A stretch of DNA of 64,000 nucleotides, from positions 64,001-128,000 of the IMG/VR virus record IMGVR_UViG_3300028805_002025. The stretch is one strand, 5' to 3'. The translations under genes were made by a program, and so were the position numbers. Each line of letters begins with the position of its first letter. The first letter of the stretch is position 1. The stretch comes from a virus (Duplodnaviria; Caudoviricetes). Below are positions 1 through 64,000 of the stretch, piece by piece. The notes beneath the pieces are model-generated. The model was not told the origin of the DNA. It searched no databases and saw nothing but the letters and a program-made list of their open reading frames with translations.

Positions 1-29
1 GAAGATTCTGCCTGCTGAACTCTTTGTCA

Positions 30-506
30 TTATCCTTGATTCCTTTTCTTAGCTGCCCTTTCCTCAGCCTTCCTTAGTTTCTCTTCCTCTTTCCTACGTC
101 TCTCCTCGTCCTCAATGGTCTCGATAACGATGTAGGCGGTCTCTACCATGTCCACGTAGTTCTCGTACTTCCTGCGCATTCTGAACATTTCCTTGGCAAT
201 GTCACCCTCTACGTTGAGTTTATCCTTCTCCGTGTCGTAGCTTACATTGCTGAGTACTCCTTCCATAAGCTTGTTCTTGAACTCGTCTGACAGCCTGTCG
301 AACGCCTCCTCATACACTGTGAGAATTATGTCCTTGTTGGTAAGCGCATGTGTGATTGCGCTGGCTCTAGATACCTTCAAGATACTCTTCGCCTTTGTAA
401 CTGAAAGTACCTTCAAATCAACTCCCATCTGTGCAAGACCAGTATCTTCGAACTTATCCTGCGCCATTTCAGCAATATCTGCTGCTGTTTCAAAAATTTT
501 TGCCAT
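30..506 (-). CDS. Hypothetical protein resembling phage putative metallopeptidase family, HExxH apparently degenerate
   Basis: 158 aa ORF; IILTVYEEAFDRLSDEFKNKLMEGVLSNV resembles the segment before the HELxH motif of phage metallopeptidase-like proteins, but the His residues are absent; charged C-terminal helix. Confidence 0.4.
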   Translation of the reverse strand: MAKIFETAADIAEMAQDKFEDTGLAQMGVDLKVLSVTKAKSILKVSRASAITHALTNKDIILTVYEEAFDRLSDEFKNKLMEGVLSNVSYDTEKDKLNVEGDIAKEMFRMRRKYENYVDMVETAYIVIETIEDEERRRKEEEKLRKAEERAAKKRNQG

Positions 507-514
507 ATACTCTA

Positions 515-697
515 TTATTTAGATGTTAATTCATTAATATCCAGGTTCACTATGTTGGCATTCAAGTGTTCCTCACCATTCTTGGTGTGGGTATACTTGC
601 CATGCCTAATCCTTACGATTATGCATAAATTACCTTTATACATGCTGTAGAGGTAGTATTCCTTGCCTTTATACCATACAATATCACCTACTTTCAT
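515..697 (-). CDS. Small hypothetical protein
   Basis: 60 aa ORF directly downstream of a Bacteroidota-type promoter; MKVGDIVWYKG start typical of small phage SH3/KOW-like proteins. Confidence 0.6.
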   Translation of the reverse strand: MKVGDIVWYKGKEYYLYSMYKGNLCIIVRIRHGKYTHTKNGEEHLNANIVNLDINELTSK

Positions 698-705
698 TTC
701 TAGTG

Positions 706-737
706 CAAAGATATATAAAAAATTTTAAAAAAACAAA
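706..737 (-). promoter_or_regulatory. Bacteroidota housekeeping-sigma promoter (-33 TTTG / -7 TATCTTTG)
   Basis: Minus strand TTTG(737-734)-N20-TATCTTTG(713-706), 8 nt upstream of ATG at 697. Confidence 0.8.
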
Positions 738-831
738 TTTATTCTTTAAAAAAACAAAAAAAATGTTATTATTTATAGAGAAAGTATAATAGAAAATGTA
801 TTGAAATTAGTAACGATATAATAAAATAGTT

Positions 832-1173
832 ATGGAATTTGAAAAACTGATAAAGACGTTAAATACACTGGAGGACAGGATAAGTGATTTAACAGAAGAC
901 GAGAAAACAGCACTCGGTGAAGCCAAGAGAACACTTGAACTTTACGAAAGAAAACAGGAAGAACAGATTGACTTCCAGGGATGGCCTCTTCGCCACCATA
1001 CAATGAAAGACCTTCGTGAGTTCATGAAGAGAAATAAGAACCTTGACGGTGAGACAAAGATACTTGTCCTTGAGGACGATGGAATGGCATACGGGGCACG
1101 TAATGGCTACTGTACTGAGATTTCAGTATCTGACAACGGAAAAGGAGGTAAAGAAGTCCACATCTGGTACTAA
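832..1173 (+). CDS. Hypothetical protein
   Basis: 113 aa ORF, TAATG-coupled to next gene. Confidence 0.7.
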   Translation: MEFEKLIKTLNTLEDRISDLTEDEKTALGEAKRTLELYERKQEEQIDFQGWPLRHHTMKDLREFMKRNKNLDGETKILVLEDDGMAYGARNGYCTEISVSDNGKGGKEVHIWY

Positions 1174-1868
1174 TGGCTTGCAAACCTAAAAAGAACCTAT
1201 ATCACATAATACTGGTCAATCATGGCAAACAACTGCGTGACCTCTTCTTCACACCATCAGAGTCGAAGGTAAACAAGGAGTTTACCAAGATGCTCAATGA
1301 GAACAAGAAGGTTGTGTTCCCTATGATGTGGAACAACGAGAAGCACGTCATGGTTGAAGCTGAGTATGAGCTGGTGATAATAAAGGGAAAGGAACACTTT
1401 GACAGTCCTGTGTCGAAGCTTAGGGATGGATACGGTAAATTCATCAACTACGAGTCATCAGACGATGACTGGATTATATATGACAAAGCACCGTACTACC
1501 TGGAAGAGACATTCTGGGTATATGGTTATCACCCTAAGCTACAGAGGAAGGACTTCAACTGGATATTCGACTCTTTCATAACAAAGGATGCCAAGAACAA
1601 GTATATGTTCAAATCGGTACAGGTCTACAACAACAAAGTCTTAATTGACTGTAACGGAAAACTGGAAATGGTCATCTGTAAGAATAAGAAGGATGCTATC
1701 AGAATGTATAATATGATAGAGGAGAAGTCAAAAGCCAAGAAATACAAGTATATTGCATTTATGGGAGACGTTGGAAATGGGAAATATGTTGCACAATGGA
1801 TTGACAGAATACAGGAACTTACACACTGGAGCAGGCATAAAATTAAAAGAGGGTCTACAAGACCATAA
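1173..1868 (+). CDS. Hypothetical protein
   Basis: 231 aa ORF followed by a terminator hairpin. Confidence 0.75.
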   Translation: MACKPKKNLYHIILVNHGKQLRDLFFTPSESKVNKEFTKMLNENKKVVFPMMWNNEKHVMVEAEYELVIIKGKEHFDSPVSKLRDGYGKFINYESSDDDWIIYDKAPYYLEETFWVYGYHPKLQRKDFNWIFDSFITKDAKNKYMFKSVQVYNNKVLIDCNGKLEMVICKNKKDAIRMYNMIEEKSKAKKYKYIAFMGDVGNGKYVAQWIDRIQELTHWSRHKIKRGSTRP

Positions 1869-1900
1869 AAAGAGAGTGAGGATTTCTCCCCACTCTTTTT
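1867..1900. terminator. Bidirectional intrinsic terminator
   Basis: AAAAAG-AGAGTGAGGA-TTTC-TCCCCACTCT-TTTT between convergent genes. Confidence 0.65.
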
Positions 1901-1902
1901 CT

Positions 1903-2307
1903 TTATGCATGCGTCAGTACGCCAAACGTCAGTACTATAGCGAAGACTACCATGACCAGGAAGCCTGTAACAACCTCCGACCCATTGAACGAGATAGATT
2001 CTCCACTGAAGTTTCCAGCGATTGCACAGATGTTGTTGTTCTCCTTTCGCATCTTGAGATATGAACCAACAGGATGTGCATCATATTCACTCTCACCATC
2101 CAGGAACTTCTCCATTGCCTTCTGCTCTTCGTCAGTGCTGATATAACCCTTGTAAGTGGGTGATGTCATTACTGCCAGCATGTGGTAGAAGTTAAACATG
2201 TTCTTGCTCTTCTGAGCCTTCTCTACAATCTTCTCCTCATTCTTGATGGAGTACGCTGCGACTGCCACCAGCAGTGCAATAACAGCAATAACAATATACG
2301 TAATCAT
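1903..2307 (-). CDS. Membrane protein (N- and C-terminal TM helices)
   Basis: Start revised to ATG 2307 (MITYIVIAVIALLVAVAAY), downstream of promoter 2333-2364; second hydrophobic helix VVTGFLVMVVFAIVLTFGVL. Confidence 0.7.
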   Translation of the reverse strand: MITYIVIAVIALLVAVAAYSIKNEEKIVEKAQKSKNMFNFYHMLAVMTSPTYKGYISTDEEQKAMEKFLDGESEYDAHPVGSYLKMRKENNNICAIAGNFSGESISFNGSEVVTGFLVMVVFAIVLTFGVLTHA

Positions 2308-2332
2308 GTCTCTTGTTTTTAAAATTCTGCTG

Positions 2333-2364
2333 CAAAGATAAACAAAAAAAATGAGATAGCCAAA
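2333..2364 (-). promoter_or_regulatory. Bacteroidota housekeeping-sigma promoter
   Basis: Minus strand TTTG(2364-2361)-N20-TATCTTTG(2340-2333). Confidence 0.8.
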
Positions 2365-2372
2365 CAACTACC

Positions 2373-2621
2373 TCATTTTTTAACTTTTATTATAATTTTC
2401 ACTTCACCATACTTAACATTTATCTCACCTTCAGAAGGAATGAACTCATCCTCTTCACTTTTCCTGTTTCTGTAGAACAAATCCTCATCTACCTTCTTGA
2501 AGTTCTCCTCATCAAGGTATACCGTTATTTCACCTCCAGGAACACCATACTCAGACAGCTTCTCTGATATGGTTCTTCCAAGGTCTATGATACCTACATA
2601 TCCAAAATTAAACTCTTCCAT
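2373..2621 (-). CDS. Hypothetical protein
   Basis: 82 aa ORF in tightly packed minus-strand operon. Confidence 0.7.
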   Translation of the reverse strand: MEEFNFGYVGIIDLGRTISEKLSEYGVPGGEITVYLDEENFKKVDEDLFYRNRKSEEDEFIPSEGEINVKYGEVKIIIKVKK

Positions 2622-2623
2622 AG

Positions 2624-2812
2624 TTATAGCATTCTTAAAAACTTATCAACCTTATCCCAGAAGGTCATCTTCTTCTTTACAATTTTATTGATGTCATTGC
2701 CCATTTCACCCCTAAGTTGTTCTGCAAGCCTCTGCTGGTGTCCCTTCAAGGCTAGTTCTGCCATCTTCCTCTCACTCTCAAGGGTCGTTAGCTCTCTATC
2801 TATCTCACTCAT
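2624..2812 (-). CDS. Small coiled-coil protein
   Basis: Probable start ATG 2812 (MSEIDRELTTLESERK), overlapping the upstream stop. Confidence 0.65.
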   Translation of the reverse strand: MSEIDRELTTLESERKMAELALKGHQQRLAEQLRGEMGNDINKIVKKKMTFWDKVDKFLRML

Positions 2813-3170
2813 TAGAATTACTATTTGCCTCAAAATAATTTTGTACTGTATTTATTAGCCAATTACTACTACTAACAAACGCTCCATCTAAAAACATTGT
2901 TACATACCAATATTCTAATGGCAAACCAATCATAATCATTGGTGTTAATATCACACTTGGTAATATCCATAAATTAAGTGCTGACATTCCAAATCCTAAC
3001 CACCACCCAGAACATATAAAACAAGAGAGCATTTCATCCAACTGTGGATGAATCTTTTTAGCTATTTCGTGCATTTTAACAAAACAATGAAATGGACCGT
3101 TTGCATAAATTATAGTATTTGCAATACCATAACAAACAATCATATAAATAACTAATATTAACCAGTACAT
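2805..3170 (-). CDS. Membrane protein, DUF1360-like
   Basis: Several hydrophobic helices and LDEMLSCFICSGWWLG (L-x-C-x-x-C-x-G-x-W) motif. Confidence 0.55.
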   Translation of the reverse strand: MYWLILVIYMIVCYGIANTIIYANGPFHCFVKMHEIAKKIHPQLDEMLSCFICSGWWLGFGMSALNLWILPSVILTPMIMIGLPLEYWYVTMFLDGAFVSSSNWLINTVQNYFEANSNSNE

Positions 3171-4060
3171 ATTTTAATTAATTCATTTATTTTATTTTCT
3201 AACTTGTCATTATAATTTATATAAAACAAATTCACATTATTCTCAGTACATAATTTCAATTTATTTCTATCTAAATTTTTTCTATACTCAAACATTTTTT
3301 CTCCACCAAAAAATTCTATTGGCTCAAAATGCTGTATACCTTGACATTCTATTGCTATATCATATTTTGGTAAATAAAAATCTAAGCTTTGTTTACCTAA
3401 CCACGATAAAATTTCCTTCTTACAATGCCATATGTATTCTAAATTATTCTTTTCCAATTCTCTAGCAACTTTTTCTTCCAAAATACTGTTTTGACAATGT
3501 GGACATCCAACACCTCTCATATGATGCATAGGATAAGTATAAAATTCTCCATGTTTAGAACAGATAACACATACCTTTGTTTTCTGATTTATATATACTG
3601 TTTTACTATAATCATATTTCTCACCATACAATTCTTTACAAATTGAAATAAATTCATCTGTCGTATAATTATGTCTCAAAGAACATTTTTTACATCCATA
3701 ACCCTTTAAATGATGTTGTGGAGTTTGCCAGAACTCTCCATGAATAGGACAAATTATGCATACTTTAGTTTGATTATCCACATAATTTACATTAGAATAA
3801 TCATATCTATTACCGTGAATTTCCTTTGCTTTATTTATAAATTCTTCTAATGTATACTTAGTGCTCCTATGTGAACAATGAGGACAATTCTGACCATGTA
3901 AATGGTCTAAAGGACGTTGAAAAAAGCTTCCATGAATTTTACAAACGATTTCAACTGGTTTTTGAGTTGATTCATATATGACTTTCGAATAATCATATTT
4001 ATCTCCATGTACATTTTTAGCTTGTTCAACAAACTCCTCAGTTGTCTTTCTTTTCGCCAT
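3158..4060 (-). mobile_element. Free-standing homing endonuclease-like gene (three DUF723-type Zn repeats + Vsr/DUF559-like nuclease)
   Basis: Three YDYS(K/N)xxY...CxxHGxF repeats each closed by CxxC; C-terminal LDFYLPKYDIAIECQGIQH; AT-rich; overlaps both neighbours. Confidence 0.8.
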
Positions 4061-4532
4061 CTTTCAATAGTTCTTCCATATCATCGTTAGTTTCAGTTTG
4101 AGGCTCTTCTGCTGCCTTCTCAGCCTCTTTCTTCTTCTTGGTATACTTCCTCTTAGGCTTAACCTCTTTCTTCGCCTGTGTGACAAATTCTAGGGTTACA
4201 AGTTCCTCATATGGAAGTCTTGAGAACATTTCCTTAAGCTCCTCCACCTTATCCTTAAGCAGCTTCAGCTTAAGCACAATATCCTGGTTAGCCTTGATTG
4301 TCTCCTCAACCAGGTCGAATATGTCCTCATACGTAGCCTCAGCAGAGTCAGCATAGTAAATAACCTCATTTGCATTGGTCTCTGATGGTGTAACCTTTAT
4401 AACACTGTCCTGCCTGTCATATACCTTCCAATTTGAAGGGAATATGACTCTAACCATCAAGGCATTGTTATATACCTCTATAGCCCTAAAGTAGGGCTTC
4501 ATATCATTCATTCTCTCTTGTAACGATTTCAT
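4038..4532 (-). CDS. Hypothetical protein
   Basis: 164 aa ORF with Lys-rich C-terminal segment. Confidence 0.7.
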   Translation of the reverse strand: MKSLQERMNDMKPYFRAIEVYNNALMVRVIFPSNWKVYDRQDSVIKVTPSETNANEVIYYADSAEATYEDIFDLVEETIKANQDIVLKLKLLKDKVEELKEMFSRLPYEELVTLEFVTQAKKEVKPKRKYTKKKKEAEKAAEEPQTETNDDMEELLKDGEKKDN

Positions 4533-4533
4533 A

Positions 4534-4728
4534 TTAAAATCCCGTAAACATTATTGTTAGTATGTAAGCTAAAGCTATTCCGAAAACAATCAGTCCCTTA
4601 TCAGATGATATAATCTTGCCAGACTTGAGTCTGAATACGCTTACAACATGGAATATATCACCCAGTATTACGAATAGAGACATTATGAACAGGAAAACCT
4701 TAATCTGTAGTAATAGTGTTGCTATCAT
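4534..4728 (-). CDS. Small two-TM membrane protein
   Basis: 64 aa, two hydrophobic helices. Confidence 0.65.
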   Translation of the reverse strand: MIATLLLQIKVFLFIMSLFVILGDIFHVVSVFRLKSGKIISSDKGLIVFGIALAYILTIMFTGF

Positions 4729-4922
4729 GGCTCTTCATTTTCTAATTGGTTATTCTTAACACTTATGACATCTTTTTCTGACACGAATTTTTCCTCACCA
4801 TTATCATCAACCACAAAAGATGTTCTTGGTTGTAAGTTAAATGGGTTATAAAGTGCCATCATTCTTTTTAATGTATATTCACCACCCTTGGTGACTACTA
4901 CACTTCCTTCTTTAAATTCCAT
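4725..4922 (-). CDS. Hypothetical protein
   Basis: 65 aa ORF, ATGA overlap with next gene. Confidence 0.6.
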   Translation of the reverse strand: MEFKEGSVVVTKGGEYTLKRMMALYNPFNLQPRTSFVVDDNGEEKFVSEKDVISVKNNQLENEEP

Positions 4923-4970
4923 AGTTTCAACATTTTATTAAGTTAAATATGTAAATCTTTATAAAATATA

Positions 4971-5006
4971 AAAAAAATGCCTAGAAAATAAAGATTTCCA
5001 AGCACT
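4971..5006 (-). terminator. Intrinsic terminator after lysis-like genes
   Basis: Minus-strand GUGCUUGGAAA...UUUCUAGGCAU hairpin (with G-U pairs) followed by a U-tract. Confidence 0.5.
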
Positions 5007-5017
5007 TTGTTTAAAAA

Positions 5018-5707
5018 TTATTCTAAATTAAATGTTATTCCAACACCAGCCATAACTCCCCACTCCTTGTGGCACACATCATAACCAGCTGTAACGGAAG
5101 GTCCTATAGAAAACTTTGAAAGTATACTTTTCTTTTTTTCCTTCTTGAATGCTGTTACATCTGTAATAGTGCCACCATTTTCAGAACCAATGGTTGTATG
5201 ATTCATACCGTTGTCCTCCTTGTTGACTATGGTAAACTTGTTCTTCACCTTAGCCTGGATGGAATACCAGTTAGGCTCTGTGAATGAGTTGACATTAAGC
5301 TTATACTGGAACGTGTCATTAGGCTCACTTATATACTCGAATGTCTTGGCAACTTGAGGGATTGTAACTGGTATGGTGTCATATACGATACTGTCCTTTA
5401 CCTTAGGTTTAGTAGTAACCTGTCCAGTGTTATACTCCTTCTCATGTGTAAACTGTATTACGATATCCAACTTATCCTTATATTTCTTAAGGGAGTCATA
5501 CAGTTGTTCATTCTCTTTCTTTAGGTCGCTGAACGCCTTACTATAATATATCTTATTGTATCTATTAAGGCTATCATAGTATTCAACTTCCTCCACAAGT
5601 CGCCTGGTGTTATTGTATGATTTGTCAGCATACCACACCAGACCACACGTTATTAGGAATAGTATTAAAACAATCCAAAAACATTTTTGTTTAAACGGAT
5701 TCTCCAT
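5018..5707 (-). CDS. Membrane-anchored protein, putative spanin-like lysis component
   Basis: N-terminal TM helix, coiled coil, C-terminal beta-hairpin FSIGPSVTAGYD...GVGITFNL as in Bacteroidota phage lysis-cassette proteins; overlaps the holin-like gene. Confidence 0.5.
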   Translation of the reverse strand: MENPFKQKCFWIVLILFLITCGLVWYADKSYNNTRRLVEEVEYYDSLNRYNKIYYSKAFSDLKKENEQLYDSLKKYKDKLDIVIQFTHEKEYNTGQVTTKPKVKDSIVYDTIPVTIPQVAKTFEYISEPNDTFQYKLNVNSFTEPNWYSIQAKVKNKFTIVNKEDNGMNHTTIGSENGGTITDVTAFKKEKKKSILSKFSIGPSVTAGYDVCHKEWGVMAGVGITFNLE

Positions 5708-6524
5708 TTCTCTTAGCCTCCTCTAATTTTTTTTCTTCTTCTAATAGTCTCTCTTGTTGCTTCTTAAGGTCTAGAAGGGTCGCAATGTTAAGACCATATG
5801 CCTCAACCTTCTTTTCTATTGCGTCTTTACTTGGTACTCTATCCATACTATGGAAAGAAACTCCCAAGAATCCAAGAGGACCTTCACCGTGACTCAAGTA
5901 GATAAAAGATGTATATTTACCACCATCTTCCTTCATATGTTTTGCAAACTCATAATCAATTTTAGATAGTTCATCTATTGTACCAATAAAAAACTTATTA
6001 TTACGCATATAAGTCGGAAAAGTGTACATTGTCAGTGGAACATCCTTATACTTGTAATATACTCTGTCCACACCTCTCTCTCTATTTGCGACCTCATAGT
6101 TCATATTAGCAAACTCGAATGGTAACCCACTAGGATTTGTTACACCATTGTGACATTCGAAAATGAAAACCCTATCAGCATTAAGGCCATACAGTATCCT
6201 ATCAATATTTTCCTGGATAATTGGAGTTACATCTGTTCTGATTTTCTCCTTCTCTTTCTCTATGGCTTGTCTTTTCTTATGGTCATCTTCCAGTATCTTC
6301 TCTGTTGACTTATCAACAAATTTCTCGCTCTTAACTACGTTATAAAGATAAAATCCCGTTAAAGCTGTGGCTAGGAAGAAAAACGTAACAAAGTAAACCT
6401 TAAGTATTTTAGTCCATTTAGCATTTGCTATTGTATTTACAACCCATTTTGTTGCTTGTATGTAAACAGGTTCTTTCTTGCCTTCATTTGGGCTGATATT
6501 AATGTTTATGTCCTTGTTTTTCAT
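5691..6524 (-). CDS. Putative holin (single TM + GAF-like soluble domain, T4 gpT-like architecture)
   Basis: One TM helix (VYFVTFFFLATALTGFYLY) then ADRVFIFECHNG...GFLGVSF GAF-like domain. Confidence 0.55.
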   Translation of the reverse strand: MKNKDININISPNEGKKEPVYIQATKWVVNTIANAKWTKILKVYFVTFFFLATALTGFYLYNVVKSEKFVDKSTEKILEDDHKKRQAIEKEKEKIRTDVTPIIQENIDRILYGLNADRVFIFECHNGVTNPSGLPFEFANMNYEVANRERGVDRVYYKYKDVPLTMYTFPTYMRNNKFFIGTIDELSKIDYEFAKHMKEDGGKYTSFIYLSHGEGPLGFLGVSFHSMDRVPSKDAIEKKVEAYGLNIATLLDLKKQQERLLEEEKKLEEAKRNGESV

Positions 6525-6551
6525 CTTTCTTCACATAAAATTAAATCGTTA

Positions 6552-7367
6552 TTAGTTCATTAACTTCCTAGCCTTATTGACCATATCGTTGAACTCTTTG
6601 CCCTCCTGGACTCTGAATGAAGGTGTCGTCCTGTTTGCCTCTGCGCTCTTGTAGCCCCAAAGCTGCTTGATTCTATCCTTCTGTTCGTTTACGAGGGTCA
6701 TGTTGACCTTCTTGGTTACTTTAGGTTCTCTTTCGTTCCACTCAACAAGATATTCATTGTCTGCCGTGTCTCTCATAATGAACTTCTTGCCCTCAACTTT
6801 CAGCTCATCTGGAATCTTTGACATCATATGTCCTTCAGATATGAACTGGGTCTTGAATGTAAGTCTCTTAATTTTCTTGTTCTCGTACATAGTGCTGTCG
6901 TTGTCTTCTATGTCCTTTTTCTTTAGTTCTCTACCAGTAAGTCCAATCTCAGCTGCCGTATCCTTGCCCTGCTTTGCTGCCTCGGCATGGTCTTTAGCTG
7001 CATCATAAATCTTACCGTTGTCGTCGAATGTAGCGTTACCAAACTCATCGTTCTTGTGCTTGTCCTCTGCATCCTTTGATACGTAGCCCTTCATCTGGGA
7101 CTTCGTTCTCTCCATAAATGGCTTGTTGATACTGTCATAAGTAAGGTCATGCATCCCCTTGTTATCAGTTGCTGAGATACCCCCACCTGGCTTCTGGTTC
7201 TTCTTTCCGACACCACCATCATACTTTTCGGTTTCCTTCTTGATGTCAGAATAGGCTTCATCATTGATTTTTTTCGTCTCCTTATCACCAAAAACAACTG
7301 GTTTAAACTCGTTGGTGCTTTCCTTGATGACTTTTCTCAATTCACCCACATTAATTCTAGTTACCAT
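6552..7367 (-). CDS. Hypothetical, probable internal virion protein
   Basis: 271 aa; N-terminal INVGELRKVIKES variant of the shared leader. Confidence 0.6.
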   Translation of the reverse strand: MVTRINVGELRKVIKESTNEFKPVVFGDKETKKINDEAYSDIKKETEKYDGGVGKKNQKPGGGISATDNKGMHDLTYDSINKPFMERTKSQMKGYVSKDAEDKHKNDEFGNATFDDNGKIYDAAKDHAEAAKQGKDTAAEIGLTGRELKKKDIEDNDSTMYENKKIKRLTFKTQFISEGHMMSKIPDELKVEGKKFIMRDTADNEYLVEWNEREPKVTKKVNMTLVNEQKDRIKQLWGYKSAEANRTTPSFRVQEGKEFNDMVNKARKLMN

Positions 7368-7378
7368 AATTTTATAAT

Positions 7379-7546
7379 TTATTGATTATTAAATTGATTT
7401 ATATACAATCCCCTTAACATCTGCTCAAACATGAGCCGTGTCATTTTACCACCGTCTGGTTTTTGCTTCTTGCGCTCCGTCTGAAGCTGCTCATCAATCT
7501 CCTGTATCTTCTCGATGGTCTCCTTATTTGCCTCGTAGTCTATCAT
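7379..7546 (-). CDS. Small hypothetical protein (55 aa, not in ORF track)
   Basis: Hand translation MIDYEANKETIEKIQEIDEQLQTERKKQKPDGGKMTRLMFEQMLRGLYINQFNNQ fills the gap between two same-strand genes. Confidence 0.6.
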   Translation of the reverse strand: MIDYEANKETIEKIQEIDEQLQTERKKQKPDGGKMTRLMFEQMLRGLYINQFNNQ

Positions 7547-7563
7547 AAATATCTGTTACTTTC

Positions 7564-8262
7564 TCATTTTGATGGTAAAAGGTCAACTTTTTGTAAGGCA
7601 TATTTGACAACATCATGTCTAAATTCCTTGGTCATCCTATTACCACTGGCTTTTAGCTGCGCTATACGCATCTTAATAATATTCATAAACTGTGCCGCAT
7701 TCTCACCATCATTCATAACCAAGATGTGATTAACTGTATCATTCACAGTACTGATTCTACTTATATTCACCAAATTGCGATACAGCTCCTGTTTTAAATT
7801 TGTAGGAAGTACGGATGATATCTCCCTAAGCTCTTCACTACTGAATAGGCGTTCCTCTCCATTCATTACCCTGCTTGTAAGCTCCCTGTCGGATAACCTG
7901 TTTAGATATCCTGGATTAAGACCTTTCTTTTCAATCCCATATTTCAAGATGTGATGAATGTTATCCCAAGGATTATCCCACACACCCTGTATGTCAAACC
8001 TGTCAAAACCAAGCAACTGGAAAGCTGCTTCTTCAAGGTACGATGACAATGAACCAAACAGTCTTCCAGTCGAAAATATCTGCCTATTAGGGTGATTATC
8101 ATATTCCTTATTGTGAGCAAGTTGCTCTATCCTATCCCTATCTCTAGCAGCTATTTCTTTTCTCTTTGCAGTGCCGTATACAGGATAATTAAGAACATTT
8201 TCAACAGATTCCCTTATAATCCTGTGTAACGCACTTTCAGTAAGTATTATTTTTTTACTCAT
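7564..8262 (-). CDS. LTES-leader protein, probable internal virion protein
   Basis: N-terminus MSKKIILTESALHRIIRESVENVL. Confidence 0.65.
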   Translation of the reverse strand: MSKKIILTESALHRIIRESVENVLNYPVYGTAKRKEIAARDRDRIEQLAHNKEYDNHPNRQIFSTGRLFGSLSSYLEEAAFQLLGFDRFDIQGVWDNPWDNIHHILKYGIEKKGLNPGYLNRLSDRELTSRVMNGEERLFSSEELREISSVLPTNLKQELYRNLVNISRISTVNDTVNHILVMNDGENAAQFMNIIKMRIAQLKASGNRMTKEFRHDVVKYALQKVDLLPSK

Positions 8263-8525
8263 TTCTTTATTACAGACTCACCAATAGGATTAACGGAGAT
8301 TGAATGATTATTTCCACCATCTCTACTAATACCTGGTCTTGGGTCAAGGCTTTTAACAACCTCATCTGTTGGGTCGCCAACTGGAGAAGGTCTTCTCATC
8401 ATAGGAAATACAGGGCGATTCACATCACCAGAAGAACTAGCATCTGTCTCTGCAAGTATCTTCTGTACGGATTCCTTCACAAGTCTATGAAGTTCGCTTT
8501 CTGTAAGTCTAATTATTTGCTTCAT
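8259..8525 (-). CDS. LTES-leader small protein
   Basis: N-terminus MKQIIRLTESELHRLVKESVQKILAE; 5' end paralogous to 8522..8770. Confidence 0.7.
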   Translation of the reverse strand: MKQIIRLTESELHRLVKESVQKILAETDASSSGDVNRPVFPMMRRPSPVGDPTDEVVKSLDPRPGISRDGGNNHSISVNPIGESVIKK

Positions 8526-8770
8526 CCTTTATGCCCTACTGGTTTTTCAGATTTATTCATTGCAATATCTTCTCTACCATAAGTTGGGTCATCGTCATCT
8601 ACCAACCCCTTAGCTGGATATGCAATACCAAAAGAAGAGTCAGCTGAACCATCAGCATTTACTCCAAAAGTGGTATTAGCACCGCCATCAAATTCTTTAA
8701 GAATATTTTTAACAGATTCCTTAACGATTCTATGAAGGTCACTCTCTGTAAGTCTAATTATCTGTTTCAT
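8522..8770 (-). CDS. LTES-leader small protein
   Basis: N-terminus MKQIIRLTESDLHRIVKESVKNILKE. Confidence 0.7.
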   Translation of the reverse strand: MKQIIRLTESDLHRIVKESVKNILKEFDGGANTTFGVNADGSADSSFGIAYPAKGLVDDDDPTYGREDIAMNKSEKPVGHKG

Positions 8771-8790
8771 ATTATGTTATACTTTTTGTG

Positions 8791-9360
8791 TTATGCACCT
8801 GCTGCTTTTCTCCTGCTTCCTGCTGCTGGTGTACCTGCTGCTGTAGGAGTTGTAGCGGTTGTAGTTGCTGCACCTGGAACTGCTGTTCCTGCTGCTGGTG
8901 TACCTGCTGCTGTAGGAGTTGCTGTAGCTGCTGGCTGTGTTCCAGCCTGCTTCTTAGCTGCCTTAGCTGCCCAAGGGTCTTGAACTGATGTATTCATTGG
9001 AGTACCCTTAGCAACCTGGTTAGCCATCTTTGTATAACCAGCTGCGGCTCTACCAAGCATTGTACTTATACTACCAAGCTGTTTAGCAATGGTTTGGTTC
9101 TTTGTCTGCTGAGCAATTGTTTTCATCTGTACAAGAGCATTTTGTGCCTCCTGTGCATAACTGTTAAACGAAGATGCCCAGTTACCAGCCTTATATGTCT
9201 GTCCAACATTAAAGTTCCAGTTCTTAGCACCCTGCCAAACATTCTTAAGACCGCCCCAAACACCTTCTCCAAGTTCATTCTCGGTAAGATACGTCTTAAC
9301 AGCATCCTCAACAAGCATATGAAGGTCTTGTTCTGTCAATTGAATAGACTTGTTATTCAT
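8791..9360 (-). CDS. LTE-leader protein with amphipathic helices and Thr/Ala/Pro-rich tail
   Basis: MNNKSIQLTEQDLHMLVEDAVKTYLTE, then EGVWGGLKNVWQG, and C-terminal TPTAAGTPAAG repeats. Confidence 0.7.
   Translation of the reverse strand: MNNKSIQLTEQDLHMLVEDAVKTYLTENELGEGVWGGLKNVWQGAKNWNFNVGQTYKAGNWASSFNSYAQEAQNALVQMKTIAQQTKNQTIAKQLGSISTMLGRAAAGYTKMANQVAKGTPMNTSVQDPWAAKAAKKQAGTQPAATATPTAAGTPAAGTAVPGAATTTATTPTAAGTPAAGSRRKAAGA
8817..8921. repeat. 36-bp direct repeat, period 69 bp, coding TPTAAGTPAAG
   Basis: TTCCTGCTGCTGGTGTACCTGCTGCTGTAGGAGTTG at 8817-8852 and 8886-8921. Confidence 0.9.
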
Positions 9361-9375
9361 AGTTTTATTTCGTGT

Positions 9376-9576
9376 TTAAGCATTATCTTCAGTTCCACCA
9401 GTTACATCCTCATCGTCGTCAGACTCCTCTTCAGATTCTTCTTCCTCCACAGGAACGATGTATTTCATGTTCTTGACTTCCTTAACCTTTGATACTGGGA
9501 AATGGTCAACGTCACCCAACATTGTGCTGTTATAATCAAATCCGTAAAACTCAAGTGTTCTAACTTTCTTTTTCAT
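9376..9576 (-). CDS. Small protein with acidic tail
   Basis: 66 aa ORF ending EEEESEEESDDDEDVTGGTEDNA. Confidence 0.65.
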   Translation of the reverse strand: MKKKVRTLEFYGFDYNSTMLGDVDHFPVSKVKEVKNMKYIVPVEEEESEEESDDDEDVTGGTEDNA

Positions 9577-9593
9577 TGTTATGTAATTTTTTA

Positions 9594-9959
9594 TTAATTA
9601 TTTTCGAATAATTTCTGATATAGTCTCTTTATCTTCTTTTTAAAGTCTTTCTTCGGAACTCTATAGGAGAGATAATATCTTGACTCCATTTCTCCAGTTT
9701 CTTCACTGTGAGGCTCATCAATTCTCTCCTTCATGGTGATGACACTTTCATCACGAAGCAATTTCCTCAGCTTACCACTGGTGAATCCCCTTATGGCTAG
9801 TTTCTGGCTAGGTTTTGCATTTATAGGGTCTTCCAGGAGGTCAACTATGAATTTCTTTATTTCCCTAAAGAAGTCGAAGAATGGTAGTTTCTCCTCTGAT
9901 TCATCAAGGAGTGACTTAATCTCTGGTATCCTGTCTTCCTTTATGTATATTACCTTCAC
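9594..9959 (-). CDS. Hypothetical protein (divergent leader variant)
   Basis: 121 aa; MKVIYIKEDRIPEIKSLLDESEE. Confidence 0.7.
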   Translation of the reverse strand: MKVIYIKEDRIPEIKSLLDESEEKLPFFDFFREIKKFIVDLLEDPINAKPSQKLAIRGFTSGKLRKLLRDESVITMKERIDEPHSEETGEMESRYYLSYRVPKKDFKKKIKRLYQKLFENN

Positions 9960-10171
9960 CTAACAACCCCTCCCTTCCAAGAACTGCTTCTGTTGAACAG
10001 GGTCTTGTAAAGGTCTTCTATGGCATCAGCCACAATTTCCTTTACCTTCCTCTCAAACTCCTTAGTGTCATATGAAGACGATATTTTATTAGCAACGATT
10101 GAATTAACTTCATTCTTGCTTAACTCCTCTGTAATTATCTGGTCTATCCTATTTTCTGAAATTGTCCTCAT
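9956..10171 (-). CDS. Hypothetical protein (divergent leader variant)
   Basis: 71 aa; MRTISENRIDQIITEEL; first gene after an ATATTTAT motif. Confidence 0.7.
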   Translation of the reverse strand: MRTISENRIDQIITEELSKNEVNSIVANKISSSYDTKEFERKVKEIVADAIEDLYKTLFNRSSSWKGGVVR

Positions 10172-10189
10172 ATGTACATTATTTTCTAT

Positions 10190-10198
10190 ATAAATATC
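10190..10198 (-). promoter_or_regulatory. Putative phage late promoter GATATTTAT
   Basis: Motif 18 nt upstream of ATG 10171, right after a terminator; recurs before other structural operons. Confidence 0.6.
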
Positions 10199-10207
10199 AC
10201 TAAATAC

Positions 10208-10236
10208 AAAAAAAGGACGCTATCTCTAGCATCCTT
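10208..10236 (-). terminator. Intrinsic terminator
   Basis: Minus strand AAGGATGCTA-GAGA-TAGCGTCCTT followed by a T-tract. Confidence 0.75.
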
Positions 10237-11221
10237 AATTATCTCTGTTTGCAGCCCTATTCAATTTTTCCATTATACGATTACAATCGGTATACACTTC
10301 ATATGGAAAATCATATTCTTTGTCTGAATAATATATGATATCTATACCATGCTCTTTACAAAGTTCTTTTTTAACACTATCGTTATTTTGCTGACGTTTT
10401 AGGTAATCTTCTCCACCAAAATATTTTATTGGTTTAAAATGTTGTAAACCTTGACATTCTATAGCAATATTGTATTCTGGTAAATAAAAATCTAAACTTT
10501 TAACACTTTTACCATTCACAAGCCAATCGAAAACTTTCTGTTGTTCAAAAACTATCTTATTTTCCTCAAGTAGTTTACTAATATGTATCTCCATCTTGGA
10601 TAGTTTGCAATATGGGCATCCTTCTTTATGTATTAAATGATTATGAGGTGTCACATAAAAGCTCTTTCCACACTTTTTGCAAGTAACTTTAATTGGAATT
10701 TTATTACCTAAATATTTACACTCAGTATAATCATACATATTTCCAAAAAGCTTTATACTATCAGAAATAAACTGTTCTTTACTCTTCCTTTGTATAATAT
10801 GATTACTTTCACTAAAACATTTTGGACAACCATTTGATTTTAAATGATTATATGGCGTTTGATGAAAAATTCCGTGAATTGGGCATATGATATCAACTTT
10901 TGTATCACAGTTAACATATATTACTTTGGAGTAATCATACCTGTCCCCAAACTTTTCTACTGCTCTTTTTACGAATTCTTCTTTACCAAGAGAATTATAT
11001 CCTACTCCTCGTTTTTTTCTAGGTTTAGAACTACTACATTTCTTACACCCATGACCATCTAAATGATGTGACGGTCTCTGCCAAAACTCACCATGTTCTG
11101 GACATATGATACATACATTGGTTTTACTATTGACATAATTAACCTTTGAATAATCATACTTATTTCCATGAATTTGTTTAGATAATCTAATAAATTCTTC
11201 CTGTTTTATGGGTTTAGACAT
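10235..11221 (-). mobile_element. Free-standing homing endonuclease-like gene (DUF723-type repeats + Vsr/DUF559-like nuclease)
   Basis: YDYSKV...CP(E/I)HG repeats, CxxC pairs, C-terminal LDFYLPEYNIAIECQGLQH; AT-rich. Confidence 0.8.
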
Positions 11222-11222
11222 A

Positions 11223-11807
11223 TTATTCTCTTTTAGCTGCTTTATGAAGCTTTTCTAATAAATCACCGTCTTGTGTAATACTATCCCTCCAATTTAAATA
11301 TGCATTCCTTAATTTTCCTATAGTTCTTGTATTTTCTTCAGTAAGTTGCATTGCTTCTGTCCACACATAAAGACCGTTTGCTCCAGAAGGGTCGTTATAT
11401 CTAAACTGGAACGACATGTTTAAAGTGTTAATCTTACCCTCTAGGGTCATGTCGTCAGAGTCTGGGTAATACTTGAGAGCATCGTTCTCAAGCTTTATGT
11501 TTTCACCGATGGTCTTCTTAAGGGTTTCCTCCTGGGCAACCCTAACATCACCGAACTGTGGAGTATCCTTCCTTATCTCGAAGTAGTTCTTGTGACCGTC
11601 GTCAGACTCATTTTCAGCCTCCTCCTCAGTTAAGATTTTTTTTTTACTTTCTTTTACAGCTTCCTCCATGAGAGTTTTTGACCTGTTAAGAAAATTATCC
11701 TTCTCAGTATCCTCCATTACGAATTGCTCTGCTGCTTCTCTAGCCTGCCTGTCCTTATTTTCTCTAAGCTTGGCAAGCATCTTCTTTGTTACGCTCATTT
11801 CGCTCAT
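11223..11807 (-). CDS. Hypothetical protein
   Basis: Probable start ATG 11807 (MSEMSVTKKML); internal AVKESKKKILTEE segment. Confidence 0.7.
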   Translation of the reverse strand: MSEMSVTKKMLAKLRENKDRQAREAAEQFVMEDTEKDNFLNRSKTLMEEAVKESKKKILTEEEAENESDDGHKNYFEIRKDTPQFGDVRVAQEETLKKTIGENIKLENDALKYYPDSDDMTLEGKINTLNMSFQFRYNDPSGANGLYVWTEAMQLTEENTRTIGKLRNAYLNWRDSITQDGDLLEKLHKAAKRE

Positions 11808-11808
11808 A

Positions 11809-12222
11809 TTAAATGTCCATTTCTTGTCCGTTCCAAAGATAGCCAAACACACGGCTAATTATGTTTTTCTTTGGTTTATTTTCAGTGTGATGAATTATTT
11901 TCCTTGCATTTGGTACTGGCTCTTCCTCAGCTGGCTCTTCTGTCTTTATCTCCTCAACTGGAGCAGCTTCTTCAATAGGTACTACCTCTTCCTCCTCTGG
12001 TGCTTGTTCATCCTGTGGTATTTCTTCCTCAATAGGTGCTTCCTCTTCAATTGGAGCTACTACTGCTGGGTCTCCGTTCATTATATCAAGTGCCTTCTCA
12101 GCGTCTTCCACTGTAGGTACTTGTTCTGGTTTGCTTTGTGTAATTACAACTGGTTCTTCCTCTTTTGCAGTAACCTTCTTTTTCTTAGGTGCTGCCTTCT
12201 TTGCGGTTTCTTTCTTTGCCAT
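11809..12222 (-). CDS. Low-complexity protein (basic N-terminus, Glu/Pro-rich repeats)
   Basis: MAKKETAKKAAPKKKK then APIEEEAPIEEE repeats. Confidence 0.7.
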   Translation of the reverse strand: MAKKETAKKAAPKKKKVTAKEEEPVVITQSKPEQVPTVEDAEKALDIMNGDPAVVAPIEEEAPIEEEIPQDEQAPEEEEVVPIEEAAPVEEIKTEEPAEEEPVPNARKIIHHTENKPKKNIISRVFGYLWNGQEMDI

Positions 12223-12238
12223 AACTGTTTTATTTAAT

Positions 12239-12246
12239 ATAAATAT
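12239..12246 (-). promoter_or_regulatory. Putative phage late promoter ATATTTAT
   Basis: 16 nt upstream of ATG 12222, immediately after the sigma factor stop. Confidence 0.5.
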
Positions 12247-12248
12247 TA

Positions 12249-12971
12249 TTAAGTAAATAATTCTTCGGTATTATTGAGCAACATTGCATTTGAGCGTAAC
12301 TTTCTTATTGCATTTATTTTTATTTGTCTAGCACGTTCACTGCTAATACCCATCTTATTTCCTATCTCTACGAAGTTAAGCTTCTCGTTTCCGTTAAGTC
12401 CAAAGTAGTAGTTTATTACTGACTCCTCCCTGGTGGTGAGTGTCGGCATTATGCTGTTAAGTGCGTCGTTCTGATTTCTACAAACCTCACGCCTCCTCTC
12501 ATCCGATGAGTTGGAGAACGAAGTCTCCATCAGTGAGACCGATTCATCCTCAGAATCGGATGCTGTGTTTTCATATGAATTACCATATATATCTTCCTGT
12601 TCTACCTCCACTGAGAACATCAGTTTCTTCTTCTTGATAGCATCCAGCATGGCATGCCTTATCCACCATACAGCATATGAAATAAACTTTACATCCTTTT
12701 CTTCATCAAACTTGGTGATGGCGTATATCAGAGCCATATTCCCTTCGGATATAAGGTCTGATATTGGTACGCCTTTTCCAGTATATTTCTTAGCCATGTC
12801 GAAAACAAACCTAAGATTGCTTTCTAATATTTCATTTCTGGCTTTTATATTTCCATGTTTGGATAATCTTAGGAGACGCTTCTCCTTAGCCCTTGACATA
12901 GGCTTGGTACTCTTCAAATCATCAAAATATATTTTGACAGTATCCGTAAAATCATTTGCATATTGATTCAT
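12249..12971 (-). CDS. RNA polymerase sigma70-family factor
   Basis: Region 2 (NLRFVFDMAKKY, DLISEGNMALIYAITKFD, KFISYAVWWIR) and region 4 HTH (EIGNKMGISSERARQIKINAIRKLR). Confidence 0.92.
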   Translation of the reverse strand: MNQYANDFTDTVKIYFDDLKSTKPMSRAKEKRLLRLSKHGNIKARNEILESNLRFVFDMAKKYTGKGVPISDLISEGNMALIYAITKFDEEKDVKFISYAVWWIRHAMLDAIKKKKLMFSVEVEQEDIYGNSYENTASDSEDESVSLMETSFSNSSDERRREVCRNQNDALNSIMPTLTTREESVINYYFGLNGNEKLNFVEIGNKMGISSERARQIKINAIRKLRSNAMLLNNTEELFT

Positions 12972-12980
12972 ATTTAAAAG

Positions 12981-15359
12981 TTAAACACCCTGTTTCAAAC
13001 TAAGGCTTGAAACATTATTTTCCTTTCTCACTACTATGTGGTCTTGACACCAGTCTTTAATTTCATCAAGATGACTTATAAGGAATATATGATTATAGTT
13101 ATTAGCTATTTTTTCAGTAAGTGTCCTTATATTGTCATAATTTTCCTTAGAAACTCTGCCAAATATTTCATCCCATACAATACTCTCACACTGAGGTATC
13201 GTAGACATTTCAGCAAGTACTGACCTAAGTGCCAGTGCCGATGCTGTAAGCTCGAATCCGCTTGCTCCACATAAATCTGAATATACACCATCCTTTATGA
13301 GATAGAACATAACATCGTTCTTCGCATCTATTCCAACCTCAACATCAAAATCACATACATCATTCAATAATTGTGACAGTCTTGCGTTGATGATTGGTAA
13401 CGTCTTCCTAAGAACCATCTTAGATATACCATTCTTTCCAACAAGTTCAAGATAAATCTTCCAGTTCTTTATAAGTTTGTCCTCTTCTTTCATCTTCTCA
13501 AGGACATCCTTTCTATCTTGAATCTGTTTCTTCTCTGTCTTAACCTCGTTGTCATTCCTTGATATACACGCAAGGTTGGTATCCCTTGTAGCTCTCTTTC
13601 CAGCAATGAGGACATCTGAGTTTCTTATCTCTATGTCTATCTTATTGTTGGTATCGATAGCTTCCTTGTTCCTCTCGTATTCTTTCTTGATGGATATATT
13701 CTCCTTATATTCACCTCTAAGTTTCTCGACGTTAAGTTCAAGTGCTGCTTTCTTCATGACAAGCTGGGACTTGGTATTATACTTCTCCCTATTATCTTTC
13801 ATCTTATCAATTTCTTTCTTGATAGATTCAACAGCTTTCCTCTTCTCCTTACCCTGCTTCGCAATATCCTCAACCTCATGTGCAAGCAATGCAAGCTTGG
13901 CTTTATCAAAGTTCTGCATTTCCCTTCCACACACAGGACATAGCCTGCTGGATTCAAGATGCTTAAGGTTCTGACTTGCAGTCCTGTACCTCTCCTCGAT
14001 GACAACCATTTCGTTGTTTGCCTTACCAAGACTCTCCTGGAGTTCATCGTACTGTTCCACTGAGAAATCAACGTCACCAAGTTCCTTCAATTTCTTCTCA
14101 ACCTCTTCAAGTTCAGATGCCTTGGTCTTACCTTCCAATATAAGTCTGTCTATTTTACCCTGTAGCGTTGTGATATCAATCTGCATCAAGGTGCTATCAA
14201 CACCCCTCTTAGAAGATAACAGAGTGTTCTTAGTGCCCTCAAGCTTCGTGACCTCTGCTTCAATCTTCTTATTCTCAGCCTTGTATCGTTTATTCTCGTC
14301 TGTAAGCGTCTTGATATTAATCTCATATGCCTGTATCTCCTGTAATAATGTTTCAGAATTATACTGATTTGACAAAAGGTATGGTTTAATCTCTGAATTG
14401 AATTTATCCCTTGCTATAATATCCTTCTGCTCAATTGGCAACAGCCCAATCCACCTGGCAAGCAATCTACCTCTCTCAGTCTCTTTCTTTTCAACAAGGT
14501 CATCAAGAGTCTTGTCAGTGACCGACATAATGAGGTCAAAGTCACTCTCACGTCCTATAGCCTCCTTGATGGCTTTATTTGTCTGTACACTGTTTTCCTC
14601 CTGCTGGTTGTCTATGAACTCTTCAAGCTCTTCCTTATTCTCACCAACAATCTTGTAATATTCCACCTTCTGAGTTGTCTTACTCTTGGCGGTTCTTCTC
14701 TCAAGTGATGGTCTGGTAAGTGTTCTCTTGATTATATAGTCAACTCCATCAATGGTAATGCAACCCTCAACCACTACGTTTGTAGCTGCTGGGAGGTGCT
14801 TGTTGAAGAATTTATCCTGTGTCTTGTATTTGGTAGTAGTACCGAACAACAGGAATCTGATAAGGTCTATACAGAAGGTAGTCTTACCTCCCTGGTTGGC
14901 TGGTTCACTGCTTAGAAGGACAAGTTGTCCAATATTGGTAAAATCAAAAAAGTTACCTGCTCCATAGCTAAGGAAATTGTCCCAGCGTATCCATTTAATA
15001 CTATACCTCTTATACTTGTCGTAAATCTGGTAATCAATTCTCGCATTTATCTCAGAATCTATTTTCTTTATGAGTTCGAAATCACAGTCAGTTATATTGT
15101 TCAATTGAAGGTAATCCTGGAATAACTTCACCTGGAACGAAGGGTCCTGTATGTTCTGTATAATGTCAGAATTTATTGGTATATCCTCTCCCTTCTCGTT
15201 CAACATGATGAACTCTGGGATAACCTTTACCTTATCCTTCGGTATGCCGTATTTCTTGCTTACCTTGAGTGCTACAGCATTTTCCTTCTCCTTGGTGTAG
15301 TCATAAGGTGATACCTTCCAGTGTAAGTGAATCTTTGATTTTTCTTTAACGTCAATCAT
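12981..15359 (-). CDS. sbcC: Rad50/SbcC-type recombination ATPase (T4 gp46-like)
   Basis: NFLSYG, Walker A NQGGKTT, coiled coils with CPVC zinc hook, signature ASGFE, Walker B WDEIFG, ISH H-loop. Confidence 0.9.
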   Translation of the reverse strand: MIDVKEKSKIHLHWKVSPYDYTKEKENAVALKVSKKYGIPKDKVKVIPEFIMLNEKGEDIPINSDIIQNIQDPSFQVKLFQDYLQLNNITDCDFELIKKIDSEINARIDYQIYDKYKRYSIKWIRWDNFLSYGAGNFFDFTNIGQLVLLSSEPANQGGKTTFCIDLIRFLLFGTTTKYKTQDKFFNKHLPAATNVVVEGCITIDGVDYIIKRTLTRPSLERRTAKSKTTQKVEYYKIVGENKEELEEFIDNQQEENSVQTNKAIKEAIGRESDFDLIMSVTDKTLDDLVEKKETERGRLLARWIGLLPIEQKDIIARDKFNSEIKPYLLSNQYNSETLLQEIQAYEINIKTLTDENKRYKAENKKIEAEVTKLEGTKNTLLSSKRGVDSTLMQIDITTLQGKIDRLILEGKTKASELEEVEKKLKELGDVDFSVEQYDELQESLGKANNEMVVIEERYRTASQNLKHLESSRLCPVCGREMQNFDKAKLALLAHEVEDIAKQGKEKRKAVESIKKEIDKMKDNREKYNTKSQLVMKKAALELNVEKLRGEYKENISIKKEYERNKEAIDTNNKIDIEIRNSDVLIAGKRATRDTNLACISRNDNEVKTEKKQIQDRKDVLEKMKEEDKLIKNWKIYLELVGKNGISKMVLRKTLPIINARLSQLLNDVCDFDVEVGIDAKNDVMFYLIKDGVYSDLCGASGFELTASALALRSVLAEMSTIPQCESIVWDEIFGRVSKENYDNIRTLTEKIANNYNHIFLISHLDEIKDWCQDHIVVRKENNVSSLSLKQGV

Positions 15360-15362
15360 TTC

Positions 15363-15740
15363 TTAGTTCTTTTTAATCACACGAATCTTCCTAACTGTTA
15401 CTGGTTTTATTACCCCAGTGTCAAGTTTGGGTTTGTTTTCCTCGCTGCTCTCTTCTTTTCCTTGAAGAACTGTGCTAACGTCTTCTTTCTTTTCACGCTG
15501 TTTCTCCTCTTCAGATACTCCTGGTTGTTCTTTTCTTTTCTTTCTACTTTCATTTTTTAAATCTTTAATACCATTATTTTCTCTTTTTATATTATCGGCT
15601 GGAGACAACCCATACTTCACGATGTTGAAACCCTGTGTCGCACACCTGTTTGCAAAGTTGTTGATGTCCTCAATACCATTTAATTCACAATATTCTTGTA
15701 TTGCCTTGCAGAGCATAGGCTTTAGATATAGTCTGTCCAT
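15363..15740 (-). CDS. Hypothetical protein
   Basis: 125 aa ORF in early operon. Confidence 0.7.
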   Translation of the reverse strand: MDRLYLKPMLCKAIQEYCELNGIEDINNFANRCATQGFNIVKYGLSPADNIKRENNGIKDLKNESRKKRKEQPGVSEEEKQREKKEDVSTVLQGKEESSEENKPKLDTGVIKPVTVRKIRVIKKN

Positions 15741-16003
15741 TATACTTTCAGTTCTTTCTTAACGTACTCAACAGTCATTTCATCAATGATTTTCTTAATC
15801 CTCTCGTTAGAATCTGATGTAAGCTGGTAAATATCGTATTTAAGTTTATTAAGCTCGTACTTAAGGTCGCATATCTCATTCTCAAGACTTTCTATTTTCT
15901 TCTGTGAGTCAACAACATAACTACCTACATCAACCCTGTTGGTTGTACATGTAAGCGTCATGGGGTCATAATTCGCAACTGTAATATAGCCATAATCATC
16001 CAT
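15740..16003 (-). CDS. Coiled-coil hypothetical protein
   Basis: 87 aa, first gene after a Bacteroidota-type promoter. Confidence 0.7.
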   Translation of the reverse strand: MDDYGYITVANYDPMTLTCTTNRVDVGSYVVDSQKKIESLENEICDLKYELNKLKYDIYQLTSDSNERIKKIIDEMTVEYVKKELKV

Positions 16004-16024
16004 AATATATTCTTTTTATATATG

Positions 16025-16055
16025 CAAAGATATATATTTTTTTTGAGAAAACAAA
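16025..16055 (-). promoter_or_regulatory. Bacteroidota housekeeping-sigma promoter driving the SbcC-sigma operon
   Basis: Minus strand TTTG(16055-16052)-N19-TATCTTTG(16032-16025). Confidence 0.8.
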
Positions 16056-16125
16056 ATTTTTGTTAAAAAATGTTTAAATTATCTATAATATTATTAGATT
16101 TTATATAAAATATTTAATAGATATT

Positions 16126-16905
16126 ATGGATAAGAATGGTAATAAGATAGCTATGGGTCTTGATGTCAGTACCCAGACCATCGGTGTTTGTATACTAATA
16201 GATGATGGCTCTGACTATGGTAAGATTGCAGAGCTTACTCACATCAACCCCAAGGTTTCAACTAAGATAAAGGGAATAGAGCAACTGTTCCTAAAGAAAA
16301 AGATATTCGAGGAGTTCCTTATCAAGTATAGGGACTTCGGTATTGACGAGGTTATAATAGAAGAACCTCTACTTAGGTCTAACAACGTTAATACTGTATC
16401 CACGCTGTTGAGATTCAACGGCATGGTATCAGACTGCGTGTATAATATACTTGGCATTGTTCCAGTCTATATATCATCGTACAACGCCAGGGAGTATTCC
16501 TTCCCAGAACTTATGTCGATAAGGAAATACGGTAAAGATGAGAAGCAGTATCCGTATACCAAGATTATGAAAGAGATTAAGGAGTGTAAGTTGGTGTTGT
16601 TCGGTGGGTATCCTTGGACGATTGATAAGAAGACCGTTATCCAGGGTAAGGTATCTGAATTATTCCCAGACATTGAATGGTTGTATGACAAGAAGGGAGA
16701 GCTGAAGAAAGAGAACTTCGATGCCTGCGATGCATATGTGGCTGTGCTCGGTCACTTGAACATGCAAAAGCATGGTGAGCTTAACTTCACAGTCGAGGAA
16801 CTTGGTGCTAAGAATGAGCCTGGAAATGCCATTATAGTTGACTACAACGTGCATTACTGGGATAGGGTGGAGAAGAGAACCACCTATATAGAACACAAAA
16901 GCTAG
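16126..16905 (+). CDS. RuvC-like Holliday junction resolvase (RNase H fold)
   Basis: MGLDVSTQTIGVCIL, VIIEEP and FDACDA acidic motifs. Confidence 0.75.
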   Translation: MDKNGNKIAMGLDVSTQTIGVCILIDDGSDYGKIAELTHINPKVSTKIKGIEQLFLKKKIFEEFLIKYRDFGIDEVIIEEPLLRSNNVNTVSTLLRFNGMVSDCVYNILGIVPVYISSYNAREYSFPELMSIRKYGKDEKQYPYTKIMKEIKECKLVLFGGYPWTIDKKTVIQGKVSELFPDIEWLYDKKGELKKENFDACDAYVAVLGHLNMQKHGELNFTVEELGAKNEPGNAIIVDYNVHYWDRVEKRTTYIEHKS

Positions 16906-16925
16906 GAGCGAATCCTAGCTTTTTT
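16897..16925. terminator. Bidirectional intrinsic terminator
   Basis: AAAAGCTAGGA-GCGAA-TCCTAGCTTTT perfect inverted repeat between convergent genes. Confidence 0.85.
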
Positions 16926-16927
16926 AT

Positions 16928-18463
16928 TTAATACTGATTAAATGAATCATACATTGCACTGTTCATAGCCTTCCTGGAGGCAATTAACTGATTAAACATT
17001 TCCTTGTTCTTCAACCTTCTTTCTTGAGCATCTGTACCTAGAATGTTTGGCTTGTGTCTTGCAGGAATAAGGCGGTTTCTAACGTGTCCGCTTTTCCACT
17101 TGAACCATTCTGACTTGTATATGTATTTGTCAAGATAAACGATAGATACATCTTCGTTTTTCCATGCTGCATAATTGAATGATAATTGGTCTCTATGGGA
17201 GTTATTCATAAGTTCATCAGACCATGTTTCCATTAACCTTATACAATCTTCCTCATTGTGCATTCTAAGCATTATGTTGCTCTGCAAGAGTCCGTAGTTA
17301 GAGGGAAACCCCTCATCCTTATATCTATCCATTTGAGGCTTTACATTCTCAGCCTTATCCTTTCTCATCTTTATCACTGCATCTGCCTCTTCATATGTAC
17401 AATTTCTTTGTGGGTGCTGAGGTACATAGACCGATGTGCCGCTTACTTCAACGCTGTTGACGAACTTATTTAAATCTCCAGTAATGTCAACGTTACCATC
17501 AACCCATATGGATAGTTTGTATTCTGGAAGAACCTTATGCGCATTTATCTTTACATATCTTTGTTTCTTTACCTGTGATAAACCATTTGTTTCTTCTGGA
17601 AGAGGTCTTATATCCCAGGTAGTACTTGTTAAATCCATGTTGTCTGTAAAACATACATAATCAAATCCTAGTGTAACCTTCTTAGGCTCTATCAACCTGT
17701 CATAAGAACCTGTTATGCAGGTATACACTACTTTATCACCATTAACCATGCCCTTTTTATACCAATATTTCTTATTTCTTTCAAGCCATTCATCACAGGA
17801 TATTGTCTTATACCCATGATATTTCTTTGCGTCCTCGACCCATGAAGCTGCCTTGTAATGCACAACATATTCTGAGAGGTTTATCCTCTTGAATTTGAGT
17901 TTCTTGCTTGCTATCTCCTCATGGAAGAAAGCACCAGTGTCATACCTATCACCCTTCTTCGTAAGACCATGTATGTGCTGGTCGTCAAAATACCTAATCC
18001 CATACTTCTTGCACTTATCAACGTTAATGAAGCAGATGTATGGTATAATCCTTGGTCTTGACTTCCAGGTTTCGGTTGCTGCGATTGCAATCTCCTTTTC
18101 GTCAAATAGGTTGGATACGTCCCTCTTCAGCAATACATCTGAATCAAGCAGCAGGAAATTCTCATCCAGCAACTCTATACATTTTTGGATGGTGTAACAG
18201 TGTTTTGCACTTGCATAATGATTCATCTTGGCAGAAGAAATAGCAGTCTCTGGGTATTTCTCCAGCCACTTATCGAAATCAATTATCTGTCCCTTCGTAT
18301 TATCGATAACTATCACATTTTTGAACTCTGCCGTGAATGGTAACTTGTCGCTATTGTCGAAGATGTAGATAATAGCATTCTTCACAAACATATTAATACT
18401 CCTTACCAAGCACTCTGTCATGTAAGGAGTATTATAGTGTACAATTAGGATATTCTTGGTCAT
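16928..18463 (-). CDS. Two-domain glycosyltransferase (GT-A/GT2-like + DUF616-like GT domain)
   Basis: N-domain ILIVHYNT...IFDNS...LLDSDV (DxD); C-domain VVYTCITGSYD, YVCFTD, IWVDGN, HPQRNC, RDQLSFNY. Confidence 0.8.
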   Translation of the reverse strand: MTKNILIVHYNTPYMTECLVRSINMFVKNAIIYIFDNSDKLPFTAEFKNVIVIDNTKGQIIDFDKWLEKYPETAISSAKMNHYASAKHCYTIQKCIELLDENFLLLDSDVLLKRDVSNLFDEKEIAIAATETWKSRPRIIPYICFINVDKCKKYGIRYFDDQHIHGLTKKGDRYDTGAFFHEEIASKKLKFKRINLSEYVVHYKAASWVEDAKKYHGYKTISCDEWLERNKKYWYKKGMVNGDKVVYTCITGSYDRLIEPKKVTLGFDYVCFTDNMDLTSTTWDIRPLPEETNGLSQVKKQRYVKINAHKVLPEYKLSIWVDGNVDITGDLNKFVNSVEVSGTSVYVPQHPQRNCTYEEADAVIKMRKDKAENVKPQMDRYKDEGFPSNYGLLQSNIMLRMHNEEDCIRLMETWSDELMNNSHRDQLSFNYAAWKNEDVSIVYLDKYIYKSEWFKWKSGHVRNRLIPARHKPNILGTDAQERRLKNKEMFNQLIASRKAMNSAMYDSFNQY

Positions 18464-18465
18464 TT

Positions 18466-18855
18466 TTATACTTTCTTTATTGTAACGTCAACGTACCAGT
18501 CCTCTGGTCTAATAGCTGTCATAGGGTGCAGAATCTGGATATATTGCTTCGGTATCCTGTCTGTAAGGGCTTTAATAAACTCATGCCTGTATATTGGCTT
18601 ATGTGTATAGAAATAGCCCATAGGATAGCATCTATGGGTAATACTGTCTTCTTTTTCTATATCATTAGAAGAGTCATGCGCCCAACCACTTTCCTTCTCT
18701 ACCTCCCTAAGTATCTCCTCCAGCTTCTTGTTGCCTTCCTCGCGGAACTTGTCAACTTCATCCTGGTTCATGAACAGGTCATACTGTCCATCTGGAAATA
18801 CACCATTAGCTTCAAATAACCTTCGTAACTGTGATTCGTTTAATCTGATTTTCAT
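18466..18855 (-). CDS. LNES-leader protein
   Basis: MKIRLNESQLRRLFEA. Confidence 0.7.
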   Translation of the reverse strand: MKIRLNESQLRRLFEANGVFPDGQYDLFMNQDEVDKFREEGNKKLEEILREVEKESGWAHDSSNDIEKEDSITHRCYPMGYFYTHKPIYRHEFIKALTDRIPKQYIQILHPMTAIRPEDWYVDVTIKKV

Positions 18856-18856
18856 A

Positions 18857-20227
18857 TTAATATCTCTTTGATATATAATCCATTCCAGAATTAGACTTTC
18901 TGCCTATCTGTTTGTTCATAGCTCTAAGAGCCTCCCTGTTAGCCTTGTACTGTTCTGGAGTATCTGCATCTTCCCAGTTAGGGTCGTAGTTTTCAAAGTG
19001 ACCATTTCCAATCTGTGCGTCCCTTATAATCTGTTTAAGCATCTTTGCAGCATCCTTCCAGCCATTATTCATATAATCGCCTGGATAAATTCTAATTCTG
19101 CCACCAGCTCTTGTAAGAACCTTAATTTTTTCTGGCGTGTACATACCATAAGCACCGTTGAATGGGATAATTATATAACCCCTACCATTAAGCTTTATAT
19201 CACCAGTAAGTCCATATGGAGTACCTTCTTTGTCCATAAGTGGCCACCTTTCTGACTCACCCTGTACCTCTAGTGCATGATGATAAGCGTCATTAGCCTG
19301 CTGTATGAGCTGCTGTATCTTGATTGTAGGGCCTGCTGCCATTTCAGTTATAATCTTCATTGCAGCTTCCTTCACGACCTGCTTAAGCTCAGATTCTGTA
19401 AGAGTGAGTTTATTGGAATATCTGCTTGCCATTTCCTGTAGTGTAGCAAGGTCTTCTTGGTATCTCTGCTTGGCAATACTGATGAAGTCCTCTGGTGCTA
19501 TGTTTATGTCATTTACAGCTCTTGTCAATCTGTCATTGATGTAAATAATCTTTTCACCATTGATAGTAGCAGCAATCCAGAGAATAGAGTTTGACTCAAA
19601 GTTCTTGTACCTCATGTGAAGCTCAGCTTCCCTTTTGATAAACTCTTGTATTCTCTCTTCCTCTACACCCATGTCTCTAAGTGCCTTAACGCCACTGACA
19701 GGAGCTTTTGCTTTAAGATATGGCTTAACCTGTTCTGGAGTAAGCTCTTGAATAATATGACCATCTGTACCAACAGCATATGTAACACTCTTTATTTTAG
19801 CACCATATGTATTCTGTGCATTGTATGAGTGAGACTTCAAAGCATCGTTTCCACCATTGTAAAGGTCTGGACCGTTACTTCCCCAGTTAGAACCAGTTTT
19901 ATAACTCTCTTTGTCCTGCATTGGGGCAATTCCGTATTCTGCTCTAAGGTCGTTGAATGCTTTTTTATATTCACCATACTTCTTATTTACGGTGTCCCTA
20001 TGATTATACTGCATGTTGTAACTGGTAATCTTCACAAGAGCACCAATATCCTCGCCAAATACACTATAGTCATCATATTTTTTCATCCTGTTTGTTGCAG
20101 GATTCTTCCTAGATACGGTAGGAACTGCAAGATTAGCTCCAGATACATATCCTATAGTTATGAACTTACCTCTACCAATCTGGTCTAGCAAGTCAAAAAA
20201 CTTATCAGAACTTTCAATTCTTCTCAT
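18857..20227 (-). CDS. Two-domain protein with internal LTES motif
   Basis: 456 aa; internal KLTLTESELKQVVKEAAMKIITE. Confidence 0.75.
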   Translation of the reverse strand: MRRIESSDKFFDLLDQIGRGKFITIGYVSGANLAVPTVSRKNPATNRMKKYDDYSVFGEDIGALVKITSYNMQYNHRDTVNKKYGEYKKAFNDLRAEYGIAPMQDKESYKTGSNWGSNGPDLYNGGNDALKSHSYNAQNTYGAKIKSVTYAVGTDGHIIQELTPEQVKPYLKAKAPVSGVKALRDMGVEEERIQEFIKREAELHMRYKNFESNSILWIAATINGEKIIYINDRLTRAVNDINIAPEDFISIAKQRYQEDLATLQEMASRYSNKLTLTESELKQVVKEAAMKIITEMAAGPTIKIQQLIQQANDAYHHALEVQGESERWPLMDKEGTPYGLTGDIKLNGRGYIIIPFNGAYGMYTPEKIKVLTRAGGRIRIYPGDYMNNGWKDAAKMLKQIIRDAQIGNGHFENYDPNWEDADTPEQYKANREALRAMNKQIGRKSNSGMDYISKRY

Positions 20228-20233
20228 AGTAAA

Positions 20234-20503
20234 TTACCAATTTTTAAGCCAGATAGCCTTCTGGAAGGTCTCTAGCATTTCATTATTATCTGTGTAGTAT
20301 TTTTCTGCTGCTGTAGTAGCACTTGCGGACTCCAGGTTGCTCTCGCTGTTGTAGTCCTTGTCACCGAACACACTGCTTACCTTGGTGATATCGTAATATG
20401 CACCAACAGCGTAGTGACCGTTAGCACCAAATACGACTGAATCCTCGTCAAGGTGCATAGCCATAGCCTTCAGTATATCACTGTCCTTAATCTTCTTTGC
20501 CAT
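20234..20503 (-). CDS. Small hypothetical protein
   Basis: Start revised to ATG 20503 (MAKKIKDSDILKAM), 23 nt downstream of an ATATTTAT motif; contains SATT. Confidence 0.7.
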   Translation of the reverse strand: MAKKIKDSDILKAMAMHLDEDSVVFGANGHYAVGAYYDITKVSSVFGDKDYNSESNLESASATTAAEKYYTDNNEMLETFQKAIWLKNW

Positions 20504-20526
20504 AGTTAAAAAATGTTTAATTACAA

Positions 20527-20535
20527 ATAAATATC
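20527..20535 (-). promoter_or_regulatory. Putative phage late promoter GATATTTAT
   Basis: Heads the minus-strand unit 20503>20227>18855>18463 (glycosyltransferase). Confidence 0.6.
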
Positions 20536-20543
20536 TCCCAAAA

Positions 20544-20575
20544 CTTGTTTTTCTCGCAAAAAACATATATCTTTG
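20544..20575 (+). promoter_or_regulatory. Bacteroidota housekeeping-sigma promoter
   Basis: CTTG(20544-47)-N20-TATCTTTG(20568-75), upstream of ATG 20594. Confidence 0.75.
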
Positions 20576-20593
20576 CAAATAAAAAGACAAATC

Positions 20594-21133
20594 ATGAGTG
20601 TAATAGCATTTAAAGTTAACGGAGACAAAATACAGGTTGCTGCTGATGGCAGAGCTGTTATTGATGACAGAATTGCAAATGAGCATTTCAAGAAGATAAT
20701 TCAGATATCCGATAACCTCATAATTGGGGCTACTGGACTTGCTGGTTCAATAGGTATCTATGAGAAGTTCGTAAAGGCTAATGAGCCTACATTCGGTATG
20801 TTAAGCAACTCCACAGATGCCATACCACTTTTCAAGAGATTCAAGGACTACATGGTTGATAACTACGGATATAGCGAGGATACATTGAAGGAACTCGGTG
20901 GCTTCCTAGTGGTTAACAGGAGGTTTCATGCTGTTTTCTACTATGACGATGCATTGACCCCATACGCTGTATATGACACTGAGTGCGACCAGTTTGCATT
21001 CGGGTCAACAGGCATCTATACATCAGCATTGATTGATTGTGGTATCCCAATCGATGAGGCCATAAAGAAATCAGCTGAGAAATATACATCCATTAACGCT
21101 AACGTGACATTGCTTGAGATAGCTAGAAGATGA
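20594..21133 (+). CDS. Ntn-hydrolase, HslV/proteasome-beta-like peptidase
   Basis: Start revised to ATG 20594: MSVIAFK...VAADGR...KIIQISDNLIIGATG...FAFGSTG matches the proteasome-beta pattern, with Ser at the nucleophile position. Confidence 0.65.
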   Translation: MSVIAFKVNGDKIQVAADGRAVIDDRIANEHFKKIIQISDNLIIGATGLAGSIGIYEKFVKANEPTFGMLSNSTDAIPLFKRFKDYMVDNYGYSEDTLKELGGFLVVNRRFHAVFYYDDALTPYAVYDTECDQFAFGSTGIYTSALIDCGIPIDEAIKKSAEKYTSINANVTLLEIARR

Positions 21134-22164
21134 TACATGAGTTAGAGAAGCTGTACGCAATACTGGTTTCGTTCCTTGGTGAAGCTAAGAATGGCTTCAG
21201 TGAGCATAACCTTGAACTGGAGTTTCCATGCCCATGCTGTATTGACAGAGAGGGTAATGGAGAAGCCAGGAAGTATAACCTTGCCGTAAATCTTCAGAAG
21301 CAGGTATTCCAGTGCTGGAAGTGCTCTTCTATGGGTGAACCGATGAAAGGTTCTATCGTGAAGCTTATAAGGCTGTATGGCAATGAGGAACTACTGGAAC
21401 AGTACAAGGAAATTATTCGTTCCATACATGAAAGTGAACTATACAAGCTGCATTTCTCTGAAAAGGACTTTAATATTGACACATCACTTGTTACAAGAGA
21501 GGACTTAAAATTCCCAGACAGTTTCCAATATTTTGATAGAAAAAAGACGAATCATTGGTCAGCCCTTAAATACCTACTGGATAGAGGATTGACCTGGGAT
21601 ATTATTGAAAAATATAAAATGGGGTATACCCTTCGTGAAGAAACACCAGAGAATAGGAAATATTCTTACAGGGTCATTATACCATCATTTAACGCCGTAG
21701 GTGAGCTTAACTACTGGGTAGGTAGAGATTTCCTGCCAAAGGACGATAGGTTCACCAGGACGAAATACGCCAATCCAAAAACAGAGAAAAAGGAGATTAT
21801 ATTCAACGAGGAAAAGGTGCAGTGGGACGCTGATATAACGCTCGTAGAGGGTGCATTTGACCACATCGTAGTACCTAACTCCATCCCACTGCTTGGAAAG
21901 GCTCTGGACAAAGATTATAAGCTCTACTGGGACTTAATAACCCGTTGCAACGCAAAAGTGAATTTGATGCTTGATGCGGATGCCTATCAAACGGTTAAAG
22001 AAATATATAAGTTCCTTAATCACGGTAGACTGTACGACAAGATTAGATACATACCAATTGAAGAAGGTGAAGACCCGTCTTCATTATTTAAGAAGGGTGG
22101 ATATAAAGAAATTGCCAGGCACTTAGCCAATGCCCAGCAAATCGATGAAGTCTACTTACAATGA
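21130..22164 (+). CDS. dnaG: DNA primase (DnaG-type, Zn finger + TOPRIM)
   Basis: CPCC...CWKC Zn site, YLLDRG, RVIIP, VGR, KYANP, LVEGAFD, LDADA, EDP. Confidence 0.88.
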   Translation: MIHELEKLYAILVSFLGEAKNGFSEHNLELEFPCPCCIDREGNGEARKYNLAVNLQKQVFQCWKCSSMGEPMKGSIVKLIRLYGNEELLEQYKEIIRSIHESELYKLHFSEKDFNIDTSLVTREDLKFPDSFQYFDRKKTNHWSALKYLLDRGLTWDIIEKYKMGYTLREETPENRKYSYRVIIPSFNAVGELNYWVGRDFLPKDDRFTRTKYANPKTEKKEIIFNEEKVQWDADITLVEGAFDHIVVPNSIPLLGKALDKDYKLYWDLITRCNAKVNLMLDADAYQTVKEIYKFLNHGRLYDKIRYIPIEEGEDPSSLFKKGGYKEIARHLANAQQIDEVYLQ

Positions 22165-22467
22165 TAACCAACCAATTTCAATGCCTATGTCATAACTGTA
22201 GGTAACAGTTGTTACGTCAAAGCCATTTGACTTGTATTTTGTCTTAATTCTGTCTGCAAGCATATTCAATTGCCCCATTGAGAGAGTGAGTCCCATATAC
22301 TTCTTAACCATACCATCAAGATAGAACCCTATTGACATTTTGCCGCGTTTCGATACATCCTCTATCTTGTTGTCAATCCCGTCATACAGTCTCTTCATTG
22401 CGTCTGCATTACAATCCACACCTACATTTTTATAGGCATAACTACGTGCCGTTGCTGCATTAATCAT
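22156..22467 (-). CDS. Hypothetical protein
   Basis: 103 aa, last gene of a small early operon. Confidence 0.65.
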   Translation of the reverse strand: MINAATARSYAYKNVGVDCNADAMKRLYDGIDNKIEDVSKRGKMSIGFYLDGMVKKYMGLTLSMGQLNMLADRIKTKYKSNGFDVTTVTYSYDIGIEIGWLSL

Positions 22468-22469
22468 AT

Positions 22470-22832
22470 CTAATCTAATTTTTCAAGTTTAACTTCAATT
22501 ACGCCACCCTGCCACTCAGACAGGAACATCACACCACCTGTCTTCTGTGACATCCATATTGGCGACTGGTCTGTAAAGAACTCGTCTCCGAACATGTCGT
22601 AGAGCTTTGCCTTTATAGACCCAATCTCTCTTTTCAGCTCCTCAGCCTGGTCTGGATGCTTTTTCTTGTTCAAATCAGCTAAGGCAAGCTCCAACTCCTG
22701 CTTACGTGCATTCCACATCTTGTACGAGTTAACATAGTCCTCGTGCGAGATAAGATTCTTCACCTGGGACGTATTGTTATACCCAGGGTACGTAATCTTG
22801 TATATTCCTAAAATCTTACTTGGTCTTTTCAT
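22470..22832 (-). CDS. Hypothetical protein
   Basis: 120 aa ORF. Confidence 0.65.
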   Translation of the reverse strand: MKRPSKILGIYKITYPGYNNTSQVKNLISHEDYVNSYKMWNARKQELELALADLNKKKHPDQAEELKREIGSIKAKLYDMFGDEFFTDQSPIWMSQKTGGVMFLSEWQGGVIEVKLEKLD

Positions 22833-23088
22833 ATTCTTCTAACTCCTTTTTACCATTCATTGTTAGATAATATCCAGTGAAGTTCTTGTCATAGGTGACA
22901 AGACCCAGTTTTCTCAGTTTACCAATCTGAGACCCGACTTGCAGCCAGCCCTTCCTGGTGTAGGACATATGCTCGGTCTCTGGGTTTCCTCCCCAGAGTT
23001 TCCATGAAATCCACTTGGCACAGATACCCTCAAAGTAAGTACCCTTCTCAAGCAGTTTCAATAATTTGTACTGATACTTTGTAATCAT
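22816..23088 (-). CDS. Putative winged-helix DNA-binding protein
   Basis: QIGKLRKLGLVTYD...YYLTMNGKKEL wing signature. Confidence 0.55.
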   Translation of the reverse strand: MITKYQYKLLKLLEKGTYFEGICAKWISWKLWGGNPETEHMSYTRKGWLQVGSQIGKLRKLGLVTYDKNFTGYYLTMNGKKELEEYEKTK

Positions 23089-23091
23089 ACT

Positions 23092-23343
23092 TTACGGAAC
23101 TATTACGTCTATTCTTAAGCCAATTGATTTTGAGGGATAATACTCATTATCCATGAACTCCTCAGTGTGGATAATTTCTTCTGCATCATCATCCTCAGTA
23201 CCCTCTGGAATCCAGAAATGTAATCCACTGTTGCCACCACCACCATCAATGACAAGTGACACAACACCTTCCTCCTGTAGTTTCTTGAGGTTATTTACCG
23301 CTTGTCTGGCTAGTTTCTCCTGCCTCTCGTTTAACTGTTTCAT
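23092..23343 (-). CDS. Hypothetical protein
   Basis: Probable start ATG 23343 (MKQLNERQEK). Confidence 0.6.
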   Translation of the reverse strand: MKQLNERQEKLARQAVNNLKKLQEEGVVSLVIDGGGGNSGLHFWIPEGTEDDDAEEIIHTEEFMDNEYYPSKSIGLRIDVIVP

Positions 23344-23497
23344 ATGCAAAACAAAAATTGTTACAATGTTTACCTTCACTAGCTAGTTTTACCTTACCAG
23401 TTATGCTACATTTTCGACCATTCTTTAATAGTCCGTTTCTTACCGTTGTGGACGGTACTGTTACATCCCACCAATCACAATATTGACACTGTTTCAT
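23291..23497 (-). CDS. Small Cys-rich (CxxC...C...C) protein
   Basis: MKQCQYCDWW...KCS...HCNNF; overlaps the downstream gene by about 50 nt. Confidence 0.5.
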   Translation of the reverse strand: MKQCQYCDWWDVTVPSTTVRNGLLKNGRKCSITGKVKLASEGKHCNNFCFAYETVKREAGETSQTSGK

Positions 23498-23532
23498 ACT
23501 CCTGGAAATCTTGGTCTGTAAAATATGTGGTC

Positions 23533-23973
23533 TTACCCATTGTTCCAGCTTCTAAACAGTTCCTCGATAATGTGATGCTGAAGGCAATTGAGACCCTTTA
23601 CCTCCATAACGTGGTTATCGGTATCATCCCAAGTGATTTTGGGCTTTCCAACCTCTGGAACGTCATCGTCCTTGAGTTCGTTATCGTCCTCGTCGAAGTA
23701 ATACCCGAACTTCTCCATCATTGACAGAAGAAGACACTGCTGGGCATTTGTCGCCTCCTTAAACATGAACTCCTTTCTGGACTCAGTTGCGTGTCCAAGA
23801 TGGGTTGTCCCATCAGATACATTGAACTGGTTTCTGTCTATGTCGAATGAGCAGAGCCAGTAGATGAGGTTATCCTCCACACGGTCAAACATATAAATCT
23901 CGCCAATGGAATCTCCATAGGTTATGAACATAATGTCACCCTTCTTTGCTGTAGTAAAATCAACGTATTTCAT
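23533..23973 (-). CDS. Hypothetical protein
   Basis: 146 aa, first gene after a Bacteroidota-type promoter. Confidence 0.7.
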   Translation of the reverse strand: MKYVDFTTAKKGDIMFITYGDSIGEIYMFDRVEDNLIYWLCSFDIDRNQFNVSDGTTHLGHATESRKEFMFKEATNAQQCLLLSMMEKFGYYFDEDDNELKDDDVPEVGKPKITWDDTDNHVMEVKGLNCLQHHIIEELFRSWNNG

Positions 23974-23999
23974 AACTTATAATTTTTTTAATTCTGCTG

Positions 24000-24031
24000 C
24001 AAATTTAGACAAAAAAACTGGAACTACCAAA
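24000..24031 (-). promoter_or_regulatory. Bacteroidota housekeeping-sigma promoter
   Basis: Minus strand TTTG(24031-28)-N20-TAAATTTG(24007-24000). Confidence 0.75.
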
Positions 24032-24048
24032 TGTAATCCCAGTTTTTT
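24011..24048 (-). terminator. Intrinsic terminator overlapping the promoter
   Basis: Minus-strand CUGGGAUUAC-AUUUG-GUAGUUCCAG hairpin followed by U7. Confidence 0.75.
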
Positions 24049-24067
24049 AAGATTTTTTAACATTTTT

Positions 24068-26380
24068 TTAATGACCATTATAATGCTCATATACATTACT
24101 TTGCATTATCCTAGATGCTCTACAGTATGCTTCATTCAGTGATGAAACATAATCGCTCCATTTTTGTCCTACACTTGGTGTTGGTAGAGTATATTTATCT
24201 CTGTTATATACAACTATTCCCCTATACCTATACCTCTGATTTTCTTGAGTCGTTGATGGCGTTACATTCCATTTATCCGTTCTGACCCTTATCCAACCAG
24301 TATTATCAGAACTGCTAGTAGGGGCAATATTAATACCAATCACAAAATCATCATTAACGGTTACATAATGTTCTACATCACTATCGCTATATCCACTATA
24401 ATCATTAACGCCAAGAGATACTGTTGCAAGTACACCAAGTATTTTTGATTCATTACCATACGTCTCTTGTGTACTTGGGTCAATATCACCACTACTCTTA
24501 TATGTTGTTTCCTCAGTAAGTTTTACTATCATAATTGAGTCCATATATTGTCCATTTACTACACCGCTTTCATAGTTATCGCAAACTCCGAACATATATC
24601 CGTACATTGCAGCACCTTGTGAATAATTAGAAACACCACCACCATCATCATAGTGTATTCCTTCGGTGTCGTCATAACCAAGAAGCAAATTGGTTTGGAA
24701 GTAAGCATTCTTTGATACATACTCCTCATCAGCATCACAATTTTCAAACTTTTGTTGTATTATATCCGTGATACATGAGTTTCTAGTGCATAATCCAGTT
24801 CTCTCGCAATCAGTGCATGTATCCATACAGTATGCATCACCAATCTTAGGATATATCTTAACCATTACGTATCTTTCAATCTTGTCAGAACCAATATTTT
24901 GTTGTACATTGAACTTGATACCTCTATATTGTTGGTCATGATGATATGTCCATACTAGTTCATTAACGCCACTTTCTGCCTTGAACCAAAAACCATCATA
25001 AATATCGTGTTTTGTTTCAGCTTCAACAAGATTTCCATCTTGATATACTGCAATTAGGGCATCACTAAGGTTGCTATTAGAGTATCCTACCACTTTATAC
25101 TCTCCAGAACCAGCATATGCACAAGTTGCTTCATGTGCTGCTTTAATTTGGTCGAATGTTGGATTCTGAACTCCAGGAACTGTTGTATTAACATTATGAG
25201 TTCCATGTGATGAACGGTGTTCAATTAATGGAGTTATATCGTAAATTTCAACTCTAACATCTTTCCACATTTCATCAAGTATGTCATATGAACTTGCTGT
25301 ACCAAGTATGTATTCTGTTTGGCTAGCGGCTAATGCCAAACCATCAGTATGCTCAAGATAATAGTAATCAAAGCTATTTGCATAAGGATGATGCCAATGA
25401 TGGAAATCTACTTCGCTACATGTAGTAGGCTTATCAGAAGATGGCTCATCACACCCAGTTCCTTTAGGCTGTGTCAAAGACGTAGAAGAGCCATCTTCTG
25501 CTGTTAGATTAATATATCCATCATATGTAAAACCAATATTTGACCAAGTACGACTACCCTCAGTATTATTCCTAGTATACGTAATCATAATATCACCTTT
25601 ACCACTATTAGCATTACTTGGCACTGGTGTTCCAAACTTTACAGTTTCAATCCACGTTGGAAACTCTTGAGTATTTCTTCCAACTACTGAAAGGGCTGAA
25701 TTGTTTACGCTATTACATCCATTATAATAATATTCGCCTATTTTTTCTTGAAAATTGCTTCCACACCCATTAAGTGATGTTGCTGTTATGCTATATGATA
25801 ACTGTGCATTTTCACATGGTACTTGTGAAACGTTAGAAGTTCCAGCTCGTCTTCCTGCGTATGTAACCTCAATAGTTCCATAGACTGGCTGCGCTGTGTA
25901 TCCCCAAGATGCTACAACATCTCCTTGACCATTAGTAGGTTCAGTAAAACTGATTGACAAACCAGGTATACTTGATGTTGCACTCATTCTAGAAACGCTA
26001 AATGATGGAGAAGATGTGGTATACTGACCAATTATTTGATTTTCTCCAGAACAATCTAATTGCGTTTTAGTAATATTTAATGCATCAATACCAGTATCAG
26101 TAGGATTATTAGCAGCCTGTACCACTTTAAGCCTTTTATCGCCAGTACAATGAGAACCATTAATGACTGCTGTTATATAACCAATCCTTTCTTTATCGCT
26201 TTCGTTCGTTAAAACAGACACTCCAACTGCGTTTTCTGTTGAGGTGATTGCTGTTGATAGCCATCCTTCAGGACTTTCTGAGTCATATGATACGTCAAAA
26301 CTAGGTTTAGCACAAGTAGACGGTAAATTATATTTAGCGTTTTGTGTACTACCCTCGCTTGTAAAATACTTAGTAACCAT
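24068..26380 (-). CDS. Putative tail fibre/receptor-binding protein with BACON/Ig-like modules
   Basis: 770 aa, Ser/Thr/Cys-rich beta protein; EGWLS...NESDKERIGYIT and TWIET...RNNTEGSRT resemble the BACON W...N...R pattern. Confidence 0.55.
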   Translation of the reverse strand: MVTKYFTSEGSTQNAKYNLPSTCAKPSFDVSYDSESPEGWLSTAITSTENAVGVSVLTNESDKERIGYITAVINGSHCTGDKRLKVVQAANNPTDTGIDALNITKTQLDCSGENQIIGQYTTSSPSFSVSRMSATSSIPGLSISFTEPTNGQGDVVASWGYTAQPVYGTIEVTYAGRRAGTSNVSQVPCENAQLSYSITATSLNGCGSNFQEKIGEYYYNGCNSVNNSALSVVGRNTQEFPTWIETVKFGTPVPSNANSGKGDIMITYTRNNTEGSRTWSNIGFTYDGYINLTAEDGSSTSLTQPKGTGCDEPSSDKPTTCSEVDFHHWHHPYANSFDYYYLEHTDGLALAASQTEYILGTASSYDILDEMWKDVRVEIYDITPLIEHRSSHGTHNVNTTVPGVQNPTFDQIKAAHEATCAYAGSGEYKVVGYSNSNLSDALIAVYQDGNLVEAETKHDIYDGFWFKAESGVNELVWTYHHDQQYRGIKFNVQQNIGSDKIERYVMVKIYPKIGDAYCMDTCTDCERTGLCTRNSCITDIIQQKFENCDADEEYVSKNAYFQTNLLLGYDDTEGIHYDDGGGVSNYSQGAAMYGYMFGVCDNYESGVVNGQYMDSIMIVKLTEETTYKSSGDIDPSTQETYGNESKILGVLATVSLGVNDYSGYSDSDVEHYVTVNDDFVIGINIAPTSSSDNTGWIRVRTDKWNVTPSTTQENQRYRYRGIVVYNRDKYTLPTPSVGQKWSDYVSSLNEAYCRASRIMQSNVYEHYNGH

Positions 26381-26528
26381 TTTTAATACCTATTTTATTT
26401 CCTTTCTTATCTAAAAGGGCGTATACTGGTATACCATTTTGTCTGATAAACCAAACGACCTTATCATACTTAATATTTTTCTCAACCGATGACCATGTTA
26501 AATCGGTCTCATCATACATCTTACCCAT
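26370..26528 (-). CDS. Small hypothetical protein (52 aa, not in ORF track)
   Basis: Hand translation MGKMYDETDLTWSSVEKNIKYDKVVWFIRQNGIPVYALLDKKGNKIGIKNGY; stop overlaps the start of the next gene. Confidence 0.55.
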   Translation of the reverse strand: MGKMYDETDLTWSSVEKNIKYDKVVWFIRQNGIPVYALLDKKGNKIGIKNGY

Positions 26529-26546
26529 ACTTCACCACTTTATTGC

Positions 26547-27194
26547 TTATTTTCTAAGGTAATCTATAAAATCAATTATCCCTTCTACGTGTAACCTTAC
26601 GACACCGTGAACACCCTCCTCTGAGGTAAGGTACTCAAGGTCATCCTTGTTATCATAGAAGAAATTCTCCGTAAGAACCGCTGGGCAATAAGACTTTTTA
26701 ATCATATAGAAGTCAGCTTCCTTGTCCCTATCACCATCTGTCCAGTCCTCTCTTATCTTTCTTCCCTTGAGGTTACTATCTGCCCTCTTATATAGGAAGT
26801 CAGCTAGTATGTCTGATTTGGTCTTACCCCTTGTAGTATAAGCCTCCCAGCCCTTTGCATTTTCCCAGGCAGTACCGTTGCCCTTTGCATTTGAATGAAC
26901 TGAAATCATAAGGACGTTACTACTACCTTCCTTATTGCAGATTGTGTTAATACGCCTTATTCTCTCTGACAGAGAAATGTCTTTATCCTCTGGAACAACC
27001 AGCCTAGCATCATAGCCCATTGACTTCAGTTTGTCAACAATCTGCTTTGCTATGACCCTGTTGTATTTCCACTCACGGAATCTTCCACCATTGGTGAACT
27101 CACCTCCGATGTTCATTGAATTGTCAAGTAATGGGCTAAATTTTCCACGTGCCTCAGATGTAACACCATGCCCGTTATCTATTAATATAATCAT
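26547..27194 (-). CDS. N-acetylmuramoyl-L-alanine amidase (Amidase_3), endolysin
   Basis: ILIDNGHG, FREW (Zn-binding Glu), ISVHSNA, PAVLTENFFYDN. Confidence 0.92.
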   Translation of the reverse strand: MIILIDNGHGVTSEARGKFSPLLDNSMNIGGEFTNGGRFREWKYNRVIAKQIVDKLKSMGYDARLVVPEDKDISLSERIRRINTICNKEGSSNVLMISVHSNAKGNGTAWENAKGWEAYTTRGKTKSDILADFLYKRADSNLKGRKIREDWTDGDRDKEADFYMIKKSYCPAVLTENFFYDNKDDLEYLTSEEGVHGVVRLHVEGIIDFIDYLRK

Positions 27195-27204
27195 AATTAT
27201 TTTT

Positions 27205-30200
27205 TTATTGTTTCTTTAATATTACGAAATCAGTTACATATGATGTACTTTCACATTGAGTAGAATCTCCTCCAGCAAGATTACGTCTCTGTAGATATAC
27301 CTCTACTGCGACAGTATTAACTGGCTCGCTAGTAGGTTTTATCATACCATGAATAATCCACTTTTTATTAGATTCGTCTAGTTCAACATGGAGATATTCT
27401 CCATCTGGATAAGGAGTAAAACTTCCATGATGCGTTGTCTTAGCTATTAAGTCGAAACATCTATTTGCTTCTATACTATCATAGTAATAGTCATATGGTA
27501 TTGGAATTTCGAATAATGACCTGTCAGTTTCCCCATTTCCCTCATAGAATGCTGAAAATGTTTTTCCTCCACTTTCATATGTGGTGTCACGATAAGAAGT
27601 GAAGGCTGGTATTGGCAATTTTGGTATTGCATCGTCGCAAGCCATACAATCTCCAGAGTATCCTTCTTGAGTAACAGTTATTTCTTTCTCTCCACACTGT
27701 ACTCCATTGATTTTAAGTCTGTTTCCTTCTGAATCTATGAAGAATACACTAATCTTAGCGCACCTAGAAGTTGTTGAGTGGTCACGCTCTGTTGATTTGT
27801 TTACAGTGTTTTCAATATACAAAGTATCAGTATTATTACCGCTTCCAGGTTCAATCTTGGTTATCCATGATGTATCACCACAGCCCTGGCTTTGAACAGT
27901 CACACCACTAAGTCTAACGTCATCCCTTAGTACTGGGCGCATATAAGCAACGCCATCCCTGGTCTTAGTTGCTTGTACATCTATACTATATGTTTTGATA
28001 GAGTCTAACAACTGCTGACAAGTTACATCAATTACAGCTTCTTGTGTAAACTTAATCTCCCATATACACTCTTCTGACTGTTTAGCAGAGTCGTAGTTAA
28101 GCTTTATCTTAAAGGCATAATCTCTTTCACTTCCAGTATTTGCTAATGCTTTATATGCTACATGTAGATAGCATTTCTCTGGTGAAGTAGTATATGACCT
28201 AACATCTAAGTTAATTGACAACCAGTTATTTACTGCAACATAGTTATCCTCAGTAAAGAAAGCACTTGGGTCACTAAATGCACTCTCATAGCCTGGTACA
28301 ATAGTTCCTATTGGGGTAAACTTGAGACCAGTACTAACGAAGCAATCGTTTCTAAGATTATCACTGTTGAATGATGATTCAGCACCAAAATATCTAATTT
28401 CAATCTCTTTAGGCCCTAGACAGTTGCAATTAAGCGATTCGTCTCCCTGCTGTGTTACAGTAACAGTGAAAGGCTGGTTTATACAGTCTTCACAAATTCC
28501 GTATATTTGCCTTAACTTATCTTTATTATAATTTATCGTAATTGTATTTGTCCTAGGCTTAGCAGATGGGTTAGCCTCGATTTTACCTCTGAGATATATA
28601 GTAGTTCTAGTGACGAAAAAATTAATTGTTGATGCATCTATCCAATCATGCTCTGTACTAAATGATGATGATGTGATTATATTACTTCCACTTAGCGCAC
28701 TGAAAGCAATAAATCCATCGTCATCGTCTAGTTTTGCCAAGAATGCATTAACATTTGATGTATATGCTGGGTTGTCATCTACAAAATTTATTTTACGTAC
28801 CCTAGCACAATTAACATAGTCTTCCTTCTGCCATATTCTATATATATGGTGGCAATCTGCTAATGCTTGACCGCTTTCAAGTGAGAATATGTCAATATCA
28901 ATTGGCGCATCTGGCTGACTTGTTGTTGGTGTGAATTCGTAAAGTTTAACACTAACGTCATAACCATCATCACTTTCAGTTATTATTACCTTGTCAACTT
29001 GACTTGATGTTGATATTCCACTAAATTCACCACATCCAACAACTCCGAATGTTCCCAATGGATAAGTATCTGCTGCTGTTGAAACTTGCCTTTGTATACA
29101 AGCATCGTCAGGCAGCAATTCTTTACATTTACAAGCTGGATTATATATAACGGTTATAAAGTTAGTCCACAACCCATCACCGCAATTTTTTCCAGTTGCT
29201 AGTGCGTAATCGAAGTATATGTCTATCTGATTAGGGTCTTTATTTGGATTTGGCTTTATTTTGATAAAACTTTTACCGTCAGTAGTCTTACCTGTATTAA
29301 TTATAAAATATTCTGCATCTGTAGAGTCATAAGAGAAGGTTACGTCAGTTCCTTCAAAACAAGCCTCTTTTCCTTGGTTGAAAATGTAGGTGAATGTATA
29401 TTCTTCATCAACTGATTCGAGAAATACGTTTTTTCCCCAATCAACTTCCTCCCAATCAACTTCCTCACTTTCTCTTGCTATCACTATCAAATCTCTACAA
29501 TCACATTCAATTGCTGGTTCTACTGTAATAGTATCTGACATTCCTGTAGCATTCGTACAAATTTCACCATTAACATTTAACTGATAGCCAACCTTAAAAT
29601 CGCAGCTAGACGAAACATCTGATGTCTTTGCTGATACATAATAATAACCACCACTTTCATAAACTCCGCTACTAGCAACGCAGTTACCTTCTGTTATAGC
29701 ATATAACTGCCCACAAGTTTTATCAACTTTCCATACAGTTATTACATCACCACCAACTATCTTTGTAGGTAATTCTTCCATTACAGCACTTACAAAAGCA
29801 TTTTCGCAAGTACATCCAGCACCGTCATGTTTAAGAGTTATTTCCTTGTCTTCGCATTCAACCCCATATCTAAGGAATTTGACATGAAGCGTCGAATTAT
29901 AAGGTTCAATTCTAGTGTTGACTATAGCAGGCCAAATGGCTACATAAGAACCAGAACCATCAATAACGGTTTGAGCAGAGAAGTGCCCCATATCTTCAAT
30001 ATGTTCTGGAGATTCATAAATATTGCCAACTGTTACGCAATCACTAGTTGTATAATATCTGCGTTTAGGGTCTGTTTGATTAGATTCCCAGTTACAATAT
30101 GTTGTGTCAAATGTAACATCACATTCACATGCATTATGAGTAAGAGTTATTTCTTTATCTACACATTCAGCCCCATCTTTAAGGAATTTGACATGAAGCG

Positions 30201-31281
30201 TCGAATTATAAGGTTCAATTCTAGTATTGGCTATAGTAGGCCAAATGGCTATGTAAGTACTAGAACCTTCGACAAAGGTTTGAGCAGAGAAGTGTCCCAT
30301 ATCTTCAATATGTTCTGGAGATTCATAAATATCACCAACTGTAATACAATCTCCTATTGTATAATATCTGCGTTTAGGGTCTGTTTGTCCAGCATTCCAG
30401 TCACACTCTTCTGTGTCAAATGTTATATCATCACAAGTGCATCCAATTGGCTTTTGTGTAAGTGTTATTGCACTACTACAAGTATTCGTACCAGCTTTAT
30501 ATGAAATGATAAGTGTCTCGATGTGAGGCTGTTCTCCAGGATTAGTATTCTTTGGAGCAACAGTTACAACACCATTTCCAAATGTTGCATTAAAATAACT
30601 AAGTGAGTTTTTAGATATATTAGTGATACAAGTGGCAGATGTGATAGTAAATTCGTATGTCTTACTACTATCATCATTAGCTTCCCACGTATGAGAAGCA
30701 GGTGAAACCTTCAAATTCTCACATTTACAACCAGACGCTTGCTGAGTGGCTTTTATTGTTGCCCAACCAGTACACTCTTTTCCATCACTTGTAGTTCCAG
30801 TAATGGCTATTATAACATCTCTAGCTTCACCAGTATTTGCCTCAGCAGTACCTGTTATTACTCCATTACTAGCACTAACGTTTTTGAGCCACCCATTATT
30901 TGGTGAAACATTAACAACTGTTACATTAAATAAACAACCAGCAACAGTTGAATTATATGTAGCTGCTGTAACATTACCTCCAGCATTGGAGATATTCGTA
31001 TTAGGGGTTACAGACAAATAACTACATTCACAAGTCTGTACTGGTGCTGTATTTACCTTTATTTTATAGTCATTACAAGGATTTCCATTAACCGTTGGCG
31101 TTATTGTACCATTTACGCCATCATTTACCGTTAATTCAAACGTGTATTTTCCACCTTGTGCGCTCGTTTGTTTTATGTCAACGCCAGATGGTTTATCAAA
31201 GTCTATAGTACATCCTTGCTTGATAGTCACATTGATAGTGTAAGTTCCTGCGACTGTTATTGGTTGTATTGAATTTGCCAT
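27205..31281 (-). CDS. Large modular fibre/adhesin-like virion protein (about 100-aa Ig/BACON-like modules separated by CxC)
   Basis: 1358 aa; NGWLK...ANTGEARD, DWID...ANPSAKPRT, NWLS...ANTGSERD BACON-like patterns; repeated CxC linkers; internal duplication. Confidence 0.65.
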   Translation of the reverse strand: MANSIQPITVAGTYTINVTIKQGCTIDFDKPSGVDIKQTSAQGGKYTFELTVNDGVNGTITPTVNGNPCNDYKIKVNTAPVQTCECSYLSVTPNTNISNAGGNVTAATYNSTVAGCLFNVTVVNVSPNNGWLKNVSASNGVITGTAEANTGEARDVIIAITGTTSDGKECTGWATIKATQQASGCKCENLKVSPASHTWEANDDSSKTYEFTITSATCITNISKNSLSYFNATFGNGVVTVAPKNTNPGEQPHIETLIISYKAGTNTCSSAITLTQKPIGCTCDDITFDTEECDWNAGQTDPKRRYYTIGDCITVGDIYESPEHIEDMGHFSAQTFVEGSSTYIAIWPTIANTRIEPYNSTLHVKFLKDGAECVDKEITLTHNACECDVTFDTTYCNWESNQTDPKRRYYTTSDCVTVGNIYESPEHIEDMGHFSAQTVIDGSGSYVAIWPAIVNTRIEPYNSTLHVKFLRYGVECEDKEITLKHDGAGCTCENAFVSAVMEELPTKIVGGDVITVWKVDKTCGQLYAITEGNCVASSGVYESGGYYYVSAKTSDVSSSCDFKVGYQLNVNGEICTNATGMSDTITVEPAIECDCRDLIVIARESEEVDWEEVDWGKNVFLESVDEEYTFTYIFNQGKEACFEGTDVTFSYDSTDAEYFIINTGKTTDGKSFIKIKPNPNKDPNQIDIYFDYALATGKNCGDGLWTNFITVIYNPACKCKELLPDDACIQRQVSTAADTYPLGTFGVVGCGEFSGISTSSQVDKVIITESDDGYDVSVKLYEFTPTTSQPDAPIDIDIFSLESGQALADCHHIYRIWQKEDYVNCARVRKINFVDDNPAYTSNVNAFLAKLDDDDGFIAFSALSGSNIITSSSFSTEHDWIDASTINFFVTRTTIYLRGKIEANPSAKPRTNTITINYNKDKLRQIYGICEDCINQPFTVTVTQQGDESLNCNCLGPKEIEIRYFGAESSFNSDNLRNDCFVSTGLKFTPIGTIVPGYESAFSDPSAFFTEDNYVAVNNWLSINLDVRSYTTSPEKCYLHVAYKALANTGSERDYAFKIKLNYDSAKQSEECIWEIKFTQEAVIDVTCQQLLDSIKTYSIDVQATKTRDGVAYMRPVLRDDVRLSGVTVQSQGCGDTSWITKIEPGSGNNTDTLYIENTVNKSTERDHSTTSRCAKISVFFIDSEGNRLKINGVQCGEKEITVTQEGYSGDCMACDDAIPKLPIPAFTSYRDTTYESGGKTFSAFYEGNGETDRSLFEIPIPYDYYYDSIEANRCFDLIAKTTHHGSFTPYPDGEYLHVELDESNKKWIIHGMIKPTSEPVNTVAVEVYLQRRNLAGGDSTQCESTSYVTDFVILKKQ
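29820..30437. repeat. Tandem duplication, 309-bp (103-aa) unit, two copies
   Basis: TAAGGAATTTGACATGAAGCGTCGAATTATAAGG at 29871 and 30180; QTDPKRRYYT...ESPEHIEDMGHFSAQT...NTRIEPYNSTLHVKF twice in the protein. Confidence 0.9.
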
Positions 31282-31306
31282 ATTATTATAAACATTTAAC
31301 TTTTAG

Positions 31307-31315
31307 ATAAATATC
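31307..31315 (-). promoter_or_regulatory. Putative phage late promoter GATATTTAT
   Basis: 25 nt upstream of ATG 31281 (fibre/endolysin unit). Confidence 0.6.
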
Positions 31316-31341
31316 CACTATGTGAGTATTTTTACCCAAAA

Positions 31342-31373
31342 TTTGTTTTTTAGGAAAAAAATATATATCTTTG
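31342..31373 (+). promoter_or_regulatory. Bacteroidota housekeeping-sigma promoter
   Basis: TTTG(31342-45)-N20-TATCTTTG(31366-73), upstream of ATG 31383. Confidence 0.8.
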
Positions 31374-31382
31374 CACTATATT

Positions 31383-31766
31383 ATGGCTAGACTAGGTAAA
31401 AGGAAAAGAAATATGCACGAGAAAGATTTTAAGGATGGAGTTTACTATCTAAAGAAACTGCTATGTGAACAAGGACTTTACAACAAGACAATGAATTGCA
31501 AGTGGATTATACCACTCAGTAAATTATTGTCTGAATATGGAGTGTGTAAAGATTTCTGGTATAACACATATTCACAAGGTCGTCTTGAAAGAATACGAGG
31601 GTGCGATACCCTAAGCGACCTGTTCTATCGTCATGAGACATATCTCTTTGATTGGTATTCCACTGAACAAGGACATTCGTATTGGGAGCGTATAGCAACG
31701 GAGCTAATGAGAAAGTATGGAACTAATGAAAAATTAAATAAACTATGCAAATTAATTGAACAATGA
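31383..31766 (+). CDS. Hypothetical protein
   Basis: Start revised to ATG 31383 (MARLGKRKRN); FDWYSTEQGHSYW motif. Confidence 0.65.
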   Translation: MARLGKRKRNMHEKDFKDGVYYLKKLLCEQGLYNKTMNCKWIIPLSKLLSEYGVCKDFWYNTYSQGRLERIRGCDTLSDLFYRHETYLFDWYSTEQGHSYWERIATELMRKYGTNEKLNKLCKLIEQ

Positions 31767-32587
31767 TAAAATGTATAATCCATTGTGCGGACATTCATAT
31801 AAGGAATTATTCAAGGCATGAAGAATACGCTGAACAACTGGAGAAATTCGTGGAAAAGTGTAGGGAGATAGCACAGAAATACGAGGAAGGGGAGGTAAGA
31901 ATTCTCATAGCTGGAGACCTCGTAAATCAGAAAAACAACATAAGCAACGAGCTTATTGTATTCTCCAGTCTGTTCCTAAGAAAACTAGAAGAGATAGCCC
32001 CAGTCGTAGTGTACGCTGGTAATCACGACCTGGTTGTAAACAATACATCAAGAACTGATACCCTCACAGCCCTATTCAATACAGCTAAATTCGAGAACTG
32101 TACCTTTCTGGATATGATGACGGACTACAACAGTAACTGCATAACTGATGATAACGTCATATGGGCGTTATATTCCATCTATGATGACTTCATGAGACCA
32201 GATATAGATGATGCAAAAACGAAGAATCCAGATGCCACTGTTATAGGTCTTTATCATGGCATGGTGGTTGGTGCTACACTCAATAACGGTAGCGTCGTTG
32301 ATGAAGGTGTTGAGGGTGATATATTCGAAGGCTGTAACTACGTTATGGCTGGTCATATACACAAGAGACAGGCATTGAGGCGTGGTGATGTTGAGATTGT
32401 ATATCCTGGGTCTCTCATACAACAGACATTCGGAGAGACAGTATCACAGCATGGTTTCGCTGTATGGGATATAGAACATGGTGCTTACGAGTTCGTTGAT
32501 ATCGAATCAGACTACAATCTGTATGATATGGAAATAGAAAGGATGGAAGATATCGATGAAGACAAAGAAAAGCTGATTAACTTCTAG
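31763..32587 (+). CDS. sbcD: Mre11/SbcD-type metallophosphoesterase nuclease (T4 gp47-like)
   Basis: ADIH, AGDL, GNHD, YHG, AGHIH, YPGS motifs. Confidence 0.88.
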   Translation: MIKCIIHCADIHIRNYSRHEEYAEQLEKFVEKCREIAQKYEEGEVRILIAGDLVNQKNNISNELIVFSSLFLRKLEEIAPVVVYAGNHDLVVNNTSRTDTLTALFNTAKFENCTFLDMMTDYNSNCITDDNVIWALYSIYDDFMRPDIDDAKTKNPDATVIGLYHGMVVGATLNNGSVVDEGVEGDIFEGCNYVMAGHIHKRQALRRGDVEIVYPGSLIQQTFGETVSQHGFAVWDIEHGAYEFVDIESDYNLYDMEIERMEDIDEDKEKLINF

Positions 32588-32600
32588 GGTTAATCAGCTT
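32570..32600. terminator. Hairpin formed by the 3' ends of two convergent genes
   Basis: AAGCTGATTAAC-TTCTAGG-GTTAATCAGCTT, 12-bp perfect stem. Confidence 0.7.
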
Positions 32601-33183
32601 CTATTATTTCTACAGAGTCATTACTCTGGTGTAATCTTAACGTAATCTCATTATTACTGCTATCCTGTTTAAATTTTATAACCGACGTAAACGTACCAAG
32701 TATCTCTCCATTAAGCTTTATGTCAACGTGTACACCCTTATCACTCTCAAGTGGTGCTATCTCATAAGGCAACGGTTGTCCTTGATATGTACACCTCCAA
32801 GGTATTTCATTATCACCTTCCTTTGAAAGTATCTTTATCCTCAACTGTCCACCATCAATTTTCTTGCTGGTAATCTTGAACTTGTATTCCTTAGGCCTTA
32901 TTGCCTCCAGATTGGGCTTTATAAGGACGCTGGTGCGTTCTTTCCTGTGGTTTAGGAGAACTATATACTCATCCTTTTTTATCGCCTCCAGAGGGACTTC
33001 TACAACCAATTCACTATTACCTTCAACATGTGCCTTTATCTCTGGTGACGTTGTATATTCAACACCCCAAGATATATTATTGCCATTATCGTCAACTGAT
33101 GTAACCGTAAACCTATGCTCAAGACATTCATCTTCGTTTAGGTCTAAGATACATTTTTCTCTATTCTTATTAACTTGTAACAT
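32590..33183 (-). CDS. Putative structural protein (two small beta domains)
   Basis: 197 aa, last gene of the baseplate operon. Confidence 0.6.
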   Translation of the reverse strand: MLQVNKNREKCILDLNEDECLEHRFTVTSVDDNGNNISWGVEYTTSPEIKAHVEGNSELVVEVPLEAIKKDEYIVLLNHRKERTSVLIKPNLEAIRPKEYKFKITSKKIDGGQLRIKILSKEGDNEIPWRCTYQGQPLPYEIAPLESDKGVHVDIKLNGEILGTFTSVIKFKQDSSNNEITLRLHQSNDSVEIIEAD

Positions 33184-33188
33184 AATTT

Positions 33189-34733
33189 TTATTCATCATC
33201 TTTAAAGTCGAATTTATTGCAATCACAGTCTGATGTTGGTGAATCATCAAAGTTGAAATTATCACAGTTGCAGTCTGTAGGTGAGTCATTGAAACTGAAG
33301 TTGTCACAGTTACAATCTGTTGGTGGCGTAGTCTCTATGAAGTCAAAATCTCCACAGTCACATTCTCCTGGTTCTGAAATGTTGAAACTTGTAATCGCAT
33401 TACAATCGCATGTTACTGTGCAATTCTGACATGGTTTCACCATGAAGGTATTAGCCTTTTTACCAGCCAGTGGTCCTTCAGTCATCGTTACACCACTGCA
33501 TGTCGTACATCCTGGTGTCTGTTCCTTGAAGAACACTTGGTAATCGTCTGGGTGATATGGGTCTCTACAGTCTCCTATCAGCATGTAGTCCTCGTATACG
33601 GATTTTGTCTCTCCACTGGGACAGGCTGGGTTCTCGACTTCCGTGTGTGTTATTGCTGTATAAGCCCAAGTAACTTTTATTCTTCCACCATATAAAGGTA
33701 GGCATCCTTCGGTACTCCAGTCTCCCTTTCCATACAACGACTCATAATACACCTTAACTGTTCCACTATCAACACAATATGTTGTAATATATTCACAATC
33801 TCCATTACATATACCGTCGTATCTCCTTCTCTGTGTGATGTAGAAGCTAAGGTTTCCAGTCACAGGATTTCCATTATAAATTACTTCTGTTGTGTTAGGC
33901 AAACTAAGCTTTGAGAGTATGGTTGAAACAGGTATCTTAAGCTCTACATCGTGGTCAACACAACACTCTATACCCTTGGTACTTAAATCACAGGGGTCTA
34001 TTGTTGTGGCAGACGTGAATGAGCCACTCTCTGTCTTCTTATTACACTTGTCATCTATTATTACTTTCTTGAAACTGCATATGACAGTAATGTTTCCACC
34101 TGTTCCAGGAATCTCAGTTGGGTTTGTAGAGAAACTGACGGTCAATGATGTGCTAGGAGTTGACTTACAGCCTTTGGATGATGATACAAACGCCTCATAC
34201 TTACACTCAGAACAGTTTTGTTCGATAGTACCTGTTATAGGATTTTTATAATCGTCCCCTTCCTTAGGTAATGCACCTTTTGTAGTAGCACTGTATCCTA
34301 TTCTCTTCTCCCTGCTGCATACCGTATTTGTTCCAGCACTGGTATACCAATATTCGTAATAAATCTTTACCTCGCCATCATCTGGATAATCATCATCAAT
34401 ATAGTATGGTACAGTCCATGTTCTAACATCAGTACATTTACACGTACACTCATCAGTGGAAGGACAATCATATGACTTTTGTTTTATCTGATAGCTTAGA
34501 GGTGCTTCTACCCCTTCTATTGTAACAGTACCAGCAGATGTTCTTTCTGGGTCGTTACATTTCAACGGCTCTAATGGTATTTCATAAGAATATATGTTGT
34601 CAAGATAATTTACGATACAGTCGCCACTCTCAGTAGTTCTGACAGTACAAGTTATGGAAGCGGATGTTTCTCTTCCATCCACTTCCAATTTCACTGGATT
34701 CTGAGTTATTATCTCTTTGGTAGTTATTTTCAT
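33189..34733 (-). CDS. Cys-rich putative baseplate/fibre-associated protein
   Basis: About 514 aa, very Cys-rich; C-terminal CxC-x2-F-x-F repeats; six S[GA]xT. Confidence 0.6.
   Translation of the reverse strand: MKITTKEIITQNPVKLEVDGRETSASITCTVRTTESGDCIVNYLDNIYSYEIPLEPLKCNDPERTSAGTVTIEGVEAPLSYQIKQKSYDCPSTDECTCKCTDVRTWTVPYYIDDDYPDDGEVKIYYEYWYTSAGTNTVCSREKRIGYSATTKGALPKEGDDYKNPITGTIEQNCSECKYEAFVSSSKGCKSTPSTSLTVSFSTNPTEIPGTGGNITVICSFKKVIIDDKCNKKTESGSFTSATTIDPCDLSTKGIECCVDHDVELKIPVSTILSKLSLPNTTEVIYNGNPVTGNLSFYITQRRRYDGICNGDCEYITTYCVDSGTVKVYYESLYGKGDWSTEGCLPLYGGRIKVTWAYTAITHTEVENPACPSGETKSVYEDYMLIGDCRDPYHPDDYQVFFKEQTPGCTTCSGVTMTEGPLAGKKANTFMVKPCQNCTVTCDCNAITSFNISEPGECDCGDFDFIETTPPTDCNCDNFSFNDSPTDCNCDNFNFDDSPTSDCDCNKFDFKDDE
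33200..33415. repeat. Five degenerate coding repeats (CDC/CNC...F-x-F)
   Basis: CDCNAITSFNI, CDCGDFDF, CNCDNFSF, CNCDNFNF, CDCNKFDF. Confidence 0.85.
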
Positions 34734-34735
34734 CC

Positions 34736-37700
34736 TTAACATCCATCGTAGTTAAACTCACAGTAGTTATACTCAACGTCGAATATTGCCGTTGATGGAA
34801 CTAGCTGTGTAAGATAGTTCATAACAATATCGTCTATATACTTAAGCTCACACTGTCCATCCTTGCTGTTGAAAGGATATTTCATGTTGAATATTATCTT
34901 CAACCTCTTGTTGTTGACAATCTGGTTCGAAACGTCATCTATACCAGTCATGTCAGTTATACCAATTCCACTAAGGCTTGCCTCATTGTAGGTTGTCATA
35001 CTTGATATGGTATATGTCTTGATACCGACCAACGCCTGCCAGTTGTCACCACTCTTCTTCGCCATACTAAGAGACCTAGCCCTTGCGGTCTCAAAGTCAG
35101 CCTGTCCACTAGCATATTTGTGCCAGTCGCCAAATACGTAAATATCCTTTATATTATACTTTCTTTCCCATATTGATTTTGTCATTTCAGAACCGTCTGG
35201 GTCTGGATTGTCCTTGAAGTTTCCGAAGTAATGAATTTTATCCTCCTCAAGAAGGAATTTGTCATATTGTTTTATCTCCTCGTTACTGTCAATAAGTCCA
35301 GAGAATCCGTAGTCAAACACCTCACCTCCAAGCCAGTCAAAACCGTCGGTGTAACACCTTGGGTCGAACTTGTCATTATCGTAGGCATACTTGAATAGCC
35401 TGTTGAAGTATGTGAAGTATTCGTGACCGCTGTCGTATACCATATTACCATTATGTCCGTTATTACCGTTGTAGTAATTGGTAATGGTGTTAATCCTCAT
35501 ATATTCGTAATCATTCTCCTTCAATCTTCTCCAGCCATCCTTCTCTCCAGGTGATGCAATACTGTCTGAGAATGAAACATCGTCCAATATGTAGTAATTG
35601 GTATATGTTATAGCACTGTCAACCTCGAAGTTGTCAGATATAATCTGGAATGACGTAATGGTATATGCAGGGTTATCGAAGTTATAGGTGATGAAATCAT
35701 CGTCCTCTTCCTTGATGTAAGCCTTTATCTCATATCCATCAAGCTTGTCGTCTATGTAGTACGTTGTTGGCTCATAGTCCTTATTATATACAACGATTGT
35801 CTCGTCAAAGTACTTATCTCCAACTGTAATGAAGCCACCCTTTCTAACGTATGTTACGAACCTTTGGTTTCCATTATGGGTGATATCGAATATCTGTCCG
35901 TTTACAACAGCAACATCCCTACCAATCCTGTTGACATAGTATATAGAGCCATCGTGCAATGCGTTCTGTGGAACGGAAACAAGGTCACTTAATGTGTCAA
36001 CCCTCTTTATACTTCTGATTGTCTCCTTATACAAAGGTCTATTATCGTCAATAAAACCGTTCTCTGTAACTGTTCCAGAAGGAACATACTGGTTATAAAC
36101 AATGTTGTCCTCAACGTCGAACTGCATATTGTATTCCTTTTCACCACCAGTAATCTTCTTGGCTAACCAACCACCGTCCATCTGGAAGTATGGGTCTCCG
36201 TCGAATTGCTCTGTCTTACTGAAATAAGGATAAAGGTATCTCTTGTATATCTTGTTTCCCTTATCGTCAAGATAGAACTCCTCAAGCTTATTCTTTAAAT
36301 ATTTTTCATCATCAGTGTATCCACTGTACTCGTATCTTGGGACAACTGGTATTCCTTGGTAAGGTATTCCAGTATAACCAATGCTTCCAGGAAGCGTATA
36401 GTTGGACTGAGACCTGTAGTCGTATGTAATTGTCTTGGTAGTGTTAACCCAGTCAATCCTGTACATCTGATGCTCCACGTCCCATTTTTCTTCAATTCTC
36501 TTTGCAAATGAGGTGTATTCCTTAATCTCATAGTCTGGCACAGCCTCGCACTCTCCTGGGTTACATCTGTCCTCAGCCTGCTTATACCTTAAGCTTGGGT
36601 CACATACATAACCATTGGCAGCGGTATATTTCATATCATTGCAATTCATTCTGTCAAGCCACCTCTTACTCTTGAGTCCGAACATACCAAGAATCATTTC
36701 AATTCCCTCGATAGTACCTTTATGTCTCCATATATACTTAGAATTAAGAGATAACCTTCTTAGAAACTCATTGTTTACACCCATGTATGAGAAGTCGTTC
36801 TCATCAGTGTATGACTTGATTCTATTTGTTATCCTGTTGGTGTCGTCATCACGCTCAAGAATAGCTGTTTCCTCGTATCTTACAACACACTCGTCTGCTG
36901 GAGTGCTACCTGGTCTTGTACCAAGCTCTGTAGCCTTCCTTATCTTAGTACCGTAGATGTCGTTAAGCCAGCATTTGAAACCGCCACCCTCTGTACAATC
37001 CATGAAGTAGCCGTTTGCGCTACCATCCTTTATATTCTCTTTTGTATATGGCTTGACAAGTTTCTTTGAATCCTGCGAGTAGTCACGTGAGAAATAAGAA
37101 ACTTTCATTTCATCACCAGTTCCAGCACTTACGGCATTACCAAGCTGTGTAGCTATGTCTGTATATACAGTATCTTCAACAACTGTACCAGCACTTTCAC
37201 CAGTTATATATTTCTCCTCAATTCCATAAGGAATGACATACTTAACGTCCCATCCATCTTCTTCACATTTATCTGACAGAAAATAGTCTGGAAGGTTACT
37301 TCTCTGGTCGTAAGTAACCCTGTTCATAAACCTTATGTTATCAATGTATGTCTTGATTTCATCAAATTCCCTTGCGAAGATTCTTAAGGCTTTCTGTATC
37401 TTCTTACCTCCAGCAACATATTCTATTTCCTCACCATCGACATATTCACGGGTATAAGTCCAGTCGAAGTTCTTGATAGCCTCGTGCGTCATTGAACGCC
37501 AGATGTTATCTGTAAATCTTTCATCATAGAATTCGCCAATCTTAATAAGCTCTGATATAAATGAATCATCAATAGTTGGATTATAGCTACCATTAGAAGT
37601 AGGGAAATAGAACGTTTTAAATTCCCTCTTATATCCAAACTCATCCTCACTTATAACTGAGAAAGTTGACTTGTACCTAGGTGTGGTGTCAAAGTTAAGA

Positions 37701-38902
37701 ATTAATTTCTCAAAAGAATTTGATTCATTGTAGAAGTCAACAAGAAATTCCTCCTTCGGTCTGATATGGTATCCAGTAAGGTCGCATTCGCTCTCAGATT
37801 CTGGTCTGCTGTACATATAATGTATCTTACCATTAGTCTCTACATAAACCCTAATCCTAATCTCCTTAGGTGCATTTGCACAATCTTTACCAAGACACTT
37901 ATCTACATCTTCCTCTGCTGCTTTCTTACCTTTAGCTGAACGCTTCCTTGTAAACCTTGTTGGTTGAACATTCATATCATCAATATTACCACAACCACAT
38001 ACAATAGGTGTAGGGCCACTGAATGTCAAAATACTTCCACAATTACAATTCTCATTTATATTAAATTCAGAAATGGCATCACAATTACAATTCTCATTTA
38101 TATTGAATTCAGAAATGGCATCACAATTACATTTGTCGCTACAATGGGGTACACAGATAAGAACCACCTTATCTATTACAATATTAAAGCTACATTTCTG
38201 TGTTTCACACGGATTGACAAGCTCGTAGTTTGAAATGCCACCATCGGCGAAATACTTCAATATCTCACCGTCTGTAGGGCGTTTCTGGGAATGCATATTG
38301 ATACCAAATGGGTTGTTGATTTCGTACAGATATTCGTTTCCGTATATATCTGGGTCTGCTTCTTCTTCTACCCTACAACCATTCTTATCCCTAACTACAA
38401 CAAGCTTCTTACCAATCTGATAGGTTTCCTCTACTACTTCTCCATCTACTGTATGTTTGTAGGTATAATATGACATATCCCCAGAGAAGAATAACTCCCC
38501 AGGAAATCTATTTACAATGTCAGTGATTGAAGACCTAAACAATTCGGTAAGAGAACCATAGTAGGCAAAGTCCCTAAAATCGTAATAGTCCTGTTTAAGG
38601 ACAATCTTGGTGTCGTTCTCCTCGTCGTAGTCTGACACCATCTGTTTTACGGTCTCAAGAGTCCATACGTCACCACTTATACCCTTCTCCCATTTCTTGG
38701 TGCTGTACTGGTTTGAAACCCTCCTATCATCCCTTACGGTTATGATGAAGTTGCTACTCTGATATATAGGTGTCTGACCAGGTGCAAACTGGTTGAGTCC
38801 ACCGATAGTAGTAATGTCCCTCTCCCAGATTGTACCGTCGTTTATGGTCTGGTGCTTTGATTTAAGCACATAGTTAGAATGCGATTTAATAAAATTACCC
38901 AT
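34736..38902 (-). CDS. Large baseplate/tail structural protein
   Basis: 1388 aa in the baseplate operon; EFLRRL...YIWRHKGTIEGIEMILGMFG resembles the wedge/P2 gpI-like KGT motif; C-terminal YLTQLVPSTAIF. Confidence 0.65.
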   Translation of the reverse strand: MGNFIKSHSNYVLKSKHQTINDGTIWERDITTIGGLNQFAPGQTPIYQSSNFIITVRDDRRVSNQYSTKKWEKGISGDVWTLETVKQMVSDYDEENDTKIVLKQDYYDFRDFAYYGSLTELFRSSITDIVNRFPGELFFSGDMSYYTYKHTVDGEVVEETYQIGKKLVVVRDKNGCRVEEEADPDIYGNEYLYEINNPFGINMHSQKRPTDGEILKYFADGGISNYELVNPCETQKCSFNIVIDKVVLICVPHCSDKCNCDAISEFNINENCNCDAISEFNINENCNCGSILTFSGPTPIVCGCGNIDDMNVQPTRFTRKRSAKGKKAAEEDVDKCLGKDCANAPKEIRIRVYVETNGKIHYMYSRPESESECDLTGYHIRPKEEFLVDFYNESNSFEKLILNFDTTPRYKSTFSVISEDEFGYKREFKTFYFPTSNGSYNPTIDDSFISELIKIGEFYDERFTDNIWRSMTHEAIKNFDWTYTREYVDGEEIEYVAGGKKIQKALRIFAREFDEIKTYIDNIRFMNRVTYDQRSNLPDYFLSDKCEEDGWDVKYVIPYGIEEKYITGESAGTVVEDTVYTDIATQLGNAVSAGTGDEMKVSYFSRDYSQDSKKLVKPYTKENIKDGSANGYFMDCTEGGGFKCWLNDIYGTKIRKATELGTRPGSTPADECVVRYEETAILERDDDTNRITNRIKSYTDENDFSYMGVNNEFLRRLSLNSKYIWRHKGTIEGIEMILGMFGLKSKRWLDRMNCNDMKYTAANGYVCDPSLRYKQAEDRCNPGECEAVPDYEIKEYTSFAKRIEEKWDVEHQMYRIDWVNTTKTITYDYRSQSNYTLPGSIGYTGIPYQGIPVVPRYEYSGYTDDEKYLKNKLEEFYLDDKGNKIYKRYLYPYFSKTEQFDGDPYFQMDGGWLAKKITGGEKEYNMQFDVEDNIVYNQYVPSGTVTENGFIDDNRPLYKETIRSIKRVDTLSDLVSVPQNALHDGSIYYVNRIGRDVAVVNGQIFDITHNGNQRFVTYVRKGGFITVGDKYFDETIVVYNKDYEPTTYYIDDKLDGYEIKAYIKEEDDDFITYNFDNPAYTITSFQIISDNFEVDSAITYTNYYILDDVSFSDSIASPGEKDGWRRLKENDYEYMRINTITNYYNGNNGHNGNMVYDSGHEYFTYFNRLFKYAYDNDKFDPRCYTDGFDWLGGEVFDYGFSGLIDSNEEIKQYDKFLLEEDKIHYFGNFKDNPDPDGSEMTKSIWERKYNIKDIYVFGDWHKYASGQADFETARARSLSMAKKSGDNWQALVGIKTYTISSMTTYNEASLSGIGITDMTGIDDVSNQIVNNKRLKIIFNMKYPFNSKDGQCELKYIDDIVMNYLTQLVPSTAIFDVEYNYCEFNYDGC
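38038..38131. repeat. 42-bp tandem repeat (about 2.2 copies) coding CNCDAISEFNINEN
   Basis: CACAATTACAATTCTCATTTATATT(A/G)AATTCAGAAATGGCAT at 38038 and 38080. Confidence 0.9.
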
Positions 38903-38903
38903 A

Positions 38904-39824
38904 CTACAAAGTTAATATTTCATTTATTTTGGTCTGTACATCTTCTTCGTATGTAATATAACCTAATTTTATGTTATGCTCTTTGCATAACTTATTTTTC
39001 CTTTCGTCTAGCTGTCTAACGTATATTAACTTATTTTCTCCACCAAAATATTCTATTGGCTTATAATGCTGTATACCTTGACATTCTATAGCAATGTTAT
39101 AATCTGGTAAATAAAAATCTAGATGTTGTTTATTTAGCCAAGGAAACACGTTTTTATCACATTTTTGTATAAACTTAATTTCAAGCTTTTCTAACTCTTT
39201 TAATGTTTTACTCTCAAGTATGCTATTATTGCAAGCAGGACATCCTTGGCCTTGTAGGTGGCAATATGGTCGTTGCCAAAATTCTCCATGTTTCTTACAT
39301 ATTACACAAACTTTTTCATAGCACCCCTTATAAACAACTTTAGAATAATCATACTTATTGCCATGTACTAATCTAGCCTCGCTAATAAAGCCATCAGTAT
39401 TTTTGAAATTATTTATCGAATTTTCAGCAATTGCACATTTTTTACATCCATGACCATTTAGATGATGATGTGCTTGTTGGTAAAATTCGCCATGCTCTGG
39501 GCATATAATGCATACTTTATCTTTTGACCTAGTATAGTTAACTTTTGAATAATCATATTTATTACCGTGTATTATTTTTGCTTTTTCTATGAAATATTCT
39601 TTTGTAAAAGACTTACTTATGCCCCTTTTATTTTTCCAACAAATTGGGCATCCAGACTCATTACGTAAATGATTATCAGCTAACTGCCAAAACTCACCGT
39701 GTTCTGGGCATATGATACATACTTTTGTTCTACAGTTTTCGTAAATCACTTTCGAATAATCATATTTATCACCATGTATTTTTTTAGCTTTGGCGATGAA
39801 TTCCTCTGTTGTTAACTTTTTCAT
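38904..39824 (-). mobile_element. Free-standing homing endonuclease-like gene inserted in the baseplate operon
   Basis: Three YDYSKV...CxxHGEF repeats; C-terminal LDFYLPDYNIAIECQGIQH; AT-rich; stop 1 nt before the next start. Confidence 0.8.
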
Positions 39825-39856
39825 AGTTTGAATGACTCTTTATAAGTGGCATTTTC

Positions 39857-40777
39857 TTAGCTTATCTTATCATCAATTGTCTGGCTAAAGTCAATTGAAT
39901 TATTCTTGTTGTGTTTAACCTCGTAGACAGGCTTTCCTGTGTACTGGTCTTTGAGTGTGAAGTGCTCTGCCTGCATATAAATCTCGTTATTGTCATTGAA
40001 TGTTGTAACAAGACCGTTGTCAAGGTCTCTGAGCTGACTGTTCTCAAGCATGTAACTGATTGTATCGGCATCATGCGTAGTCATTTCAATATCAAGCATT
40101 ATTGGCTCGAAGAACGTATTGACAAGCAATATCTTCTGCGTAGGCTTTCCTATGTATGGAAGTGCATTATCCTTGAATGTAGGTGCAGACGATGGAGATA
40201 CAGTTACGAATGTAAGAGTTGATGCATCATCATACCTGTATGTATATGATTTATCACTTGATGAGTTAGGTGCTTGTACAACTGGCTCACACCTGTTATT
40301 ACTGGTGATAATCCTGTAATAATCCTGTCTTGCTCCATTGTCATCAATATAGATAATTCTATAACCTATAAGCTCGTTATTCTTTCGTGCTTTAACCTGT
40401 ATGCTTGCATTGTTAATCATCGTCGTATCCAATACAAGACCCCTAACGTTTGGAAACGCTGTTAGAGTACTCACATCGGTAATGACAGCCTCAATCTCCT
40501 TAGGCTTGATGTAAACGCTGTAGAAACCCTTCTTATTGAACTCACTGAGAGGTAGCTGAAGGTTGTACATACCCTCTACGAACTCGTCAACGTCGCCAGT
40601 AACCTTGTCCCTTCTAGCCTGCGTAAGGATAGCTGAGTCAAGCTTCTTGAACCTGGCGTTAGTCAAAGAGTCGTAAGTCCTCTTCTCATGATAACAGTAT
40701 GATATGTCAACCAAATTTGGAATGTCAACATTAGCAATATTTATCGGTATTGTAGTACCGTAACATCCGATGGCCAT
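39857..40777 (-). CDS. Putative structural protein
   Basis: 306 aa in the baseplate operon. Confidence 0.6.
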   Translation of the reverse strand: MAIGCYGTTIPINIANVDIPNLVDISYCYHEKRTYDSLTNARFKKLDSAILTQARRDKVTGDVDEFVEGMYNLQLPLSEFNKKGFYSVYIKPKEIEAVITDVSTLTAFPNVRGLVLDTTMINNASIQVKARKNNELIGYRIIYIDDNGARQDYYRIITSNNRCEPVVQAPNSSSDKSYTYRYDDASTLTFVTVSPSSAPTFKDNALPYIGKPTQKILLVNTFFEPIMLDIEMTTHDADTISYMLENSQLRDLDNGLVTTFNDNNEIYMQAEHFTLKDQYTGKPVYEVKHNKNNSIDFSQTIDDKIS

Positions 40778-40799
40778 ATTGTAAAATTTTTTTGGTATA

Positions 40800-43700
40800 T
40801 TAGTTATTCATTATCTTGAAATACCCGTTGGTATATTGCTCAAGTGCCTCCATGCTTGTAATCTCACCCAGTTTGAGGTGTTTCTCGAAGGCTGCGTTTA
40901 TTCCTCTGTCTATATAAATATCAGTATCTATGTTTTGTATGCAGGCTGTACCCATCTTATATTCCTCTCTGAATACAGGGAAAACACTTGTTCCGTTATA
41001 GAGTTCAAAATCATTTGTATTCGTCTTGAGAGGCATTTCTAAATGAGCTAAGGCTGCGTAGTAGTAATTGTTATAGTCTGACTCTACCTTGGTCATGTCC
41101 TGTGTCATCACGTAGCAGACGATTGGATAACTCAACGTGTGGGCTGATACTGTGTTCTGTGTCATAGGTATCTGTTTCCTCACATCAGTCTTCAGATAGT
41201 ACTGTACTTCAGTTTCAACGAATTTCACAGTCTCTGTGTAGCACACACCACTACTGAAGTTGTTGCCTGTAACTATCTTAAATGGCTCATTTTCAGCATT
41301 TCTGACTAATGTTGCGCCTATATAATAGGTAACGTCACAGTAGATATCATCGTCAAATATAAATGTACTTCCAGATGCCTGTCTAATCGCTTCTTCAATC
41401 TCTTCTCTCTTCTGCTGTACCTCTTCTATGGCTTCCAGTGATGTTTTATCAGTTGAGGCTTCAACGACAGTTGATATTTCATCATCTTCACCTTCATGGT
41501 AGACAATAGTATTACCTTCATTATCTCTGTAATAGAATTTCATGCCAGTAATTATATCCCCAATGAAGTAGTTTGGGGTATTAGGCATTAAATCTTGCTG
41601 TTTTTCAACCGTCATACTGAACCTCTTGACGTTAGCCACGTTTCCAAGCTGGTAGATTGGTTCTAACTTAGAGCCTTCTGGCGGCTGGTGATTATAGGTA
41701 TCAGTACCAATCTTATATAAAGCCTCTATGGTATTTCCTATGTCGTCTGTGAGCAATGAGGTAGAACGTAGGTCATACAGTTTTGATTCTGCTGTTCCAG
41801 AAAGGATTCCTCCAAGGTAAACGTCTATATCGTCGTCAACTTTTTTCTTAACCTCGAATGCTTTTGAGTCTACCTCGTATTTTTCTTCAGTATCATTAAG
41901 TTCAACAACATATCCCTCATCATAGTGGTATATTATTCCTCCATCTTCTGATACTTCGTAATGGCAAGATTCTTCATCGCATACCATGATAACATTAGTA
42001 ATGTATAACAAGTCATCAGAAGCTATACAAGTTCCACTTGTTATCCTAATATAGTCAATACCATTAATAGTTATACCGCTTAAAACGGGCTTTCCTTCTT
42101 CATCTTCTTCTATCACATGCTGAGTTCCCATGTAGGTAATGAACTCCTTATAGTCCTCAATGGTAGTACTGGTTCTTGGGAACTTCTTGTATATGTCTGG
42201 GTTCAGTGTACTTCCACTACATGTAGAGTCGTTATCAACGTTTGTTTTCTCCTTGAAGAATGGGAAATAGTAGAACTGACTGCATGCCCCACTAAACGGA
42301 TAGAAATCGGCATATATCCTCTTTCCGTTTATTATCGTATAAGGAGTGTCGGTATATTCTTCCCTGTATACGAAGAATGTCCTACCACTTATATACTTAT
42401 TCTTTCCATCATATACACCATACTCCAGTTTCTGTATATCGTACAGTGAAGTACCTATGAGTATCGCATCATGTTTTTCAATAGGATATCTGATAGCTAA
42501 TTGCTGTCTTAACCCTGTTTCAGCACTACTAGTTACACGTCTGTCGTTGTCGTCAAACGTATAATAGAAAATCTGCCCCTGGGTGTATCCACTTCTCTCA
42601 TATGTTGGTTTACCTTCAGTATCCTTAATATCTATTGTATATCCAGAGTTTTTTTCTCTGTACGCATAGTCGTACTCCTCAAATGAACAAGCTACCTGTT
42701 CAAGCTCTGGATTGTATTTAGCCCAATCTACCTGTATGATTGCATTGCTGCCACATTTAGGACAATGACCTGTAAACTCACCTTCGTAGCCACAAGTACT
42801 GCATGATGAAACGAACATTTCCATGTACTCCGTGTCATAACTGAAACCAGAACCTCCAGTGAGAATCATAGCCTCTTTATCCATTGTTACCACAGTACCA
42901 TGTCTTGTATTTTCAGACTGTCCGTAGCCTTCTGCTGTCCTATAGTCTATACCAAGTTCATACTCCTTAGAAAATATACTAAATTCTCCCAAATCATCAA
43001 TAGAAACCTGCATTGAAAGTGGCATAATAATGGTAGGAATTGCACAATTTTCTTTCTCAATACTTGGTACAATGTTTTTCTGTATGGCTTCATACCAGGT
43101 ATTCATCTGTTTAAGTATGTCATTACCACCAAGCTTGAACCATTTCTCGCACTCACAACAGTCTGTTGAACCAGAGCAATCGAATATTGTCAGACCATCT
43201 TTTCCGTATCCGCTTCTATCTTCAAGCCATCCTCTCCACTTGATTACATCTGGGTAGAACAGCTTATCTCTTCTCCAGTAATCCTTGTACTGGTTTGGTA
43301 TGACGAATGAAGGTATGATATGTTCACAAATCCACTTGTAGAAACCGTCGTCAACAGCTTCTGATATTACTGTATGGGCAGAACAATTGTCAAAGTTACA
43401 TATATCCTTTGTATTGTCGCAAATAACAGTAATTGCAGAACCTCCTCTTGCCCTAAACAGCTCATCCATATCTATGTATGTTTGTTCCTCAGCACCATAT
43501 TTAAGCTGTGGCGCATAACCATGTTTTGATTCGGCTTTATAGTATTGTGTTGCACTTGAATAAACAATACCACAGTGACCCCAGTCATTAAGGAGGTGAT
43601 AGTAATCTGTAAAGAACTTATACCAATCACTTAACTCCTCCCAAGATATTACAAATGGATGGTTTATATCACCAAGGTCTTCATATGCTGAAATTGCTGA

Positions 43701-44015
43701 ACCACCACAGATACCAGACCCACTAGGAGCATTATCATAAATCCTAGTATTACAATAGCACTCTCTATCAGTTTCCAATGTCGTACCATAGCAATGAGAA
43801 TCATACGAGAGATTCCAGTCTGTTGCAGCACTTGGTGCTTTATCCAGTACAATATTCACTGGTATCATACCGTAGTTACTTGGAAACTCATACTCCCTAG
43901 CCTTCAATGAGTCCTCATCGAAGTAGTAAAGAACATTATCCTTGTATGCTGGGAGCACACCAGGAAGTCTTGATGTCATCGGTTCTAACGATATTATTCT
44001 CTGTATAGTTCTCAT
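40800..44015 (-). CDS. Large putative structural protein
   Basis: 1071 aa, acidic, Cys-rich with CxxC...CPKC ribbon; C-terminal IYIDRG; about 12 S[GA]xT. Confidence 0.65.
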   Translation of the reverse strand: MRTIQRIISLEPMTSRLPGVLPAYKDNVLYYFDEDSLKAREYEFPSNYGMIPVNIVLDKAPSAATDWNLSYDSHCYGTTLETDRECYCNTRIYDNAPSGSGICGGSAISAYEDLGDINHPFVISWEELSDWYKFFTDYYHLLNDWGHCGIVYSSATQYYKAESKHGYAPQLKYGAEEQTYIDMDELFRARGGSAITVICDNTKDICNFDNCSAHTVISEAVDDGFYKWICEHIIPSFVIPNQYKDYWRRDKLFYPDVIKWRGWLEDRSGYGKDGLTIFDCSGSTDCCECEKWFKLGGNDILKQMNTWYEAIQKNIVPSIEKENCAIPTIIMPLSMQVSIDDLGEFSIFSKEYELGIDYRTAEGYGQSENTRHGTVVTMDKEAMILTGGSGFSYDTEYMEMFVSSCSTCGYEGEFTGHCPKCGSNAIIQVDWAKYNPELEQVACSFEEYDYAYREKNSGYTIDIKDTEGKPTYERSGYTQGQIFYYTFDDNDRRVTSSAETGLRQQLAIRYPIEKHDAILIGTSLYDIQKLEYGVYDGKNKYISGRTFFVYREEYTDTPYTIINGKRIYADFYPFSGACSQFYYFPFFKEKTNVDNDSTCSGSTLNPDIYKKFPRTSTTIEDYKEFITYMGTQHVIEEDEEGKPVLSGITINGIDYIRITSGTCIASDDLLYITNVIMVCDEESCHYEVSEDGGIIYHYDEGYVVELNDTEEKYEVDSKAFEVKKKVDDDIDVYLGGILSGTAESKLYDLRSTSLLTDDIGNTIEALYKIGTDTYNHQPPEGSKLEPIYQLGNVANVKRFSMTVEKQQDLMPNTPNYFIGDIITGMKFYYRDNEGNTIVYHEGEDDEISTVVEASTDKTSLEAIEEVQQKREEIEEAIRQASGSTFIFDDDIYCDVTYYIGATLVRNAENEPFKIVTGNNFSSGVCYTETVKFVETEVQYYLKTDVRKQIPMTQNTVSAHTLSYPIVCYVMTQDMTKVESDYNNYYYAALAHLEMPLKTNTNDFELYNGTSVFPVFREEYKMGTACIQNIDTDIYIDRGINAAFEKHLKLGEITSMEALEQYTNGYFKIMNN

Positions 44016-44017
44016 TT

Positions 44018-47000
44018 CTATCTATAGTCTTTGTTAAAGTATCTTCTATCAAATTGTTCGTTGTTTACATTGATAAGTGACTTAGTACCCCTTCCCATCG
44101 TAACGTTCTTTCTCTCAGCGTCGCCTTCTGCTGTTTCATACGCAATCTTGAGTTCAAACAGGTTGAGTACAACCCTTCCATCACCGCTTGCTGGAGGAGT
44201 CACATACCTTTCGTCGAACACATACGCATACTCCTTTTTCTTAAAGTCATACACAGCATACAATGGGATATAGGTCTGTGCATATACCTGTGAAAGTGTG
44301 TAACCACTCTTCATTTCATCAACATCAGTCGTTGCACTTAGCCTCAACATTCTTTCTGGATTAAATATATTCACACCAGCGTTATTATATGTAGCTGTAG
44401 TACCACTCATCCAGTGCATAGGAACTATGAACGGTATCGTTCTACCTATTCCAGCATGGTTGAATTCGACTTTCATATAAATAGGTTTTGGGTGCAATTT
44501 TTCAGAGTATTCTTTGAACATATAGAGATAAAATCCTTCAGATGAAGTGTCAGTCTCATATTTGTTGTTTATAATGAACTTAGAACTTATTCTCCTTGTG
44601 TCACCACTCAGTGTCTCACCAGACAAATCACCAATACTATAATCCTTCTTGGTTTTGGTGTGGGCACTAACATACTCTGTCATTACAGATATCCTGTTTG
44701 TTACATTTCCACTGTAACTCTTACCAGTTTCATTAGGGTGGTTCTCAACCAATCCATAGTCATACACGTTCTTCCTTGAGTTGTCAATATATTTCTTGAA
44801 CAACTTATGTTCATCAATGAATACTGTTGACGTTGCCATCAATGTCTGTGTATTAGGGTCTGGAGAATCATAGTAAGAGAATCTAAGGAATGACTTTCCG
44901 ACCTTATCCCTCTGATAGTAGATATCATCGTTTGTAAAGAACAATAGTCCCATAAGGTCTGATGTGTTCTGTAATACATCGCCACTAGTCGTAGCAGAAT
45001 CCCTCAATATCTCGTTATATGGGAAAAAGTCTGTCACAAACCAGTTATCGGTGTGAGCACAGAATGATTCCCTGTCGTTATATCCATCATTCACCCTCCA
45101 GTTTTCAAGATTCCTTGTTCTGAAGTGAAGGTTAACCTCTATCTCACTTATAGGTAGGAAGTCAGTTGTGCTTCCCTTATATGTAGTACCAGATATGTAC
45201 TTAGGAACATAAACATCCTTCTCCATATCCACAATGTCATTTATAGCCTTCTTCTTCTCAGCCTCGTAGAAGTCCCTGTTAACAAGGTCTTCCTGCATCA
45301 TATTGTTGGCAACATTGATATCGAATTTCAATGGAATGTGTATGTGTCCAGTATCGACATAGAGTACAAGGTTTCTAAACAAGTCATAGTATTCATTTGA
45401 CGTTTCTGGGTTATCCTCACCACTTGAGTATCCAATCTCACTTGTAATCTCACGGACTCCAAATGACTTGTTCTTCACATACAGCAGTGTCGTTGACTGA
45501 TTTGTAACAAAATAGTCACAGATTCCAGCGTTCACTCTCTCCCTAAACTCGTCGTTGAAATCGTACACATTAAAATTAGGTGTACACACAAGAAGCGAAC
45601 TACCCTCTATGGATTTCACTACAAACTGGAATGGTACTTTCTCCTCTATCTGTACGAATGACTCAGCAGAGTTAACTCCGTCACCAGAAAATGCAACACC
45701 ACTGAAAACCTGGTATATATTATCGTTTATCTGTATTCCATCATGCTGTACAATATCGTAAGTTACTGTAACAGCAGCACTTGAACTTGCTGAAATGGTT
45801 TCACCATGTCTTTCAAGCTTAGTTCCACCAGACACTATCTTCATAGGCACTTTCTCACCAACAATATCTACCAATGCGTCTTTTTCATCAACAATGCCGT
45901 TTATGTAGTCAATGGCATACTCATGACCATTGATAAGAGCCTTGTCACACATCCTTTTCACTATCTTGTATTTTTTATTGTCATACAGCACAAATGTCTC
46001 ACCACTCATTGAGTATACACCACTGACATAATCCTCATATTCTTCATTCTCAAGGGTTATTATATCCCCTACTGATATATTGGTAGCGTCGTATGTAAGA
46101 TAGACACCAATCTCATCACCATGATTAGCATTCTGAAGTAAGCTGTTCACTGGAAGGGTGACACCTTCAATCTTTATGTAAGACTCGATGTCTTTCAATA
46201 AACTTATTCTGTCAACAACATCGGTTGTAAGTTCCTTTGACACAATTTCCTCGCCTTCAGTATCATCATAGTACACAGTGAATGCAGAGGTTGTGTAATA
46301 ATCCTCTTCCTGTATATCTTCCTTATAGAGTCTCTCAAGAACGTCGCATACATATGTCTCTCCGCTTATTCTAACAGGACAGTAGTTGTCCTTGTAGAAG
46401 ACGTAGTAGAAATATGTACAGAAGCTTATCCTATCAAACGGTATATTCTTCAATTCCTTCTTTGTAAGGACAAACTTTGTCACATAGATGTAATCTGAAT
46501 CATCCTCGAAGTGATTGTAGTACATCTTATCCTCCTTAGACCTGGTAATGGCTGATGCTGCAAGAGCTTCACCATCCTCATAGTATTTTATACCACCTGG
46601 TGATGAATTTACAGAGGATATGTCGTACCTGTCGAAGAAATATTTGTGACCGTCAATTTCAACAGTCTCATCCTCAATCCACACAACGGTATCCAAATAT
46701 ACGAAATTACCCTCTATTTTCGCTTCTACGTCGCTTTCTACTATGCTGACGGTATAATCCTCACCATTGACACTCCAAGCCTCCTTGAGCCAGTTTTTGA
46801 CCGTTATAGAGGTTGTATTAGCACTGATGTAATAGATAACGCCACCAATCTCCACATACCTGTAGTTTTCGTAGACTTTATCTGTGGCATAGTTTATGGT
46901 GTTACCAGACTGAATGTCGTATGCCTTGTCCTTGATTACAATATAGCCGTTCCTTGTCACATTGTTGCATGAGATATTGAGGGTATCCGCATTTGTATCG

Positions 47001-47161
47001 TTGCCGATTGAGAATGCAATCTGCTCCTTCTTTTCAAGGTGATAGTCCTGGCTTGTCACTCCAGAAACAAATGAAAGGTCTGGGGCAAGATATTTCTCAC
47101 TCCAAACCAATTCATCCCTACGTATGCTCTTGTCATCAAGTTTTATACTGTAAGTTAACAT
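44018..47161 (-). CDS. Large putative structural protein
   Basis: 1047 aa beta-rich; about 16 S[GA]xT. Confidence 0.65.
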   Translation of the reverse strand: MLTYSIKLDDKSIRRDELVWSEKYLAPDLSFVSGVTSQDYHLEKKEQIAFSIGNDTNADTLNISCNNVTRNGYIVIKDKAYDIQSGNTINYATDKVYENYRYVEIGGVIYYISANTTSITVKNWLKEAWSVNGEDYTVSIVESDVEAKIEGNFVYLDTVVWIEDETVEIDGHKYFFDRYDISSVNSSPGGIKYYEDGEALAASAITRSKEDKMYYNHFEDDSDYIYVTKFVLTKKELKNIPFDRISFCTYFYYVFYKDNYCPVRISGETYVCDVLERLYKEDIQEEDYYTTSAFTVYYDDTEGEEIVSKELTTDVVDRISLLKDIESYIKIEGVTLPVNSLLQNANHGDEIGVYLTYDATNISVGDIITLENEEYEDYVSGVYSMSGETFVLYDNKKYKIVKRMCDKALINGHEYAIDYINGIVDEKDALVDIVGEKVPMKIVSGGTKLERHGETISASSSAAVTVTYDIVQHDGIQINDNIYQVFSGVAFSGDGVNSAESFVQIEEKVPFQFVVKSIEGSSLLVCTPNFNVYDFNDEFRERVNAGICDYFVTNQSTTLLYVKNKSFGVREITSEIGYSSGEDNPETSNEYYDLFRNLVLYVDTGHIHIPLKFDINVANNMMQEDLVNRDFYEAEKKKAINDIVDMEKDVYVPKYISGTTYKGSTTDFLPISEIEVNLHFRTRNLENWRVNDGYNDRESFCAHTDNWFVTDFFPYNEILRDSATTSGDVLQNTSDLMGLLFFTNDDIYYQRDKVGKSFLRFSYYDSPDPNTQTLMATSTVFIDEHKLFKKYIDNSRKNVYDYGLVENHPNETGKSYSGNVTNRISVMTEYVSAHTKTKKDYSIGDLSGETLSGDTRRISSKFIINNKYETDTSSEGFYLYMFKEYSEKLHPKPIYMKVEFNHAGIGRTIPFIVPMHWMSGTTATYNNAGVNIFNPERMLRLSATTDVDEMKSGYTLSQVYAQTYIPLYAVYDFKKKEYAYVFDERYVTPPASGDGRVVLNLFELKIAYETAEGDAERKNVTMGRGTKSLINVNNEQFDRRYFNKDYR

Positions 47162-50100
47162 TCTATTTCCTCTTCTTTGATGTAGTTATTTTCATCCTCT
47201 ATAGGTGGCTCTATTCCTGGAATGTCGTCCTCTGCGTAAAGGTTGTACCAGTTGTTAGGGTCTTGTCTTCTCAGATACAGGTCTATCCTCCTGTTGATGT
47301 AGAAAGCACCGTTGGTGAATGGGTACTCTTCAAGCGTCTTGTCTGACGTGTTAAATCCATTGTTTAATATGTCTCTCCATATGAACCTACAAGTACCGTC
47401 TTTCAGAACCCTTGCATATGAAGGAACGTCCAGGTTGTCAATCTTGAACAACTTGTACCTTACAACATCGTCCTCATCGTATAGTTTATCACCGTCTATG
47501 TCAGTTGCAGGATTTCCGTCCTCATCCGCTATTGTACATGTGTATACCTTAGGGTTGTCACGTGTTCCTCTCACAGTAGTGCAGTAATAGTACTTATTAG
47601 TCACCTTGTCATAAATCATTGACTTGTCACCAGGTGAAATGAAGTGCTTCTCAAGGGTTGTTATCGTCGTTGTATTGTCATTGTTATTCACAAGTGACAT
47701 TATTGATAGGAAGTCTGGCATTATAGTTCTAAGCTTGTCGAAGCTCCTTATAGGTATCTGATAATGAGGGATATAGTAATATCCTTCCTTTTTGTTATTA
47801 CAATTCATGAAAGTGTCATTCTTTATTTTGAATATATTTCCAGTATCGTAATCGTCATACTCTATATCGTCATACAGGAATTCAGCAAACCTATCACTTC
47901 CAGTTTTAGATATGATTGATTCTCTTTGTGCTGTGTTTACCCTGTGAAGTATAGGCTGTATTACCCTCTCAATTGCGTTATAATTATCATAGTAACATAA
48001 GTCTCCATAATAGTTTATATCACTATCGAACCATATCTCCTCACTTCTGATTGGTACTTCTAAACTTCCGTCCCTATATGACCTTGTTCCATTTATGGCT
48101 TCTATGTCATAACCGAAGTCAGTACCCTCAACCAGGTTTATCTTCTTGATGTTATTGTTTCCTGGTTCACACGTACACTGGTCTGACATTTCCAATCCAC
48201 ATGTTATTCTACCGAAGCAATGGGAGTATTCAACAGCACTGCTATTGATATCTATATCCCTGTCATATCCATACCATTCCTTGTATCCCTTGTTGTTTTT
48301 CACTATCGTTACGAATAGTTCTGACAATGGTCTTCCAAGGTTGTCCTTGAGGTAAGATAAATCGATATCATCAGTGAATACTATCTCACCAACTTCATCG
48401 GTGTATATGTTCTTGGCAAAGGCAAGCCTGCTTACATGGCTCTCAAAGTCATACTCTGGTTGCTGGTATATCTGTATGAGGTTTCTAGTATCCTCGTCAC
48501 TTCTCTGCCTATATATCTCATACTCGTTTGAAGTGTCACCACTTGAGTACTTGAAGTTAGGAAGCCTTGAGAATATCCTCACGTAGTAATCACATTCTAT
48601 GTCGTTTACAACCTTCTTGTATGATATATGAAGAGCATCGTCATCAAAGTTGACATATGGTGTATCCGTATCCTCATTTACAATATAATATTTCCTTGTA
48701 TCTGCTGGGTCAGTATGTCTATAGAATTTCCTTGACTCATCCTTAATATATTCAACATTATTAACTGTGATGGTATTACCTTCCTTTTCCTCCTGTGTAA
48801 GCTGAACCCAGTTCCTACTTATTGTTACATCCTGGGTATATACAGTGAATATGAAGTCATCCACAACATTCTCAACCTCAGCATTGTCAAGTATCTTCAC
48901 ATTTATAGGATTACCCTCAGTATCAGCACTAAGCTTGTATATGTTGACGTAATCGCCCTGTGCTAGACCGTGTTTAGCCTTACTGTAAATTACGAGCATC
49001 TGAGTGCCGTTATCATTACGTCTTGTCTCGTCGTAATAGATAGCCTTCAATGACTTATCGAACTCGAATATATCGTCAAATCCTTCAGTTGTAGATGATG
49101 AAGGATATGTGATGCAGTAGTTCCAGTTCTTCTCAATCCTCTGTCTGAAGTGATTGAACTTAGGTACGAATGAATACAAGTCCCTTCCTGGGTACATGTC
49201 AACGAAGTCGCCACCGTTAAGATACATGATAGGTCTCTCTATATATAGGTCGTCACTCTTACTGAAGTTCTTATATGACTTTATCTTTGATGTGTTATAG
49301 AAGCCAAGCCATCCGTTGTAGGTGGAGACAAGTCTTTCCTCTATTGAATTTTTGAAGGTAAGAATATCGTCATACAGATAGGTATGAAGTGTTAAGAACT
49401 TTGTATGTCCATTTACTCCTGCTGTATTAGGGTAATATAGTTTCTCAATGACCCTGTATCCCCTAACGTCCCTCATGTAGTCAGCAATTGTGTTGAAAGC
49501 CTGGTATGCGTTATTTGCATTATAGTCATATGAATCTTCCAGCATCTTACAAACACATTTGAATGTGTTACTTCTTATGAGGTGATTATTAAGGATATCA
49601 AGACCACAATGATACACGAAATGATTATGTTTTTTATCATTTCTTGAAAGCTGTGTGTCCCTTATGGAGTTTGTAGGATGCCAAGGTGTTGTACCAGTCG
49701 TATTCACCAAATCAGAACTTCCAACAGCAGGTTGTGAAGCTATGTGTGCTCCAAGTCCACTAACCTTAGTATGCGGGTCAGTACCAGCTAGAAAATTGTC
49801 TATAGTCTGATAACTCATTGTGTTTCCAGACCAAAAATTGATAGTATTGTTCTTGTATACAACCTGTTCATTATCAAAAACATCTGACTTTCCAGTTATA
49901 CCATAGTTGACAAAGGTCACAGCACTGCTACCCTCATCCTTCACAATCTCACTTATTCTGTTGAAAAGGACATTTGAACAGACAGGGTTTACCTGGCATG
50001 TAAGCCTTATTTTGTTACACGCCCTCCTCTCGTCATTGTACACATCAAATGAACTGATGACCTCAGCCAGGTCGTTCAAGGGTAACAGTTTCCTATTACC

Positions 50101-50184
50101 CCTCAACGGCACGTTCAATTCACTGTCAGTGTTAACAGCACTCTTACTGTTGTATCCTTCAAGAAATATCTTATTCTCTTTCAT
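47155..50184 (-). CDS. Large putative structural protein
   Basis: 1009 aa; DNLGRPLSELF, YPFTNG...LRRQDP; in the baseplate operon. Confidence 0.65.
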   Translation of the reverse strand: MKENKIFLEGYNSKSAVNTDSELNVPLRGNRKLLPLNDLAEVISSFDVYNDERRACNKIRLTCQVNPVCSNVLFNRISEIVKDEGSSAVTFVNYGITGKSDVFDNEQVVYKNNTINFWSGNTMSYQTIDNFLAGTDPHTKVSGLGAHIASQPAVGSSDLVNTTGTTPWHPTNSIRDTQLSRNDKKHNHFVYHCGLDILNNHLIRSNTFKCVCKMLEDSYDYNANNAYQAFNTIADYMRDVRGYRVIEKLYYPNTAGVNGHTKFLTLHTYLYDDILTFKNSIEERLVSTYNGWLGFYNTSKIKSYKNFSKSDDLYIERPIMYLNGGDFVDMYPGRDLYSFVPKFNHFRQRIEKNWNYCITYPSSSTTEGFDDIFEFDKSLKAIYYDETRRNDNGTQMLVIYSKAKHGLAQGDYVNIYKLSADTEGNPINVKILDNAEVENVVDDFIFTVYTQDVTISRNWVQLTQEEKEGNTITVNNVEYIKDESRKFYRHTDPADTRKYYIVNEDTDTPYVNFDDDALHISYKKVVNDIECDYYVRIFSRLPNFKYSSGDTSNEYEIYRQRSDEDTRNLIQIYQQPEYDFESHVSRLAFAKNIYTDEVGEIVFTDDIDLSYLKDNLGRPLSELFVTIVKNNKGYKEWYGYDRDIDINSSAVEYSHCFGRITCGLEMSDQCTCEPGNNNIKKINLVEGTDFGYDIEAINGTRSYRDGSLEVPIRSEEIWFDSDINYYGDLCYYDNYNAIERVIQPILHRVNTAQRESIISKTGSDRFAEFLYDDIEYDDYDTGNIFKIKNDTFMNCNNKKEGYYYIPHYQIPIRSFDKLRTIMPDFLSIMSLVNNNDNTTTITTLEKHFISPGDKSMIYDKVTNKYYYCTTVRGTRDNPKVYTCTIADEDGNPATDIDGDKLYDEDDVVRYKLFKIDNLDVPSYARVLKDGTCRFIWRDILNNGFNTSDKTLEEYPFTNGAFYINRRIDLYLRRQDPNNWYNLYAEDDIPGIEPPIEDENNYIKEEEIEC

Positions 50185-50186
50185 AG

Positions 50187-53100
50187 TTACATACTTGCGC
50201 TTGTATTTGCTTTTTCACCATTTTTCATTGTACTTGTCTTAGAAGTGGCATCATAATGCCCTCCACTATCGCCATCACTCTGGTCCATAAAATTGATTGC
50301 AAACGTATCTAGTTTGTATATAAAGCTACTTTGCGTCTTTGCATAAATAGTGCATTTACATTTACCTTTCCATTCGTCATCAGCAAGCACACCCATTCCG
50401 TTAGGCCATCTTACCATAAGGTGAACTTCTACATCAGTACCGTTGGCAGTAGTCCACGAACTAGTTGGCTGGACATCGAACAAATCTTTTTCATTTTCAA
50501 ATCTGAATGTATATCCAATCATTGAATAAGCAGCAAATGATTCTGATTCTCTCTTAGTAGGAGGTTGACCAGTTTCTAGTAACATATCAAATGTAATAAC
50601 CTGGATATGCACCTTGTTTTCACCACTTCCACTCTCAGTACCGCCAGAAGTTTCAACTGTAGTTTCGTACTTGTCTTCTTCTTCATTATATGTTGTCTCG
50701 GCACTAACAACATGTTCTACTGGTACTTTAACCTCTGTTGCTCCTATTACTTTACACTGAATGTATGTTTGAAGATTACTGATTTTCATAAGAACCTTTC
50801 TACTGTCATAGATTTCACCAAATTCTATACTCCTTAGACGACGCTTGAGTTTATCATCATCAATATACTCATATACTCTATCAACAAGTATACAGAACGC
50901 CATAATATTTTTTATGTTTATGTGTTCCCTTTGGAATTTGATATTTTCAAAATCATTACTGTCTGATGTAACCCAATCTTTTATGTTGTTGTTATAATAA
51001 AAAGGAGACGATATATTGTCACTAACTGAATTCTTATAATTCTTTTCGTGATAATCATCAAGGTTAAAACCAGATGGTAAGAATGTATCTTTTCCTCCAG
51101 AAGAGAACAAATCTATGAAGGTGTTACTATCTTTGAAGAACTTATATAGTAAAATGTTATCATCATCAATGATTCCATCAATAGTGCCTCTAGCAGCTAT
51201 TTCACCTGTTGGGGTCACGGTCTTTATGTAAGATATTCCATCATAATCGTTAATATATGGAAGAACCTTAATTACTCTTGGAACACTAGTATACACATCA
51301 AAGTCATCATTTTCCACCATATTGTATCTGAAATACAAATTAGCTTCCGATGCTTCGAACTTTCTGTATTTTTTTCCAGAGATTGTTTCTTCCGTAGTTC
51401 CAGAATATAGTACATTGCAGTAATCATTACTGTCATCATTTGGTGGTAGGAATTCCACTGGTTCTGTGAAGTCATTAAGGAATGACAAACCATCATCGCC
51501 AACAGCCTTACATGTAATTTCTCCGTTTTCCTCTACAACAGGTTTGATGTTGTATGAACAAGGTAATATGTCAAACTCGTAGGTTTCACTAGGAGTTATG
51601 TTACAGATATCTATCATCCTAACAGTAGGGTAATTTCCTTGTCTAGCAACGTTCTCCATGTTGAAATCTCCATTATATCCATTTGGAATAGAAGCGTGTC
51701 TGAAATCCATGTTGGTCTTTGGGTAATTGAATATATATGGAACACTACTAGTAATACTACAAGTAGAAGCTGCCTCAGATAATCTATCCTCATTAAATTG
51801 TGACCAGAAGAAGTTCCTTATATCAAATCCTCCAAAAGATGCAGTGTAATATCTTTTCACTATTTGTTCTTTTCCTGGTTCTGGTGTATCGCCCTCCCAT
51901 ATCATGTTTTGCTCAGTATTGTAATACGTGATAGCATCGCCATCAGTACCCCCACTTGGTATCACATATGAATATTCTAGTCTCTTATTCCTATCTGCTT
52001 TAGTTGCATATCCCTTGGTTATAATAACTTCACTACCTTCTATTGTCTCGGATGATGTTGGGAATGTTGTGTCTGCCGATATGATATTATAGTCCTTGTC
52101 GTAGGACATTTCAATACCATTGTATGTCCATCCACTTATACGTGCGGATTTCCAGATAGTTTCCCTACCATCAGCAATTGTAGCTGGTATTGGATTACCT
52201 TGGTCATCAAGCATAGGATTTCCATCTTTATCAGTCATAATACCTTCCGTTGTTGGATAAAGATTTATTGCCGTACCCATTACTGGTGCAAGTATAAGAA
52301 GGTCAAAATCAAATCTTCTATCAACAAACATTGACCTAAGATATGGCTGATAATTTCCTCTCTTCTCAAATGTATATGCAAAATGACCAAGCCTATTAAC
52401 CTCATCAGTTCCAATTACCTTTTCATTTGCACCCTCTCTAGGAGTTACCTTTGTGTAGTTAGGAATTTTCATTGCCTTTATGGAACTGTCAATAGCCGTA
52501 CTACTTGTATAACCACCATTCTGTGTAAATGCAGCAAAATAGTTACCAAGAACATCACACTCATTATACATGCAGTTAAAGTATGGCTCTTGTGGGTCAC
52601 TTGTATGCCCAGAATAGTTGTTTCCAACTATAAGAGGATAATCATCACGTCCAGTTGCCTTGTTGCTCTCACTTAACACATACCTTGATAAAAAATTTTT
52701 ACCATTATACTGAGGCACTACAGACCTGTACAGTATAGGGTTCACACCTCCACGAGTGGCATATGTGAATGGACTAGTTCCATCCACGACATATCCAGAC
52801 TTGGACAGACTAAACATGGAGTTGAACTTGAACTTCAATATGTTAGCCTTTGACTTATATGAAGTTATAGGTGTTTTCAAATCCACATAATCCAACCATA
52901 CATCAGTATTCCTCAATACTGTTGCAGAATCTGGCATATTGAACCTGTACGTAGTTTCCTGGTGTAGTCCATACCATCCAATAAGCCCAGAACCACGAGG
53001 TGTCCTCACAACTTCTGAACGATAGAAATTACTCTGGTTTGCTATTGTCGCAGCACTACTATCGCTAACACTACCAAGCATGAACTTAACTGGCATGCCA

Positions 53101-56100
53101 CTAAGATATGCATTAAAGTTCTCACCATTGTTAACAGCAACAATCTCAGATGACGTGTTACCAGACAACTCCATGTTGTCACATATCTGAGTTATTGTTA
53201 ATGTAAAATTATTTGGTTGGTATACGAAAAATGTATTAGGATTCTTTGTTCCTTTATCATCTGCAAACCAGTATGTAGTAGGAGGGTCTGATGACGCAGC
53301 CTCTTCTATATAAACACCACCAGCAGCTCTCTGTGCTGTTGTTGCTGAATTTGTTTTATCACACAAACATTCCTTAACGAATCCAGGTCCTGGTGACTCT
53401 GAAACACCAAGCTTAATGACAGCGTATGCCGTAAGCTTGTTGTTTCCCTCTTCATCGCCACTGACATCATCAGTTTGACCAGTAAGCCATACTATGTACG
53501 AGTCACTTGTTCTGTCATAACCCTGTGCAAGCGAATCAGTTATGTAATACATGTATCCATCAACAACAAAGTCCGTTATCTTCAACTTTCCATAGAATTG
53601 TGTTTCATCAGTACAGATGTAGTCAATCCTGGTCGTTGCTGTTGAATAGAACCTCGTACCAAGCTGATGGGCCTCGTAATCAACTGCAATCTTAGGTATT
53701 GATAACTCAATCTTCTCACTAATGTGTCTTCCGTTAACATCAGTTACTGTTAATGTATAGGTCTGATTTGTAAGACCACTACTATCATCGCTTCCATTAC
53801 CATACATGTTATGAACAGGCGTTCCAGAATTACTTCCAACCTGGTAATATACCATACCCTCTGGGTTTGACTTAACATTACCATTATCATCGATATATCC
53901 ACCAATGATAAACCTACTTTCAGTCATACCAGTTTCTGAAATAACTTCCATTCCTGCTTCATCAAATAATGAGTACGAATATGGCATCTGAATATCATCA
54001 AGTACAACGTCTATGTATGCATATCCATCATAATTGGCGACATTCCCACCAGCATATGTTGAAGGACAATATGACCTACCCCTTGTTGAATAATCAAAGG
54101 TAAATGGCTTCTTATCATTTTGGAAACAAGGAGCATAGAACAATTTGTTGAACTTGTCAATAGCAGTACTACCCTTGTTTATACCGAAGTAGAAGAAGAA
54201 TGAGTTATTGTATAAAGGCATTTTGTAAACCCTGTCATTTTTCTTCGTAAAGTAGAAATGTCTTATTCTACGTTCCTCATTCTTGTCATACGTTAATCCG
54301 CTTTCAGCACCAAGTCTGAATGTCAGATATGCCTCATCTGTTTCATCAAATGATGCCTGGTTGAAATCGTAGCTGTAGTTCTCCATAATTGGACTCATTC
54401 TACCGTCGAAATCCACAGGGTATATATACTTGAACTTAGGTATAAGATAACCAGTGTGTTCATCCTGTACCTGCGTCGCATATGCACCTATCTTATCCTG
54501 GTAATCCTGCGGTATGAAGCCTATATGATTAAGCGTTGCGAACATTGCACGGGTTTCCATATCATCAAGTTCATACTTGGTGATAAATCCATCCGTGCTT
54601 ATCTTTCCATATTTAACATCGTTTCCTCCATTTGAATAAGCCATATTATGAGTCATATCAAGACCAACGCCAAGCTCACTAAGTCTCTCTACATTGATAC
54701 AAGACTTAGCCTTGGTATCAGCATATGTACATGACAAGTCCATGAATAAGCCCTCGCCATATAAAGGAGTCTGGCTAGCACCACTAGCACCCCAATCCAT
54801 ACCAGTTGTTATAACTGTACCAACATCAGTTGCATCATCTGTATCATTGCTAGGTGTCTTGTCGTCCTTATTGGTTGTATCCTCTTGCACTGTAGCAATG
54901 AGAGGTATGTTTGCCGTTGTTGATGGAAGGCCTTTATACAACTGAGGAATACCGTAGTAGTTATCCTCATTCAAGTTACCAAGCAGTATGATATCCGTAG
55001 CATACAGTCTTACCATGTAGAAGCGGTTAAACCTCTGCTTGATTGGCATCACATGCTCTCTCTTATCACTTGTATTTGCATGGAATGCTGTATAGTAATA
55101 AGCTGTAAGACCATCTTTATTCTCCACACCCTTTATAAGACCGTTTGTGAACCATATCCTAGATGTTCTTCTCTTATGCCATCTGTTCTCGTCGTAATCA
55201 ACGGAATCATCAGTGGTTTGTAAACTATTACCATCATACTCTATTTCACATGTAACGAATGTCTTCTGTCTGGTGTAATCCTTATCACAGTCACAGAACT
55301 CATTCTTTGCCCTTCTTACAAATAATCCGAACAGGAATGACTTCTTCTTTCTCTTTCTCCAGTACCACAAAGGCATATACAATACACCGTTAATCCAATC
55401 CTGGTAGAAGTCAAGCTTTACAATCTTAAAGTCACGGGCAAGATTTCTTTCAATTCTGTCCTTCAACTCCTTAGCATCATATCCACCCTTCTTAACACAG
55501 TCGTCTTCCATATCCTCTGGACAATCTGCTTCATTAAGTCCATTGCTACACCAACATCCTGGGAAGTAAGCTATGTTACCTTCCTCAAGACCCGCTGACA
55601 ATGCAATACAGCCTATTGGGTCTGGTATCCATCCAAAAAGGGCTTTGAATGGTCTAATACCAAAAATTTTTACATTTTTAATCTTCTGGAAGAACCCAAG
55701 AATAATATTAACACCACATATGAGTGTATTAATAACAGTAACAATCAATATGATGATTCTGAATATGATACACACCACAATATACATGAATGGGAGGTCG
55801 ATACGAAGTTTGTTGAATGGAACAGGATTCTGGTCTTCAACAAGGTTAGCTCCCTTCAATGCAGAGTAGTTAGGTGCATATGCCCTGTGAGCAACCTGTG
55901 TCTTAGGTATGAAATTCTTAACACTGTAAACATTATTCCAATAAAGGTCACGGAAACAGCTTTGAGGGGTATTAGAACCGAAGTTATACATCTTCTCCAT
56001 TTCCTCTCCTGTCTCCTCCTGCGTCATTGGAATCTCTGGATTCTTGGCTTTACTACCACCCTTCGCAGGTCCTTCATACAGTACAGGATTCATTGGAACA

Positions 56101-57212
56101 AGGTACTTTGCAGTGTGCTTTGATACACCCTCGTTACCAGTCTCTGTCTTGCTTATCCTAAACCTAACCTGTGTTCTGGTTGGAATACCAGTGGTAGGGT
56201 TATCGGTTGGTACAATATTACCATATTCGTCAGTTCCTATGTAATCAAGGTTCATAGGTATCTGGTAGCACCATACACCGTCGCTGTCGATTAGGGCATT
56301 ACCCTGTATTGGGTATTCCTCAACAAGGCCGTCTGTGGTCTTACGAATCATTTCAATTGTACCCTCTCCAGCAATGAGCTGTGCGTTCATACCGTTCTCC
56401 TCATTTGGAGCACACTTATGACCGATTGAGTTACCCTCATTATCAGATACAATAGAACCCATAAACACACAAGTTGGCTCGAACTTGTATGCTATCTGTA
56501 CATCACACCTGGTAATAGCTGCAACGCCATTCTCAGCGTCACCCCAGAATGGATATACATACACGCTCTTATCCTGTGAAAATATTTGTCTAAGGCTGTC
56601 AAAATTGGTGCTAGCCTTAAACTGGCTTGGACTGTCAAATTCTGACAAGTCATAGCCTCTATATGTAAAATCTCTTGGCTTCTGTGACAATATACCTATG
56701 TCAGACAGGTCAATGTCAACATGAACCGTCTGACTGCCAGTAGGTACACCGAATATCATATAGTCGCCAGCGTTGTTGGTAACTGTGGTGTATTTATAGT
56801 ATTTGTCATATACCGCAAGCTGTATATTGTCGTCAAGGAGATATCTCTTCTGTGGGAACGTACCTACCACCCTATAACAATCATCGTCGCTATAGTCTGG
56901 CAACAGGTTGTACCTTCTTCCCTCCTTGTCCTTGCTAGTTACCTCACTGTATGGGTAAATGTTCTCCATATCAACAGGGTCATTCTCGTCCCTCTCGATG
57001 AAAACGGAGATTTTTGCATTTGGAATACCAAACGCATCATTAGCAAGAACCCTTCCAATTATGACACCATAGTTGGAAGAGTGTAGTCTGTAGGTATCCT
57101 TTTGTCTTAACTTCAGTGACAGAATCTCCATGAAGTCGAAATCCTGTTTCAAGTTAACATTAAGAAGGGTATCCTTTATAATATTGGTATGTATTCTAAA
57201 ACTTTTTTCCAT
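50187..57212 (-). CDS. Very large virion protein with carboxypeptidase-regulatory-like N-domain, hydrophobic hairpin and SprB-like repeat
   Basis: 2341 aa; YGVIIGRVL...GIPNAKISV...TNNAGDYMIFGVPTG; long hydrophobic segment; PYSYSL...GLTNQTYTLTVTDVNG. Confidence 0.65.
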   Translation of the reverse strand: MEKSFRIHTNIIKDTLLNVNLKQDFDFMEILSLKLRQKDTYRLHSSNYGVIIGRVLANDAFGIPNAKISVFIERDENDPVDMENIYPYSEVTSKDKEGRRYNLLPDYSDDDCYRVVGTFPQKRYLLDDNIQLAVYDKYYKYTTVTNNAGDYMIFGVPTGSQTVHVDIDLSDIGILSQKPRDFTYRGYDLSEFDSPSQFKASTNFDSLRQIFSQDKSVYVYPFWGDAENGVAAITRCDVQIAYKFEPTCVFMGSIVSDNEGNSIGHKCAPNEENGMNAQLIAGEGTIEMIRKTTDGLVEEYPIQGNALIDSDGVWCYQIPMNLDYIGTDEYGNIVPTDNPTTGIPTRTQVRFRISKTETGNEGVSKHTAKYLVPMNPVLYEGPAKGGSKAKNPEIPMTQEETGEEMEKMYNFGSNTPQSCFRDLYWNNVYSVKNFIPKTQVAHRAYAPNYSALKGANLVEDQNPVPFNKLRIDLPFMYIVVCIIFRIIILIVTVINTLICGVNIILGFFQKIKNVKIFGIRPFKALFGWIPDPIGCIALSAGLEEGNIAYFPGCWCSNGLNEADCPEDMEDDCVKKGGYDAKELKDRIERNLARDFKIVKLDFYQDWINGVLYMPLWYWRKRKKKSFLFGLFVRRAKNEFCDCDKDYTRQKTFVTCEIEYDGNSLQTTDDSVDYDENRWHKRRTSRIWFTNGLIKGVENKDGLTAYYYTAFHANTSDKREHVMPIKQRFNRFYMVRLYATDIILLGNLNEDNYYGIPQLYKGLPSTTANIPLIATVQEDTTNKDDKTPSNDTDDATDVGTVITTGMDWGASGASQTPLYGEGLFMDLSCTYADTKAKSCINVERLSELGVGLDMTHNMAYSNGGNDVKYGKISTDGFITKYELDDMETRAMFATLNHIGFIPQDYQDKIGAYATQVQDEHTGYLIPKFKYIYPVDFDGRMSPIMENYSYDFNQASFDETDEAYLTFRLGAESGLTYDKNEERRIRHFYFTKKNDRVYKMPLYNNSFFFYFGINKGSTAIDKFNKLFYAPCFQNDKKPFTFDYSTRGRSYCPSTYAGGNVANYDGYAYIDVVLDDIQMPYSYSLFDEAGMEVISETGMTESRFIIGGYIDDNGNVKSNPEGMVYYQVGSNSGTPVHNMYGNGSDDSSGLTNQTYTLTVTDVNGRHISEKIELSIPKIAVDYEAHQLGTRFYSTATTRIDYICTDETQFYGKLKITDFVVDGYMYYITDSLAQGYDRTSDSYIVWLTGQTDDVSGDEEGNNKLTAYAVIKLGVSESPGPGFVKECLCDKTNSATTAQRAAGGVYIEEAASSDPPTTYWFADDKGTKNPNTFFVYQPNNFTLTITQICDNMELSGNTSSEIVAVNNGENFNAYLSGMPVKFMLGSVSDSSAATIANQSNFYRSEVVRTPRGSGLIGWYGLHQETTYRFNMPDSATVLRNTDVWLDYVDLKTPITSYKSKANILKFKFNSMFSLSKSGYVVDGTSPFTYATRGGVNPILYRSVVPQYNGKNFLSRYVLSESNKATGRDDYPLIVGNNYSGHTSDPQEPYFNCMYNECDVLGNYFAAFTQNGGYTSSTAIDSSIKAMKIPNYTKVTPREGANEKVIGTDEVNRLGHFAYTFEKRGNYQPYLRSMFVDRRFDFDLLILAPVMGTAINLYPTTEGIMTDKDGNPMLDDQGNPIPATIADGRETIWKSARISGWTYNGIEMSYDKDYNIISADTTFPTSSETIEGSEVIITKGYATKADRNKRLEYSYVIPSGGTDGDAITYYNTEQNMIWEGDTPEPGKEQIVKRYYTASFGGFDIRNFFWSQFNEDRLSEAASTCSITSSVPYIFNYPKTNMDFRHASIPNGYNGDFNMENVARQGNYPTVRMIDICNITPSETYEFDILPCSYNIKPVVEENGEITCKAVGDDGLSFLNDFTEPVEFLPPNDDSNDYCNVLYSGTTEETISGKKYRKFEASEANLYFRYNMVENDDFDVYTSVPRVIKVLPYINDYDGISYIKTVTPTGEIAARGTIDGIIDDDNILLYKFFKDSNTFIDLFSSGGKDTFLPSGFNLDDYHEKNYKNSVSDNISSPFYYNNNIKDWVTSDSNDFENIKFQREHINIKNIMAFCILVDRVYEYIDDDKLKRRLRSIEFGEIYDSRKVLMKISNLQTYIQCKVIGATEVKVPVEHVVSAETTYNEEEDKYETTVETSGGTESGSGENKVHIQVITFDMLLETGQPPTKRESESFAAYSMIGYTFRFENEKDLFDVQPTSSWTTANGTDVEVHLMVRWPNGMGVLADDEWKGKCKCTIYAKTQSSFIYKLDTFAINFMDQSDGDSGGHYDATSKTSTMKNGEKANTSASM

Positions 57213-57215
57213 AAA

Positions 57216-57452
57216 TTACTTGAGATATTTTCCTAGCCATTTTGGTAAAATCATAACCTTATCTTTCTTAAACAGTATGACGAAAATAACGTACAGAATC
57301 ATCAGTGGTGTTATAACCACCGCAAGACCTATAACTATAAGGGACATCACGAATTTCATCAAGTATCTGAACCCCTTATGAAGGATGGTCTCATCCTCCT
57401 TCACGCCATACTTATCCTCTATCTCAGCTTTTCTTTTGCAATTACATGCCAT
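57216..57452 (-). CDS. Small membrane protein with N-terminal MACNCK
   Basis: 78 aa; CxC at N-terminus, long hydrophobic helix. Confidence 0.65.
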   Translation of the reverse strand: MACNCKRKAEIEDKYGVKEDETILHKGFRYLMKFVMSLIVIGLAVVITPLMILYVIFVILFKKDKVMILPKWLGKYLK

Positions 57453-57469
57453 AACACTATATCTTTTCC

Positions 57470-59491
57470 TTATCTAATTTTACACTTAACCTGTATATCG
57501 GTAACTGGATTCTTAATCTCGTACATTGAGTTGTAGTCACCATACAGAACTCTGTCAACTGCCTCCAGGTCTATCTCCGCAAGCTCAGCGTCCTCGATGG
57601 TGAAACTGCTCTCTTTGAAGTCGTCACACGAACTGTTCCTTACAAGCTCTGGGAGAGGACATTTATCTGCGCTGTAGCTACCATTCCATATCTTGTGTAT
57701 TCGAAGGTCTATGAGGCTTATAACACCATCTGTGAGCGTTATAGTCTTCTCAAGGTCTCCTATGAATATGTCGTCACCCATATCATGGTCATCGATGTTG
57801 AAATAAGCATATACAGTATTGATTACATTCTGTATCACATCACCAACGTTATAGTTCTTGTCGATGAACAATTCAAGCTCGACTCCGATATTGTAGATTC
57901 TACCACTTCTAACCTCGATATAATCGTTTATCTGTTTATAGTTGGACATGTACTCCAGGATGTTCTCAACAAGTGTCTGAGCAAGAGAAGAATCAAGCTT
58001 TCCAAGTGAATCCACACCAAGCAGGCTCATTTCAACCTTATTGTTTGTCTCAATCACTGTATTTCTGAATGGAGCACCGAACTTAGGAGGCATCTGCATC
58101 AGCTTAACCTTGTAATCCTTAACCGTAACCGCCCTGTTCTGTGAAGTAGTGTTGTACTTAATGAGATACTTAATCTCCTCGTTTGAAGGGGCATCCTTAC
58201 CAGCCAAGGCTGTAGATATGTTCTTAACATCAAGTGAAGATATCACCTCACCTCTCTTGCTACCGTCAGTGTTTCCAGTGTTTCCACCCCAGTCAACGTT
58301 TGCAAGTGCTATGGTATTGATTGCTCCAGGACCTAGATTTGTGGAAGCACCGCCTCCAACCCTGTACAGTACATACATCGTCCAGCCCTCCTTCGGCAAC
58401 ACACCAAGCATGTCGTTATTAATTAAGTTGGAAGCAATGTAATTTGCGTATGTAGTCTGATTGTCTGGTACTACACCGTACCCGTTGCTAGCACCAAATA
58501 TAATCTTCAGATAACCATTGTCAGTGAACTCGGTTATGAACTTCTGGGTCAATGGTTTCCACTTTCCACGATAATACCTTGAGGTGCTGTCACTTATAGG
58601 ATTTCCAGATATATCATACTTGGTCTCTGTATAGTCATCATAGATATGTGGAGAGTAAATATTGTTAATTACCTTCACACCTTCCTCCTGGAATGAACCC
58701 ACCATGCCAAACCTGTACTGGTCTGCAAGTGAGTCAACCTCGAAGTACCTGTATGTCATTACAGCATCCTTTGAAAGTCTAAACTCCTCAGCATCAATAT
58801 AATACTCATATATCTTTGGAGAAGTAGAGATATCGCTTGTCTCCTTGAATATGATTGACTCGATGTTCATTACATTCCTCTCTGGGAGCACAATCTCCAT
58901 AAATGGTTTAATATCAGATGCATACATCACTTTCTTATATACCTTTGTATTACCATTAACTACGATGGTAGACTTTGCTATGGTATAACCTGTTATGTTT
59001 CCGTTGTTGTCTCTTGCTGGTGTAATCTTCCTGTTTGAGAATCCGTCGTTGTTGAACTGTTCAGCGAAGTTTACATCCTCTGTAAGCTCAAAGTTTACAG
59101 CACCAGCAGAAACAATGCTAGTCCTCTGTAGTATAGGGGCATAGTTCCAGTTTGGCTTGCTTATGTCGGTTGAGTCAACAGGAAGTTGACAGCTTAGTTC
59201 CACCTCACACATAGATGCCTTAGGTCCTGGTACTTTCACACCATTAGCCCTTGCAAGGTTGAGAAGCGTACTCTTCAAGCTCGCGCTGTTGATGTTCGTC
59301 TCCTGGAACATCCTGTCTGTATGGTAACTAAGGTCATCACCAACTGCTGACACAAGGTCTATGAACCACGCACCAACGCTGGAATCAGCAAAGTCATCAG
59401 CCACCTCTGGGTAGTACTGATTACTGAATTTTATAAGTTCTTCCTTTATACTTGCAAAGTCTCTGCTTAAAAAATTAATATGTTTTTCCAT
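57470..59491 (-). CDS. Baseplate wedge subunit (T4 gp6 / baseplate J-like)
   Basis: SRDFASIKEEL...DLVSAVGDDLSYHTD...NLARANG; IIFG; YRVGGG; QNRAVTVKDY; follows a gp25-like gene. Confidence 0.85.
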   Translation of the reverse strand: MEKHINFLSRDFASIKEELIKFSNQYYPEVADDFADSSVGAWFIDLVSAVGDDLSYHTDRMFQETNINSASLKSTLLNLARANGVKVPGPKASMCEVELSCQLPVDSTDISKPNWNYAPILQRTSIVSAGAVNFELTEDVNFAEQFNNDGFSNRKITPARDNNGNITGYTIAKSTIVVNGNTKVYKKVMYASDIKPFMEIVLPERNVMNIESIIFKETSDISTSPKIYEYYIDAEEFRLSKDAVMTYRYFEVDSLADQYRFGMVGSFQEEGVKVINNIYSPHIYDDYTETKYDISGNPISDSTSRYYRGKWKPLTQKFITEFTDNGYLKIIFGASNGYGVVPDNQTTYANYIASNLINNDMLGVLPKEGWTMYVLYRVGGGASTNLGPGAINTIALANVDWGGNTGNTDGSKRGEVISSLDVKNISTALAGKDAPSNEEIKYLIKYNTTSQNRAVTVKDYKVKLMQMPPKFGAPFRNTVIETNNKVEMSLLGVDSLGKLDSSLAQTLVENILEYMSNYKQINDYIEVRSGRIYNIGVELELFIDKNYNVGDVIQNVINTVYAYFNIDDHDMGDDIFIGDLEKTITLTDGVISLIDLRIHKIWNGSYSADKCPLPELVRNSSCDDFKESSFTIEDAELAEIDLEAVDRVLYGDYNSMYEIKNPVTDIQVKCKIR

Positions 59492-59492
59492 C

Positions 59493-59882
59493 TTATATCT
59501 CTACTACTATACTGTCATTAGTTACCTTATTACCTTCCGTAACACTATAATCAAGCCTTACGAAAATCTGTGACTCGTCTTCCTCATTCTTAACAACACT
59601 TATATCCCTCAAAGACAGATTGTTAGACCATCTTGTAACTGACTCACTAACTTCCATCTTCACTGCCTCCCATGTAGTTCCATCGTTCTGGTCGAATATG
59701 AACTTGATGAGGTCTGTTCCGAACTCTGGGTTTCTAATCCTCTGACCCTTTGGGGTGAACACAATATGCATGAGCTGACTCTTCACCTTGTCTGCAATGG
59801 TTTCATTGGCAGCGACATAGAAGTGTCTCTCATTATCGTCCAAGAATGGGTACTTAACACCAAAAAACTGTTTCTTAGCCAT
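59493..59882 (-). CDS. Baseplate gp25/GPW-like protein
   Basis: GVKYPF...FTPKGQRIRNPEFGTDLIKFIFD. Confidence 0.88.
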   Translation of the reverse strand: MAKKQFFGVKYPFLDDNERHFYVAANETIADKVKSQLMHIVFTPKGQRIRNPEFGTDLIKFIFDQNDGTTWEAVKMEVSESVTRWSNNLSLRDISVVKNEEDESQIFVRLDYSVTEGNKVTNDSIVVEI

Positions 59883-59903
59883 TATACTGTTAAATTATTA
59901 CTA

Positions 59904-59911
59904 ATAAGTAT
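59904..59911 (-). promoter_or_regulatory. Putative late promoter variant ATACTTAT
   Basis: One mismatch to ATATTTAT, 21 nt upstream of ATG 59882, after a terminator; heads the baseplate operon. Confidence 0.45.
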
Positions 59912-59944
59912 ATAAAATTTAACTTTTTTCGATGTAATATAAAC

Positions 59945-59974
59945 AAAAAATGCAGCCATTTCTGACTGCATTTT
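59945..59974 (-). terminator. Intrinsic terminator
   Basis: AAAATGCAG...CTGCATTTT inverted repeat with flanking A/T tracts. Confidence 0.75.
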
Positions 59975-59992
59975 ATAGAGTAAAATAATTTC

Positions 59993-60286
59993 TTAACAAC
60001 GACCACTATCATTATAGCCCCCACCACCAGACCCACAGCCACCATAGCTGTAGTCATAATGGCTATCAGAACCGCATCCTCCTACAGAACGACTACTACC
60101 ACAACTGTAACCACAGTCATCATCATCGTCAAAAGGATTAACAACAGGAGGCACAAACAACATGTTTCTGTTTGCCCTTGCTGCACGAGTCGTAATCTTC
60201 TTGGTGATACCATCAACCGCATTGGTGACAGCTTCGCTTATCATTTTCTTAAGCTCACCTTCCTCAATTAGAATAAACTTTCCCAT
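59993..60286 (-). CDS. Small protein with Cys/Gly/Ser-rich C-terminal tail (RiPP-precursor-like)
   Basis: Probable start ATG 60286 (MGKFILIEEGELKKMISEAV); tail DDDDD-CGYSCGSSRSVGGCGSDSHYDYSYGGCGSGGGGYNDSGRC. Confidence 0.65.
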   Translation of the reverse strand: MGKFILIEEGELKKMISEAVTNAVDGITKKITTRAARANRNMLFVPPVVNPFDDDDDCGYSCGSSRSVGGCGSDSHYDYSYGGCGSGGGGYNDSGRC

Positions 60287-60307
60287 AACCTTATACGCTT
60301 TATGTTT

Positions 60308-60316
60308 ATAAATATC
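60308..60316 (-). promoter_or_regulatory. Putative phage late promoter GATATTTAT
   Basis: 21 nt upstream of ATG 60286, just after the radical SAM stop. Confidence 0.55.
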
Positions 60317-60318
60317 CG

Positions 60319-61182
60319 TCAAATCCAATAAGGATGAAGACTTCCATCCTCATAGACGACACCAAAGTAGTATTCCTTCCCAAAGATGTTCCTGGTAGCA
60401 GCCTTCAGCGTATCAGCCAAAGTAGCGTGAACACACTTGTTCACAAGGAAACACGTTCTCTTTAGGGTGAACTTACCCTCATACGAAGGTATGTAGGGCG
60501 TAATATCAAACTCGGTCTTACAACCATGCGCAAACGGTGACTTTAACTTCACACCAAACGTCTTCTCGAACGAAACAAACATGTCTGGTCTGTCGAACAG
60601 CTCAACCAGCTTGATATTCTTGAAACCCATCTGGTTATAATGCTCGATACACTTGCAGATTTCATCCTTGTCACACAAGTATGGTTTCACCATGTTGATG
60701 TTCATGGTAATCTTGCTCTTGTCCTCGATGCTGCGATAGAAGCCCTGTCTGTCGAATGTTGACTTATGACCACGTATCTGGTCTGCAATCTCCTCGTTGT
60801 AGTGCTGAGGTGATATTGCCATACCATCACACTCGTTGAGGATATTGTAGAACGCATACCTGTACTGGTAACACTGCTCTGGAACTGATGTAATAACATA
60901 TACCTTCAGATTTGTACTGGACTTAACCTTACGAATTAAATCCAACACATTATCTATGAAAAGCATAGGCTCTCCACCACTGATACAGATGGAGTTAATC
61001 TTACCCCTGTTCTCGTATATCCTTGAAAATATAGCCCTTACATCTGGTTTCTTCACAGCATCATGGAGTCCCTTGTTCAAGGCATCCACACAGAAAGGAC
61101 ACTTGTTCGGACACAGCTTGGTGAAATGAATCTGCAACTCATTCTCAATCTGGTCACACGCATTTACATTGTACTTAATCAT
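60319..61182 (-). CDS. Radical SAM enzyme
   Basis: FTKLCPNKCPFC (CxxxCxxC), ISGGEP; three further C-terminal Cys; probable start ATG 61182. Confidence 0.9.
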   Translation of the reverse strand: MIKYNVNACDQIENELQIHFTKLCPNKCPFCVDALNKGLHDAVKKPDVRAIFSRIYENRGKINSICISGGEPMLFIDNVLDLIRKVKSSTNLKVYVITSVPEQCYQYRYAFYNILNECDGMAISPQHYNEEIADQIRGHKSTFDRQGFYRSIEDKSKITMNINMVKPYLCDKDEICKCIEHYNQMGFKNIKLVELFDRPDMFVSFEKTFGVKLKSPFAHGCKTEFDITPYIPSYEGKFTLKRTCFLVNKCVHATLADTLKAATRNIFGKEYYFGVVYEDGSLHPYWI

Positions 61183-61184
61183 AG

Positions 61185-61850
61185 TCAATCACTCCACTTA
61201 TAATAGCCATAGATACAATTGATAGTCCAGAATACAAACTGCAATACCATACACCAGTCACCAGCAATACTCCACATTATAATACTACCAACATCAATTA
61301 TAAACCAGTAGAACCAACTCTCCTTGAATCTGAATATCATAAGGATTTGGGCTACAAACGCTGGAAGAGTAGTAATTGCATCCATTAGCGGCTGGCTGTC
61401 ATCAGTCCTCATTAATCCAGTGTACAACATGAGCGTTCCGAACACAGTGGCTATGAATACCCACACATTCTGCAAGTGAGTCATTTTTCTCGTCTCTACG
61501 GCTATTTCATTCTCATTGTAGTGCTTTATCCAATGGAACAATCCGAAGAGCATGGTGACGAAATAAAAGGCATTCTCGGCTATTTCTCCATACAGTTTCT
61601 CATTCACACATAATATGACATATGTGATAAGCTGTGCAAAGCCAAAGACATAGAATGAAATCTTTCTCTGGCTGCACAATACAACGGATATAATACCAAG
61701 ACATCCACTAATCAATGATAGTTCACTACCACCACTGAATTTGAATGCAAGTGCCTGTGTCAAGACACCAAGAAACATGAAGAATACGCTGAAATTCACG
61801 CCAGTATGAGTACCCTCAAGCTTCACTATGTCCGAAAAACTCTTACTCAT
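61185..61850 (-). CDS. pnuC: Nicotinamide riboside transporter PnuC
   Basis: Multi-TM protein with GLFHW, DAITT, AQILM, ESWFYW, GYYKW; adjacent to NadR. Confidence 0.88.
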   Translation of the reverse strand: MSKSFSDIVKLEGTHTGVNFSVFFMFLGVLTQALAFKFSGGSELSLISGCLGIISVVLCSQRKISFYVFGFAQLITYVILCVNEKLYGEIAENAFYFVTMLFGLFHWIKHYNENEIAVETRKMTHLQNVWVFIATVFGTLMLYTGLMRTDDSQPLMDAITTLPAFVAQILMIFRFKESWFYWFIIDVGSIIMWSIAGDWCMVLQFVFWTINCIYGYYKWSD

Positions 61851-62940
61851 TGTACAAACTGTTAATGTAATCCTTTACCTTGTTGAAATTTGACAGGAAA
61901 TTACCGTCAAGAATCTCCACCTTCTCCCAGAGGCCAAACTCCTTAAGCAGCTCAACCAGCTTGTTGAAGTTGGCAATACGCTCGTCGATAGACGACTGCT
62001 TCATGTAGCGACTGCCATCGTCCACAAACTTATTCTTTGGAGGCAGCAGGAAAATCTTATCCCACTTCACACGACCTGCAAGTGACTTAGCTGCTGGAAG
62101 CACCTTTGTATCGTACTCTTCCTTAGTGATAGGCACGTTTGGGTCTTCTGTATAAGCCAGTGCATACATCAGCGTAACCAGGTTGTCAGTATCAGAGATA
62201 AACACACCCTGGTCGTTGTTTCTTACACGCTTACATACGTCCACACTCTGACCAATAAGGAAGTCGATGAAATCATCTGCCGTAAGGTCTGTGTCGGTCT
62301 TACACTTGGCAAGCAAGTCATCCCTTCCATACTCCTCAGAGTGGTCGATACCAAAGTACGTGGAAATGTCACGCACTAGGGTTGTCTTACCCTCAGAAGC
62401 AGTGCCAGTAATAAGGATGTTATGACACAGGTTGTTTCGGTACTCCCTAACGATGTACTTCCAGTACTTCAAGGGGTTCTCACGGATGGCAGTACCACTT
62501 ACAGGCACAACCTTATCAATCAGTGTGGTTTTAGCATTAAGAAGATTATGCTTCTCCAGCATTTCCTTGTAATAAGGTTCTGCAACATACCACATGATAG
62601 AAGTGCCGTTATGCGATGGCGTAATATTGGTTTTACGCATCACCTCCTTCTGCCATAGAATCCAGTTGTTATCACACATGCTCTCGTCAATACCAAGCTC
62701 TGTGTCGTTGATGGACAATACAGTAATAAGCTCGTCCTTCTCGAATATTTTACGTACAATTGCCGTGCGCTCCTTCAACGTCATGTTGATGTTGCCAGCA
62801 CGTTCCTCATTGTCGTACCCGCAGACGATGACAAACACCTTGTCATTCTCCTTCTTAGCCCTCATGATGGCATCGAGGTGTCCACGATGCATTGGACAAT
62901 ATCCACCGAAACAAATTCCTATTCTACTCATTTTTCGCAC
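61843..62940 (-). CDS. nadR: NadR-type NMN adenylyltransferase / nicotinamide riboside kinase
   Basis: FGGYCPMHRGH (HxGH), VSGTAIR, P-loop GTASEGKTT, EEYGR, SDTD, DDGSR; no N-terminal HTH. Confidence 0.9.
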   Translation of the reverse strand: MRKMSRIGICFGGYCPMHRGHLDAIMRAKKENDKVFVIVCGYDNEERAGNINMTLKERTAIVRKIFEKDELITVLSINDTELGIDESMCDNNWILWQKEVMRKTNITPSHNGTSIMWYVAEPYYKEMLEKHNLLNAKTTLIDKVVPVSGTAIRENPLKYWKYIVREYRNNLCHNILITGTASEGKTTLVRDISTYFGIDHSEEYGRDDLLAKCKTDTDLTADDFIDFLIGQSVDVCKRVRNNDQGVFISDTDNLVTLMYALAYTEDPNVPITKEEYDTKVLPAAKSLAGRVKWDKIFLLPPKNKFVDDGSRYMKQSSIDERIANFNKLVELLKEFGLWEKVEILDGNFLSNFNKVKDYINSLYNE

Positions 62941-63182
62941 TCCTTTATCTTTGCCTTCAAAATATTAATTTTACTGATTAGTTTATCCCTGTTATGTTCA
63001 AGAATCATCTTCATCATTTCTGGAGTTAACTCTGCATCAACAGTGAGAACATTTCCCAGTATAATCATTTTATTGATATGACCAACCGCAGAACCAGGTC
63101 TGTGGTTGGCTGCGTCTTCAAACCAATGGAGAGTGGTCTCAGCCGCATCAAGAGCATATTCTAATTGCCATTTCGATGTCAT
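62928..63182 (-). CDS. Hypothetical protein
   Basis: 84 aa, overlaps both neighbours. Confidence 0.65.
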   Translation of the reverse strand: MTSKWQLEYALDAAETTLHWFEDAANHRPGSAVGHINKMIILGNVLTVDAELTPEMMKMILEHNRDKLISKINILKAKIKECEK

Positions 63183-63904
63183 ACCGTGTAGTCTTTTGTG
63201 AATCCTCCCCTACAGATAGATTCAAGTTGTTTCTTATCCATAGAGAATGCATAGTCGAATCCCCACTGTTCAATACCGCCAGAAGAGATTTTAAACAAAG
63301 CTCTCTCTGGGAAATGCGCCTTTCTCTCAGAGTTGTCAACACACTCGAAAATAGGTCTACCACTTTCATTCCATTCTCCAGAGAACCTTAGTTCGTGACA
63401 AGAGTTGTCATAGTCAGCTATGTAGCAACGTTTGAATGTTGGCTCTAGTCTGTCAAAGTCCTCACATTTATCTGTAAGTCCCTTCAGCCAGTGATGATAG
63501 TTATGAGCGTATTCGAACTCACTGAAACAGGTTCTGAAAATCTCGATTTTCATAGACATCGGCAACTTGTCGAATTCCTCAATAACCCTAACTTTACTAT
63601 TAGAATCATAGCCTTTCATAGTTACTACTGGAGAGATAAGCCTATAGCCAAGAACACACAGAACTTTCTCATTATTGTCGCCATGATGCCTAAATGCGTT
63701 GTCTGTCATGAATCCAACTCTCAAGAACACTAGTGAATCAATAACTTCTTCACACCAGCCAGAACAGCCGCCCATTGAGTAGCAAGGTATTGACTTGAGA
63801 TTATTCTCTATAAGGTGATTCTTTATAATTTCACCAAGGTTCTCATTCTCACTATAAAAATCATTAATGTGAGTTACGATTTCTTTTATTTCTGCTTTAT
63901 TCAT
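63179..63904 (-). CDS. Hypothetical protein
   Basis: 241 aa ORF upstream in the NadR unit. Confidence 0.7.
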   Translation of the reverse strand: MNKAEIKEIVTHINDFYSENENLGEIIKNHLIENNLKSIPCYSMGGCSGWCEEVIDSLVFLRVGFMTDNAFRHHGDNNEKVLCVLGYRLISPVVTMKGYDSNSKVRVIEEFDKLPMSMKIEIFRTCFSEFEYAHNYHHWLKGLTDKCEDFDRLEPTFKRCYIADYDNSCHELRFSGEWNESGRPIFECVDNSERKAHFPERALFKISSGGIEQWGFDYAFSMDKKQLESICRGGFTKDYTV

Positions 63905-64000
63905 ATCAGTATATGTTATAACTTTATAATTCCACTTTCAACACATGATGCAAGCCACGCTTGCTTTGCAGGGTCTCCATCAAGAGCAGCCGTAATCCAC

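Follow-up and report, generated by a model that had tools for sequence, protein, structure and literature searches.

The uncultured phage studied here has a 242-kb genome. All coordinates refer to the window, the whole 64,000-nt stretch that was analysed, unless stated otherwise. The genes under study are listed below with their numbers of S-[G/A]-x-T tetrapeptides (sites) and, where calculated, the composition-corrected expectation.

12981..15359, (-) strand: 792-aa SbcC-like nuclease subunit, non-virion control; 0 sites
16928..18463, (-) strand: 511-aa protein of two domains, the C-terminal one glycosyltransferase-like (Pfam TOD1/MUCI70, DUF616)
24068..26380, (-) strand: 770-aa protein, called a fibre in the preliminary description; 0 sites, 1.0 expected
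27205..31281, (-) strand: 1358-aa protein, weakly enriched; 5 sites, 1.46 expected
33189..34742, (-) strand: 517-aa protein (514 aa in the preliminary description); 6 sites, 0.46 expected
34736..38902, (-) strand: 1388-aa protein; 5 sites, 0.58 expected
40800..44015, (-) strand: 1071-aa protein; 12 sites, 0.63 expected
44018..47161, (-) strand: 1047-aa protein, the most enriched; 16 sites, 0.56 expected
47155..50184, (-) strand: 1009-aa protein; 4 sites, 0.35 expected
50187..57212, (-) strand: 2341-aa giant protein, encoded immediately downstream of the baseplate wedge subunit; 12 sites
57470..59491, (-) strand: 673-aa baseplate wedge subunit, embedded internal control; 0 sites

The SbcC-like and wedge identities, which had been proposed before, were confirmed by PHROG matches, and the 770-aa putative fibre showed a weak viral BACON match only. 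For the 2341-aa giant no Pfam or PHROG family was matched, and its N-terminal ~470 residues are conserved across the whole superclade. The 1047-aa protein is beta-rich and multi-domain; a fold identity was sought for it and abandoned, as only weak generic beta-sandwich matches were obtained (TM 0.06 or less).

In this phage and many of its relatives, S-[G/A]-x-T occurs in outer tail, baseplate and fibre proteins at 5 to 10 times the chance level. The counts reported earlier (16, 12, 12, 6, 5, 5 and 4, with none in the three controls) were reproduced without exception, as was the Thr at position 4 in 16 of the 26 S[GA] dipeptides of the 1047-aa protein. Between 0.35 and 1.5 sites were expected in each of the seven enriched proteins after correction for composition, and 2000 residue shuffles gave p ≤0.0005 for six of them and p = 0.019 for the 1358-aa protein, two of whose five sites lie inside an internal duplication. 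To look at the signal without bias, all 8,000 patterns of the form a-b-x-c were scanned in these seven proteins. SAxT (28 against 2.2 expected, p 2e-21) and SGxT (32 against 3.4 expected, p 1e-20) were the sole outliers, the next pattern having p 1e-4. A compositional or low-complexity artefact is ruled out by the shuffles, the corrected expectations and the sister patterns without enrichment.

The DNA pattern beneath the motif was found 58 times in frame 0, 6 and 0 times in the other two frames and 9 times on the other strand. Moreover, the serine is encoded by both AGY and TCN codons. A preference for T at the third base was seen equally in S[GA]x[not T] and is a general context effect before codons starting with G. 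Taken together, these three observations show that the signal acts on the protein and not on the DNA; a restriction or methylation site is excluded by the frame specificity and the two serine codon families, and so is a codon artefact.

Concerning the shape of the motif, T[GA]xT, S[GA]xS, SSxT and shifted spacings showed weak enrichment or none. Position 1 is strict for Ser, since T[GA]xT reached only 1.3-1.8 times its expectation; a possible exception is G026 (compared genomes carry G numbers), in which TGxT is the top pattern. At position 4 Thr is enriched 3.6-fold and Glu is not enriched, while the x position is largely free. Lys and Arg are depleted at -1 and +6, and C, P, I, T, G and V are the top residues at -1. 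The sites had been described as dispersed and not the product of duplication. This was borne out in the two clusters of motif-bearing genes described below, where no conserved flanking repeat or flank consensus was found and the spacing is irregular; the exception is the fibres of relatives G001 and G007, in which a hexad repeat N-[IV]-[ST]-G-x-T contains the same tetrapeptide. In the literature searched, nothing relevant was found on this tetrapeptide as a motif, and to that extent it can still be called undescribed.

Next, we located the sites in the genome. The first cluster (window positions 27205-57212) holds 61 sites against 5.9 expected, so that the enrichment persists after composition correction. 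The second, a further fibre cluster outside the window (genome 189-217 kb), holds 70 against 15.0. With both clusters excluded, the remaining genome contains 20 sites where 23.0 were expected, which is the chance level, and S[GA]xT is absent from the DNA polymerase, NrdD, SbcC, a tape-measure-like protein and the wedge. The enrichment is restricted to outer virion proteins. Within these the sites avoid conserved cores and concentrate in variable parts: the 2341-aa giant has none in its conserved residues 1-960 and all 12 in its variable C-terminal residues 961-2341, and all three sites of the sheath lie outside the sheath core.

The evolution of the sites was followed in 75 homologues of the 1047-aa protein, which carry on average 7.1 sites against 0.45 expected (range 1 to 18). 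Over 100 columns of the alignment are occupied by a site in one homologue or more, and only one column is widely conserved. In sister pairs the motif Thr was conserved in 66% of cases compared to 58% for ordinary Thr (p 0.02), and the differences for Ser and for Gly/Ala were not significant. The motif residues hardly exceed ordinary Ser, Gly/Ala and Thr in conservation, so purifying selection on each site is weak and, in these sister pairs, only marginal. The best explanation is that the number of sites is selected and that individual sites are dispensable.

Among the compared genomes, orthologues of the sheath, of the 767-aa family and of the giants are enriched together in a given genome or not at all. 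The enrichment ratio is 3.9-7.3 in G000, G001, G002, G003, G006, G011, G012, G014, G022 and G024, whereas it is 0.5-1.3 in the non-enriched G021, G004 and G005. For instance, the complete G022 has 31 sites against 4.7 expected and G014 (96% complete) has 30 against 4.1, while G021, which is complete with terminal repeats, has 2 against 4.0. The motif state is therefore a trait of the whole genome, and its distribution on the family tree requires a minimum of five changes. Two apparent cases of loss were withdrawn: G007 is not a clean negative sister of G006, as the break in its contig coincides exactly with the fibre/GT-B region and the proteins shared by the two are unenriched in both, and the low-count P0026 and P0039, taken for losses within the close clade, have baseplate clusters that are still 3-4 times enriched. 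Gain and loss across all these proteins at once implies a reader acting in trans, and we consider it probable that such a putative factor exists.

A glycosyltransferase was the obvious candidate for this factor, and the phage carries three such genes. The protein at 16928-18463, which the preliminary description had named as the glycosyltransferase involved, matched Pfam TOD1_MUCI70 with 63 bits (cut-off 21.4), and the second, GT2_5, matched Glyco_tranf_2_5 with 98 bits (cut-off 27). The third, GT-B, is a virus-only protein of 405 aa modelled (pLDDT 90.7) with a GT4-like GT-B fold (Foldseek probability 1.00, TM 0.6-0.68); the solved structures nearest to it are of enzymes whose substrates are small molecules or lipid-linked sugars rather than proteins. 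When GT-B and the TOD1-like protein were searched by sequence against solved structures, no significant match was obtained. The motif content around GT-B and around distant TOD1 homologues was uninformative, as the flanks are mostly small non-structural genes.

We then compared the occurrence of motif and glycosyltransferases in the relatives. Initially three of six co-varying genes were glycosyltransferases; this six-gene profile rested on one branch of the tree and collapsed once G014, G021, G022, G024 and G026 were added. All enriched genomes examined carry GT-B, and it is missing from the non-enriched G004, G005, G016 and G017, which lack glycosyltransferases. However, both GT-B and GT2_5, which like each other are clade-specific, occur in the motif-free G021, where an intact GT-B retains 68 of 69 invariant columns, and GT2_5 is missing from the enriched G024. 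The TOD1-like enzyme is common in enriched genomes, and at one stage it appeared to be the best correlate; this was an artefact of scoring two proteins per genome, and G022 is in fact strongly enriched. The glycosyltransferase-like identity of the enzyme stands; its proposed role as the reader is not supported, as it is missing from enriched G022 and G014, and that it is an essential component has at best a slim chance. Across the gene profiles of the compared genomes, no phage gene tracks the motif state cleanly. The three enzymes could instead act in DNA glycosylation, although a ThyA-family gene (possible hydroxymethylase) is missing from the enriched G006, which has all three. A Hanks-type kinase was searched for in G000 and none was found.

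In the interpretation that we favour, S-[G/A]-x-T serves as a short linear motif for recognition, whose high density is maintained by selection on the presumably exposed variable parts of baseplate-side giants, fibres and the sheath insertion domain, and a trans-acting factor would read it. This reader would most likely be an enzyme that modifies Ser or Thr post-translationally in the cytoplasm of the host, either ahead of assembly or in the course of it. Taken whole, with a probably modifying reader, this explanation has about an even chance of being correct, and we are equally divided, speculatively, on whether a covalent modification takes place at the motif. The earlier proposal of a sequon for O-glycosylation stands in its sequon-like part, given the scatter, the free x position, the location in variable parts of outer virion proteins, the turnover of sites at a maintained density and the genome-wide gain and loss; glycosylation itself found partial support. 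O-glycosylation would be the leading candidate modification, on speculative grounds, and a sugar as the modification is likewise speculative, as is any assignment of the reader to a gene; transfer by a phage glycosyltransferase is conceivable, with the chances rather against it. We put forward with similar reserve the broader idea of an undescribed and widespread system by which jumbo and mega phages would mark the virion surface, in which a scattered O-linked sequon S/T-G/A-x-T would be written on all exposed tail, baseplate and fibre surfaces. The writer might then be a conserved phage protein with lineage-varying specificity or an exploited host enzyme, and the mark might be switched on and off over evolution, perhaps with host or environment.

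Turnover at kept density, the presumably exposed location and the genome-wide gain and loss would be accounted for equally well if the motif were a non-covalent docking site, bound by a decoration protein, by an assembly chaperone or by a ligand from the host surface or the environment, with loss of the partner leading to loss of the motif. Such a site needs no glycosyltransferase that tracks the motif and fits the failed profile. On the other hand, four residues with a free third one give a protein partner little to bind to, in energy as in specificity, no gene for a candidate partner co-varies, and the very different local structures are easier to reconcile with an enzyme working on flexible or accessible stretches than with a rigid binder; we regard docking as unlikely. 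These local structures also bear on whether the tetrapeptide is a structural turn or helix cap, favoured by certain lineages in their beta-rich and coiled-coil virion proteins and read by nothing. In the model of the 1047-aa protein most sites are at strand ends, two-residue hairpins or helix N-caps, fibre sites are often at breaks of coiled-coil-like segments, the tetrapeptide forms the core of the six-residue repeat in repetitive fibres, and the site at query position 33 of the 1047-aa protein is conserved in 61 of the 75 homologues. However, homologues of the same fold in G021, G004 and G005 lack the enrichment, and no alternative, equally enriched turn motif was found at aligned positions in the motif-free G021. 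There is no structural reason why unrelated folds should lose the motif in concert, the strict Ser1 and Thr4 are unusual for turns, where S, T, N and D usually interchange, and site positions are not conserved. The contexts overall range from mid-strand through hairpin turns in different registers to helix N-caps and coiled-coil breaks, and so are not those of turns of one repeat fold, which had been named as grounds against the sequon. A structural element is thus already disfavoured, and we hold it to be quite improbable.

Recognition by a maturation protease was considered as well. The prohead proteases of phiKZ-like phages cut at S/A/G-x-E, a site of similar shape (small residue, any residue, fixed residue), and a SprT-like putative metalloprotease was among the six initially co-varying genes. 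However, that gene is present in the motif-free G021 and missing from enriched G014 and G024, and cleavage at 12-16 sites per protein would destroy the proteins. Unlike prohead protease sites, which have Glu at P1 and lie in head, scaffold and inner-body proteins, the sites described here have Thr at position 4 and lie on sheath insertions, fibres and baseplate giants. The likelihood of cleavage is therefore negligible.

If the motif is a modification sequon, large phages of apparently gut or rumen type would carry a chemical mark over the whole of their adsorption apparatus, with effects on host recognition, protease resistance and interactions with mucus or immunity, and phage biology would gain a defined O-linked sequon predictable from sequence alone. 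The negative result counts too: the obvious candidates, the neighbouring phage glycosyltransferases, leave the trait unexplained and should not be assumed in experiments.

Among known systems, the general O-glycosylation motif of Bacteroidota, D-[S/T]-[A/I/L/V/M/T], is periplasmic and needs Asp at -1. It likewise spans 3-4 residues, with Ser/Thr followed by a small or aliphatic residue. The preliminary description had set the two motifs apart, and rightly so: the flank composition of our sites shows no enrichment of Asp at -1, and the assembly of virion proteins is cytoplasmic. Bacterial adhesins undergo sequon-directed glycosylation in the cytoplasm by HMW1C/NGT, which act on N-x-S/T, and by the heptosyltransferases TibC/Aah. 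As proposed here, their targets are large beta-rich surface proteins in which a very short motif, one position of it free, recurs many times, and the enzyme is soluble. In contrast, they attach the sugar to Asn, or to Ser in long structural repeats, with a dedicated and tightly linked transferase, whereas our motif has no Asn and no cleanly co-varying transferase; none of the three annotated glycosyltransferases belongs to GT41 or the oligosaccharyltransferases. Freeman et al. 2023 reportedly described virion O-glycosylation by phage-encoded glycosyltransferases in the mycobacteriophages Che8, Corndog and Myrna, where the acceptors are said to be Ser/Thr-rich C-terminal tails of capsid and tail-tube proteins. 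The glycosyltransferase families of the phage studied here (TOD1/MUCI70-like, virus-only GT4-like GT-B and GT2_5) differ from those of the mycobacteriophages, and the candidate acceptor is a motif of four residues scattered over baseplate, fibre and sheath-insertion regions. Capsid glycosylation by phage glycosyltransferases is also cited in PMC11256854. As in the mycobacteriophages, the phage's own glycosyltransferases may modify virion proteins in the cytoplasm, with exposed Ser/Thr as the targets.

To check the counts in the preliminary description, we translated the open reading frames of the window, which spans bases 64001-128000 of a 241,681-bp contig of an uncultured virus in IMG/VR (~75% complete), and counted the tetrapeptide Ser-(Gly/Ala)-x-Thr, hereafter S[GA]xT, anew. 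All numbers matched. The seven giant proteins (window 27205-57212) have 16 (1047 aa), 12 (1071 aa), 12 (2341 aa), 6 (517 aa), 5 (1388 aa), 5 (1358 aa) and 4 sites (1009 aa), and the SbcC-like protein, the wedge and the 770-aa protein lack the motif, the SbcC and wedge labels being backed by PHROG matches. As had also been described, in the 1047-aa protein 16 of the 26 S[GA] dipeptides are completed to the motif by Thr. From each protein's own composition only 0.35-1.5 sites per protein are expected, and residue shuffles gave p ≤ 0.0005 for six of the seven proteins. When all 8,000 a-b-x-c patterns were scanned in the seven proteins, SAxT (28 vs 2.2 expected, p ~1e-21) and SGxT (32 vs 3.4, p ~1e-20) stood out, the next best pattern reaching only 1e-4. 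The enrichment thus survives the composition correction that had been proposed as its test. T[GA]xT, S[GA]xS, SSxT and shifted spacings showed absent or weak enrichment, and Lys and Arg are rarer beside the motif.

The DNA pattern of the motif has 58 occurrences in frame 0, compared with 6 and 0 in the two other reading frames and 9 on the complementary strand, and the motif serines are drawn from both serine codon families. An excess of AGT and TCT was shared by S[GA] dipeptides that lack the Thr of the motif and is therefore a codon-context effect. The flanks of the sites have nothing in common and their spacing is irregular, in agreement with the earlier statement that they did not arise by duplication. 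The enrichment of S[GA]xT is therefore real, acts at the protein level and is no product of duplication; the original observation was correct, and is even stronger than stated. Cysteine patterns are strongly over-represented in the same seven proteins as well (C-x-C 27 vs 6.6, CNC 6 vs 0.4 and C-x-C-D 8 vs 0.54), which suggests metal-binding or disulfide clusters in these outer proteins.

Over the whole contig, we found 151 sites where 43-44 were expected. These fall mainly into two blocks, window 27205-57212 (61 vs 5.9) and a second block of fibre-type genes at 189-217 kb of the genome, outside the window (70 vs 15.0), while the other ~230 reading frames are at chance (20 vs 23.0). No site occurs in the DNA polymerase, in NrdD, in the tape-measure-like protein, in SbcC or in the wedge. 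Within proteins, conserved cores are avoided: the three sites of the sheath (residues 349, 383 and 480) all lie outside its sheath-homology region (643-1154), and the 12 sites of the 2341-aa protein are all in its variable part, past the conserved N-terminal 960 residues. Some other genes of this phage (G000) are of note:

Window 26547-27194 (-): Amidase_3 (N-acetylmuramoyl-L-alanine amidase) gene, directly adjoining the gene of the 1358-aa virion-type protein; its product is probably the endolysin or a virion-associated lysin
Window 38904-39824 (-) / 39857-40777 (-): HNH homing endonuclease (PHROG 559, E 2e-63) amid the giant structural genes, adjoined by a 306-aa ORF of equal length without a family
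L145:8133-11396 (-) = G000 136133-139396: NrdD-like anaerobic ribonucleotide reductase of 1087 aa; it is interrupted at ~residues 410-757 by an insert that matches PHROGs with terminase or primase labels and probably represents an intein or a homing-endonuclease insertion

The giant proteins have no Pfam or PHROG family. A good AlphaFold model was obtained for the 1047-aa protein (pLDDT 80.5), which is beta-rich and multi-domain and for which no convincing structural relative was found. Of its 16 sites, three are mid-strand, about seven lie where a strand ends or in hairpin turns of varying register, three are at helix N-caps and the rest are in loops. In the fibres, many sites are at breaks of coiled-coil-like segments. 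In repetitive fibres of related phages a six-residue repeat, N-[IV]-[ST]-G-x-T, is built around the tetrapeptide, which can therefore also be structural. Long hexad-repeat fibres that carry the tetrapeptide 27-30 times as a structural unit are encoded at G001 329994-333794 (L080) and G007 223121-227599 (L136).

For the 1047-aa protein, 78 homologues of 38-96% identity were found, on contigs as long as 426 kb. The 75 that were aligned have a mean of 7.1 sites, compared to 0.45 expected, with counts per homologue from 1 to 18. Taking all sequences together, sites fall in more than 100 alignment columns, and a single column shows wide conservation. In 20 sister pairs, the motif Thr was conserved in 66% of cases vs 58% for ordinary Thr (p 0.02); the motif S and G/A did not differ significantly from ordinary residues, and the x position was conserved at baseline. 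Motif residues are barely better conserved than ordinary ones; any given site can therefore be lost, and turnover maintains the density.

Furthermore, the motif was scored in related IMG/VR viruses, of which eight genomes were assembled and eight others were sampled for virion proteins.

S[GA]xT in ORFs of at least 450 aa, against expectation (G000, the phage under study; all others, related IMG/VR virus genomes)
G000: 4.7 times expected; enriched
G001: 5.3 times expected; enriched
G006: 6.1 times expected; enriched
G011: 3.9 times expected; enriched
G012: 4.8 times expected; enriched
G002: 20 vs 3.7; enriched
G003: 31 vs 4.6; enriched
G022: 31 vs 4.7; enriched
G014: 30 vs 4.1; enriched
G024: 15 vs 2.9; enriched
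G004: 1.0 times expected; at chance
G005: 1.3 times expected; at chance
G021: 2 vs 4.0; at chance

SGxT ranks first or second genome-wide in all enriched genomes covered in full, where the sole pattern above it is CPxC, the zinc-finger motif of homing endonucleases, and it is not among the top-ranked patterns of G004 and G005. In G000, the zinc-finger patterns CPxC and CPxH are the top enriched tetrapeptides genome-wide, reflecting many HNH homing endonucleases. The motif state is coordinated over unrelated proteins, since orthologues of the sheath, the 767-aa family and the giants are either all enriched or none is. On a tree of the giant's conserved N-terminal domain, with which ~200 IMG/VR relatives were identified, the state requires at least five changes. 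No replacement motif was found in the motif-free G021 (IMGVR_UViG_3300045988_155520), whose neighbours G008, G022 and G000 are enriched. The top pattern of another complete genome (G026, 380 kb; L340, L346, L368 and L377) is TGxT (14 vs 2.9, p 2e-6; T[GA]xT 16 vs 4.7), which may be a lineage-specific shifted variant. Because the state changes repeatedly and genome-wide in homologous proteins of unchanged fold, our firmest inference is that something in trans reads the motif; coordinated, repeated gain and loss is hard to explain otherwise.

The preliminary description had proposed cytoplasmic O-glycosylation by the enzyme encoded at window 16928-18463. Its TOD1/MUCI70-like (DUF616) glycosyltransferase-like C-terminal domain is genuine, but the enzyme is dispensable for the trait: two strongly enriched genomes, G022 (complete) and G014 (96% complete), lack the gene. 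The mechanism is thus not supported as stated. Two further glycosyltransferases are encoded near the fibre block, a 229-aa Glyco_tranf_2_5 protein (GT2_5) and a 405-aa protein (GT-B) whose family is restricted to viruses. The fold of the latter is confidently GT-B and most resembles retaining GT4 enzymes such as GlgM, BshA, PglA and MshA. Two conserved glycosyltransferase-like genes are also located at G000 233.9-236.4 kb. Across eight genomes, only six of the 263 G000 proteins occurred in every enriched genome and in neither G004 nor G005; the three glycosyltransferases made up half of these six, a result that rested on one tree branch. This co-occurrence, whose examination had been suggested together with the proposal, was lost on the wider genome sample. 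GT2_5 is absent from the enriched G024, and the motif-free G021 (complete, with terminal repeats) has both GT2_5 and GT-B, the latter with 68 of its 69 invariant positions preserved. The association of GT-B is one-sided: it is present in every enriched genome examined, and none of the genomes without it is enriched. The apparent tracking of the motif by the TOD1-like gene was an artefact of scoring two proteins per genome, and the remaining members of the six, an AAA ATPase, a SprT-like protein and a 125-aa protein, likewise fail in the wider sample. The real job of the glycosyltransferases might instead be DNA glycosylation; however, a ThyA-family gene, a possible hydroxymethylase, is missing from the enriched G006, which has all three of them.

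Paralogues of the N-terminal ~240-aa domain of the TOD1-like protein are joined to different C-terminal domains (494-aa ORFs). G011 (307518-309606) encodes the two domains in separate genes, and G012 (43206-44582) has them in reverse order, separated by a stop; this is therefore a modular enzyme family. Further relatives are at G001 122686-123381, G006 91329-92099 and G007 315148-315891. In the complete genome G024 (156169-156915), the C-terminal domain is read through an in-frame TAG, which could mean that it is a pseudogene, that there are two genes or that the stop is recoded.

A literature search found no paper describing the tetrapeptide as a motif. The trans-acting reader could be an enzyme of the host, a non-covalent partner, or a phage protein that is conserved but varies in specificity from lineage to lineage. 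In its evolutionary behaviour, the motif fits the sequon-like reading that was originally put forward.
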